Assembly: GCA_964354835.1 (NCBI GenBank)
Contig: CAYHBF010000050.1
Coordinates: 1 to 34,342 of the forward strand
Origin: an uncultured Candidatus Saccharibacteria bacterium
Lineage (GTDB): Bacteria; Patescibacteriota; Minisyncoccia; Minisyncoccales; CAYHBF01
Direction: 5' to 3'
DNA length: 34,342 bases
The notes below the pieces were generated by a model, which made no database searches, was not told the DNA's origin, and saw only the letters and a program-made list of their open reading frames with translations. A program made the position numbers and the translations under genes. Each line of letters opens with the position of its first letter. Position 1 is the stretch's first letter. Positions 1-34,342 of the stretch are shown in pieces.

Positions 1-684
1 CATCAATTAAGGACGCCCCTCGCGGCAATTAAATGGACCTTAAGAATGTTTCTCGATGGAGATTTGGGGAAAATATCTCCGGAACAACAAAATTTTCTTG
101 AGAAAACATACCAATCAAATGAAAGAATGATTAATTTAATCAATGACCTTTTGGACGTTACCAGAATTGAAGAGGGTAGATATCTTTATAGGCCCATCCT
201 GGCTGATTTTGAGCCGATTGTTCAATTTGTGATAAACTCTTATAAAGAAGAATTTGAGAAGAAGAAAATTGAAATTTTGTTTAACAAACCGGAAAAAAAA
301 TTACCTCAAATCGTAATGGATATTGAGAAAATGAGATTAGCCATCCAGAATCTTTTAGATAATGCCATGAAATATACGCCACCGGGCGGCAAAGTGATGA
401 TTTCTTTAAAATACGTTAAAAAGGAGATAGAATTTTCAATCCAAGATACCGGAGTCGGAATCCCCGAAGACCAGCAAAAAAGAATATTCAGCAAATTTTT
501 TCGTGGGGTCAATGTTTTAAGAATGGAAACAGAGGGCTCTGGCCTGGGTCTTTACATCACAAAAAATATTATTGAAGCTCACGGTGGCAAAATCTGGTTT
601 GAATCTGAAGAAGGGAAGGGTACCACCTTTTATTTTACAATTCCCGTTAAGGAGGAATTTGCAGAATTTTTAAAAACGTTCTAA
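1..684 (+). CDS. Sensor histidine kinase, C-terminal HisKA + HATPase_c part (5' end outside window)
   Basis: The frame is open from nt 1 and reads HQLRTPLAAIKW (H-box). Downstream are the N-box NLLDNAMKYT, G1 DTGVGI and G2 GSGLGL. Confidence 0.9.
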   Translation, partial: HQLRTPLAAIKWTLRMFLDGDLGKISPEQQNFLEKTYQSNERMINLINDLLDVTRIEEGRYLYRPILADFEPIVQFVINSYKEEFEKKKIEILFNKPEKKLPQIVMDIEKMRLAIQNLLDNAMKYTPPGGKVMISLKYVKKEIEFSIQDTGVGIPEDQQKRIFSKFFRGVNVLRMETEGSGLGLYITKNIIEAHGGKIWFESEEGKGTTFYFTIPVKEEFAEFLKTF

Positions 685-743
685 AATCCTGTAGAAAAAA
701 TTTGACTACCCGCGGTATTTAAGTGCCTTGCTAAGCGAAACAC

Positions 744-771
744 TTGTCAAATTTCTTTTATAGGGTAAAAT
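744..771 (+). promoter_or_regulatory. Candidate sigma70-type promoter upstream of the first receiver gene
   Basis: TTGTCA (744-749), 16-nt spacer, TAAAAT (766-771). Confidence 0.4.
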
Positions 772-862
772 AAAATAACATGGCGGAGAAAATTTTATTA
801 GCTAGGATTTTCACTTTATTCATATTCTCTTAAGCAAAATTTTCTATAAATAAATTAAACTT

Positions 863-1231
863 ATGAAAAAAATTTTACTAATCGAGGATGAAGAAATAAT
901 GATTGATCTTCTTCAAAGAAAATTAACTAGAGAAGGTTACGAAGTTTCGGTGACAAGAGATGGAGATGAAGGATTGAAAGCAATGAGAGAAGTAAAGCCA
1001 GATTTAATTTTACTGGATATCATTATGCCTAAAATGGGAGGATTTGAGGTGATGGAAGAAATGAATAAAGACCCTAAATTAAAGCAGATTCCCATAATTA
1101 TTGTTTCTAATTCTGGCCAACCGGTGGAATTGGATAATGCCCAGAAATTAGGGGCAAAAGATTGGCTGATCAAAACTGAGTTTGACCCTCAAGAAGTGAT
1201 TGAAAAAGTAATAAAGCTAATCGGCAATTAG
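863..1231 (+). CDS. Single-domain response regulator (CheY-like receiver)
   Basis: 122 aa. It has the acidic pocket IEDE, the phospho-acceptor context LILLDIIMPKMGG, and a conserved K in KDWLIKT. Confidence 0.9.
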   Translation: MKKILLIEDEEIMIDLLQRKLTREGYEVSVTRDGDEGLKAMREVKPDLILLDIIMPKMGGFEVMEEMNKDPKLKQIPIIIVSNSGQPVELDNAQKLGAKDWLIKTEFDPQEVIEKVIKLIGN

Positions 1232-1310
1232 TATTAAGAAGCCTGGAGTATGAATCCTGAAACTTGAAACATTTAAGGTTTCATATTTCAAGCTTTAAGC
1301 TCCAATAATT

Positions 1311-1679
1311 ATGCTAAAAAATATCTTAATCATCGAGGACGATAAATTCCTTAGAGAATTAATTACCCAAAAACTGATTAAAGAGGGCTACGAAACCTCT
1401 GAAGCGATCGATGGAGAAGAAGGAATAAAAAAAATTAAAGAAGAAAAACCAGGTCTGATTTTACTCGATCTTATTTTGCCGGGAATTGATGGATTTGAGG
1501 TACTTTCTCAGGCGAAAGGAGATCCGGCTATATCTTCAATTCCCGTAATCATTCTTTCCAATCTTGGGCAAAAAGAAGACATTGAAAGAGGGCTAAAATT
1601 GGGAGCAGTTGACTATTTAATAAAAGCCCACTTCACTCCTGGAGAGATTATCGAAAAAATAAAAAACATTCTGAAGTAA
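1311..1679 (+). CDS. Single-domain response regulator (CheY-like receiver), paralog of the previous gene
   Basis: 122 aa with IEDD, LILLDLILPGIDGF and VDYLIKA. No output domain. Confidence 0.9.
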   Translation: MLKNILIIEDDKFLRELITQKLIKEGYETSEAIDGEEGIKKIKEEKPGLILLDLILPGIDGFEVLSQAKGDPAISSIPVIILSNLGQKEDIERGLKLGAVDYLIKAHFTPGEIIEKIKNILK

Positions 1680-1681
1680 CC

Positions 1682-2587
1682 ATGCCGGAACTGCCGGAAG
1701 TTGAAACAATAGTTAGAGGTTTAAATGCAAAGGTCCTGGGAAGGACCTTTGTTGATGTCTGGACGGATTTTCCCAAGACAATAAAGAGACCTAAGGATTT
1801 CGACCAATTTAAAAAAGAAATTAAAAATAAAAAGATTCAAAAAATTTGGAGAAGAGGAAAAAACATTATTTTCAACCTTACGGGAAATAAAGCTTTATTA
1901 GTTCATCAAAAACTCACCGGCCACTTATTGTCAGGAAAATGGCGGCAGGACGGGGGAGTATGGAAGTCGTCAATCCCCGGTCCCATATCAGATGACCCGA
2001 TGAACCGATTTTTACATTTAATTTTTTTCTTAGACAATAATAGACAATTGGCTTTATCTGATTTAAGAAAATTTGCCAAAGTTGAAATTTGGGATAAAAA
2101 TGAATTAGAGAATTCAAAAGGGTTCAAAAGTTTAGGGCCAGAACCTCTTAAAAAAAATTTTACCTTTGAGAAACTTAAAAAAGTAATATCTAAAAGAAAA
2201 AAAGGAAAAATAAAACAAATTTTAATGAACCAAGAGGTTATTGCCGGGATTGGCAATATTTATTCAGATGAAATCTTATGGAAAGCAAGAATTCACCCCC
2301 TTAAAGATATTTCAAAATTAACCGAAACGGAACTTAAAGAAATTTATACCGCCCTTCAAGAAATTTTAAGAAAAGCAATTAAATTGCGAGGAGAAAGTAT
2401 TTCGGATTTTCGGGATATTGAAGGCCGTCGGGGATTCTTTGACAAAGCTCGAAAGGTTTATCGTCGAGAGGGGGAAAAATGCAGCCGCTGTGGTAAAATT
2501 ATTAAAAGATTAAAATTAGCTGGCAGATCGGCTCATTTTTGTCCAAAATGCCAGCCATTTCATGATTATCTTTCTTTACGGGCCTGA
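1682..2587 (+). CDS. mutM: Formamidopyrimidine-DNA glycosylase (Fpg/MutM)
   Basis: N-terminal MPELPEVE (catalytic Pro2/Glu3), an H2TH region, and a C-terminal zinc finger CSRCG...CPKCQ. Confidence 0.9.
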   Translation: MPELPEVETIVRGLNAKVLGRTFVDVWTDFPKTIKRPKDFDQFKKEIKNKKIQKIWRRGKNIIFNLTGNKALLVHQKLTGHLLSGKWRQDGGVWKSSIPGPISDDPMNRFLHLIFFLDNNRQLALSDLRKFAKVEIWDKNELENSKGFKSLGPEPLKKNFTFEKLKKVISKRKKGKIKQILMNQEVIAGIGNIYSDEILWKARIHPLKDISKLTETELKEIYTALQEILRKAIKLRGESISDFRDIEGRRGFFDKARKVYRREGEKCSRCGKIIKRLKLAGRSAHFCPKCQPFHDYLSLRA

Positions 2588-3530
2588 CACTTATAGATTA
2601 AGGCTGAAATTAAATGAAATAATTGAACACTATAAAAAAATCCATAAAAGTGGATTAAATTTGGGATACTTCAACCTTAAAGAAAAAGAATATCAAGATT
2701 TTCAAGATGAGTTTCGTTCGACATCAATGTTTGATGAAAAGAAATTAATTGTTTTTAAAAATGCTTCCTTAAATAAAGAATTTCAGGATAAATTTTTAAA
2801 AGAGATTAAAAAATTCATTGAAACGGAGGATATAATTCTCTTTTACGAAGAAAACGAAATATCAAAAAATAAGTTTTTCGACTCTTTAAAAAGATGCGGT
2901 AAATCGCAGGAGTTCAAACCCATTGGAGGAGAAAGATTAAAAATATGGATAAAAAATGAATTTGAAAAATTAGGAGCCAAAATAGAAAATCCAGCTTTAG
3001 AAAATTTAATTAACTTTGTTGGAAATGACCTTTGGCAGATGAAAAACGAAATTGAGAAACTGGCCACTTACAAGTTTAGCAAAAGAGTCGATGAAACTAA
3101 AGCTTCATCTTCACCCTTCGCTAACGCTCGGGTAATTGGAGTAAAGGACATTGAACTTTTAGTTAAGCCAAAAATCGAAACTGATATTTTTAAAACTATA
3201 GATGCCATTGCTCAAAAAAATAAAAAATTAGCCCTAAGGTTGTTGCATAAACATTTAGAAAAAGGAGACAGCCCCCTTTATCTTCTATCAATGATTAATT
3301 TTCAATTCCGAAATTTACTTATGGTAAAATCGCATAAAATAGAACAAGGACTGAACGAAGATTTGGGGATGCATCCTTATGTAATAAGAAAAACAACAGA
3401 GCAAGCAAGAAAATTCACCACTTCTGAATTAAAAAAAATCTACCAGAAAATATTTAAGGTAGATTTAAGTATCAAAACTGGCAAAATAAACCCCGATGTC
3501 GCCCTCGATTTGTTGGTTACTGAGATCTGA
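2562..3530 (+). CDS. holA: DNA polymerase III delta subunit (HolA-like)
   Basis: MIIFLYGPDTYRL start, ~320 aa, clamp-loader delta architecture. It overlaps the fpg stop by 26 nt. It contains an in-frame repeat element at 3088-3138. Confidence 0.7.
   Translation: MIIFLYGPDTYRLRLKLNEIIEHYKKIHKSGLNLGYFNLKEKEYQDFQDEFRSTSMFDEKKLIVFKNASLNKEFQDKFLKEIKKFIETEDIILFYEENEISKNKFFDSLKRCGKSQEFKPIGGERLKIWIKNEFEKLGAKIENPALENLINFVGNDLWQMKNEIEKLATYKFSKRVDETKASSSPFANARVIGVKDIELLVKPKIETDIFKTIDAIAQKNKKLALRLLHKHLEKGDSPLYLLSMINFQFRNLLMVKSHKIEQGLNEDLGMHPYVIRKTTEQARKFTTSELKKIYQKIFKVDLSIKTGKINPDVALDLLVTEI
3088..3138 (+). repeat. Copy of the same element inside holA, in frame
   Basis: 47 of 51 positions are identical to 31804-31854 by hand alignment. 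It translates as DETKASSSPFANARVIG. Confidence 0.85.
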
Positions 3531-3780
3531 TGATTAACCTAGAAATCCTCGATTTTTTTCTGGACGCCGTGTTTTTCTTTATTAATTTAGTTTTAGCCGC
3601 CTTATCTAAGCTTTTATAAATCTGAGGCAATAATTTTTTAGCCTCCTCAATTTTTTTCTGGGAAACTAAAATCTTCACCTCTTTTAAGAGGTTTTTTATT
3701 TTTTGTTTCTTTGGGATATTCCTGATCATTCTTCTCAGATTCTGCCTTAAAGCTTTTTTTGAAGATTTGGTTATAGCCAT
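3517..3780 (-). CDS. rpsT: 30S ribosomal protein bS20
   Basis: 87 aa, very basic, with MAITKSSKKALRQNLRR and a KLIKKNTASRKKSR tail typical of S20. Its 3' end overlaps holA convergently by 14 nt. Confidence 0.85.
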   Translation of the reverse strand: MAITKSSKKALRQNLRRMIRNIPKKQKIKNLLKEVKILVSQKKIEEAKKLLPQIYKSLDKAAKTKLIKKNTASRKKSRISRLIIRSQ

Positions 3781-3797
3781 AATGGTTTTATTTTAAA

Positions 3798-5729
3798 CTA
3801 TTTTAATTTTTTTATCAAGTCGCGAATTTTGGCTGCCCTTTCGAAGTCTAAATTTTTAGCTGCCTCTTTCATTTCTTTTTCTAGGATTTTTTTATCGCGA
3901 ATCATCCAGAATTCAAAAGATATCTCTTTTTCCCTTAAAGAAAACGGCCACTCTCTTATTGGCTTTACAATTTGTTTGGGTGTAATCTTGTGAATTATAT
4001 TATATTTTTTTTGGATTTCTCGTCTTCTCTCCACTTCATTAATTGCTCTTTTCATTGATTCAGTAATTTTATCAGCATATAAAATCACATGCCCTTCTTG
4101 ATGTCTTGCCGCTCTTCCCATCGTTTGAATAAGTGTAGCTTCTGACCTTAAAAATCCTTCCTTGTCGGCATCTAAAATAGCAACCAGGGCTATTTCGGGC
4201 AAGTCCAGTCCCTCTCTTAAAAGGTTTATTCCAACCAGAACGTCATATTTTCCCTCTCTTAAATCTTTTAAAATTTGAGGTCTTTCTAAGGTTTTTACTT
4301 CCGAATGAAGCCATTGGGTTTTAATTCCTTTTTCAGCCAAATAATCAGACAATGCTTCAGCTAATTTTTTAGTTAAAGTTAAAACTAAAATTTTTTGGTT
4401 TTTTCCTATCGCTTTTTTAATTTCTTGAATTAGGTCATTAACTTGGTTTCTAATTGGCCTTATCTCAATGGCTGGCTCTAAAAGGCCAGTTGGTCTAATT
4501 AACTGTTCAACAATAAATTTTTTACCACTTTTTTTCTGTTCATATTCATTGGGTGTTGCTGAAACATAAACAAGCTGCGGAGCTCTCTGAATAAATTCTT
4601 CAAAGGTTAAGGGTCGGTTATCAATTGCCGAAGGGAGTCTAAATCCATATTCAATTAATGTTTTTTTTCTTATTTTGTCTTGGATTGCCATTGCCCTTAT
4701 TTGAGATAAGGTCATATGAGATTCATCAATAAAGACCAAAAAATCGCTTGAAAAATAGTCAATTAAAGTATGGGGGGCCACTCCTGGTTTTCTAAACTCT
4801 AAATGTCTGGAATAATTTTCAACTCCATGACAATAACCCGTCTCCCTTAACATTTCCAAATCGTAGTTCGTTCTTTGTTCAAGCCGTTGGGCTTCTAATA
4901 ATTTTTTTCTCTTTCTTAACTTTCTTAATCTTTCCTCCAGTTCCAGTTTTATATTTTCAATGGCAATTTTTATCTTTTCTTGAGGGGTAACCCAGAAGTG
5001 AGCAGGATAGATTTTAAATTGCTGATTGTAAATTATAAATTTAGGGTTTAAATAATCTTTAGCCGTTGAGATTTTATCAATTTCGTCGCCAAGAAATTCA
5101 ACTCTTAAAATTTCTTTTCCTGTGACTAAATAAATATCAATTATATTTCCTCTAACCCTGAAGTTTCCTGGCTTGGAATCAATGTCATTTCTTTGGTATT
5201 GAAGAGAGGTTAAGTGCGATATAAAATCCCTTCTTTTAATTTTCTGACCCGATTTAATCTCTAAAGAAACTTTTTGATAGTCTTCTGGTGAACCAATATT
5301 GTAAATACAAGAAACCGAAGCTACAACAATTACATCCTTCCTGTTTAATACGTCCTGAGTGGCGGCATGTCTTAATCTGTCAATCTCTTCGTTGATTTTG
5401 GCATCTTTTTCAATATAGGTGTCGGTTTGAGGAATATAGGCCTCTGGTTGATAATAATCATAATAAGAAACAAAATAATGAACTCCGTTTTCTGGAAAGA
5501 ATTCCTTGAATTCCTGATATAATTGGGCAGCCAAGGTTTTGTTGTGGGAAATAATTAAAACTGGTTTCTGAATTTTTTCAATAACTTTTGCCACGGTAAA
5601 GGTTTTTCCAGAGCCCGTCACCCCTAAAAGAACCTGATTTCTAACGCCAGTTTTTAAATTTTTGACTAATTTTTCAATCGCCTGAGGCTGGTCACCAGTT
5701 GGTTTAAAATCTGAAACTATTTCGAACAT
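3798..5729 (-). CDS. uvrB: Excinuclease ABC subunit B
   Basis: Walker A GVTGSGKT, helicase motifs (FIDESH, VSATP), and a C-terminal UVR motif [20 protein letters not shown]. Confidence 0.97.
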
Positions 5730-5788
5730 AATAGATTAATTTTGGCTCAAATTTTCTCTTTTTTCAAGTTTAAGTTAGAATAAAATTG

Positions 5789-6982
5789 ATGAAGGATTTA
5801 ATTAAAAAATTTATTCCCGACTTTCTATTAAATTGGTATCATTTAGGATTGGCTTTTTTGGGAGCAGTTATTTATCGATTTCCTTCCAAGAAATTAAAAA
5901 TAATCGGCGTGACCGGCACTAATGGCAAGACAACAGTAGTAAATATGGCAACTAGAATCTTGGAAGTAGCCGGCTTTAAAGTGGCTGCTTTATCTTCAAT
6001 TTATTTCAAAATTGAAGAGAAAGAGTGGTCGAATAAATTGAAAATGACCATGCCCGGACGCTTTAAAATCCAGAAATTTTTAAGACAAGCAGTAAACGCT
6101 GGTTGCCAATATGCAGTTTTAGAAGTGACTTCAGAAGGAATAAAACAACATCGTCATCAATTTATTGATTTTGATACGGCCGTATTTACCAATTTGACTC
6201 CAGAGCATATTGAAGCTCATAAGGGTTTTGAAAATTATAGAAAAGCCAAAGGCAAACTTTTTGAAGCGACTAAAAAAAATCATATTATAAATGTTGAAGA
6301 TAAAAATGCCGAGCATTTCTTGAATTTTCCTGCAGAAAAAAAATATACTTATGGTTTGGATAGCGGCAATGTTAAAAATAGCGATATTCGATTTAATCTT
6401 AAATTACTTGGCGAATTTAACGTTTACAATGCTCTGGCCGCGACCTGCGTTGGTTTATCCCAAGGAGTTAGTTTAGATATTTGTAAAAGAGCTGTTGAAA
6501 AAATAGAAGGAATCCCCGGGAGAATGGAAGAAGTAATTTCTCAACCTTTTAAGGTTTTTGTTGATTATGCTTTTACCCCTAACGCCTTGGAAAAGGTTTA
6601 TCAAACGCTAAAGCCCGAAAATGGGCGAATGATATGCGTTTTGGGGGCTTGTGGTGGGGGAAGAGATAAGTGGAAAAGAAAGGTGCTGGGCGAAATTGCT
6701 GCCAGACATTGTGATGAAATTATAATTACTAATGAGGACCCCTATGATGAAGATCCGATAGAAATTATAAATCAAGTCTCAGCCGGTACTAATGAAAGTG
6801 CAAAGAAGATATTAGACAGAAGAGAAGCAATCAGAGAGGCCTTAAGAATCGCCCGACTGGGAGATATTGTAGTTTCTACTGGCAAGGGCTGCGAGCCTTG
6901 GATTTGTATTGAGGGCGGTAAAAAAAATCCCTGGGACGAACGCAAAGTTATAAGAGAAGAATTCAAAAAATTAAAAAGATGA
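5789..6982 (+). CDS. Mur ligase family protein (short MurE-like UDP-MurNAc-peptide ligase)
   Basis: P-loop GVTGTNGKTT, TNLTPEH, and DYAFTPNALEKVY (compare MurE DYAHTPDAL). I place the start at ATG 5789 rather than the TTG at 5786 in the ORF track. Confidence 0.8.
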   Translation: MKDLIKKFIPDFLLNWYHLGLAFLGAVIYRFPSKKLKIIGVTGTNGKTTVVNMATRILEVAGFKVAALSSIYFKIEEKEWSNKLKMTMPGRFKIQKFLRQAVNAGCQYAVLEVTSEGIKQHRHQFIDFDTAVFTNLTPEHIEAHKGFENYRKAKGKLFEATKKNHIINVEDKNAEHFLNFPAEKKYTYGLDSGNVKNSDIRFNLKLLGEFNVYNALAATCVGLSQGVSLDICKRAVEKIEGIPGRMEEVISQPFKVFVDYAFTPNALEKVYQTLKPENGRMICVLGACGGGRDKWKRKVLGEIAARHCDEIIITNEDPYDEDPIEIINQVSAGTNESAKKILDRREAIREALRIARLGDIVVSTGKGCEPWICIEGGKKNPWDERKVIREEFKKLKR

Positions 6983-7431
6983 AAAAATTTGAAATTCTTG
7001 AACATAGAGCCGATTTAAAAATCAGAGCTTTTGGGAAAACGAAAGAAGAACTATTCCAGAATATGTTTTTAGGAATGGGTGAGAGCCAGAAACCGGAAAT
7101 TAAGAGTAAAGAAAAGATAAAAAGAGAAATTGAAATCAAGTCTCTTGACTTCCTCTCTTTATTGGTTGATTTCTTAAGTGAGGTTTTATATTTAAATCAG
7201 GTTAATAAAGAAATTTATTCAGACGTTAATTTCAAAAGGTTTTCCGACACTGAGCTAGAAGCCGAACTTTTAGGTCAAAAAATAGAAAGATTTGGTGAAG
7301 ACATTAAAGCGGTAACCCACCATGATTTAGAGATTAATCAAAGACCTGAGCGAAGCAAAGGGGGGAGAAAAACAAACGTTCTTCGACCAAAGGACGGGAG
7401 TTGGGAGGCGATAGTTTTATTTGATATATGA
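6979..7431 (+). CDS. Archease (RtcB activator/chaperone)
   Basis: FEILEHRADLKIRAFGKTKEELF N-terminus and KAVTHHDL...VLFDI C-terminus. It overlaps both neighbours by 4 nt (ATGA junctions). There is an in-frame GC-rich insert at about 7345-7395. Confidence 0.8.
   Translation: MKKFEILEHRADLKIRAFGKTKEELFQNMFLGMGESQKPEIKSKEKIKREIEIKSLDFLSLLVDFLSEVLYLNQVNKEIYSDVNFKRFSDTELEAELLGQKIERFGEDIKAVTHHDLEINQRPERSKGGRKTNVLRPKDGSWEAIVLFDI
7345..7395 (-). repeat. Diverged, inverted copy of the element inside the archease gene, in frame
   Basis: The reverse complement reads GGTCGAAGAACGTTTGTTTTTCTCCCCCCTTTGCTTCGCTCAGG, against the consensus GTCGATGAA..TTCATCTTCACCCTTCGCTTCGCTCGGG. It encodes RPERSKGGRKTNVLRPKD. 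Confidence 0.6.
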
Positions 7432-8873
7432 TTTCAAAACAAAATTTTAAAAAGATAAACGACTGGCTTTGGGAAATTCCACGAACTTTCAGACAAGATA
7501 TGCGGGTACCGGCGCGCATTTATGTTTCTGAAAAGATGTTAGAAGATGTTTTTCGGGACAGATCTTTAGATCAGTTAATTAATTTGACCTGCTTGCCGGG
7601 TATCCAAAAATACGGCTTGGCTATGCCGGACATTCACGAAGGATACTCTTCGCCAATAGGCGGCGTTGCCGCCATTAGGGTTTCCGACGGTATTATTTCA
7701 CCCGGAATGCAGGGCTACGACGTGAATTGCGGGATGAAATTATTAAAATCGGAATATTCTGAAAAAGATTTAAAGCCATATTTAGAAAATTTAACTACCG
7801 AAATTCAAAAAGAAGTTCCTTCGGGTTTAGGAAAGGGCAGACAAGTGAAGTTGGATATTTCTTTCCTTGATAAAATTTTGGAAGGTGGCGCAAAATATTT
7901 AGTTGAAAAAGGTTACGGCGGAAAAGAAGATGTTGAAAACTGCGAAGCAGGAGGTTGTTTAGAGTATGCCGATGCGACAAATGTTTCTTCTTATGCCAAA
8001 AACCGCGGCAGAGACCAAGTTGGGACTCTCGGCTCGGGCAACCATTTCCTGGAAGTTCAAAAAGTGGAAGAAATTTATGATCAAAAAACAGCTGAAATTT
8101 TTGGTTTATTTGAAAATCAAATCGTAATTATGATTCATACTGGTTCTCGGGGATTAGGCCATCAGGTTGCCACCGATTATATTCGGGAATTTATGGGATT
8201 AATGGGAAAATACAAAATAAATGTGCCCGACAGGGAATTTGCCTGCGTGCCGTTTAATTCTCCGGAAGGGCAAAGAGGTCTATCAGCTTCAGCTTGTGGG
8301 GCAAATTACGCTTGGGCTAATCGCCAAATGATTGCCCATCTTATCAGAAAAGCCTGGAAATCAGTTTTGGGAGAGAAAGCTTCGTCTTTGGTAGTATTGT
8401 ATGATGTTGCCCATAATATTATTAAAAAAGAGAAATATTTAATAGATGGGAAAGAAACTGAAGTGGCGGTTCATCGAAAGGGAGCAACTAGAGCTTTCCC
8501 GCCAGGACATTCAGAAATTCCAGAAAAATATCGCGAGGTTGGACAGCCGGTTTTAATTCCAGGAAGCATGGGGACTGCTTCTTATGTTTTAGTTGGCCAA
8601 AAAGAAGGAGAGGAGGCTTTTTATTCAACCTGTCACGGCGCAGGCAGAACAATGTCGCGGCACGAAGCAATAAGACGCCTCTCTGGACAAGAAGTGGTAA
8701 ATAAATTAAAATCAAAAGGTATTATTGTTAAGTGTTGGTCTCCAAGAGGAATTGCCGAAGAGGCACCAATGGCTTATAAAAACATTGATGAAGTGGTAGA
8801 GGTGGTTCATAATGCTGGCTTATCAAAAAAGGTGGCAAGATTAATTCCCTTAGCAGTAATTAAAGGAGAGTAA
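7428..8873 (+). CDS. rtcB: RNA-splicing ligase RtcB (3'-phosphate/5'-OH RNA ligase)
   Basis: 481 aa with GYDVNCG, GSGNHFLE, HTGSRGLGHQ and CHGAGR (nucleotidylated His context). Confidence 0.95.
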   Translation: MISKQNFKKINDWLWEIPRTFRQDMRVPARIYVSEKMLEDVFRDRSLDQLINLTCLPGIQKYGLAMPDIHEGYSSPIGGVAAIRVSDGIISPGMQGYDVNCGMKLLKSEYSEKDLKPYLENLTTEIQKEVPSGLGKGRQVKLDISFLDKILEGGAKYLVEKGYGGKEDVENCEAGGCLEYADATNVSSYAKNRGRDQVGTLGSGNHFLEVQKVEEIYDQKTAEIFGLFENQIVIMIHTGSRGLGHQVATDYIREFMGLMGKYKINVPDREFACVPFNSPEGQRGLSASACGANYAWANRQMIAHLIRKAWKSVLGEKASSLVVLYDVAHNIIKKEKYLIDGKETEVAVHRKGATRAFPPGHSEIPEKYREVGQPVLIPGSMGTASYVLVGQKEGEEAFYSTCHGAGRTMSRHEAIRRLSGQEVVNKLKSKGIIVKCWSPRGIAEEAPMAYKNIDEVVEVVHNAGLSKKVARLIPLAVIKGE

Positions 8874-8899
8874 AATGTTAGAATTGCTTAAATATCATA

Positions 8900-9064
8900 A
8901 TGAAAAAGAAAAGAATTCCCAAGGGTTTGAGGAAATATATTCGCAAGGAAAAAACTCGGATTCGCCGGGAAATTTTGGATGTAAAAGAACAGGAAAAATT
9001 AATCGAAGAACTATGTCAAAAGCAATATGCAAATAAAAGAAATTTACAACTTAGCAATAAATAA
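8900..9064 (+). CDS. Small basic hypothetical protein (54 aa), not in the supplied ORF track
   Basis: Hand translation gives MKKKRIPKGLRKYIRKEKTRIRREILDVKEQEKLIEELCQKQYANKRNLQLSNK. The composition is helical and basic and looks coding. It overlaps the next ORF by 38 nt, so one of the two starts is uncertain. Confidence 0.35.
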   Translation: MKKKRIPKGLRKYIRKEKTRIRREILDVKEQEKLIEELCQKQYANKRNLQLSNK

Positions 9065-10016
9065 AGGAATTGAAGCTGATTTTCGGGGTAGAGAAACGAT
9101 TGAAAAGTTTTTGAAAAGAAAAAGAGAAAAATATGGGCAATTACCAAAAGAGGAAAAAGAGGAATTTGATTTAGAATCTTTAGGGAACCCTTATTTAGAT
9201 TCAAGAATTTTAAATATCAGTCAAGATGGAGAAATAAAAAGAATTTTAGTTGGAATTGACGTTGAGCCCGCTGAAATTTTATTAGCAAAAGAAATTGGCG
9301 GAATAGATTTAATAATTTCACACCATCCCTTAGGAAAAGCCCTTGCTAATTTGTCTGAAGTAATGGAAATGCAATGCGATATTTTGAACCAGTACGGAGT
9401 ACCTATTAATGTCGCTGAGGGCTTAATGAAAGAAAGAATTTCTGAAGTGGCAAGAGGAATAAATAAAGAAAATCATCAAAGAACAGTAGACGCAGCTAAA
9501 ATTTTAGGATTTAATTTAATATGTCTGCACACCGCCTGTGATAATTTAGCAGCTAAATTTCTAAAGGATAAAATTGAGAATGAAAAATTGGAAAGAATCG
9601 AAAATTTAATGAAATTATTAAAAGAAATTCCAGAATATAAGGAAGCGATAAAATTTGGAGCGGGTCCCAAAATTTTTGTTGGAGACCAAGAAAGAAAATG
9701 TGGCAGAATTGTTTTGACGGAGATGACGGGAGGAACAGAACCTTCTCCTAAAATATATGAAAAAATGGCAATAGCAGGCATTGGAACAATAGTTGGGATG
9801 CATATGGGGGAAGAATCAAAAAAAGAAGCCGAAGCCGCAAATGTTAATGTCGTTATTGCCGGACATATGTCTTCCGATTCTTTGGGGGTAAATCTATTTT
9901 TAGACGAATTAGAAAAAAAGGGGCTCGCAGAGCTTCGCTCTTCTCACGCCTCGGCTGAAGCTTCGGCAATTGAAATTATTCCCTGTTCGGGGTTAATCAG
10001 AGTTAAAAGAATATAA
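9027..10016 (+). CDS. NIF3 (NGG1p-interacting factor 3) family dinuclear-metal protein
   Basis: ILVGIDVEP...DLIISHHP and IAGHMSSD metal-ligand contexts. There is an in-frame GC-rich insert at 9924-9972. Confidence 0.65.
   Translation: MQIKEIYNLAINKGIEADFRGRETIEKFLKRKREKYGQLPKEEKEEFDLESLGNPYLDSRILNISQDGEIKRILVGIDVEPAEILLAKEIGGIDLIISHHPLGKALANLSEVMEMQCDILNQYGVPINVAEGLMKERISEVARGINKENHQRTVDAAKILGFNLICLHTACDNLAAKFLKDKIENEKLERIENLMKLLKEIPEYKEAIKFGAGPKIFVGDQERKCGRIVLTEMTGGTEPSPKIYEKMAIAGIGTIVGMHMGEESKKEAEAANVNVVIAGHMSSDSLGVNLFLDELEKKGLAELRSSHASAEASAIEIIPCSGLIRVKRI
9924..9972 (+). repeat. Diverged copy of the element inside the NIF3-like gene, in frame
   Basis: Hairpin AGAGC-ttc-GCTCT, then TCTCACGCCTCGGCTGAAGCTTCGGCAATTG (compare TTCACCCTTCGCT..CGCTCGGGTAATTG). 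It encodes AELRSSHASAEASA. Confidence 0.6.
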
Positions 10017-10037
10017 AACCAATAAAATACCTGTTTT

Positions 10038-10062
10038 AACTGGCTGAAGGGCCAGTTTTTTG
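10038..10062 (+). terminator. Intrinsic terminator after the NIF3-like gene
   Basis: ACTGGC / GCCAGT stem with a 6-nt loop, followed by TTTTTT. Confidence 0.6.
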
Positions 10063-10076
10063 ATAAAATAAAATGT

Positions 10077-11198
10077 ATGAGAACAGGAATTGCTACATTA
10101 CCGCTTGATTACGGGAGATGTCCGCGGTGGTTGTTTGAAAGGATAAAAAAATTAACGAGAGGAATCACAATAGCGCTTATTGATGAATTCGGTCCAGAAG
10201 AGTTTTTAAAACGACTCAGTGACCCAGTTTGGTTTCAAAGTTTAAGTTGTGTAGTTGGTATGGATTGGAATTCGTCGGGGACCACCGCTATTACCCTCGG
10301 TGCTCTTAAAGCTGGTCTTTTTGAAATTCAAGATAGATTAGGTATATATGTTTGCGGAGGGAAAAGAACATCAAGAGAGACGCCAAAAGAAATTGAAGCT
10401 TATGGTATCTCTCGGCAGTTTTCTTTTGCCCCGAATTTAATTTATGCCTCAAAAATGGCAGCTAAAGTTGATTCCTCTTTAATTCAGGCCGGCTACCAGA
10501 TTTATCAGCATAATTTTATTTTTACCGCATCCGGCAATTGGGCGGTGGTTCAACAGGGAATGAATACCGAAAACCAAACAGCCAGGCGCTACCACTGGCT
10601 TTCTTCAGTGCTTCGGCATACTCGGGGTAAAAAAGATTTTATTGAAGAACCTCATTCGGGAATTATTTCGGAACTAAAAGGAAAACCATTAAATTTGACA
10701 GCTAAAAAAAGTGAAGACAACCGGGTTGTTTCTTTGGAACTAGCCAAAGAAACCCCAAAAACCTTTTTAAAAGATTTAGATTTGATCCAGGCCAAAAAAG
10801 AAAAAAACCTTACCGAAATCTCGCTTCAGGATAAAGAATTTTACTGGCATCCGGTGGTGGAAGAAAAATTTGATTTAAAAAGATTGGAAAAAACCATTTT
10901 TTCCACCAAAGAAAAAGACCCCGAAGATTTTGAAGCATTATTGTCTTTAAAAGGAATAGGGCCAAAGACAGTCAGAGCCTTATCTTTGGTGGCAGAGATA
11001 ATTTACGGCGCCAAACCTTCTTACGAAGACCCGGCCAGATATACTTTTTCTGTTGGAGGAAAAGACGGCACTCCCTATCCGGTAGATCGAGAAACATACG
11101 CTAAAACTTTAGAAATAATTAATAAAGGTATTTTAAAGAGCCAAGTATCAATACGTGAAAAAGTCGAAGCCCAGAGAAGATTAACTAAAACTATTTGA
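10077..11198 (+). CDS. DUF763 family protein (archaeal/CPR type, C-terminal HhH-like region)
   Basis: N-terminus ATLPLDYGRCPRWLFERI...LSDPVWFQSL..GMDWNSSGTT matches my recollection of DUF763. A LKGIGPKTVRAL helix-hairpin-helix is present. Confidence 0.7.
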   Translation: MRTGIATLPLDYGRCPRWLFERIKKLTRGITIALIDEFGPEEFLKRLSDPVWFQSLSCVVGMDWNSSGTTAITLGALKAGLFEIQDRLGIYVCGGKRTSRETPKEIEAYGISRQFSFAPNLIYASKMAAKVDSSLIQAGYQIYQHNFIFTASGNWAVVQQGMNTENQTARRYHWLSSVLRHTRGKKDFIEEPHSGIISELKGKPLNLTAKKSEDNRVVSLELAKETPKTFLKDLDLIQAKKEKNLTEISLQDKEFYWHPVVEEKFDLKRLEKTIFSTKEKDPEDFEALLSLKGIGPKTVRALSLVAEIIYGAKPSYEDPARYTFSVGGKDGTPYPVDRETYAKTLEIINKGILKSQVSIREKVEAQRRLTKTI

Positions 11199-11213
11199 GC
11201 TTAATAAAAATAT

Positions 11214-12365
11214 ATGAAAAAAAATTTAATCACATCAGAATCAGTTTGTCCGGGTCATCCGGATAAAATAGCCGATCAGATTGCCGACGCAATCTTAGAC
11301 GCAATAATAAAAGATGATAAATATTCAAGAGTGGCCTGCGAAGTTTTTATCAGCAAGGGTTACGTAATTGTTGGGGGAGAAATAACCACCAAAACCTGGG
11401 TCAATACGAATAATTTAGTCAGAAAAGTGATTCAAGATATCGGCTACATAAAGCCCGAATACGGTTTTGATTGTCAAGCAGTAGCGGTATTAAACACAAT
11501 TTCTGAACAATCTCCCGATATTGCCAGGGGGATAAGAAAAACGGCGACAGAAAAACAAGGAGCCGGAGACCAAGGTTTTTCAATTGGGTATGCCTGCAAA
11601 GAAACCACCGAACTGATGCCTTTGCCGGTAATGCTGGCTCATAAATTAGTAATGAAGTTAGCTGAAGTCAGAAAAAATAAAATTTTGCCTTATTTAAGGC
11701 CGGATGGAAAATCCCAGGTTACCATTGAATATCAAAATGGGATTGTAAAAAGATTAGATAATGTAGTGATTGCTGCCCAGCATGACCCCGATATCTCTTT
11801 ACCCCAGATTAGAAAGGACATTATTAAAAAGGTAATAATTCCAGTTTGTGGAAAATTTTTAGACAGAAGAACGAAGTTTTATATTAATAATACCGGCCGT
11901 TTTGTTATCGGAGGGCCGGCTTCCGATACCGGAATGACCGGTAGAAAAAATGTTGTTGATGCTTATGGAGGATTAGTTCCAATCGGCGGGGGCAGTTTTT
12001 CTGGCAAGGATCCAACCAAAGTTGACAGGTCGGGCGCCTATATGGCTCGCTATATCGCTAAAAATATTGTGGCTGCAAATATGGCCGAGAAATGTCAGGT
12101 TCAATTGGCCTATGTTATTGGCGGAACCAGGCCCATTGAGATAAACGTAGATACTTTTGGGACGGGGAAAATTTCGGAAACAAAATTAATTAGGATTATC
12201 CCCAAAATTTTTGATTTATCACCAGGTGGAACAATCAGACAATTAAATCTCTTAAGGCCTATTTATCGGAAAACCGCCTGCTATGGACATTTTGGCAGGG
12301 AAGAGCCGGAATTTACCTGGGAGAGAAAAGATAAGGTTAAAGAATTAAAAAGGTTGTTATATTAA
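11214..12365 (+). CDS. metK: S-adenosylmethionine synthetase (bacterial type)
   Basis: [29 protein letters not shown] and [19 protein letters not shown]. Confidence 0.95.
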
Positions 12366-12374
12366 ACTCAGTCT

Positions 12375-13199
12375 ATGTTAGACAGAAGAAAAAAATACCT
12401 CCAAATTGCTTTTAATCGTACTTTGGAGGAAATAGCGGCGATGATTGGTTCTCTGCCCCTATCCGACCGAATTATTATTGAAGCTGGATATCCCCTGATT
12501 AAGACTTACGGGGCTCGGGCAATTGGAGAAATAAAATCTTTTTGGGGACAAAGAATTTTTGGTTATATTTCTGGCGCGCCTCAGGCGCAACCTTTTCATT
12601 TACAAAACATTAATTCTCTCTTCAAATTAAATTCTCCTTTGATAGAATTATTATTAAAATCAACAGAAAAGAAAAAAATAAAAAGAGGAAGGGCTGAAGA
12701 AATCAAAGAGGCTACTTTTAATCCCTACATTATCGCCGATCTTAAATGTATGGACAGGGCTTTTACCGAGGTTGAGGCGGCTGCTTCGGCTGGAACGTCG
12801 GCTGCAACCTGTTTAGGGCTTGCACCCACAGAAACTATAAATCAGTTTATAAAAAGATGTGAAGAAATTGAAATTGATTCCATGCTTGACATGATGAACG
12901 TTGAATATCCATTCGAGGTTTTGAGCAAGCTCAGAAAGCCTCCCACAATAGTGATGTTGCATCGGGGCGTTGACGAAGGCGAAGAAAATAAAGAAAAAGA
13001 AATTCCTTACCACGAAATAGAAAGAATAAAAAGCACCTACGATAATATTTTGATTGCCGTAGCCGGAGGGGAAACAATTAACGAGGTTATAAGGGGCGCT
13101 TTTAATGGAGCTGACATTATAGTGGTTTGGAGGCTATTTAACGAAACTCCAGAAAAAATTACCGCAGTAGCTAATAAATTTTTAGAGGAAACAAAGTAA
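12375..13199 (+). CDS. HPS/OMPDC-superfamily (ribulose-phosphate-binding barrel) protein, long paralog
   Basis: YLQIAFN, IIEAGYPLIK, IADLKCMD, HRGVDE and VAGGETI. It is collinear with the next gene except for an extra segment of ~56 aa after IKSFW. Confidence 0.6.
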   Translation: MLDRRKKYLQIAFNRTLEEIAAMIGSLPLSDRIIIEAGYPLIKTYGARAIGEIKSFWGQRIFGYISGAPQAQPFHLQNINSLFKLNSPLIELLLKSTEKKKIKRGRAEEIKEATFNPYIIADLKCMDRAFTEVEAAASAGTSAATCLGLAPTETINQFIKRCEEIEIDSMLDMMNVEYPFEVLSKLRKPPTIVMLHRGVDEGEENKEKEIPYHEIERIKSTYDNILIAVAGGETINEVIRGAFNGADIIVVWRLFNETPEKITAVANKFLEETK

Positions 13200-13203
13200 A
13201 ACA

Positions 13204-13860
13204 ATGATTCTAAAAGAGAGACAAAAATATCTTCAGATTGCATTAAACAGCAATCCCTATGAGGCAAAAGAGATTATCACTCATTTGCCATTTTCTGATA
13301 GGATTTTGATTGAAGCAGGTACTCCTTTAATAAAAATATATGGCAGGGCAGCTATTTCAGGAATAAGGTCAGTGGTTCCCCGGAAGACTTATCTTGTAGC
13401 AGATACAAAATGCGCCGATTTGGCATTGCGTGATGTCCAAATGGCTGCCGGGGCCGGAGCCCAAGCTGTTACTTGTCTTGGCGTGGCTCCCGTTGAAACA
13501 ATTGACAGATTTATTGAAGAATGTAAAAAAATGAGGATTGATTCAATGATTGATATGATGAATGTCGAAGATGCGGTTAGTGTTTTGAAAGAATTGAAAA
13601 ATCCTCCCGATGTTGTAATTTTACATCGGGGGGTAGATGAAACTGAATTTTCAAGAGAAAAACAGATTCCTTTTTATCAAATAAATCAGATTAAAAACAA
13701 TTTAGATGTTTTGGTTTCTGTAGCCGGCGGTGATACCATTGATGAAGTTCAGCGAGCCATACTAAACGGTGCCGACATTGTTGTCGTTTGGAAAGCTTTT
13801 TATCAGAGCACCGGCGAGACGGCGAATCTAGCCGAAGAGTTTTTAAAAGAAATTAGATAG
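13204..13860 (+). CDS. HPS/OMPDC-superfamily barrel protein (3-hexulose-6-phosphate-synthase-like), short paralog
   Basis: YLQIALN, LIEAGTPLIK, VADTKCAD, HRGVDE, VAGGDTI and GADIVVV. The layout is HPS-like, but the activity is not proven. Confidence 0.6.
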   Translation: MILKERQKYLQIALNSNPYEAKEIITHLPFSDRILIEAGTPLIKIYGRAAISGIRSVVPRKTYLVADTKCADLALRDVQMAAGAGAQAVTCLGVAPVETIDRFIEECKKMRIDSMIDMMNVEDAVSVLKELKNPPDVVILHRGVDETEFSREKQIPFYQINQIKNNLDVLVSVAGGDTIDEVQRAILNGADIVVVWKAFYQSTGETANLAEEFLKEIR

Positions 13861-13875
13861 TTACCTTTTTAACGT

Positions 13876-14643
13876 TTACTCCTTTTCTTTCTTTTTTCTT
13901 GCTTCAGTTAGAGATTTTAAACCATCAAAAATTTCTACTGGCAAGGCAAACACTATCGTTTTAGATGGATCGGGTTGCAATTTGTCAATTGTCTCAAGGG
14001 TTCTTAAGGATAAACCACCCGGGACAGCACTGAGCATTTCCGCTGCTTTTTGCAAATTTTCAGCTGCTTTTACCTCTCCTTCAGCTTTAATAATTATTGC
14101 TCTTCTTTCTCTTTCTGTTTCAGCCTGAGCGGCCATCGCTCTTTTCATTGCTGCCGGCAATTCGATATCTTGGATTTTAATTGCCGTAACGTCAATTCCC
14201 CAAACATTGGTTTCAATATCAACCATCTTTTTTATATCAGCGGCTATTCTTTCCCTCTCAGTTAATAATGTATCAAGCTCCACCCCGCCTATAATATCTC
14301 TCAAGGCGGCTAGAGCATATTGTGAAACCGCATAGGAATAGTTCTCAACCTTTAAAATAGCATCTTCTGCCCTTTCCACTTTAAAATAAACTACAGCATT
14401 TATTCCCACCGGCACATTGTCTTTTGTTATTGCTTCCTGCCTGGGAACGTCCATGGTTGTTATCCTTATATCAACCTTTATCATTCTATCAATGATAGGT
14501 ATAATCCAATTAAGTCCCGGCTGATGCGTGCTATGATATTTCCCTAGTCTTAACACAACTCCTCTTTCATATTGATTAATAAGACGTAGACCAAACAGAA
14601 CTACAAAAACAACAAAAATTAAAAATCCGGTTAAAAATTCCAT
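13876..14643 (-). CDS. SPFH/band-7 (stomatin/prohibitin-like) membrane protein
   Basis: N-terminal TM helix, then the SPFH core (YERGVVLRLGKY...) and an Ala/Glu-rich coiled coil (AMAAQAETERERRA). Confidence 0.9.
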   Translation of the reverse strand: MEFLTGFLIFVVFVVLFGLRLINQYERGVVLRLGKYHSTHQPGLNWIIPIIDRMIKVDIRITTMDVPRQEAITKDNVPVGINAVVYFKVERAEDAILKVENYSYAVSQYALAALRDIIGGVELDTLLTERERIAADIKKMVDIETNVWGIDVTAIKIQDIELPAAMKRAMAAQAETERERRAIIIKAEGEVKAAENLQKAAEMLSAVPGGLSLRTLETIDKLQPDPSKTIVFALPVEIFDGLKSLTEARKKKEKE

Positions 14644-14724
14644 ACTCGAATTAAATTTATTTTATTAATTAGAAAAATCGACCTTTTTTATTATTCTTTA
14701 ATCATAATAACATTTAAAAATTAA

Positions 14725-15270
14725 ATGGGAAAGCTTGAAAAAATAAATCAACAGATTAAAAAATGTAAAAGATGTCCCTTGTGGAAAACTAGAAATAATG
14801 TTGTTCCCGGAGAAGGGTCAGTAAACGATAAAATTATGTTTTTAGGCCAGGCACCGGGAGCTGAAGAAGATAAAACCGGTAAACCTTTTATAGGAAGAGC
14901 CGGTCGGTTTTTGAATCAACTTTTAGAAACCGCAAAAATTAAAAGAGAAAGGATTTTTATAACTTCGCCAATAAAGTGTTTTCCTCCCAAAAATCGAAAA
15001 CCGACTAAAAAAGAAATCGAAGCGTGTTTGCCTTATTTAAAAAAGCAAATTGAAATTATCAACCCGAAAACATTCATTCTATTTGGTGGAGTTGCGTTTT
15101 CAATATTTTTTCCAAAATTGAAATTAAAAGATTTTAGAGGAAAATGGATTAAAAAAGAGAATAAAAAATACTTCATTACTTATCATCCGGCTGCAGGATT
15201 AAGATTCCCAAAAATTAAGAAAATTTTAGAAAAAGATTTTAAACGATTAAAAAATTTTAAATTTTCTTAA
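14725..15270 (+). CDS. Uracil-DNA glycosylase, family 4
   Basis: CKRCPL, GQAPGAEEDKTGKPFIGRAG and HPAAGLR motifs. Confidence 0.85.
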   Translation: MGKLEKINQQIKKCKRCPLWKTRNNVVPGEGSVNDKIMFLGQAPGAEEDKTGKPFIGRAGRFLNQLLETAKIKRERIFITSPIKCFPPKNRKPTKKEIEACLPYLKKQIEIINPKTFILFGGVAFSIFFPKLKLKDFRGKWIKKENKKYFITYHPAAGLRFPKIKKILEKDFKRLKNFKFS

Positions 15271-16912
15271 CCATATAAGTATTTTCTAATTTATATCCTA
15301 ATCTGCGGAAATAACCTCTTGTTCCAACAGCTGAAATTACGGTAATTTTATTCAATTTGAATTCTTTTTTAGTGATTTTCTCTGCTTCTTTAATTAACTT
15401 TTTCCCCAGTCCTTTATGCTGCGGCGAAATTATCGATTTCGTAAATCGATATATAAAAGAGAGTTGCTGGCCGTAGGTGTGAAGTTCGCGGACAATTGCT
15501 GTATTTTGGGCCTCGCCCGTAGGTCTCACTCGTAAGGTTACGACCGAGGGGCTACGGCCGAGGGAAGTAATCCGAAGACGAAGTAAGCTATAAAGTTTTG
15601 TTCTCTGTTTATTTTCAAAACTTAAAAATATTTCTTTTCCCTCCGAGGCGTCGTAATCTTCTCTAAATAAATAAATTTTTTCTTTTGGATTGTATTTTTC
15701 TCTTATCTCTCGGCATCTAATACAGCGGCATCTCCAGTTTTCTTTCTTCATTTTTTCAAGCAATATCTGACGCAAATTAGAAATTTTTGCAGGGCCTGCA
15801 ATAATACTTTTTGAAGGGATGTCTCTGGTAATCCGTTGGATTCTTACATAATAAGGGATTTTCTTTTTAATTGCTTTGATTAAATTTATTAATTGTGATT
15901 GCGTGTAGGGTTTATATTCTCCCGATTTATATAATTTATAAAGAGGAGCTTCTTTCAAAATGGCGCAGGGATAAATTTTTAATAAATCCGGCTGAAAATC
16001 AGGATTTCTGAATAATTCTTCAAACATTTTTTCGTCTCTTGCTGAGCGCCGCAAAGCGGCGCGAGGCGGAAGAAGAGAATTCGCCTCAGCGACCTTTAAG
16101 CTAGAACCGGGTAAATTTGGCATCATTTGATATAAAACTTTAAACCCCGCCTCTTTTAAAAGTTTGGTAGCAAAAATTGTTTCTTTTACTCCGTGCCCTC
16201 TTAAATTTAACTTTAAAACATCATCATAAATATTTTGAACTCCGAGTTCAACCATTGTCACGCCTAACTCTCTTAATCTGTTAATCTCATTTTTGTTAAT
16301 AAAATCAGGTCTGGTTTCGACAGATAGACCGACAATCCGACAGTTTGCTTTTTCGTTTGACTTTTGAGCTTCTTTCAGGTCTTTTCTTATTGTTTTGTTG
16401 CAAGCGTCAAAACACCTTTTTACAAACCAGGTTTGATATTTTTTAAGATAGTAACTCCAGGTTCCTCCCACTATTCTTAATTCAATTTTGTCTGTAGGGT
16501 GGCCTTCATTTTTCAGCATTTCTATTCTTTTTTGAACCTGTAAATAAGGGTCATAATTTAACTTTTTTGCTCTTTCTACGGCTGGTTCTCCCGAAACATA
16601 ACTTTTTGGGATACCTTTTTCAATTGGGCAGTAGAGACATTTTCCCGGACAGGGATAAGGCTTTGTTAAAACCGAAATATTAACGATACCCGAAAGCGAA
16701 CGAATCGGCCGAGTTTTAAGTAAATTTTCAGCTTTTTCATTATTTTTAATACTTTTATTTTTAAGCAATTCATGATAAGCTTTTAATAGTTCAATATTGC
16801 TCGGACAAGAAATTTTATATTTTTTTGCCACCATTCTCTTAAAGAAAGCCAAATCAGCCTGATTTTTTATTCGGCTCTTAATTAAATCTATAATTATATT
16901 TTTTTTAATCAT
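15257..16912 (-). CDS. elp3: Elp3-family radical SAM + GNAT enzyme (tRNA U34 cm5 modification type)
   Basis: PYPCPGKCLYCP cluster region, a radical SAM core, and a C-terminal GNAT (VRELHTYG...HKGLGKKLI). I chose the ATG at 16912 (MIKKN...) rather than the TTG at 16951 in the ORF track. There are two GC-rich in-frame inserts. Confidence 0.88.
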   Translation of the reverse strand: MIKKNIIIDLIKSRIKNQADLAFFKRMVAKKYKISCPSNIELLKAYHELLKNKSIKNNEKAENLLKTRPIRSLSGIVNISVLTKPYPCPGKCLYCPIEKGIPKSYVSGEPAVERAKKLNYDPYLQVQKRIEMLKNEGHPTDKIELRIVGGTWSYYLKKYQTWFVKRCFDACNKTIRKDLKEAQKSNEKANCRIVGLSVETRPDFINKNEINRLRELGVTMVELGVQNIYDDVLKLNLRGHGVKETIFATKLLKEAGFKVLYQMMPNLPGSSLKVAEANSLLPPRAALRRSARDEKMFEELFRNPDFQPDLLKIYPCAILKEAPLYKLYKSGEYKPYTQSQLINLIKAIKKKIPYYVRIQRITRDIPSKSIIAGPAKISNLRQILLEKMKKENWRCRCIRCREIREKYNPKEKIYLFREDYDASEGKEIFLSFENKQRTKLYSLLRLRITSLGRSPSVVTLRVRPTGEAQNTAIVRELHTYGQQLSFIYRFTKSIISPQHKGLGKKLIKEAEKITKKEFKLNKITVISAVGTRGYFRRLGYKLENTYMVKKI

Positions 16913-17618
16913 GGACAGAGAATACGCCGAATATTTATTAAAGAAAACCAAAGAAGATTATAATTTAATTGCCGAAGATTTTTCAAATAAACGGGAGAAT
17001 ATTTGGGAAGAAACGAAGTTTTTGTTCGACAACTATTTATCTAAAGAAATGAGAGTTTTAGATTTAGGATGCGGCAACGGCAGATATTACCCCGTTTTTA
17101 AAGCAAAAAAAATTAATTATTCGGGAATAGATAATTCTGAACGATTGATAAACATAGCAAAAGAAAAGTATCCCGAAGCAAAATTTCAATTAGGAGATGC
17201 TTTAAATATACCATTTTCAGATAATTTTTTTGATAGAGTCTATAGTATTGCTGTTTTGCACCATATTCCTTCAACAGAGTTGAGAACTCAGTCATTAAAG
17301 GAAATAAGAAGGGTTTTAAAAAATAACGGGCTTTTAATTTTGACTGTTTGGAAATTTCACGAACTGAAAGAATTCTATTTTTTAATCAAGTATACGATTT
17401 TGAAATTAATAATGAAATCAAAATTAGACTGGAATGATGTTTTTGAACCTTGGGGTAGGAAAGCACAGAGATATTATCACTGTTTTTCCCGAAAAGAATT
17501 AGAAAAATTAGCAATGGAAGCGGGATTTAAAATTAAAAAGATGGGAATTATAAAAAATCAAAAAGGGAACCGAAAAAATATTTATTTAGTCGCCCAAAAA
17601 ATTGCCCCCATAGCTTAA
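16911..17618 (+). CDS. Class I SAM-dependent methyltransferase, Trm9/ALKBH8-MTase-like
   Basis: YNLIAEDFSNKR, LDLGCGNGRY, SIAVLHHIPS..R, RVLKNNGLLILTVW and NDVFEPW parallel my recollection of yeast Trm9 blocks (VYNEIAPHFSQTR, DVGCGNGKY, SIAVVHH, DVFVPW). Confidence 0.7.
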   Translation: MDREYAEYLLKKTKEDYNLIAEDFSNKRENIWEETKFLFDNYLSKEMRVLDLGCGNGRYYPVFKAKKINYSGIDNSERLINIAKEKYPEAKFQLGDALNIPFSDNFFDRVYSIAVLHHIPSTELRTQSLKEIRRVLKNNGLLILTVWKFHELKEFYFLIKYTILKLIMKSKLDWNDVFEPWGRKAQRYYHCFSRKELEKLAMEAGFKIKKMGIIKNQKGNRKNIYLVAQKIAPIA

Positions 17619-17622
17619 CGGA

Positions 17623-17733
17623 CCCCGTACTAAAATTTGTCCCCGTAGTTCAATTGGATAGAACGTCTCCCTCCGGAGGAGAAGATTGACTGTTCGAATC
17701 AGTCCGGGGACACACAACAAATTTAGTACGGGG
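17623..17733 (+). repeat. Inverted repeat bracketing the tRNA (leader/trailer helix)
   Basis: CCCCGTACTAAAATTT (17623-17638, abutting the tRNA 5' end) is complementary, apart from one extra A, to AAATTTAGTACGGGG (17719-17733). Confidence 0.75.
17639..17712 (+). tRNA. tRNA-Arg (anticodon CCG)
   Basis: Hand-folded 74-nt cloverleaf: acceptor GTCCCCG/CGGGGAC, D stem GTTC/GAAC, anticodon stem TCTCC/GGAGA with loop CT-CCG-GA, T arm GACTG-TTCGAAT-CAGTC, discriminator A. No CCA is encoded. Confidence 0.9.
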
Positions 17734-17826
17734 CAGGTGCCGCGCATCCCATAAATTGAAATCGGAGTTTACCTCGTACCAAGTTTACTCTGGTGCGGGG
17801 TTCGATTCGGAGTGGGGACACAAATT

Positions 17827-18585
17827 ATGGAGACACCAGTCATTATTAAAAATAAAAACAGGAAACAGTTAATAGGAATATTACATTTTCCTAAGGGAAA
17901 GAAAAAATTTCCTTTAGTTATCTTTTGCCACGGTTTCGGAGGAACAAAAACGAGGAGAAAATATGTGAGATTAGCCAGGGCTTTAGAAAAAGCTGGTATT
18001 GCGTCTTTTCGCTTCGACTTTGAAGGATGTGGTGATTCAGAAGGAGATTTTGAAAAAATGAATGTAAAAAAAGAAGTTTCCGATTTGGATTCGGTCGTAA
18101 AATATTTTTTAAAACAAAAAAATGTAGACAAAAACAAAATATCATTTCTCGGGAACAGCCTAGGTGCCGCAGTTTGTGTTAATTACATTATTCAGAATAA
18201 TTTTCCAGTAAGGGCTATAGTGTTTTGGGCACCGGCTTTAAATGAAGAAAAATTATTCTCTGCTTGGCGTACAAAAACTAATTTTAAAAAATGGGGGGAA
18301 AAAGGATATCTCATTGTAAAAGAAGATAAGATTGGCGCAATTTTTTTAAAAGAGAACGAAAAGAAAAACTATTCCGAATTTCTTCCACAAATTAAAGTAC
18401 CCATTTTAATAATTCATGGGGAAAAAGATGAGGCGGTCCCTTTTGATTTTTCTAAAAAATTAGTTAAAGATTACAAAAATATAAAATTGTTTTCCATTCC
18501 AAAAGCTAATCATAAGTTTGAAGATTATTATTCCCAACAAAAATTGGTAAACAAAACCGTAAATTGGTTTAAAAAATATAAATAA
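17827..18585 (+). CDS. Alpha/beta hydrolase (BAAT/dienelactone-hydrolase-like)
   Basis: HGFGG oxyanion region, nucleophile elbow GNSLGA, IHGEKDEAVP and ANHKF. I chose the ATG at 17827 rather than the GTG at 17812. Confidence 0.8.
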   Translation: METPVIIKNKNRKQLIGILHFPKGKKKFPLVIFCHGFGGTKTRRKYVRLARALEKAGIASFRFDFEGCGDSEGDFEKMNVKKEVSDLDSVVKYFLKQKNVDKNKISFLGNSLGAAVCVNYIIQNNFPVRAIVFWAPALNEEKLFSAWRTKTNFKKWGEKGYLIVKEDKIGAIFLKENEKKNYSEFLPQIKVPILIIHGEKDEAVPFDFSKKLVKDYKNIKLFSIPKANHKFEDYYSQQKLVNKTVNWFKKYK

Positions 18586-18593
18586 GAATGCTC

Positions 18594-18621
18594 TTGACAG
18601 GAATTCGTACTTCGTTATTAT
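18594..18621 (+). promoter_or_regulatory. Candidate promoter of the orphan small RNA
   Basis: TTGACA (18594-18599), 16-nt spacer, TATTAT (18616-18621). Confidence 0.5.
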
Positions 18622-18627
18622 CTAAAT

Positions 18628-18789
18628 CGAGGGGGTGCGAGTATTTTTGCTCTAAGGACACGGTACTTAACGAAGGAGGTTAAAGCAATTGCCTGGCTAT
18701 GTCCAAACCCAGAGAGCTTAGTTAATCCGATTTTGTTAAGACTGAGCCCCCTCACTAAACCCCGCTAGAGAAATCCTCTAGCGGTTTTT
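18628..18789 (+). ncRNA. Stand-alone structured small RNA (~160 nt), class unresolved
   Basis: It has its own promoter-like element. The termini pair (GAGGGGG...CCCCCTC), and nested helices GCTCT/AGAGC and GGACA/TGTCC are present. A perfect 9-bp terminator stem CCGCTAGAG/CTCTAGCGG followed by TTTTT ends it. No ORF. Confidence 0.5.
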
Positions 18790-18834
18790 AGTTGAAATAA
18801 TTTTAAAGCAGGTTTATGTTTATAGTTTTCTAAC

Positions 18835-18868
18835 GGGGAAAAATGGGAAACTTTGCTTTCCCCTTTTT
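18835..18868 (+). terminator. Second hairpin + T-run (terminator or attenuator) upstream of the TIGR00725-like gene
   Basis: GGGGAAA...TTTCCCC followed by TTTTT. Confidence 0.45.
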
Positions 18869-18887
18869 AGTTTGTTAAAATATATCT

Positions 18888-19460
18888 ATGAAGAAAGATA
18901 AATTCGAAATCGTTGTTTCGGGAGCCGCTCAAATTAGTCATTGCTGTAAAAACATTAGAAAACTATCTAAAGAGCTTGGTAAAGAAATTGCTCGTCAAAA
19001 CTGCAATTTAGTTACCGGCGCCACAACGGGAGCTCCTTATTTAGTCGCTCAAGGGTGCAAGGAGGCTGGTGGCTTTAGTATAGGATTTTCTCCGGCAGTT
19101 TCAGAGGCCGCTCACTTGAAAAAATATAAACTGCCTTTGGATGCCTTCGATACTATAATTTATACCGGAGCAGATTATGCTGGCAGAAATTTAATGATGA
19201 CAAAATCTGCCGATGGGGTAATTATTATCTGCGGCAGAATAGGCACTTTGCATGAGTTTGCTACTGCCTTTGAAGTTCAAAAACTAATTGGGGTTTTAGA
19301 GGGTTCAGGTGGAACAGCTGATAAAATAAGAATGATTGCTGCCGGTCCCTATCGGGGAGTAAAAAAAATAATTTATGAAAAAGACCCTAAAAAACTGGTT
19401 AGAAAGTTAATTCAAGCAATAAAGAGAGAAAAAGGTCGAAATAGTAAAATATTAAAATAA
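18888..19460 (+). CDS. TIGR00725 / LOG-like (SLOG superfamily) Rossmann-fold protein
   Basis: IVVSGAA, VTGATTGAP, GGFSIGFSP and GRIGTLHEF (the PGGxGTxxE-like motif region). Confidence 0.65.
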   Translation: MKKDKFEIVVSGAAQISHCCKNIRKLSKELGKEIARQNCNLVTGATTGAPYLVAQGCKEAGGFSIGFSPAVSEAAHLKKYKLPLDAFDTIIYTGADYAGRNLMMTKSADGVIIICGRIGTLHEFATAFEVQKLIGVLEGSGGTADKIRMIAAGPYRGVKKIIYEKDPKKLVRKLIQAIKREKGRNSKILK

Positions 19461-19485
19461 TAATTTTAATCTTTTTTATAAACTT

Positions 19486-19752
19486 ATGCCCAATGAAACA
19501 CCCGAAGAAGGGAAATTAATTGGTAAGATTGCTCACTTTTTTTCGAAAATTGAAGTGGCAATAATTGATTTATCAGATACTTTAAAAGTTGGCGATACCA
19601 TTAGAATTGTTGGAGGAGCAACTGATTTTAATCAAACCGTGGACTCAATGGAAATTGAACATGAAAAAGTAAAAGAAGCGAAATCAGGCGATTCAGTTGG
19701 ATTAAAGATAGGCCAAAAGGTTAGGGAGGGCTACAAAGTATACAAAATTTAA
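19486..19752 (+). CDS. Small EF-Tu-domain-2-like beta-barrel protein
   Basis: 88 aa. VGDTIRIVGG...MEIEHEKVKEAKSGDSVGLKI resembles the translation-factor domain II barrel. Confidence 0.5.
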   Translation: MPNETPEEGKLIGKIAHFFSKIEVAIIDLSDTLKVGDTIRIVGGATDFNQTVDSMEIEHEKVKEAKSGDSVGLKIGQKVREGYKVYKI

Positions 19753-19758
19753 TTTTTT

Positions 19759-20181
19759 ATGACTCTCCAAATTCAAATTGTTTGTCAGCTGCTTTTAGCT
19801 GCTTTTTTAGGCAGTTTAATCGGTTTAGAAAGAGAAATAAAAAGAAAAGGAGCGGGACTTCAAACTTATAGCTTAGTAACATTAGGGGCTTGCCTTTTTA
19901 CAATAACTGCTTTCTCTCTCGCTGAATCAATTAATAATTTTGATCCTTCTATAATAATTATGGCAATAGCCCTTGGAATGGGTTTTATAGGAGCTGGAGC
20001 TATCGTTAGAGGAGAATTTCACATTGAAGGATTGACAACCGCTGCCGGATTATGGACCGCCGCCGCTATTGGATTAGCAGTCGGTGCTAATTTTTATTTT
20101 CTTGCCATCATAGCAACCATTTTAGTAATAGTAATTTTGGCCGGTTTTGGATTGATAGAGGAAAAAATTTTGAAGAAATAA
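19759..20181 (+). CDS. MgtC/SapB family membrane protein
   Basis: 140 aa, 4-5 TM segments, with LGSLIGLEREIKRKGAGLQTY characteristic of MgtC. Confidence 0.8.
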   Translation: MTLQIQIVCQLLLAAFLGSLIGLEREIKRKGAGLQTYSLVTLGACLFTITAFSLAESINNFDPSIIIMAIALGMGFIGAGAIVRGEFHIEGLTTAAGLWTAAAIGLAVGANFYFLAIIATILVIVILAGFGLIEEKILKK

Positions 20182-20191
20182 CTCGCAAAAA

Positions 20192-21439
20192 ATGAAATTT
20201 ATTGCTGATTTTCATTTACATTCGAAATATTCTCGGGCGACTTCTCCCCAGATGGACTTAGAGAATCTTGATAGCTGGGCTAAAATAAAGGGAATTAAAA
20301 TTTTAGGAACAGGAGATTTCACCCATCCCGAATGGTTGAAAAATTTAAAAGAGAAATTAGAACCCGCGGAGGCGGGCCTTTTTAAATTAAAAAACAGCAA
20401 CAGCGAAACTCGATTTCTTTTAACTGCTGAGGTAAGCTGTATTTATTCTAAAGAGGGGATGGTTCGGAAAATCCACATTATATTATTTTCTCCTTCTTTT
20501 GAAATTTGTGATAAAATTAATGTTCATTTAGGTTGGATTGGCAATCTAAAAGCAGACGGAAGACCAATTTTGGGCTTGGACGCCAAAGAGCTTTCAAAAA
20601 TTGTTTTAAATATTTCTCAGGACTGTTTAATTGTCCCCGGGCATATTTGGACTCCCTGGTTTTCATTGTTCGGCTCTAAGTCCGGCTTTGATTCAATTGA
20701 GGAATGTTTTGAGGAATATACAAAATATATTTTTGCCGGCGAAACAGGTTTAAGCAGTAACCCGGCAATGAATTGGCGGCTTTCGGTCCTGGATAAAATT
20801 ACCTTAATAAGCAATAGTGATAGTCATAGTCCTTCCCGAATCGGCCGAGAATCTAATGTGTTTGATACCGAAATTTCTTACTCCACAATTATTGAAGCAA
20901 TAAAGTCAAAAAATCCCCTCAAATTTCTTTATACTGTTGAATTTTTTCCAGAAGAAGGTAAATATCATTATGATGGGCACAGAATTTGCGGAATCTCCCT
21001 ATCTCCTCAGGAGTCGAAAAAATATAACAATATCTGTCCCAACTGCGGAAGGCCTCTGACTATTGGGGTTTTAAACAGGGTTGAGGAACTGGCTGATCGA
21101 CCAGTGGGTTTTAAACCAGCGACTTTTATCCCGTTTAAAAGCTTGGTTCCTTTAGTTGAAATAATTGCCGATGCTTTGGGCTTGCTTTCCGGGGCAAAGC
21201 AAGTTAATGAAGAATATAATCGTCTAATTGAAAAATTTGGAAACGAATTTAAGGTTTTACTTGAAGCTTCCCGTCAAGATTTAGAGGCAGCTACTCTGCC
21301 AGAAATTGCTGAAGGTATCGTCAGAGTGAGAGAGGGAAGAGTCAATATCGAACCGGGCTATGATGGGGTTTATGGAAAAATCAGAATTTTTTCAAAGGGC
21401 GAGCAAAAAACCATATCAAAACAGGGGACCCTTTTTTAA
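20192..21439 (+). CDS. Endonuclease Q-like PHP-domain nuclease (TIGR00375 family)
   Basis: ADFHLHSKYSRATS, GTGDFTHPEW, SNSDSHSP, GKYHYDGHR, zinc ribbon CPNCGRPL, and PGYDGVYGKIRIF. It is collinear with my recollection of Pyrococcus EndoQ. Confidence 0.8.
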   Translation: MKFIADFHLHSKYSRATSPQMDLENLDSWAKIKGIKILGTGDFTHPEWLKNLKEKLEPAEAGLFKLKNSNSETRFLLTAEVSCIYSKEGMVRKIHIILFSPSFEICDKINVHLGWIGNLKADGRPILGLDAKELSKIVLNISQDCLIVPGHIWTPWFSLFGSKSGFDSIEECFEEYTKYIFAGETGLSSNPAMNWRLSVLDKITLISNSDSHSPSRIGRESNVFDTEISYSTIIEAIKSKNPLKFLYTVEFFPEEGKYHYDGHRICGISLSPQESKKYNNICPNCGRPLTIGVLNRVEELADRPVGFKPATFIPFKSLVPLVEIIADALGLLSGAKQVNEEYNRLIEKFGNEFKVLLEASRQDLEAATLPEIAEGIVRVREGRVNIEPGYDGVYGKIRIFSKGEQKTISKQGTLF

Positions 21440-21452
21440 AAACAATTTACTT

Positions 21453-22340
21453 ATGAAAATAGGAATTCCGCAAGCTTTACTTTATTGGAAACAACCTTAT
21501 TTTTGGGAAACTTTTTTTGGAAATTTGGGTTTTGAAGTTTTACTTTCCCCTCCAACTAATAAAGAGATTGTTGAGCAAGGGGTAAAAGTCTCGGATCCCG
21601 AAACTTGTTTTTCTAATAAAGTTTATTGGGGTCATCTTTTGTGGCTTGATGGAAAATGCGACTACATTTTTATTCCCCGACTGAAGGTTAATGGAGAAAA
21701 GCTTGAATACTGTCCTAAATTTTTTGGAGTTCCAGACCTTGCCAAGATTTTAGTAAAAAATAAAATCCTGACCGAAACTTTTAATGAAAGAAAGGAAAGC
21801 TTTGAAAGAACCCTTGAAAAATTAGGGGAAAAATTAAATAAAAACAGAAAAGAGGTAAAAAAAGCAGCAGAAATTTCCTTTTTAAAGCAAAAAGAAATAA
21901 AAGAAAAAGAGGAAGAAGATTTCCTGAAAAAAATTCAGTCTCCCAAACAAAAATTTATCTTAATTTCTCACCCCTACAATTTAAAGGATGAATATGTTAA
22001 TTTAAGAATGAAAGAAAAGCTGGAAAAATTAGGAGCTGAAGCAATATTTATTGACGAAGTTCCAATTCAAAATAAAGAAAATAAATTGGATTGGCCGAAA
22101 TTCCACTGGGAGTTTGGTAAAGAAATAATGGAAAAGATGAGCACAATATTAAACTACAATATCGCCGGTGCTATTGAGATTTCTTCTTTTCAGTGCGGTT
22201 GCGATGCAGTTTTAAAAGAATTTGTTGAAAAAGAATTTAAATCGAGAAAAATCCCCTTCTTATACTTAATTGTTGACGAACAAACCGGTGAGGCTGGTTT
22301 TCAGACCAGATTAGAGGCCTTTTTGGACACCATAAAATAA
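21453..22340 (+). CDS. Acyl-CoA dehydratase-activase-associated protein (DUF2229-like)
   Basis: MKIGIPQALLYWKQPYFWETFFGNLGFEV...ETCFSNKVYWGH, and a C-terminal CGCDAV...VDEQTGEAGFQTRLEAFLD. I chose the ATG at 21453. Confidence 0.7.
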   Translation: MKIGIPQALLYWKQPYFWETFFGNLGFEVLLSPPTNKEIVEQGVKVSDPETCFSNKVYWGHLLWLDGKCDYIFIPRLKVNGEKLEYCPKFFGVPDLAKILVKNKILTETFNERKESFERTLEKLGEKLNKNRKEVKKAAEISFLKQKEIKEKEEEDFLKKIQSPKQKFILISHPYNLKDEYVNLRMKEKLEKLGAEAIFIDEVPIQNKENKLDWPKFHWEFGKEIMEKMSTILNYNIAGAIEISSFQCGCDAVLKEFVEKEFKSRKIPFLYLIVDEQTGEAGFQTRLEAFLDTIK

Positions 22341-22349
22341 TTTACCACT

Positions 22350-23435
22350 ATGGAAAAACCAATTATTACGTTTGCCAGATGGGGGAATTATACCATTGCT
22401 TTTAAAACCATTTTTGAACAGTTGGGCTTAGAAGTAATTTCTCCAGAAAAAACGAATTCTCAAACTATTGCTGAAGGCGCAAAATTAAGCCCGGAAATGT
22501 TTTGTTTCCCAATGAAAGTAAACCTGGGAAATTATTTGCCGGCCCTGAAAAAAGGAGCCAATACCATTTTTATGGTTCAAAATATCGGTGGTTCCTGCCG
22601 GCAAAGATATTACGGAGTCATTCAGGAAAAAGTTTTAAAAGAGGCCGGTCATCAGATTAATTTTTTAGATTTCAGAGCTACCCCAAAAGACATTTATTCA
22701 AAAGTAAAGGAAATTTCCGGAGCCTCTTTTTGGCAGATAATGAAGGTGGCCCGTTTTTTCTTAAAAAAACTAGCATTAATTGAAAAAATTGAGAAAATGG
22801 GTCAATATTACCGGCCAAGAGAAATTGAAAGAGGAGAGACGGACAGAATAATCCAATGGAGTTTTTCAAAACTCGAAGAACCAAAAAAAGAAGAAGATTT
22901 CCCCAAGCTCAAACAGGAAATTTTAAAAAAAATTACAGAGATTAAAATCAATAAAAATAAAAGTTTGCCAAAGGTAGCTCTGGTTGGCGAAATCTATACG
23001 GTTTGCGACCCGACGATTAATTTCAAGATTGAAGAGAAACTTGGCATGGAGGAAATCGAAGTTCACCGGCAAATGGATATTACTTACCATATAAAAAAAC
23101 TGATTTTTCCCTGGAAGGATTGGATAATTCAGAGAAAGATAAATCCTTATTTACGTTCTACCGTTGGCGGTCATGGTCGAGATGCGATTTACGAAATGCT
23201 TAATTATGTAAAAGAGGATTTCGACGGTATAATTCACCTTCTGCCCTTTGGCTGCATGCCGGAAGTAACCGTCAGGCCGATTTTAGAAAAAATTCACCAG
23301 GAGTCGGGAATGCCCTTTTTATCTTTGTCTCTCGATGAGCAAGTAGCCGAGGCGGGCATTGATACAAGATTAGAGGCCTTTATTGATGTAGTCAGAAATC
23401 ATTACAAAAATAAATCTAGAACCGCAATATCTTAA
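22350..23435 (+). CDS. 2-hydroxyacyl-CoA dehydratase subunit-like protein (HgdB/D-component-like, DUF2229)
   Basis: FCFPMKVNLG, VALVGEIYTVCDP, and FGCMPEV...LDEQVAEAGIDTRLEAFID (the same C-terminal signature as the preceding gene). Confidence 0.7.
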   Translation: MEKPIITFARWGNYTIAFKTIFEQLGLEVISPEKTNSQTIAEGAKLSPEMFCFPMKVNLGNYLPALKKGANTIFMVQNIGGSCRQRYYGVIQEKVLKEAGHQINFLDFRATPKDIYSKVKEISGASFWQIMKVARFFLKKLALIEKIEKMGQYYRPREIERGETDRIIQWSFSKLEEPKKEEDFPKLKQEILKKITEIKINKNKSLPKVALVGEIYTVCDPTINFKIEEKLGMEEIEVHRQMDITYHIKKLIFPWKDWIIQRKINPYLRSTVGGHGRDAIYEMLNYVKEDFDGIIHLLPFGCMPEVTVRPILEKIHQESGMPFLSLSLDEQVAEAGIDTRLEAFIDVVRNHYKNKSRTAIS

Positions 23436-23446
23436 ATCACAAATTT

Positions 23447-24412
23447 ATGAGAGCTTACTTAGGCATAGACGTCGGCTCCATTTCAACCAAGTTTGTTTTG
23501 ATTGACGAAAAAAACCAGATTCTGTATTCTTCCTATTTCAGAACTGAAGGAAATCCAATCAGAGCTGTCCAAAAGGGTTTAAAAGAATTAAACAATCAAA
23601 TTTCAAAACATAATCCAGCCGTTGAAATTGCTGGAGTTGGAACTACTGGTTCTGCCCGATATTTAACGGGAGTGATTACCGGAGCCGATTTAATAAAAAA
23701 CGAAATCACCGCTCACGCCAAAGGTGTTTCCTATTTCGTTCCCGAGGTCAAAACGGTAATTGAAATTGGAGGCCAGGATTCAAAAGTTATAATTTTAGAA
23801 AATGGAGTGGTAGTTGATTTCGCAATGAATCTTATTTGCGCCGCCGGTACAGGGTCATTTCTTGACGCTCAAGCCTTCAGGTTAAAAATCCCGATTGAAA
23901 AATTTGGAGATTTGGCCCTAAAAGCAAAAACCCCCACAACTATTGGTTCTCGGTGTACCGTTTTTTGTGAATCAGACATGATTCACAAACAGCAAATTGG
24001 CCATAAAACAGAAGATATTATTGCTGGATTATGTCAGGGTTTGGCTCGAAATTTTTTAAATAATGTAGCCAGAGGAAAAAACATTCAACCACCGATTGTT
24101 TTTCTGGGAGGAGTGAGTGAAAATCTGGGGATGAGAAAAGCTTTTGAGGAGGTTTTGAACCAAAAAATTATTGTTCCTTCTTATAACACGGTAATGGGGG
24201 CATTCGGAGTTGCCCTTTTACTGAAAGAGATGTCTCTCCCAAAAACAAAATTTCTTGGTTTTGAAATTTCAGATAAAGACATTAAATGTACTTCTTTTCA
24301 ATGTAAGGGTTGTCCGAACCAATGTGAAGTTATTGAGGCCAGAATTGACGGGAAAGTCGTAGCCAGATGGGGAGACCGATGCGGAAAATGGTCAAACTTA
24401 TCTTATGAATAA
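23447..24412 (+). CDS. BcrAD/BadFG-type ATPase (dehydratase/reductase 'activase')
   Basis: LGIDVGSISTK, EIGGQDSK, CAAGTGSF and GGVSEN actin-fold motifs. There is a Cys-rich tail CTSFQCKGCPNQCEV...GDRCGKW. Confidence 0.85.
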   Translation: MRAYLGIDVGSISTKFVLIDEKNQILYSSYFRTEGNPIRAVQKGLKELNNQISKHNPAVEIAGVGTTGSARYLTGVITGADLIKNEITAHAKGVSYFVPEVKTVIEIGGQDSKVIILENGVVVDFAMNLICAAGTGSFLDAQAFRLKIPIEKFGDLALKAKTPTTIGSRCTVFCESDMIHKQQIGHKTEDIIAGLCQGLARNFLNNVARGKNIQPPIVFLGGVSENLGMRKAFEEVLNQKIIVPSYNTVMGAFGVALLLKEMSLPKTKFLGFEISDKDIKCTSFQCKGCPNQCEVIEARIDGKVVARWGDRCGKWSNLSYE

Positions 24413-24427
24413 TTGAGATTATTTCCT

Positions 24428-24790
24428 ATGATTAAAGAATATCATTTTGGCTCAATAACTATTGATGGGAAAGTTTATAATCACGATGTCGAAGTCCGTT
24501 GGGCTGGCGAGGTTTTACCTTGGCAAAGAAAAGAGAGCCACATTATTGACGTGGAAGATGTAAAAGGAACGGTTGAACAAAATCCAGATACAATTATTAT
24601 TGGTACTGGCGAATCGGGAGTGGCCAAGATTACTCAGGAAGCTAAAACTTTTATTCTCGAAAAAGGAATTAAATTGATTATTGACAAGACAGGAGAGGCG
24701 GTAAAAACCTTTAATGTTATTAATGAAGAATCGAAAGAGGAAGAAGGCGAGCAAAACAAGATAATTGGTCTGTTCCACTTGACTTGCTAA
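24428..24790 (+). CDS. Mth938-domain (DUF498/NDUFAF3-like) protein
   Basis: FGSITIDGKVYNHDVEV...PDTIIIGTGESG...EKGIKLIIDKTGEAVKTFN. I chose the ATG at 24428. Confidence 0.6.
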   Translation: MIKEYHFGSITIDGKVYNHDVEVRWAGEVLPWQRKESHIIDVEDVKGTVEQNPDTIIIGTGESGVAKITQEAKTFILEKGIKLIIDKTGEAVKTFNVINEESKEEEGEQNKIIGLFHLTC

Positions 24791-24807
24791 GCTAGCTATG
24801 CTATAAT
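24779..24807 (+). promoter_or_regulatory. Near-consensus sigma70-type promoter
   Basis: TTGACT (24779-24784), 17-nt spacer, TATAAT (24802-24807). It lies in the last codons of the Mth938 gene. Confidence 0.6.
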
Positions 24808-25003
24808 CCAGTCAGACCAATAAGTCGTAGTATCTTAGTTAAATTTCGTTTTCAAAAATCGAAAGTAAATTAAGTAGAGCGACCGAAGGTCATCCTTCGA
24901 CAAGCTCAGGATGATGCTGAGTTTACCGAAGTATCAAAAGGTCGTTTTTATTTTTAATTATCAGTGTCCCCGAAATTTGCGAAGCAAATTTGGGGCAATA
25001 TCT

Positions 25004-25186
25004 ATGGCTTTCAAAAAATTTGAAGGCGAGAGAACGGACTTCCCACCTCGAAAAATGTATCAGGGAAACTGGGCTTGTGCCGATTGCGGAACAGCTATAA
25101 CTGAACTCCCATTCGAGCCCTCTCCAGACAGACCTATTTATTGTCGAGAGTGTCATGCGAAACGCAGAAGTCAATTCCGACGCTAA
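25004..25186 (+). CDS. CxxC-x17-CxxC zinc-ribbon protein (60 aa)
   Basis: MAFKKFEG...WACADCGTAITELPFEPSPDRPIYCRECH. CADC and CREC are separated by 17 residues. The ATG at 25004 is preferred over the upstream start in the ORF track. Confidence 0.75.
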   Translation: MAFKKFEGERTDFPPRKMYQGNWACADCGTAITELPFEPSPDRPIYCRECHAKRRSQFRR

Positions 25187-25194
25187 AAGAAAAG

Positions 25195-25225
25195 CCGAGC
25201 ACATAATTTATGTGCTCGGTTTTTT
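25195..25225. terminator. Intrinsic terminator between convergent genes (T-run on + strand, A-run upstream gives bidirectional potential)
   Basis: CCGAGCACATAA / TTATGTGCTCGG stem followed by TTTTTT. Confidence 0.75.
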
Positions 25226-25258
25226 GTTGCAACAAACCGGAGAATAAAACCTTTTTTG

Positions 25259-26341
25259 CTATGTTTTCGGGAACCAACTGATTAAATTCCCCCTTATTTC
25301 AAATTTTCCATTAAAAAATTTCTCAATCACCCAAATATTAGTCCTGCAGTGATTAGTAATTTCTGAAACGGTAACCTTAGATTTCCCGGGACCTAAAGCC
25401 ATATAGGGCAAAATTTGGTCGGCTAAATGTTTATCTAAACAAGCCTCGGATTTCTGTTCTCTTAATAATTCAAAAGCAGCTTCTTTTCCAACGTCTTCTG
25501 CTCTTTTGCCTAATTTTCCCAAATTATCGGCTCCGATAACCGTATTTTCAAACTCGGCAATTAAACAAATCTGGCTTCCCGGACATTGGGTAGGATAATA
25601 TTCAATTTTTTCTTCAGTCGGTAGCTTTAATTTCCCTAAAATTTCTTTCACGCCGGCAATTTGCCGCTCGGCCACGTTTTTGTCTTGTAATAACTCTGAA
25701 GCGCCGGAAATAACTAAAATTTTTTGAAGTTCTCCCCGTTCGGTTAAATTAAGCCCCTTTAATTTAAAAGCTTGCCCTCCGGAGCCTTGCTTGTCCACTG
25801 AAACTTTAGCGGAGGCGGGGCGAAGGAGGGGAAATAGCGTTATTTCTACTCCTGCTCCTCCTTCGGGATAATAACCCCTTTTTAAGATATTTATTTCTCC
25901 TTTTGCGCCTAATTTTTCCAGTATTTTTAAGAACACATAATGAAAATAATCAATTGTCGGCGAGAAAAAAGTATCAGTAGCCCCGCCTTCAAAAGTAATT
26001 TTTATCGGGCGAGGAGCAAATAGGGAAGGCAGAATTAAGGTTTGTAAAACCAAAGTAATGCTCCCAGCCGTTGGAATATCTACAAAGACTCGTTCTTTGT
26101 AAATTTCACCAGGGTAAAATTTAATTTCCTGAGATCCTAATTCGTCTCCCTCCAAGCTTCCGTTGCAAAGCCGGGCCAGGGCTTGAATTCCCGCAAGATG
26201 TTGCGGCATTAAACCTGGTTTTTCTCTGCCTTTTCTGATGTTATAAACAAGACAGGGGTTTTTAGTAACCGCCGATAAAGCGCAGGCTGTTCTCAATATT
26301 TGGCCGCCGGCTTCGCCTATTGAACCGTCAATTTCAATCAT
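25259..26341 (-). CDS. rtcA: RNA 3'-terminal phosphate cyclase
   Basis: [30 protein letters not shown], a GGATD-type region and [10 protein letters not shown]. There is an in-frame GC-rich segment at about 25775-25833. Confidence 0.9.
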
Positions 26342-26352
26342 CGAAATAAATT

Positions 26353-26471
26353 TTATTGAGATGGCAGATGAATTTCTAATTCATCAATCATCGAAATAAA
26401 GTTCGCTGAACTTCGTTCATCTCTCGCCCTTCGCTTTACTTGGGCAGATGAATTTCTAATTCATTGATCAT
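26353..26471 (-). promoter_or_regulatory. rtcA leader with two tandem mini-ORFs created by nested duplications
   Basis: uORF1 at 26471-26436 encodes MINELEIHLPK*. uORF2 at 26391-26353 encodes [13 protein letters not shown] 17-nt exact repeat TTTATTTCGATGATTGA (minus strand) precedes and overlaps both uORF2 and the rtcA start. Confidence 0.5.
26398..26444 (+). repeat. Copy of the element in the rtcA upstream region
   Basis: AAGTTCGCTGAACTTCGTTCATCTCTCGCCCTTCGCTTTACTTGGG aligns with the consensus. It is flanked by a 28/30-nt direct repeat at 26363-26392 and 26443-26472. Confidence 0.65.
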
Positions 26472-26648
26472 CTTATATCTATTCTAAAGTAGAAACCCTT
26501 TAAAATCAAAGAACCCCGGCTTCTGTGGATAAATTTTGTCGGCATAATAGAAATGCTTTAACGTGTGGAAATATTGTGTTAAAATTAAAATATGGATAAA
26601 AAACTAGATAAAAAATGTTTGCAGAAAGTCTAACAAAAAAAATAAAAA

Positions 26649-27050
26649 ATGAAAAAATATCCTAACGTAACCGTAAAAGTCATATTTAGGTATAAAAGTA
26701 GAATATTAATTTTAGGGCATAAGAATGGCGTGTTTAGCTTTCCTGGAGGACGGATGAATTGGGGAGAGTCAATTTTAGAAGCTTTAAATAGGGAATTAAA
26801 GGAAGAAATAAATTATTCATTAGAGAGCGAACCGGAATTATTAGAAGTTTGGAATTACATCTCTAAAAATCGATTACGTCATAGCGTTATGATTAATTTT
26901 ATTCAACAATTAGATAAAAAACCTAAATTATTTTCTCCGGAAAAATTAAAAACCCTTTGGCTTAATAAAAATGATATTCTTTCAAGGAATATTATTAAAG
27001 AAAAAGAATTTATTGATAAGATATTTAATTGGAATAAATCGAAAAAATAA
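26649..27050 (+). CDS. NUDIX hydrolase
   Basis: Nudix box GGRMNWGESILEALNRELKEEINY. Confidence 0.8.
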   Translation: MKKYPNVTVKVIFRYKSRILILGHKNGVFSFPGGRMNWGESILEALNRELKEEINYSLESEPELLEVWNYISKNRLRHSVMINFIQQLDKKPKLFSPEKLKTLWLNKNDILSRNIIKEKEFIDKIFNWNKSKK

Positions 27051-27344
27051 TTAAAATATTAAATCTTGAAAAAGAAAAAAGAATTACAAAATCTTATCTT
27101 GGCTTGATGTGTGAGAGAAAAAGGAGGGTATAATGTTCATTTATATTGGTGGCGTTTTAGATTCGATAAAAACTGCCATATACGCGTAAATTACTCTCTG
27201 TATAATATTAACAAATATTGATATCTTTTTTGTTTATTATAAAATATAAAAAAGCAACATCAAAAGGTCGATTTTTAAACATATTCTAAAATATAAAACC
27301 ATTTTTAGAAACCTTTTTGTCTATAAAAATTAAATTCCTTCTTA

Positions 27345-27373
27345 TTGACAAAAAAAGATAGGAATGCTAAACT
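27345..27373 (+). promoter_or_regulatory. Candidate promoter of the DUF2000 gene
   Basis: TTGACA (27345-27350), 17-nt spacer, TAAACT (27368-27373). AGGAGG sits 9 nt upstream of the ATG at 27481. Confidence 0.5.
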
Positions 27374-27480
27374 GTTATTAGCTGTTTTCAAAGTAGTTTT
27401 TTGTTCTACGGAAACAAAGAAAAGAGAAAGAAATAAGCCTAGAACAAGAAAAATTATTAAGAGAAGGAGGATCTTATCAT

Positions 27481-27906
27481 ATGGAAAAATACCCCCACAA
27501 ATTAGTTGCAGTATTGAATGGGAACATAGGAGGAGTAGGTATTATCATGAATGCATTAGCCCATATGGCTCTTGGTCTGGGCGCAAGCGTCGAAGATAAG
27601 TCTGGATTTAGATTCGTGGATTATACTGATGGAGATGGCAATAGCCATGCGAATATTTCTGAATTGCCGTTCATAATTCTTAAAACAAAAAATCCCGAGG
27701 AGTTAAAAGAGTTAAGAAAAGTGCTCATCAGTAGAAATGTTCGTTTTGTTGACTTTCCAGGTTTCATAAACTCTATCGGGACATTCGAGAATCCAGAAAA
27801 AAGTAGGCAATTTAAAGAAGAAGGTATAGAATACTATGGGATTGTTATGTACGGCGATTGGGATGTTGTCACAGAGTTGACAAGAAAATTCTCCCTTTGG
27901 AGATAG
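27481..27906 (+). CDS. DUF2000-like protein (PTH2-like fold family)
   Basis: 141 aa. KLVAVLNGNIG..GIIMNALAHMALGLG...ELPFIILK...YYGIVMYGDWDVVTELTRKFSLW matches my recollection of the DUF2000 pattern. It has a strong SD. Confidence 0.55.
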   Translation: MEKYPHKLVAVLNGNIGGVGIIMNALAHMALGLGASVEDKSGFRFVDYTDGDGNSHANISELPFIILKTKNPEELKELRKVLISRNVRFVDFPGFINSIGTFENPEKSRQFKEEGIEYYGIVMYGDWDVVTELTRKFSLWR

Positions 27907-27951
27907 ATAAGGCTGCAACTTGCCCCACGAAAAATTGATCCCCCCAGTTGG

Positions 27952-29034
27952 TTATACTCGGGGGATTTTCTTTAATGTCTTAAAAGTCTCACAAAGTAAA
28001 ACTTCATTTCCAATAAAATAAATGATTGGTCTATTTTTTTTAATAATAAAATTATACTTTACAATACCAAAGAAGGCATCAATGAGCGAGTTGCTTTCGA
28101 TATCACTAGAATAGTGTAGTTCACCAACAATCCAAGCCGCATTTTCAACTATAGATGGGTATTTAACTAAAAATCTTTCCGCACCCTCGATATCAATTTT
28201 AAGACCATATCCTTCACCGCTTATAATCCTATCAAATGGAAGTATAGAAACTTGTCTGGCGTGTGACTGTTTTACATACAGTGATGGAAGTGCGTGGGAT
28301 TGGTTGCTAAAGAATAAAGTTGTCTGTTTTTCGGTATCACCAACTGCTGCATTGATTATTTTCGCGTTTATATTATTGTTATCTAAATTTTGTTTGAGTA
28401 TCTTAAGGTTCTCTTCCATTGGCTCCACGCATATAATTTCTGCACATGGGTTAAGTGAGTGGAAGTATATTGCTGAAAGACCAATATTCGCACCGAGATC
28501 GTAAATACATTTAACAGGATTATTGAAATAATAAACTTCTTCTGCAAATATTTCCCACAGTAAACCAAGTGATACGAGATCGGCAGGGTAAGCAATATTG
28601 ATAAATTGATTGTGTATAAAAAGCTGAATTTTTCTTATTTTTTTAATATTAATAGGGTTGTTATTGATCGAAAGCCCACGCAAATGACGGATAGAAGCTT
28701 TCATATAATCATTAAACAATATCAAACGACTGTGGAAATCAAAGGTAATTATTTTGTATCCGTGTAATATCTTTTTGAGACTATATTCCTTCGCTATTTT
28801 TTTTGCGTATTTGCGAAGTTTTTTAATATCAAGACCAGTTATATTGGCTATGAGTGAAGTCAAATTAAAAATTCTGTTATTACACACCAAATCTTTTGGC
28901 AGTGTTCCTGAACGCATTTCTAATAGAGGGCCCGGAATTCCCGCTACACACCAATATCTATCTTCTACGGAAAGTCTATTAAGAAGGTGATTGAGTGTCG
29001 ACTTCCAATCTCGTAATGGACAATTATTATTCAT
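27952..29034 (-). CDS. FkbM-family SAM-dependent methyltransferase with ~170-aa N-terminal extension
   Basis: IYDLGANIGLSAIYF, ICVEPMEENLKILKQNL, AAVGD and LKIDIEGAE. It overlaps the upstream radical SAM gene by 8 nt. Confidence 0.8.
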   Translation of the reverse strand: MNNNCPLRDWKSTLNHLLNRLSVEDRYWCVAGIPGPLLEMRSGTLPKDLVCNNRIFNLTSLIANITGLDIKKLRKYAKKIAKEYSLKKILHGYKIITFDFHSRLILFNDYMKASIRHLRGLSINNNPINIKKIRKIQLFIHNQFINIAYPADLVSLGLLWEIFAEEVYYFNNPVKCIYDLGANIGLSAIYFHSLNPCAEIICVEPMEENLKILKQNLDNNNINAKIINAAVGDTEKQTTLFFSNQSHALPSLYVKQSHARQVSILPFDRIISGEGYGLKIDIEGAERFLVKYPSIVENAAWIVGELHYSSDIESNSLIDAFFGIVKYNFIIKKNRPIIYFIGNEVLLCETFKTLKKIPRV

Positions 29035-30145
29035 TTTTCGGAAGATTTTTTTGATTACCTACCAATAAAGTACAATATGGATCGCATGCGAAAATAGATT
29101 TATTATTAACTAATGCCTTTGAACGACAGCCACCAAGACATAATTGAAAAAAATTACAAGAAGCACAAGGTTCTTTGATATTGTCTTCAAGTGCCCGTGC
29201 CGTAGAAAAAGGTGGTTCTTGAATAATCTCAGTAAGAGTTTTATCAGATAGATTTGCCACAGACGGCATTTCGGGACACAAAGCAACACTGCGATTCACC
29301 TTTATAGCTGCCCCAGCTAAAAAAATTCCGCAAGAATGCGCAGGAGTTGAACTGTATGGTATAGACCATTTAATATTAAATTCTTTTTCATCCATTTCTT
29401 TTAAAGTTCGCCTAAGCCAACGAGCTTGATTATAATCCACTGCGATATCTGATGTAGCTTTACCAATTTCTGTAGCTAATTCAACATTGGGGAAAAAATT
29501 GTTTTTCCGAGCGAACCGCCAAATTTCAGGTATCTCATAAAGATTAATCTTCGTGGCACAGGGGCCGATACCAAGCCTTGCATAACGTCCATTTAGCTTT
29601 CCGAAACCAACTTCCAAAAGAGCATCTAAGCTGGAACGAATCTTTTTATAAGTACCTTGTCCACTAAGTTTATCCTGAGTTTTTTCTTTTCCATCTAATT
29701 TAATCATTATCGATGCTCCAAGATTAAACAGACGCTTTGCAATGTCTAAACTTATTAACGTACCATTTGTAAAGATAACTGGTATCACTTTTTTACGACT
29801 AACGTATTCAATAAATGGCCAAAAATGCTTATATAAAAGAGGTTCTCCACCTCCGAGGTAAACTATTGATTGCAAACCTAAATTAATTCCTTGGTCGATA
29901 ATATCACAGGCATCTTTAAGCAACATTTCTTTTAGTTTTTCTCGTCGTAAATAAGAATAACAATATATGCATTTCAAATTACAGCTGTCGTTAGTCTCCA
30001 TCCGTAAGCAGAGGATTTGACCCGCATCACGAGCTGCATAAATTTCCTGCAATGAATAGCTATAGCCCTTCAAAAGTACACAACTATCTCCTCCTGGATA
30101 ATCATTTCTATCGGTTTTTAATTCTTTTATTTTTATATTTCTCAT
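29027..30145 (-). CDS. Radical SAM enzyme with C-terminal SPASM domain
   Basis: CNLKCIYC (nt 29960-29983, checked by hand), GGGEPLL, and the SPASM signature CASCNFFQLCLGGC (Cx2Cx5Cx3C) plus upstream Cys residues. Confidence 0.9.
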   Translation of the reverse strand: MRNIKIKELKTDRNDYPGGDSCVLLKGYSYSLQEIYAARDAGQILCLRMETNDSCNLKCIYCYSYLRREKLKEMLLKDACDIIDQGINLGLQSIVYLGGGEPLLYKHFWPFIEYVSRKKVIPVIFTNGTLISLDIAKRLFNLGASIMIKLDGKEKTQDKLSGQGTYKKIRSSLDALLEVGFGKLNGRYARLGIGPCATKINLYEIPEIWRFARKNNFFPNVELATEIGKATSDIAVDYNQARWLRRTLKEMDEKEFNIKWSIPYSSTPAHSCGIFLAGAAIKVNRSVALCPEMPSVANLSDKTLTEIIQEPPFSTARALEDNIKEPCASCNFFQLCLGGCRSKALVNNKSIFACDPYCTLLVGNQKNLPKNE

Positions 30146-30163
30146 TTCCTTTTTAATATTTTA

Positions 30164-31195
30164 TTAAATATTGGGTCTATACGGACAATAGCCATCAAAT
30201 TTTGTTCTATTAAGAAATGGATATTTTACCAATATTTTACTTTCTAGTTCTTTTATAGAAGCTTCTTTCACATTGCCAATTATATCTTCATTACCTACAC
30301 AAGGACTTACTCTTCCATCTCCATATATTTGTAGAAACTCTATACATGGCATTGTTGTTGATCCATTCCATATAGGATGAAAGAATCCATATTCTTCATC
30401 AACTTTTTTTACTATTTCTTTCAATTTAGCCCTATTTTTCTTATTAAGCATTAATGATTTGTCAAAATCTTCTTTTCCACTTCTTCCAGAGGGAAGATAA
30501 GTAGTAAAAATTATCCATAAATTATTATTTCTACAATAGCGTAGCGTTTTTTCGACTTCGTCGATATTTCTTTTTGTAACAACCATATCAAAACCTAATC
30601 TTGTAGTTCCATCTTCTTGAACTTTGTTAAACCCATATTCCATAAGAAATTCTATTGCTTCGTTTCTTTGTTTAAAATATTTACCAGTCTTATCTCCAAC
30701 GACCCAATTTTGATATTCCTTATTAAATAAACTATCGCATTTTGGGCATATACTTGCACCAGATTCATAAACCCTTTTAACAAAATCTTTATCTCTCATT
30801 TTTATTGCGGCATCCGTATATATGGACTGATGAATTCCTTTTGAGGAAGTATATTCAATTATTTCAAAAAAATCTTTATCAATTGTCGGCTCTCCTTCTC
30901 CAACAAAATCAATTGCATAGGTGTTCAAATCAACTAATTGGTCTATTACGTTTTTAATCTCATTTAACGTTAAAGTTTTTCTATTTTTATCTGTAAAACA
31001 ATGGAAACAATTATGTGGACACGCTTCTGTCATCGCGCGAAAATTTACGACAGGAAGCCTTGAAGGATTACGATAATCTCCCTCTGTCATATCCCATCCC
31101 TTAATTACTGCTCCTATGTCTATAGGAACGTATCCAAGTCCGATATACTTTTTTTTACTTAATTCCATTAATATTGGTTTAGATTTCTTCTTCAT
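30164..31195 (-). CDS. Radical SAM enzyme (MoaA/twitch-like C-terminus)
   Basis: CPHNCFHC (nt 30998-31021, checked by hand), GEGEPT, and C-terminal Cys residues (MPCIEF...VSPCVG...GYCPY). Confidence 0.85.
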   Translation of the reverse strand: MKKKSKPILMELSKKKYIGLGYVPIDIGAVIKGWDMTEGDYRNPSRLPVVNFRAMTEACPHNCFHCFTDKNRKTLTLNEIKNVIDQLVDLNTYAIDFVGEGEPTIDKDFFEIIEYTSSKGIHQSIYTDAAIKMRDKDFVKRVYESGASICPKCDSLFNKEYQNWVVGDKTGKYFKQRNEAIEFLMEYGFNKVQEDGTTRLGFDMVVTKRNIDEVEKTLRYCRNNNLWIIFTTYLPSGRSGKEDFDKSLMLNKKNRAKLKEIVKKVDEEYGFFHPIWNGSTTMPCIEFLQIYGDGRVSPCVGNEDIIGNVKEASIKELESKILVKYPFLNRTKFDGYCPYRPNI

Positions 31196-31240
31196 TTAAC
31201 GCTAATTATGCCGAAAGCCAAATATTTTAGCTTATAAATT

Positions 31241-31269
31241 TATTTAAACAATTATCTTATATTTGTCAA
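31241..31269 (-). promoter_or_regulatory. Candidate promoter of the radical SAM operon
   Basis: On the minus strand: TTGACA (31269-31264), 17-nt spacer, TAAATA (31246-31241). Confidence 0.5.
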
Positions 31270-31647
31270 TTAATTGAACCGAAACTCTACAGCATTTTCA
31301 GAACTGAAAAAACTGTCAACAATTCTGAAAAGGTACCATCTAATCGATGGAACAGTGACGAAGGCTAATATTTTGAAAACCTCTTTATCTGTTTTTTCTT
31401 CCGATGGACAATTTTATCTTACCCATTTATTCCAAGAAAAAGGAGCAGATCTAGGGCTATGTCCTTATTTCTGCATCTTTTTCAAAAAAGAATCAGAAAC
31501 TACGTTGAGTCCATATTCACGGGTAATTGCTCGAGCTATAAAAGAAAAGGGGCTAAATGGATGCACTTTGCGTGGAGACTGGTGTCTCTGGCAACTAAAT
31601 TTAGAGAAGGAAAGAAGATAATTAAAAAAATCATAATATCTAACTAT

Positions 31648-31681
31648 CCCTTTGTGAATCATTTCACGGAGGGCTTTTTTT
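31648..31681 (+). terminator. Intrinsic terminator ending an orphan plus-strand transcript
   Basis: CCCTTTGTGAA-tcat-TTCACGGAGGG followed by CTTTTTTT. Confidence 0.6.
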
Positions 31682-31755
31682 AATATTGCTAAGATGATAA
31701 ATTTTTTATTTTTGTCGGGAATTAGTTTACAAAAAATTTACAAATTTAGTTTAAA

Positions 31756-31854
31756 GTCGATGAAGCTATCGCTTCATCTTCACCCTTCGCTTCGCTCGGG
31801 AAGGCGATGAAACTAAAGTTTCATCTTCACCCGTCGCTACCGCTCGGGTAATTG
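31756..31854 (+). repeat. Two tandem copies of the GC-rich hairpin element (reference copies of the family)
   Basis: Copy 1 is 31756-31800, with hairpin GATGAAGC-tatc-GCTTCATC then TTCACCCTTCGCTTCGCTCGGG. Copy 2 is 31804-31854, with GATGAAAC-taaa-GTTTCATC then TTCACCCGTCGCTACCGCTCGGGTAATTG. Confidence 0.85.
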
Positions 31855-32062
31855 AAGAAAATTGGGCTTGTCCACTTAAATTTTCTAAAAATTTAAGCGG
31901 GCTTTGGGATAGGCCTCTTTGAAAAATCCTTGTAGCCTCCTCTTTGAATATGAAAAATAAAGTGTTATTATTAAAATAGTTAAAATTTGAAAGAGAAAAA
32001 ATAAAAAAATATGCTCAATTCAAAATTTTTGGCAAATTATTTTAGGCTTAAATAATAATTAC

Positions 32063-33103
32063 ATGGAAATTATAGAAAGATTACCAGAATTTAATAATCA
32101 CAGAATTATAGTCTTTCTTTCCGACTTTAAAAGTGGATTAAAGGGCTTTATTGCAATTCATAGAGGGGGATTACTTCGTCCCGCTTTTGGGGCAACCCGA
32201 TTGTGGAAATACTGTTCAGAATTAGAAGCATTAAAAGATGTATTAAAGTTATCGCAAATAATGTCTTATAAATCAGCTATCCATAGCTTAAATTATGGTG
32301 GTGCAAAGGGTATAATTATGAGTACGTTACAAAATCCCAGAAAAAATTTTTTATTAAAGACCTATGCAAAGAAAGTTAATTATTTAAATGGCCACTTTAT
32401 AACTGGAGCAGATATTGGCGTGACTCAAGAAGATGTAAAGATAATGAAAAAAGAAAGCCCATTTTTTGTGGGAACAAGATACGACCCAGCGAAATTTACT
32501 GCTCTAGGTAACTTTTATGCACTTTTTGTATGTTTAAAAAAAATTTTTGGAAATGAACATCTTTCTGAACGTACTTTTGCAATCCAAGGATTGGGAAAAG
32601 TAGGAATGGAGTTTTTAAAATTAATCTATAAAAATAGTAAAAAAATTTTTATTTCTGATATTAATTATTTAAAAATTAAAGCTGCAAAAAAAATGTTCCC
32701 CAAAATTCAAGCCGTTAAGCCTTCAGAAATTCATAAATGTCCGGTTGATGTTTTTTCACCTTTTGCCCTTAGTAATTCTATTACTCTTAAAAACGTTTCT
32801 CAACTTCGATGTAAAATTATTATTGGAGGGGCAAATAATCAATTAGAAAACGATAAGGTGGGGAAAATATTATACAAATCTGGCATTCTCTATGCGCCAG
32901 ATTTTGTAGTAAATGCCGGTGGATTAATTAGTGTAGTTGATGAATTTGAACACAAAGATTATAACAAAGAAAGAGTAAACAATCGCGTAGCAAAAATTAA
33001 AGAGATCCTTCAAAAAATATTTAAAAAAAGCGAAGAAAAATCCCAACCTCCAAATCTAATAGCAAAAGAAATAGCCGAAAAAATCTTTAACAAATATGAA
33101 TAA
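32063..33103 (+). CDS. Glu/Leu/Phe/Val dehydrogenase family protein (Leu/Phe-dehydrogenase-like)
   Basis: FGATRLWKY, the catalytic-Lys block NYGGAKGII, the Rossmann motif IQGLGKVG, and GGANNQL. Confidence 0.85.
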   Translation: MEIIERLPEFNNHRIIVFLSDFKSGLKGFIAIHRGGLLRPAFGATRLWKYCSELEALKDVLKLSQIMSYKSAIHSLNYGGAKGIIMSTLQNPRKNFLLKTYAKKVNYLNGHFITGADIGVTQEDVKIMKKESPFFVGTRYDPAKFTALGNFYALFVCLKKIFGNEHLSERTFAIQGLGKVGMEFLKLIYKNSKKIFISDINYLKIKAAKKMFPKIQAVKPSEIHKCPVDVFSPFALSNSITLKNVSQLRCKIIIGGANNQLENDKVGKILYKSGILYAPDFVVNAGGLISVVDEFEHKDYNKERVNNRVAKIKEILQKIFKKSEEKSQPPNLIAKEIAEKIFNKYE

Positions 33104-34148
33104 GCTAAGGCCAATTTTTCTAAAAAACGATAAAGAGTTTAAAAAACTCTCAAAAGAAAAGTCTTTTCTGTCAGTTATAGATGTTTTTGAGAGACAATTA
33201 AAAGAATTAATTTTTATTGATCAGCCGAAATTTATTGGCCAAGAAAAAAAGAAAGTTTACCAAAATTCAGAGTTTAAAGAATTTGTTAAGAAGAAAAAGA
33301 ACGATTTTTATTATATATATTTTCCTTGGAAGCATACTGTAGTCAAATCAGTCAAAGAGAGAGATTTTTACGAGCTTAAAACTAATCGAAATCGTGATTT
33401 AATTCTCCCTGAAGACCAAAAGAAATTATACAATTGTGGAATAGCAATTTTAGGACTGAGTGTAGGAAATAATATTGCTTTAACTTTAGCGCTTTCGGGT
33501 ATTGCCCGTAAAATGATCATAGCCGACTGCGACGAATTAGAAACAACTAACTTGAATCGGATACTGGCGGGCATTCATGAAATAGGTTTAAATAAAACTC
33601 TTCTCACCGCCCAAAAACTATATGAACAAAACCCTTATTTAAAACTTACACTTTTACCAAAAGGAATTTCTAAGAAAAACCTCGAGAAATTGTTAGAAAA
33701 AAAAGAAATTGATTGTATTATAGAAGAAATTGATAATTTGTTTCTCAAAGTTCAAATTCGTGACCTAGCCATAAAATATAAGGTTCCGGTAATAATGATT
33801 ACTGATAATGGAGAAGGGGTAGTTCTTCACGTTGAGAGATACGATTTAGGATACAACATGGTATTTGAAAAAGAGGCGGATTATTGGCTTAAAAAATTTT
33901 CTAAACCCCTTACCAAAAAAGAAATTGGAGAAATTATTTGCAGAGAGATTGTTGGTGGAGAAGAAAAAGTTGATCGTAATATGCTTCTTTCGGTACAAAA
34001 AGTTGTAGAAAACAAACTTATCTCTTGGCCTCAATTAGGAACAGCGGCTCTACTCGCAGGAGTAGTAACAACAATCTTGATTAAAAATATTGTTTCTGGT
34101 CAGAATAAAAGATCTTATATAAAAAAATATATTAATATTATAACCTAA
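33096..34148 (+). CDS. ThiF/E1-like adenylyltransferase, Rv1355c-like subfamily, with ~110-aa N-terminal domain
   Basis: YIYFPWKHTVV...RNRDLI...ILGLSVGNNIA...ADCDELETTNLNR...ITDNGEGVVLHVERYD matches my recollection of the Rv1355c-type pattern. It overlaps the dehydrogenase gene by 8 nt. Confidence 0.75.
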   Translation: MNKLRPIFLKNDKEFKKLSKEKSFLSVIDVFERQLKELIFIDQPKFIGQEKKKVYQNSEFKEFVKKKKNDFYYIYFPWKHTVVKSVKERDFYELKTNRNRDLILPEDQKKLYNCGIAILGLSVGNNIALTLALSGIARKMIIADCDELETTNLNRILAGIHEIGLNKTLLTAQKLYEQNPYLKLTLLPKGISKKNLEKLLEKKEIDCIIEEIDNLFLKVQIRDLAIKYKVPVIMITDNGEGVVLHVERYDLGYNMVFEKEADYWLKKFSKPLTKKEIGEIICREIVGGEEKVDRNMLLSVQKVVENKLISWPQLGTAALLAGVVTTILIKNIVSGQNKRSYIKKYINIIT

Positions 34149-34149
34149 T

Positions 34150-34342
34150 ATGAGATCTTATTTTTCAATTTTTAATCCTAAGGAAAAATTTAAAAATCAT
34201 TATAAGGAATTTTTTAATTGGGATGTTGCAGCATTCTCCAAATTATTAACCAAAAAAAATGCTCATTTCTTCGAAAAAGAAGGGGAAAAAAGAGCCTTAA
34301 ACTTATTTAAAGAAGCAAGTCAAAAAATTCCAGCTTATAAAA
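34150..34342 (+). CDS. Start of a further operon gene (3' end outside window); possibly a PaaK/F390-synthetase/GH3-like adenylate-forming enzyme
   Basis: The ATG lies 1 nt after the ThiF-like stop and the frame is open for 64 codons. ...RALNLFKEASQKIPAYK resembles N-termini of that family (..vPaY+), but the fragment is short. Confidence 0.35.
   Translation, partial: MRSYFSIFNPKEKFKNHYKEFFNWDVAAFSKLLTKKNAHFFEKEGEKRALNLFKEASQKIPAYK

Follow-up and report, generated by a model that had tools for sequence, protein, structure and literature searches.

Short two-hairpin DNA repeats, probably selfish, that lie in frame within unrelated genes of CPR bacteria

The mobile GC clusters and double-hairpin elements of fungal mitochondria are GC-rich palindromic units of 30-60 nt that are polymorphic between strains of hosts with an AT-rich mitochondrial genome. 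These units lie both between genes and in frame within coding sequence, and the usual account of their spread is recombination or conversion. In Rickettsia, RPEs are repeated palindromic DNA found in frame in unrelated housekeeping genes as well as between genes, according to the passages of PMC10969869 and PMC3733652 that recount Ogata et al. (2000). PMC3733652 gives most RPE families a size of about 100-150 bp and describes the short RPE-4 and RPE-6 as single palindromes tagged with CGTC. REPs are single imperfect palindromes of 20-40 bp that carry a fixed tag (GTAG or CGTC) and lie mainly outside genes; some, as in Opitutus terrae, are intragenic, notably in replication and repair genes, where they encode 20-30 residues (PMC3733652). 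IS200/IS605 elements have subterminal hairpins and insert 3' of a fixed pentanucleotide (TTGAT for ISDra2), and their excision restores the gene (PMC2806898, PMC3201880). ERIC, BOX, Correia, and RU-1/2/3 repeats have terminal inverted repeats and target duplications, span 100-200 bp, and are genic by exception (PMC10969869, PMC2759123).

The window, i.e., the whole 34,342-nt stretch of DNA that was analyzed, contains copies of a repeat designated family A. We consider it probable (roughly 80%) that family A comprises short, selfish DNA repeats that are non-coding and occur specifically in certain CPR (Patescibacteria/Parcubacteria-type) genomes. The features discussed below are as follows.

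3087..3134, + strand: near-consensus family A copy with a 48-nt unit, in frame within holA (DNA polymerase III delta), encoding VDETKASSSPFANARV
7344..7388, - strand: decayed family A copy, 45 nt, in reverse orientation and in frame near the archease C-terminus (RPERSKGGRKTNVLR)
9924..9968, + strand: decayed family A copy of 45 nt, in frame within a NIF3-like gene (LAELRSSHASAEASA)
15515..15562, - strand: palindromic 48-nt in-frame insert in Elp3 (LGRSPSVVTLRVRPTGEA), separate from family A
16040..16093, - strand: 54-nt in-frame insert in Elp3 (VAEANSLLPPRAALRRSA), probably an extended variant of family A
24878..24930, + strand: family C member in the leader of a zinc-finger (CxxC) gene
25775..25833, - strand: GC-rich in-frame insert in RtcA, separate from family A
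26366..26385, + strand: hairpin-only relative (GATGAATTTCTAATTCATC)
26402..26446, + strand: decayed family A copy of 45 nt in the intergenic DNA upstream of rtcA
31756..31802, + strand: near-consensus family A copy, 47 nt, a frame-breaking length; unit 1 of an intergenic tandem pair
31803..31850, + strand: near-consensus family A copy, 48-nt unit; unit 2 of the tandem pair

The family A unit has two parts. Hairpin 1 reads G(T/G)C-GATGAAnn-loop-nnTTCATC and is followed by a second, weaker stem-loop, TTC-ACCC-TTCGCT..CGCTC-GGGT-A, in which a palindromic extension can add to the inner stem. The unit length is 45, 48, 54, or 57 nt; units start with GTCGA and end with GGGTA, and a CGTC tag was absent from both ends. 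Minimum-free-energy folds contain both hairpins. Among family A copies the pairing of hairpin 1 is 93.6%, and five of its eight pairs have changes on both sides (for example, UA 70 and AU 28 at one pair; GC 40, CG 37, AU 9, and UA 6 at another). The covariation score of the whole structure was 0.26, compared with 0.086 for shuffled copies (0 of 500 reached 0.26) and at most 0.051 in a slid-partner control. This covariation points to selection on a recognized structure.

A covariance model built from 47 family A copies was used to scan the window with filters off. The initial annotation had described one element in holA and as a tandem pair, and this held: the model matched at 3087-3138 in holA (E=1e-19) and at 31756-31802 (E=3e-15) and 31803-31854 (E=6e-19) in the pair. 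Positions 3086-3145 and 31802-31861 are 90% identical across 60 nt, and 31755-31814 is the neighboring tandem unit. The pattern TTCACCCTTCGCTNNCGCTCGGG, with up to three mismatches, occurs twice in the window versus 0 times in 100 shuffles. The diverged copies proposed earlier inverted in archease (7339-7387, - strand, E=6e-8) and upstream of rtcA (26402-26450, E=3e-6; z=8.4 versus shuffles) were also recovered. The copy proposed in the NIF3-like gene was weak under the model (E=7.6) but gave z=6.9 against the 45-nt consensus (0 of 2000 shuffles).

Exact filled and empty alleles in close relatives support the view that the copies in holA, archease, NIF3, and upstream of rtcA, as well as both Elp3 patches, are lineage-specific insertions, as had been supposed. 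Across relatives, holA is empty, filled, or doubled: the site is empty in P0006/L076, whose ortholog is 79% identical, and relative L073 carries two tandem copies. In the AlphaFold model for holA, pLDDT is below 50 at residues 175-188. The archease site is filled in the window, in L080, and in L074, which has a better-preserved orthologous copy (E=1e-14), and is empty in L070, than which the window is longer by exactly 45 nt. PDB archeases run uninterrupted through this site. The NIF3 insert, exactly 45 nt (15 aa), is missing from most orthologs, and alleles at least 92% identical exist with and without the 15 residues, those lacking it being 92-96% identical. The syntenic strain L082 lacks both the tandem-pair locus (31756-31850) and the 80-nt segment in which the copy upstream of rtcA sits. 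That insertion is accompanied by duplications of a native GATGAA hairpin (25-29 nt) and of the rtcA start region (16 nt), which a simple cut-and-paste model fails to account for. The alignment places the hairpin-only relative (model E about 0.1-0.2) twice in the window, the second time at 26447-26464, and once in L082. At empty sites the insert equals the unit length exactly, with zero additional duplicated bases. Family A sites are gained and lost seamlessly between close strains, and copies can double into in-frame tandems. Seamless loss could also occur via allele replacement by recombination.

The two Elp3 patches differ in their relationship to family A. The one first placed at 16041-16092 proved to be an exact 54-nt insert, with an inner stem of GCGCCGC-TTT-GCGGCGC, that corresponds to an exact 54-nt gap in syntenic relative L080 and an exact 18-aa gap relative to PDB 6ia8. 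Five of 120 orthologs carry the insert, with GDETKFH still legible in one. From its similarity to the 54-nt extended variant (z=5.0, 0 of 2000 shuffles) it is probably an extended family A variant. The patch outlined at 15508-15566 is likewise an exact in-frame insert that varies between strains, with a 48-nt gap in L080, but it has no detectable family A similarity (z=0.3), and no further copies were found across the sampled CPR loci. The patch at 25775-25833 in RtcA is also a genuine strain-variable in-frame insert, of about 22 residues more than PDB 4o89, and it too has no detectable similarity to family A (z=-1.1). L082 RtcA has an additional nested palindromic insert of 39 nt at this site. 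The 11-mer CTAAAGTTTCA common to rtcA and the element is, by our arithmetic, no more than chance would give.

Two other candidates were dropped. The possible copy in DUF763 (10593-10632) is ancestral sequence, with RRYHW-LSS conserved throughout the protein family and only six residues (RHTRGK) lineage specific. The presumed partial copy in the CxxC leader (24878-24925; z=1.2 against family A) matches instead a second repeat family, family C. The family C core is CCTTCGAyAArCTCAGGnTGATGCTGAG, an exact 28-nt pattern with 0 occurrences expected by chance; relatives occur in L070 (47 nt inserted at a point corresponding to window position ~6970), inside uvrB in L074, and in L032. The GC-rich patches represent at least two distinct repeat families, and probably several.

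The repeats were expected to be a genome-scale phenomenon, and the covariance model bore this out, clade-wide, with 102 matches at E<1e-4 within 479 kb of CPR loci. A genome scan by 18-mer yielded 69 loci, about 48 of which had the full family A context in CPR MAGs (Nealsonbacteria, Paceibacter normanii, Parcubacteria, and others); by our arithmetic ~17 chance matches were expected, and matches outside CPR genomes were chance matches only. In other loci the genes that carry copies include those for ribosomal protein L25, a release factor, and a P-type ATPase, and tandem arrays have a period of 45-48 nt. The density in the sampled CPR loci is roughly one repeat per 5-20 kb, which extrapolates to on the order of a hundred per genome.

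Copies within genes are under coding constraint. Matches inside ORFs of at least 120 aa (52 of 102; 32 forward and 20 reverse) had lengths that are multiples of three in 46 cases, versus 26 of the 50 elsewhere (Fisher p=7e-5). Forty of 49 distinct copies are 45, 48, 54, or 57 nt, and the remaining nine all lie outside long ORFs. Two to three of the six frames of family A are free of stop codons, and genic copies occupy those frames. In decayed genic copies the in-frame TGA has changed to GGA (window) or TGG (L074), and in NIF3 and archease the hairpin is mostly gone while the frame is kept. The stop-free frames and lengths in threes suggest that genic copies are read through and translated as 15-19 extra residues. 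The encoded residues are rich in Ser, Ala, Pro, and charged residues and are predicted to be disordered.

Flank conservation is one sided. No consistent target duplication was found; among 35 solitary copies, the best match of k>=3 accounted for 17%. Conservation lies in the 3' flank, GTA-A/T-T-T-G/A-A, with the A at 93%, giving the motif A|WTTGA on the element strand. Its core, GA at positions four and five with T-rich sequence before, pre-exists in three empty sites (holA, AAG|ATTGAC; archease, TTTTA|TTTGATG; NIF3, GAA|ATAGAA), and the Elp3 empty site, AAA|AGAGAT, fits partially. With just four resolved empty sites, the support for the target motif comes mainly from flank statistics. Positions -3 to +1 of solitary copies are G 31%, T 48%, A 72%, and G 100%, and tandem junctions are always tagged, GGGTA(G/A).

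The lack of terminal inverted repeats and target duplication, together with the one-sided motif, suggests single-strand, HUH-type mobilization. We tentatively propose that an HUH/Y1-type transposase of the IS200/IS605-RAYT kind may act in trans to mobilize family A units in single-stranded form. Such an enzyme would recognize the hairpins, insert units beside a short flank motif (5'-A|WTTGA when read along the element strand; on the opposite strand, 3' of TCAAW), and remove them precisely. Neither the window nor two element-dense loci yielded a Y1/HUH or other transposase gene, and tblastn with a provisional IS200 TnpA query found no match in ~0.6 Mb of loci at ~8 kb each. That result would also fit spread and contraction with no dedicated transposase, as in the fungal mitochondrial elements. 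This could happen through replication slippage or template switching promoted by the hairpins, unequal recombination that yields tandems, and gene conversion, either between copies or onto sequences like the element 5' end (GATGAA). The tandem arrays, the local duplications upstream of rtcA, and downstream flanks that resemble the element start (TTGATGAA at the archease empty site, AGAGATGAA at that of Elp3) are consistent with such routes. However, slippage or conversion does not readily account for nearly identical units at dozens of unrelated positions across many genomes, the NIF3 and holA junctions have no microhomology to drive seamless deletion, and the hairpin covariation implies selection on a recognized structure; spread by these routes is unlikely. 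A broader proposal is that multiple tiny palindromic families (family A, family C, a YNPPTTS..ERAP type, a PAFAKATADK type, and others) are a major, so far unrecognized source of lineage-specific loop insertions in Patescibacteria proteins, guided by hairpins without an element-encoded transposase or via an unknown CPR enzyme, with targets that resemble their own arm GATGAA; taken jointly, these statements are doubtful.

It is improbable that family A is a classical MITE, i.e., a deletion derivative of a DDE-transposase IS with terminal inverted repeats and a target duplication such as the TA of IS630/Tc1-like elements. Family A is short, abundant, and strain polymorphic, and in 34% of the 35 solitary copies TA lies both before the element and at its GGGTA end. 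However, this rate is the expectation from base frequencies (T 48% at -2 times A 72% at -1), terminal inverted repeats are absent (the reverse-complemented 3' end matches the 5' end at just 3 of 12 positions), and filled sites lack the duplicated bases. It is also very improbable that the element, instead of being selfish, serves as a functional RNA or regulatory DNA site (small RNA, attenuator, terminator, or protein-binding site) or as a peptide module under selection. The conserved, covarying hairpin, the leader or intergenic copies (31756-31850, 26402-26446), and a 14-codon ATG...TAA mini-frame read directly in consensus copies would suit such a function. However, no ribosome-binding site accompanies the mini-frame, intergenic copies of variant length break it, no U/T tract follows the hairpin, and an Rfam search gave no match. 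Furthermore, half of the copies are in ORFs, in both orientations and several frames that yield unrelated peptides, nucleotide sequence is better conserved than the encoded peptide, and near-identical strains hold both filled and empty alleles of one gene. It is scarcely credible that genic copies are tiny intron-like elements removed after transcription, with the exons rejoined, e.g., by the RtcB/archease ligase, and host proteins unaltered. RtcB, archease, and RtcA are all encoded in the window, which is a matter of proximity only. Removal would free both length and stop codons, yet genic copies are constrained in both, their in-frame TGA codons are mutated, and the decayed NIF3 and archease copies remain in frame with the hairpin mostly lost. 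Copies in both orientations would not present a single RNA structure for removal.

CPR bacteria have genomes among the smallest and most streamlined known. Many family A copies nevertheless sit inside essential genes, such as holA, L25, release factor, Elp3, and archease. For annotation and phylogenomics, the inserts introduce spurious indels, low-complexity segments, and length heterogeneity into marker proteins; for protein evolution, they offer a ready supply of disordered loops at recurrent hot spots. How RPE-like elements move has been a question since 2000. In family A the units are tiny and quantized in length, public metagenomes contain alleles that are exactly filled, empty, or doubled, and a one-sided target motif is visible, which makes the mechanism open to direct testing.

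The initial annotation knew of no account of such repeats in CPR bacteria, and literature searches for one found nothing. Family A resembles RPEs and REPs in behavior but fits the definition of neither. The parallel drawn earlier with RPEs holds for in-frame insertion in many unrelated ORFs and for presence between the genes of a small, AT-rich genome; hosts tolerate both as additional stretches of peptide, and neither has been assigned a mobilizing enzyme. The parallel does not extend to RPE length or the CGTC tag: compared with RPEs as described, family A is 45-57 nt, bipartite, without CGTC, quantized in length, and found in in-frame tandems, and it occurs in a different phylum. Like REP/BIME-RAYT systems, family A comprises short hairpin repeats, single or arrayed, that lack terminal inverted repeats and target duplications, and a TAG/GTAG-like motif often precedes hairpin 1. 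In contrast to REPs, its tag is statistical only, it has two hairpins, about half of its copies are genic, and no RAYT was found near copies in the window and ~0.6 Mb of loci. Family A shares with IS200/IS605 elements and PATEs (IS608, ISDra2) subterminal hairpins at both ends, the absence of inverted repeats and duplications, a one-sided 4-5-nt target motif (3' of TCAAW on the reverse strand), and seamless excision, seen as alleles at least 92% identical that differ by exactly 45 nt. However, no tnpA or tnpB was found, and family A is far shorter than any described IS end pair. In-frame bacterial MITEs are also small, non-autonomous repeats that occasionally give translational fusions inside ORFs, but family A has neither terminal inverted repeats nor target duplication, and for it genic insertion is the norm. 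The GC clusters of fungal mitochondria, although organellar and unrelated in sequence, are like family A in size, palindromes, and sites.

The repeat in the window is genuine: positions 3086-3145 and 31802-31861 are 90% identical, and 31755-31814 is the adjoining tandem partner. Its tail motif, TTCACCCTTCGCTNNCGCTCGGG, matches the window twice at ≤3 mismatches, where shuffled sequences are expected to yield no match. The window (34,342 nt) is AT-rich (~35% GC), and its genes, including fpg, holA, rpsT, uvrB, a Mur ligase gene, archease, rtcB, a NIF3-like gene, a DUF763 gene, metK, Elp3, and rtcA among others, are typical of a Parcubacteria-type CPR bacterium. An exact-pattern scan with TTCATCTTCACCCNTCGCT over 185,579 species genomes (596 Gb) returned 69 loci; for an 18-base pattern and this much sequence, our own arithmetic gives ~17 matches by chance. 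Of the 69, ~21 were lone 18-mers in unrelated bacteria and archaea. The whole element was visible in the other ~48, which came from Candidatus Nealsonbacteria (including the complete genome CP179888.1), a single-cell genome of Candidatus Paceibacter normanii, Parcubacteria and Patescibacteria MAGs, and MAGs labelled Saccharibacteria.

From these loci 49 distinct full copies of the repeat, designated family A, were extracted, and 47 were aligned to build a covariance model. Run on 391 kb of CPR loci, the model gave 112 matches at E<0.01, and on 479 kb it gave 102 matches at E<1e-4. The initial annotation had proposed such a scan and had likened the repeat to the Rickettsia palindromic elements (RPEs) as a genome-scale phenomenon in CPR bacteria, a reading that the 102 matches support. 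In the window and in five loci from other genomes that were chosen via proteins rather than via the element (L070, L073, L074, L080, and L082), there were 0 to 7 copies per 13 to 34 kb. The sole Rfam match of the window at gathering score was a tRNA (17639-17712); the tandem locus gave six matches at E≤10, all far under threshold, and no Rfam entry for family A was found. Three 18-mer matches in viral contigs (16.6 bits) included no genuine copy. No account of family A was found in the literature on CPR/Patescibacteria repeats within our coverage, which most subscription journals lie outside. A perfect copy also lies at the extreme end (32-82) of a 54%-GC contig labelled Desulfobacterales, L047, which may reflect misbinning, a chimeric contig end, or transfer.

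Individual inserts in the window are as follows (E, covariance model; z, alignment against shuffled sequence):

3087-3134, 48 nt: family A copy in holA; site empty, filled, or doubled among orthologs
7344-7388, reverse, 45 nt: family A copy in archease; E=6e-8
9924-9968, 45 nt: family A copy in the NIF3-like gene; z=6.9 against the 45-nt consensus
15515-15562, 48 nt: Elp3 insert, in frame, palindromic, strain-variable; missing from L080
16040-16093, 54 nt: Elp3 insert, probable family A member; exact gap against L080 and against PDB 6ia8
24878-24930: copy of a second repeat family (family C) in the leader of the CxxC (zinc-finger) gene; core CCTTCGAyAArCTCAGGnTGATGCTGAG, nested palindrome
25775-25833: rtcA insert, in frame, palindromic, strain-variable
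26402-26446: family A copy upstream of rtcA; E=3e-6

Of the 10 sites listed in the initial annotation (counting the tandem pair as one), six belong or probably belong to family A, three hold inserts of another kind, and one was wrong. The last, at 10593-10632 in DUF763, was ruled out by ortholog alignment, in which the whole protein family conserves RRYHW-LSS and lineage-specific residues number only six. The CxxC leader copy belongs to family C. Likeness to family A was not detected in the Elp3 insert at 15515-15562 (z=0.3) or the rtcA insert (z=-1.1), which are genuine strain-variable inserts nonetheless; CTAAAGTTTCA, common to the rtcA patch and the family A element, was taken as chance. 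GC content alone is not diagnostic of family A, because ~30 patches (45-nt windows) have more than 56% GC, most of which represent ordinary conserved coding DNA.

The family A consensus, G(T/G)C-GATGAA-nn-loop-nn-TTCATC-TTC-ACCC-TTCGCT-(1-11 nt)-CGCTC-GGGT-A, folds as a single strand into two stem-loops. Hairpin 1 was 93.6% paired in the 102-copy alignment, and both sides changed in five of eight pairs. For example, columns 6/40 were UA in 70 copies and AU in 28, and columns 10/36 were GC in 40, CG in 37, AU in 9, and UA in 6. The covariation score of the whole structure was 0.26, versus 0.086 for column shuffles (0 of 500 at or over the observed value) and at most 0.051 for slid partners. Hairpin 1 is strongly supported by this covariation, and the family A hairpin is under selection. 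Hairpin 2 (ACCC...GGGT, with inner CG/CG) is near-invariant; longer versions of its spacer are always palindromic and lengthen the inner stem, as in GGC-TTC-GCC, TCCCGC-TCT-GCGGGA, and the GCGCCGC-TTT-GCGGCGC of the window Elp3 copy. Tandem periods and filled-versus-empty comparisons gave unit lengths of 45 nt (short loop), 48 nt (long loop), and 54 or 57 nt (extended stem 2). Only 3 of 12 positions matched as terminal inverted repeats, and no consistent target duplication was found at the copies; a TA duplication was rejected.

Close strains differ in the presence of individual copies. Among 32 close orthologs of HolA, the site between K-x-K and I-x-V-K-D was empty in ortholog P0006 (79% identity) and five others, and the window protein and eight more had a family A copy there. 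The site held two tandem units in P0002 (L073), a reverse-orientation copy (RQRGEGGKENEVLF) in P0040, and unrelated inserts in yet other orthologs. In an AlphaFold model, the insert (residues 175-188, pLDDT<50) separates a long helix from the domain that follows. In archease, the gene of the syntenic strain L070 is shorter by exactly 45 nt. Because L074 and L080 have orthologous copies with shared derived changes, the simplest account is seamless loss of the L070 copy or acquisition of an empty allele. Solved archease structures have no residues at the insert position. The 15 residues of the NIF3 insert are missing from nearly all orthologs at ~80% identity and from three alleles at 92 to 96% identity. 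The predicted filled-site peptides read KR-VDETKASSSPFANARV-IG and, in NIF3, G-LAELRSSHASAEASA-IE, the insert of which resembles the consensus peptide VDELRSSSPFADARV. The Elp3 insert at 16040-16093, present in 5 of 120 orthologs and lineage-specific as had been suggested, is a probable member (z=5.0 against the 54-nt variant); one ortholog reads GDETKFHLPP, the hairpin with a one-base frame change. The copy upstream of rtcA lies within an 80-nt segment missing from L082. These filled and empty alleles and missing segments bear out the annotated holA, archease, NIF3, and rtcA-upstream copies. Close strains show gain, loss, and doubling of copies, the inserted length is exactly one unit, and genic copies occur in both orientations.

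This 80-nt insertion relative to L082, within window 26337-26471, also holds GATGAATTTCTAATTCAT, a native hairpin, as a second copy, and it repeats 16 nt of the rtcA start-codon region (CAATCATCGAAATAAA). The tandem pair lies inside a 4.9-kb segment, window 27059-31939, for which L082 has ~186 nt instead (9682-9867). This segment contains DUF2000, an FkbM-type methyltransferase, two radical-SAM genes, ORF 31274-31621, and the tandem pair, ~85 nt from its right edge. At that site L082 has a partial copy in reverse orientation together with a duplication of AAGAGATTTATCTCTT, a short AT-rich hairpin that recurs in CPR loci L004, L009, L018, L037, L039, L074, L080, and L082 and sometimes adjoins family A tails (e.g., L082 9820-9883). 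RtcB is 481 aa in the window (7428-8873) versus 902 aa with an intein (Intein_splicing Pfam match) in L070 (14970-17678), an intein presence/absence polymorphism between close strains. The first of two adjoining OMP-decarboxylase/HUMPS-family paralogs (12375-13199 and 13204-13860) is 56 residues longer, with the extra segment after residue ~55, and has a weak covariance-model match (E=1.2, 12503-12525). Two tandem response-regulator genes (919-1050 and 1370-1501; 71% identity over 132 nt) are ordinary paralogs.

The lengths and reading frames of family A are constrained within genes. The 45-, 48-, 54-, and 57-nt classes include 40 of the 49 distinct copies, and the nine exceptions (44, 46, or 47 nt) all lie where no long frame exists, the open frames there being 27 to 72 codons. 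On the element strand the sole open frame is GTC GAT GAA..., the other two being closed by TGA (cGATGAa) and TAA (GGGTAA); the reverse strand has one open frame, and a second opens upon mutation of the TGA when no TAG is in the spacer. Just over half of the matches (52 of 102; 32 forward, 20 reverse) fall within ORFs of 120 aa or more. Lengths were divisible by three in 46 of these 52 versus 26 of the 50 elsewhere (Fisher p=7e-5 with tandem-truncated matches corrected; p=0.004 uncorrected). The in-frame TGA of decayed archease copies has become GGA in the window and TGG in L074. From these length and stop-codon constraints, we infer that the ribosome reads through genic copies. The frame and stop-codon constraints led us to reject intron-like removal by RtcB/archease. 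A 14-codon mini-ORF from the ATG in GATGAA to the TAA in GGGTAA was also rejected: it has no ribosome-binding site, intergenic variants disrupt its frame, and other ORFs contain most of the copies.

Family C is also polymorphic, as L070 has a 47-nt insertion (14510-14556) at window position ~6970; ATTAA stands on both flanks of this copy, which alters the Mur ligase C-terminus. Another copy lies inside uvrB in L074 (4872-4888). The loci compared contained no second copy of the rtcA or 15515-15562 Elp3 insert and supported no assignment of either to a repeat family. In L082 the RtcA insert (8510-8551) has a further nested, near-palindromic, in-frame insertion of 39 nt with the core CCTTCGCCGAAGTAGCTTCGGCTACGAAGG. 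Orthologs from different lineages share recurrent insertion hot spots. At those in holA and Elp3, other lineages have the recurrent peptides YNPPTTS...ERAP, APAFAKATADK/KPAFVKASAGK, and SEGGKE/GEGGKENEVLF, of which the last is a family A copy in reverse frame. These peptides suggest that several further families of in-frame repeats exist. Relative to the window, L070 has additional GC-rich segments in fpg (9613-9642, 27 nt) and uvrB (11971-11986, 16 nt; 12212-12236, 25 nt, the latter common to L073). The RPE-like reading can be extended: at least two families, and probably several, act alike in these genomes.

Family A copies have a non-random flank on one side. After ...CTCGG, the successive positions are G (97%), T (93%), A (74%), A/T (85%), T (53%), T (67%), G/A (95%), and A (93%), and position -1 is A in 72%. 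The flank core, a T-rich stretch followed by GA at positions four and five, was already present in three of four resolved empty sites (slash at the junction), holA AAG/ATTGAC, archease TTTTA/TTTGATG, and NIF3 GAA/ATAGAA; the Elp3 site, AAA/AGAGAT, fits in part. The motif is therefore a target preference, external to the element. Subterminal hairpins are a feature of IS200/IS605 and REP/RAYT systems, in which insertion takes place on one strand, 3' of a fixed sequence of four or five nucleotides; the ISDra2 target is TTGAT, and excision in these systems is seamless (PMC2806898, PMC3201880, PMC3733652). We infer that the properties of family A are the signature of IS200/IS605 single-strand "peel-and-paste" transposition and of REP/RAYT systems.

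We give a probability of about 0.35 to mobilization in trans by an IS200/IS605- or RAYT-like HUH enzyme. Such an enzyme would move family A as a single strand and insert it 3' of a TCAAW target on the reverse strand, and the candidate cleavage points would be ...TCAAW/ and ...TTCATCGAC/. However, no candidate gene was found: Pfam detected no transposase in any of the larger window ORFs or in two element-dense loci, and neither did tblastn across ~0.6 Mb of loci with an approximate IS200 TnpA query. The rtcA-upstream insertion, which comes with a duplicated native GATGAA hairpin and rtcA start region, also argues against an HUH enzyme. Spread by slippage, template switching, or conversion, independent of any transposase, seems unlikely to us, and the remaining likelihood is split among other options.

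Family A differs from RPEs, REPs, and MITEs in defining features. Unlike RPEs it is not 100 to 150 bp and has no CGTC tag; unlike REPs it is neither a single 20- to 40-bp palindrome nor mainly extragenic, and its GTAG tag seems not to be fixed; and unlike MITEs it has no inverted repeats or duplication. Family A is a further form of a known type of element and involves no new principle. Its value lies in the taxon, in its density in essential genes of minimal genomes, and in unusually clean material for work on mechanism. Intragenic REPs are known in Opitutus terrae and Rickettsia, and family A behaves functionally like these and like RPEs (PMC10969869, PMC3733652). Structurally, it has the features of a nonautonomous IS200/IS605-derived element and may depend on a cognate transposase.

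Follow-up and report, generated by a model that had tools for sequence, protein, structure and literature searches.

The window analyzed here, a single stretch of DNA of 34,342 nucleotides, contains three tightly packed minus-strand genes, as described in an earlier note on this DNA, which code for two radical SAM enzymes (rSAM1 and rSAM2) and a long FkbM-family methyltransferase. The genes of this trio and the features next to them are:

31241..31269, minus strand: promoter-like site TTGACA-17-TAAATA, 5' of rSAM1, read straight from the sequence
30164-31195, minus strand: rSAM1, 343 aa as the longest possible ORF; the annotated and homolog-supported start gives 30164..31168
29027..30145, minus strand: rSAM2, 372 aa
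27952..29034, minus strand: long FkbM-family methyltransferase, 360 aa
27890..27903, minus strand: putative terminator-like hairpin followed by a T-run, from a consensus scan alone
27481..27906, plus strand: DUF2000 protein gene (PF09391, 102.2 bits), convergent with the trio

Only 18 nt separate rSAM1 from rSAM2, the reading frames of rSAM2 and FkbM share 8 nt, and a spacer of 45 nt lies between the trio and the convergent DUF2000 gene on the opposite strand. For rSAM1, the NCBI annotation and the alignment of homologs favor M10 at position 31168 as the start, which gives a protein of 334 aa. The terminator-like hairpin lies 49 nt past the stop codon of FkbM, within the 3' end of the DUF2000 gene. 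The promoter proposed previously is present in the sequence, with TTGACA at 31269-31264 and TAAATA at 31246-31241, but its -10 element is weak (3/6 positions agree with the consensus) and promoter-like sites across the region are no more common than expected from shuffled sequences (33 observed vs 26.2 +/- 4.4 expected). Nor is the site kept at other trio loci when the upstream DNA is compared.

Both enzymes contain the radical SAM core, with scores above the gathering score of 29.5 for PF04055 (41.4 bits for rSAM1 and 63.8 bits for rSAM2), and the cysteines of the cluster motif, CPHNCFHC in rSAM1 (CxxxCxxC; C50/C54/C57 in the 334-aa numbering) and CNLKCIYC in rSAM2, are invariant in the respective family alignments. 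A full SPASM domain was recognized by the C-terminal motif of seven cysteines, Cx9-17GxxxC ... CxxCx5Cx3C ... C, which corresponds to two auxiliary 4Fe-4S clusters. Seven C-terminal cysteines are conserved in rSAM2 (C272, C290, C327, C330, C336, C340 and C358), and the CxxCx5Cx3C segment is kept in the family alignment. The score of rSAM2 against the Pfam SPASM model, 19.2 bits, is slightly under the cutoff of 21.5, and PF13186 is carried by many of its homologs. The score of rSAM1 is likewise slightly under the SPASM gathering score. Judged by these cysteine patterns, rSAM2 is a radical SAM enzyme with a predicted full SPASM domain, and rSAM1 is a twitch-like radical SAM enzyme with one predicted auxiliary cluster, because the CxxCx5Cx3C motif is missing from its family alignment and only a partial set of C-terminal cysteines is kept (C275, C290 and C328, plus C212 and C144). 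The motifs and scores thus bear out the earlier description of the pair as one twitch-like and one SPASM enzyme. The two are paralogs, with about 28-30% identity.

Neither protein could be placed in a characterized housekeeping family. When compared with the NCBIfam equivalogs (MoaA, anSME, MftC, PqqE, AhbC/D, NirJ, viperin and Tes), for which the cutoffs of the best matches are 265-650 bits, the top scores were 53.7 bits for rSAM1 (MftC, cutoff 265) and 86.8 bits for rSAM2 (NirJ1, cutoff 650), while MoaA gave about 40-51 bits against a cutoff of 231. Instead, rSAM1 and rSAM2 form families of their own, with > 120 clusters for rSAM1 and about 68 clusters for rSAM2, after which the scores drop sharply. 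The rSAM1 family is 60-70% identical across the Patescibacteria and the DPANN archaea, with a mean column identity of 66% in the alignment. At about 85% of its loci, rSAM1 occurs alone and with no conserved partner, so its own function needs no rSAM2, FkbM or DUF2000, and this function may be unrelated to amino acids. That rSAM1 is a widespread, mostly standalone gene in CPR bacteria and DPANN archaea had been overlooked in the earlier note. Divergent Lrp/AsnC or TrmB regulators adjoin standalone rSAM1 genes, which suggests metabolic regulation. In one case, L083, rSAM1 sits between rpsG and fusA, together with a gene for a four-helix bundle.

The best matches in sequence and structure are SPASM and twitch enzymes such as anSME, BtrN, SkfB, PqqE, SuiB and MoaA, with which both proteins share the CxxxCxxC core, and in addition the seven-cysteine SPASM domain in rSAM2 and a partial, twitch-like version in rSAM1. 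In searches of the PDB, the rSAM2 family profile was closest to SkfB, PqqE and anSME (E 2e-24 to 7e-18), to which CteB and SuiB are added in a wider set of best matches (E 2e-24 to 2e-17). The closest solved relatives of rSAM2 by sequence are thus enzymes that modify peptides or proteins. The AF2 model of rSAM1 (pLDDT 88) had SkfB as its best Foldseek match (TM 0.64), with all neighbors near TM 0.6. Unlike the SPASM and twitch enzymes, both proteins fall below every curated cutoff, their structural matches plateau at about TM 0.6, and the trio has neither an RRE/PqqD partner nor a neighborhood that points to a sulfatase, a peptide or an aminoglycoside. By analogy with anSME and QhpD, rSAM1 and rSAM2 might cross-link or oxidize residues of a protein or peptide from another part of the genome, such as a housekeeping or surface protein, and FkbM would methylate this target. 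The full SPASM domain would be typical for such a maturase, and the high conservation and standalone occurrence of rSAM1 in tiny genomes would suit a conserved macromolecular substrate. Its position between rpsG and fusA in L083 also agrees with this explanation. However, that insertion arrives with the four-helix-bundle gene and is a single case, no co-localized substrate was found at any of > 90 loci, and relatives of rSAM2 are found in clusters with NRPS, PKS and amino-acid-ligase genes, as described below. We consider a protein or peptide substrate unlikely.

The earlier note had also considered a RiPP system with a very short or distant precursor. The resemblance of the SPASM enzyme to RiPP maturases agrees with this, and RiPP-like graspetide clusters have been predicted in CPR genomes (PMC8939145). 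However, among the intergenic ORFs of at least 12 aa at nine trio loci, none is conserved and none is rich in Cys or Gly, the DNA upstream of the trio is unconserved between loci, and all flanks differ. There was no Pfam or NCBIfam match to an RRE or PqqD-like element in the window, where each radical SAM protein has no more than about 50 residues ahead of its cluster motif, and no protease, leader peptidase, transporter or exporter in the flanks of the trio loci. The small-ORF, profile and structure checks thereby agree with the lack of precursor, RRE, protease and transporter that had been noted before. Since these hallmarks are missing, the RiPP reading is largely refuted in cis, and a precursor that is very short or just outside the trio is extremely improbable.

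The trio recurs at nine other loci (L015, L016, L017, L013, L018, L021, L022, L072 and, in rearranged form, L102), with protein identities of 58-89% for rSAM1, 52-86% for rSAM2 and 38-76% for FkbM. The flanks differ at every locus and are all unrelated, which identifies the trio as a horizontally mobile cassette, usually accompanied by a convergent DUF2000 gene. This outcome is the opposite of what the earlier note regarded as fatal to its proposal, namely two enzymes from housekeeping families in a trio that lacks synteny. Integrases, a HicA toxin gene and conjugation genes are found near the cassette at some loci, and NUDIX genes are located nearby in the window, L013 and L011. At L102, a Peptidase_S66 gene (LdcA/MccF family) follows FkbM on the strand of the trio, in the position usually held by DUF2000, which we count in favor of the amino-acid-derived product proposed below. 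The neighbors listed previously have the expected matches (DUF2000 with 102 bits, an ELFV dehydrogenase and ThiF), but the non-coding hub and the dehydrogenase/E1-like operon, which had been noted as unusual neighbors, are missing at every other trio locus, so that a meaningful link with the trio is not supported.

The FkbM family is known above all for the O-methylation of sugars and macrolides. Like enzymes of the FkbM/NoeI type, the C-terminal part of about 185 residues in the trio protein has a class I fold and passes the family models (TIGR01444, 73.8 bits, cutoff 37.7; PF05050, 34.4 bits, cutoff 22.7), with matches that cover residues 177-308 only. It differs from these enzymes in its N-terminal module, an addition of about 150-170 residues. 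In the AF2 model (pLDDT 88.5), a helical N-terminal domain (~10-118) and a beta-hairpin (133-150) precede the Rossmann methyltransferase domain (~175-356), and neither an RRE nor a winged helix was found in the N-terminal domain with the model and Foldseek. The extra domain of about 170 aa had been called unique, but it is not confined to this genome and defines a family of about 40 full-length clusters, always on contigs with rSAM2 relatives; no relatives of the module were detected outside this trio-linked family. Foldseek retrieved generic class I methyltransferases only.

A sugar or nucleotide substrate would suit FkbM equally well as an amino acid. Another possibility is that the trio tailors a nucleotide or sugar-nucleotide, potentially with viperin- or MoaA-like chemistry to give an antiviral or a toxin. 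FkbM would then O-methylate the product, and for this family the typical target is a sugar. Viperin-like enzymes, MoaA, BlsE and DesII are structural neighbors of rSAM1 at about TM 0.6, both radical SAM proteins match the PADLOC pVip models weakly (about 47-49 bits), and the mobility and variable context of the cassette, along with the nearby NUDIX genes, would be in line with such a role. However, the pVip and viperin matches cover the radical SAM core only (pVip profile positions 2-172 of 257), the NCBIfam viperin score is 37.9 bits against a cutoff of 180, and we found no kinase, nucleotidyltransferase or glycosyltransferase partner and no relatives in IMG/VR viral contigs. The metabolic regulation suggested for standalone rSAM1 also argues against this explanation, which leaves the links of DUF2000 to LysRS and tRNA deacylases unexplained, and we regard it as rather improbable. 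Prokaryotic viperin defense as such was rejected, as the match does not extend over the full length of the profile with the nucleotide-binding C-terminal extension.

The informative neighbor of the trio, the importance of which the earlier note overlooked, is DUF2000, because of its links with LysRS and tRNA deacylases. The protein is a clear member of PF09391 (cutoff 25), and the family profile matches PDB 2GAX (E 6.8e-13). The gene adjoins the trio in six loci and is restricted to a closely related subset that excludes L018 and L072, which, together with its location on the opposite strand, speaks against a part in the pathway. In other organisms, at least four full-length proteins that are genuine class II LysRS (587-608 bits, cutoff 468) have DUF2000 fused to their C-terminus, and on Legionella plasmids the DUF2000 gene is located directly upstream of YbaK/EbsC and AlaX-type alanyl-tRNA-editing genes, on the same strand and in an operon. 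In Azospirillum, it adjoins a gene for a LysE-family exporter. An hhalign comparison of DUF2000 with Pth2 gave 117 co-linear columns over the full length with an E-value of 8.7e-4, a statistically weak match (probability 23%) to a profile of five sequences validated against PF01981 and 2ZV3. Based on its gene associations, we consider DUF2000 a candidate tRNA-proofreading or deacylase-like safeguard.

These associations could also be read as a sign of RNA modification, in which the trio would act on a nucleoside in a tRNA, such as tRNA-Lys, or in rRNA, with DUF2000 as a tRNA-binding accessory. Standalone radical SAM genes that are kept in reduced genomes often modify RNA, and rRNA and tRNA methyltransferases are among the top Foldseek matches to FkbM. 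However, the latter are generic Rossmann-fold matches (TMq about 0.3), no THUMP, PUA, TRAM or S4 RNA-binding domain was identified with Pfam and NCBIfam, and the sporadic occurrence and mobility of the cassette are unlike what is seen for a core gene set. The secondary-metabolite-like clusters around rSAM2 relatives argue in the same direction, and an RNA substrate appears very unlikely.

These clusters contain relatives that are 48-71% identical to rSAM2. In L104, the relative is found with an NRPS C-A-T-C module and a GNAT gene, and in L006 with a PKS, two amine oxidases and an Asn synthase. Another three loci (L004, L100 and L103) combine the relative with GT2, ATP-grasp, a class I LysRS paralog, a CapK-like ligase and a FemAB-like protein. 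The LysRS paralogs score 234 and 190 bits against TIGR00467 (cutoff 147.55); they could be biosynthetic or resistance genes, or unconnected to this rSAM2. In L001, a GNAT gene, an acyltransferase and a KamA-family aminomutase gene occur with the closest non-trio homolog of rSAM2, from which the KamA-family gene is two genes away. More distant relatives are fused to a YbaK-type tRNA_edit domain (P0056, 68.6 bits). Of the two alternatives raised in the earlier note, small-molecule tailoring is thus the one that gains from these contexts, whereas nothing was gained for a RiPP.

There is precedent for tRNA deacylases that are encoded beside biosynthetic genes and that both mark and protect the synthesis of non-canonical amino acids (Millar et al. 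2026, PMC13149037). Like the clusters with BesG/AlaX and the F-Thr and canavanine deacylases, the cassette has free-standing tailoring genes beside a gene linked to aminoacyl-tRNA proofreading, and the fused editing domain of the distant rSAM2 relatives adds to the likeness. It differs from them in that the candidate deacylase, DUF2000, is outside the recognized families, in the use of radical SAM enzymes and in the CPR host. We tentatively favor the hypothesis, which we consider quite possible although short of probable, that the enzymes of the cassette make a non-canonical amino acid, or a small molecule built from an amino acid, with lysine as a possible source and with tRNA proofreading by DUF2000 as a safeguard.

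In such a pathway, three co-transcribed tailoring enzymes would act on a free, carrier-bound or tRNA-bound amino acid, most likely lysine or another basic one. Since amino-acid biosynthesis is generally missing in CPR bacteria, such a pathway would depend on import of the precursor, which argues against it. Successive steps by rSAM1 and rSAM2, each begun by hydrogen abstraction with the 5'-deoxyadenosyl radical, could be a dehydrogenation or a C-C or C-N rearrangement, with the auxiliary clusters handling electrons. FkbM would then cap the new functional group, to give a methylated non-canonical amino acid or a small molecule derived from one. DUF2000 may act on aminoacyl-tRNA, most plausibly tRNA-Lys, either to strip a mischarged analogue for self-protection or to free a tRNA-bound product. 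Radical chemistry on a basic amino acid would resemble that of KamA and PylB on free lysine, but the likeness is purely functional. These two enzymes, the PLP-dependent KamA and the BioB-like PylB, lack a SPASM domain and belong to other radical SAM subfamilies than the trio proteins, with no homology claimed beyond the core. Our analysis shows the gene content, motifs, synteny and mobility of the cassette, its lack of RiPP hallmarks, and the associations of DUF2000 and the rSAM2 relatives. Every functional argument, however, is one of guilt by association, and it is in this manner that we infer the class of substrate, the choice of lysine, which reactions take place and in what order, and the activity of DUF2000.

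A bolder and decidedly speculative version, which we think is unlikely to hold in full, is that a mobile radical SAM pathway in CPR bacteria turns lysine into a methylated antimetabolite that could poison lysyl-tRNA charging or protein synthesis in neighboring or host cells. DUF2000 would then be a new tRNA deacylase family that keeps the analogue off the tRNA-Lys of the producer, resistance on the target side would be represented by the fusions of LysRS with DUF2000 and by the DUF2000-YbaK-AlaX islands of Legionella, and rSAM1 would catalyze the founding step.

Secondary metabolism is believed to be almost absent from the CPR bacteria and DPANN archaea, in which the majority of conserved genes without a known function are difficult to study. 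Our findings define rSAM1 as a radical SAM family that is exchanged between the two groups, and a mobile cassette of three enzymes built around it. They also give the Pfam family DUF2000, whose crystal structure has been an orphan for 20 years, a testable role as a LysRS-linked safeguard at the level of aminoacyl-tRNA. If confirmed, our proposal would add a new deacylase family for genome mining by tRNA-deacylase markers, reveal new radical SAM chemistry on amino acids and offer an initial case of antimetabolite-type chemistry among ultra-small episymbiotic bacteria.

The trio comprises two radical SAM genes (rSAM1 and rSAM2) and a long FkbM-family methyltransferase gene on the minus strand, facing a convergent DUF2000 gene (PF09391):

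27481-27906, plus strand: DUF2000 protein, a candidate for tRNA proofreading
27952-29034, minus strand: open reading frame of the FkbM methyltransferase
29027-30145, minus strand: open reading frame of rSAM2
30164-31195, minus strand: open reading frame of rSAM1, with the likelier start at M10 (31168), matching the NCBI gene call and all homologs

An 18-nt gap separates rSAM1 from rSAM2, which shares 8 nt with the FkbM gene; the three-gene operon described in the earlier note was thus confirmed in its reading frames, spacing and domain matches, with small corrections. The proposed TTGACA-17-TAAATA promoter is present in the sequence (TTGACA at 31269-31264, followed by the 17-nt spacer), but with a weak -10 element, and the region is not enriched in promoter-like matches over expectation (33 versus 26.2 +/- 4.4 in shuffled sequences). 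The two radical SAM proteins are paralogs with ~28-30% identity that both passed PF04055 and narrowly missed the SPASM gathering score in Pfam. In the family alignments, seven C-terminal cysteines including CxxCx5Cx3C, the full SPASM motif, are conserved in rSAM2. The conserved cysteines in rSAM1 are three in the C-terminus plus C212 and C144, and since CxxCx5Cx3C is absent, rSAM1 is twitch-like. The third protein passed the Pfam and NCBIfam models for FkbM over residues ~177-308 only.

Both radical SAM proteins fell outside the characterized families in HMM searches against NCBIfam, in which all scores were far below the curated cutoffs. The best match for rSAM1 was the mycofactocin maturase (53.7 bits, cutoff 265) and for rSAM2 it was NirJ1 (86.8 bits, cutoff 650), while the models for MoaA, anSME, PqqE, AhbC/D and viperin were failed by both. 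An AlphaFold2 model of rSAM1 (pLDDT 87.9) matched SkfB, viperin-like enzymes, anSME, MoaA, CteB, SuiB and Tes, all with TM scores of ~0.5-0.64. As judged from this model, rSAM1 forms a new branch within the SPASM/twitch clade and lacks any specific characterized relative. A viperin-type defence gene was rejected, as the matches were limited to the core domain and no relatives of rSAM1 were found in IMG/VR; tailoring of nucleotides or sugars, or a role in defence, is in our opinion improbable.

SPASM maturases usually act on a co-encoded peptide, and a cis-encoded RiPP was considered. Every ORF between 12 and 120 aa long in the interval 26342-32062 was compared with nine trio loci, and the conserved matches were only alternative frames within the four genes; no intergenic ORF was conserved and none was Cys- or Gly-rich. 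The DNA upstream of the trio could not be aligned between loci, and a precursor peptide was rejected on both grounds, as were a 40-aa ORF (L102) and an 81-aa ORF (L001) in two comparison loci, which are neither conserved nor precursor-like. An RRE would not fit into the ~50 residues ahead of the cluster motif in either rSAM1 or rSAM2. The AlphaFold2 model of the FkbM protein (pLDDT 88.5) consists of seven helices (10-118), a beta-hairpin (133-150) and a Rossmann domain, for which Foldseek retrieved generic class I methyltransferases only, so that an RRE hidden in the helical and hairpin N-terminal domain was also rejected. Neither a protease nor an exporter gene travels with the trio. The reported absence of a precursor, an RRE, a transporter and a protease thus held throughout the ORF screen, the structural searches and the survey of the flanks, which makes a precursor encoded in cis very unlikely, and we give the RiPP explanation hardly any weight.

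The trio proved to be conserved across related genomes, as the earlier note had proposed should be examined, and is syntenic in nine further loci (L008/L015, L016, L017, L013, L021, L022, L072, L018 and L102/L024); a scan of genome contigs with one protein as query, not an alignment, gave only five close loci. Identities to the proteins in the window are 58-89% for rSAM1, 52-86% for rSAM2 and 38-76% for FkbM, and the hosts include a Patescibacteria MAG (L008/L015) and a member of the Paceibacterota (L016). In L102/L024 the order is rearranged to rSAM2, FkbM, Peptidase_S66 and rSAM1. The flanking genes are unrelated in every locus (for example RNase Y and ClpP, conjugation genes, a tRNA gene or carboxylase genes), and hence the trio is a unit that moves. 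The DUF2000 gene moves along with it in the window, L015, L016, L017, L013 and L021, always convergent and 15-50 nt downstream. About 40 relatives of the long FkbM form, with the N-terminal domain and FkbM, were also identified, on contigs shared with rSAM2 relatives.

Several side observations concern these loci. The L018 contig (JBAQMZ010000044.1), binned as Candidatus Methanoperedens, carries a trio 64-78% identical to the CPR copies, so that either the trio has been transferred horizontally to an archaeon or the contig was binned wrongly. A short contig (L047, 1381-2923) carries rSAM1 and, after ~200 nt, a homolog of the long FkbM (43% identical); rSAM2 is missing between them, and this may be a two-gene form of the cassette. 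In L013, DUF2000 is followed by a NUDIX gene that is not homologous to that in the window. Many rSAM2 homologs, though not the copy in the window, contain an additional C-terminal domain of ~120 aa (L018 10134-10568; L072 3689-4036; proteins P0012, P0013, P0015, P0016, P0023 and P0027), with a conserved core of roughly DRIFR...YLLT...KLY.RLKSLL and no match in Pfam.

The non-coding hub and the dehydrogenase/E1-like operon, listed in the earlier note as unusual neighbours, adjoin no other trio. A functional tie of the trio to either was therefore rejected, since neither is syntenic anywhere and the hub lacks an Rfam match. The hub (31196-32062, 870 bp) contains no convincing gene; Rfam gave no match at E<=1, and no conservation was found beside the other trio loci. 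The coupled ScyB-like/ThiF pair, with genes overlapping by 8 nt, is unusual for a CPR genome. Elsewhere, a set of genes at 20192-24790 is reminiscent of an activase system of the 2-hydroxyacyl-CoA-dehydratase or benzoyl-CoA-reductase type, a surprising find for a reduced genome. These features are:

20192-24790, plus strand: two DUF2229/HGD-D-like proteins, a BcrAD_BadFG ATPase and a DUF498 protein
24911-25186, plus strand: small treble-clef zinc-finger protein
25259-26341, minus strand: RNA 3'-phosphate cyclase RtcA
26649-27050, plus strand: NUDIX hydrolase
31274-31621, plus strand: 115-aa ORF with no Pfam match
31648-31673, plus strand: terminator-like hairpin
31754-31791 and 31801-31838: tandem 38-nt hairpin-forming repeats, 84% identical
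within 32063-34148, plus strand: ScyB-like amino-acid dehydrogenase (260 bits, cutoff 600)
within 32063-34148, plus strand: ThiF/E1-like protein, like the N-terminal half of the Rv1355c family (207 bits, cutoff 476)

The relatives of DUF2000 offer clues about the function of the cassette. Among 1.84 billion representative proteins we identified 303 relatives, six of which are ~645-660 aa long, and all four of the long relatives tested consist of a complete class II LysRS with a C-terminal DUF2000 domain (587-608 bits, cutoff 468). In the Legionella plasmid pLPP (L105, 118500-130910) and the plasmid of Legionella sp. MW5194 (L109), DUF2000 is the first gene in a same-strand run with YbaK/EbsC and an alanyl-tRNA-editing protein, surrounded by GNAT acetyltransferases and phosphotransferases, and the MW5194 island also holds a class I methyltransferase and an LD-carboxypeptidase. 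The arrangement resembles an island conferring resistance to amino-acid or aminoacyl-nucleotide antimetabolites. Furthermore, again on annotated plasmids, DUF2000 is followed by an M20 hydrolase gene in L. adelaidensis and by a LysE-family exporter gene in Azospirillum. In L102, a Peptidase_S66 gene occupies the position after FkbM that DUF2000 takes elsewhere, yet it is transcribed in the direction of the trio; LdcA and MccF, the immunity enzyme for microcin C, belong to the S66 family. The DUF2000 profile matched the orphan structure 2GAX (E 6.8e-13) and aligned co-linearly over its full length with a small Pth2 profile, a weak match (E 8.7e-4, probability 23%) to Pth2 sequences validated against PF01981 and 2ZV3. 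No Pth2 gene from which to build a natural profile was present in the fetched loci, and a relationship to Pth2 is suggestive only.

The rSAM2 family has ~68 clusters, beyond which scores fall steeply to those of generic AhbC-like proteins. The contexts of its members outside the trio suggest amino-acid building blocks, lysine being a recurring theme. One relative is flanked by a GNAT gene and a C-A-T-C NRPS, with a B12-rSAM next in line (L104), and another comes after a PKS and two amine oxidases with an asparagine synthase alongside (L006). The closest homolog outside the trios (L001, 71%) is accompanied by a GNAT, an acyltransferase, a second SPASM rSAM and a KamA-family aminomutase (251.7 bits, cutoff 199.2) with lysine 2,3-aminomutase as the best specific match; the nearby ProRS and CysRS are genuine housekeeping synthetases and were not counted as evidence. 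Yet other relatives (L004, L100 and L103) are part of a recurrent, uncharacterized cluster with the order epimerase, GT2, ATP-grasp, class I LysRS paralog, CapK-like adenylating enzyme/ligase, SPASM rSAM, S-methyltransferase and FemAB-like protein. The LysRS paralog passed TIGR00467 at 234 and 190 bits (cutoff 147.55) and is fused to an N-terminal region of ~430 aa in L103, where the S-methyltransferase is missing; the FemAB-like gene in L100 was not detected by Pfam. More remote members (~35% identical) carry a fused aminoacyl-tRNA editing domain of the YbaK type (P0056, 68.6 bits).

The gene rSAM1 has a much broader distribution. More than 120 clusters (at 90% identity) in Patescibacteria, Nanoarchaeota, Pacearchaeota and other DPANN are 60-89% identical to it, and the family has a mean column identity of 66% with many invariant Arg, Lys and Asp residues. 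The identity between Patescibacteria and DPANN archaea is 60-70% and the gene is usually alone (L011/L012, L023-L099), which implies that the two domains exchanged it recently. Only 13 of the 93 fetched rSAM1 loci, duplicates counted, also contain rSAM2. A conserved partner of the standalone gene was rejected: the 72 putative operon neighbours in 59 distinct loci are nearly all singletons, mostly housekeeping genes. Neighbours that recur are limited to a tandem Lrp/AsnC regulator transcribed divergently (16 loci), integrases (7) and a TrmB regulator (6). The tandem AsnC-like gene, together with NirJ/AhbD as top rSAM hits, gave rise to the idea of a siroheme decarboxylase, but an alternative heme pathway (AhbAB/NirDL) was rejected as the AsnC-like protein scored 22.6 bits against the AhbB cutoff of 125 and best matched the Lrp, LysM and ChrS regulators. 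In one genome of the Nanoarchaeota, the stop codon of a ferredoxin-reductase-like gene is immediately followed by the start of rSAM1. We also observed rSAM1 with a four-helix-bundle gene (TIGR02436) between rpsG (S7) and fusA (EF-G) in an otherwise conserved str operon (L083, 6998-11534).

Taken together, the best-supported reading, which we put forward tentatively from these genomic comparisons, is that the cassette, a mobile one, directs the synthesis of a non-canonical amino acid or of an amino-acid-derived small molecule, possibly derived from lysine. The two radical SAM enzymes would carry out reactions in sequence, followed by methylation, and aminoacyl-tRNA would be the target of DUF2000, serving as safeguard or release factor. 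It has been shown that tRNA deacylases mark pathways for non-canonical amino acids and, when co-located with the biosynthetic genes, protect the producers from mistranslation (Millar et al., 2026; PMC13149037). The trio cassette is consistent with this logic and differs by its merely putative deacylase family, DUF2000. That RNA itself is the substrate to be modified seems to us decidedly improbable. The amino-acid pathway does, however, leave the mostly standalone rSAM1 unexplained, and the nearest solved relatives of rSAM2 modify peptides or proteins; modification of a protein encoded elsewhere is accordingly an alternative to be kept in mind, albeit a rather unlikely one.

There is no characterized member of the rSAM1 family, the rSAM2 family, the long FkbM form or DUF2000, and a literature search found nothing on DUF2000, Atu0240 or the rSAM-FkbM-SPASM combination. 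Our findings describe a radical SAM tailoring cassette, possibly deacylase-marked, which is of a kind already known; what is new are the families, the lineage and the connection between DUF2000 and LysRS.
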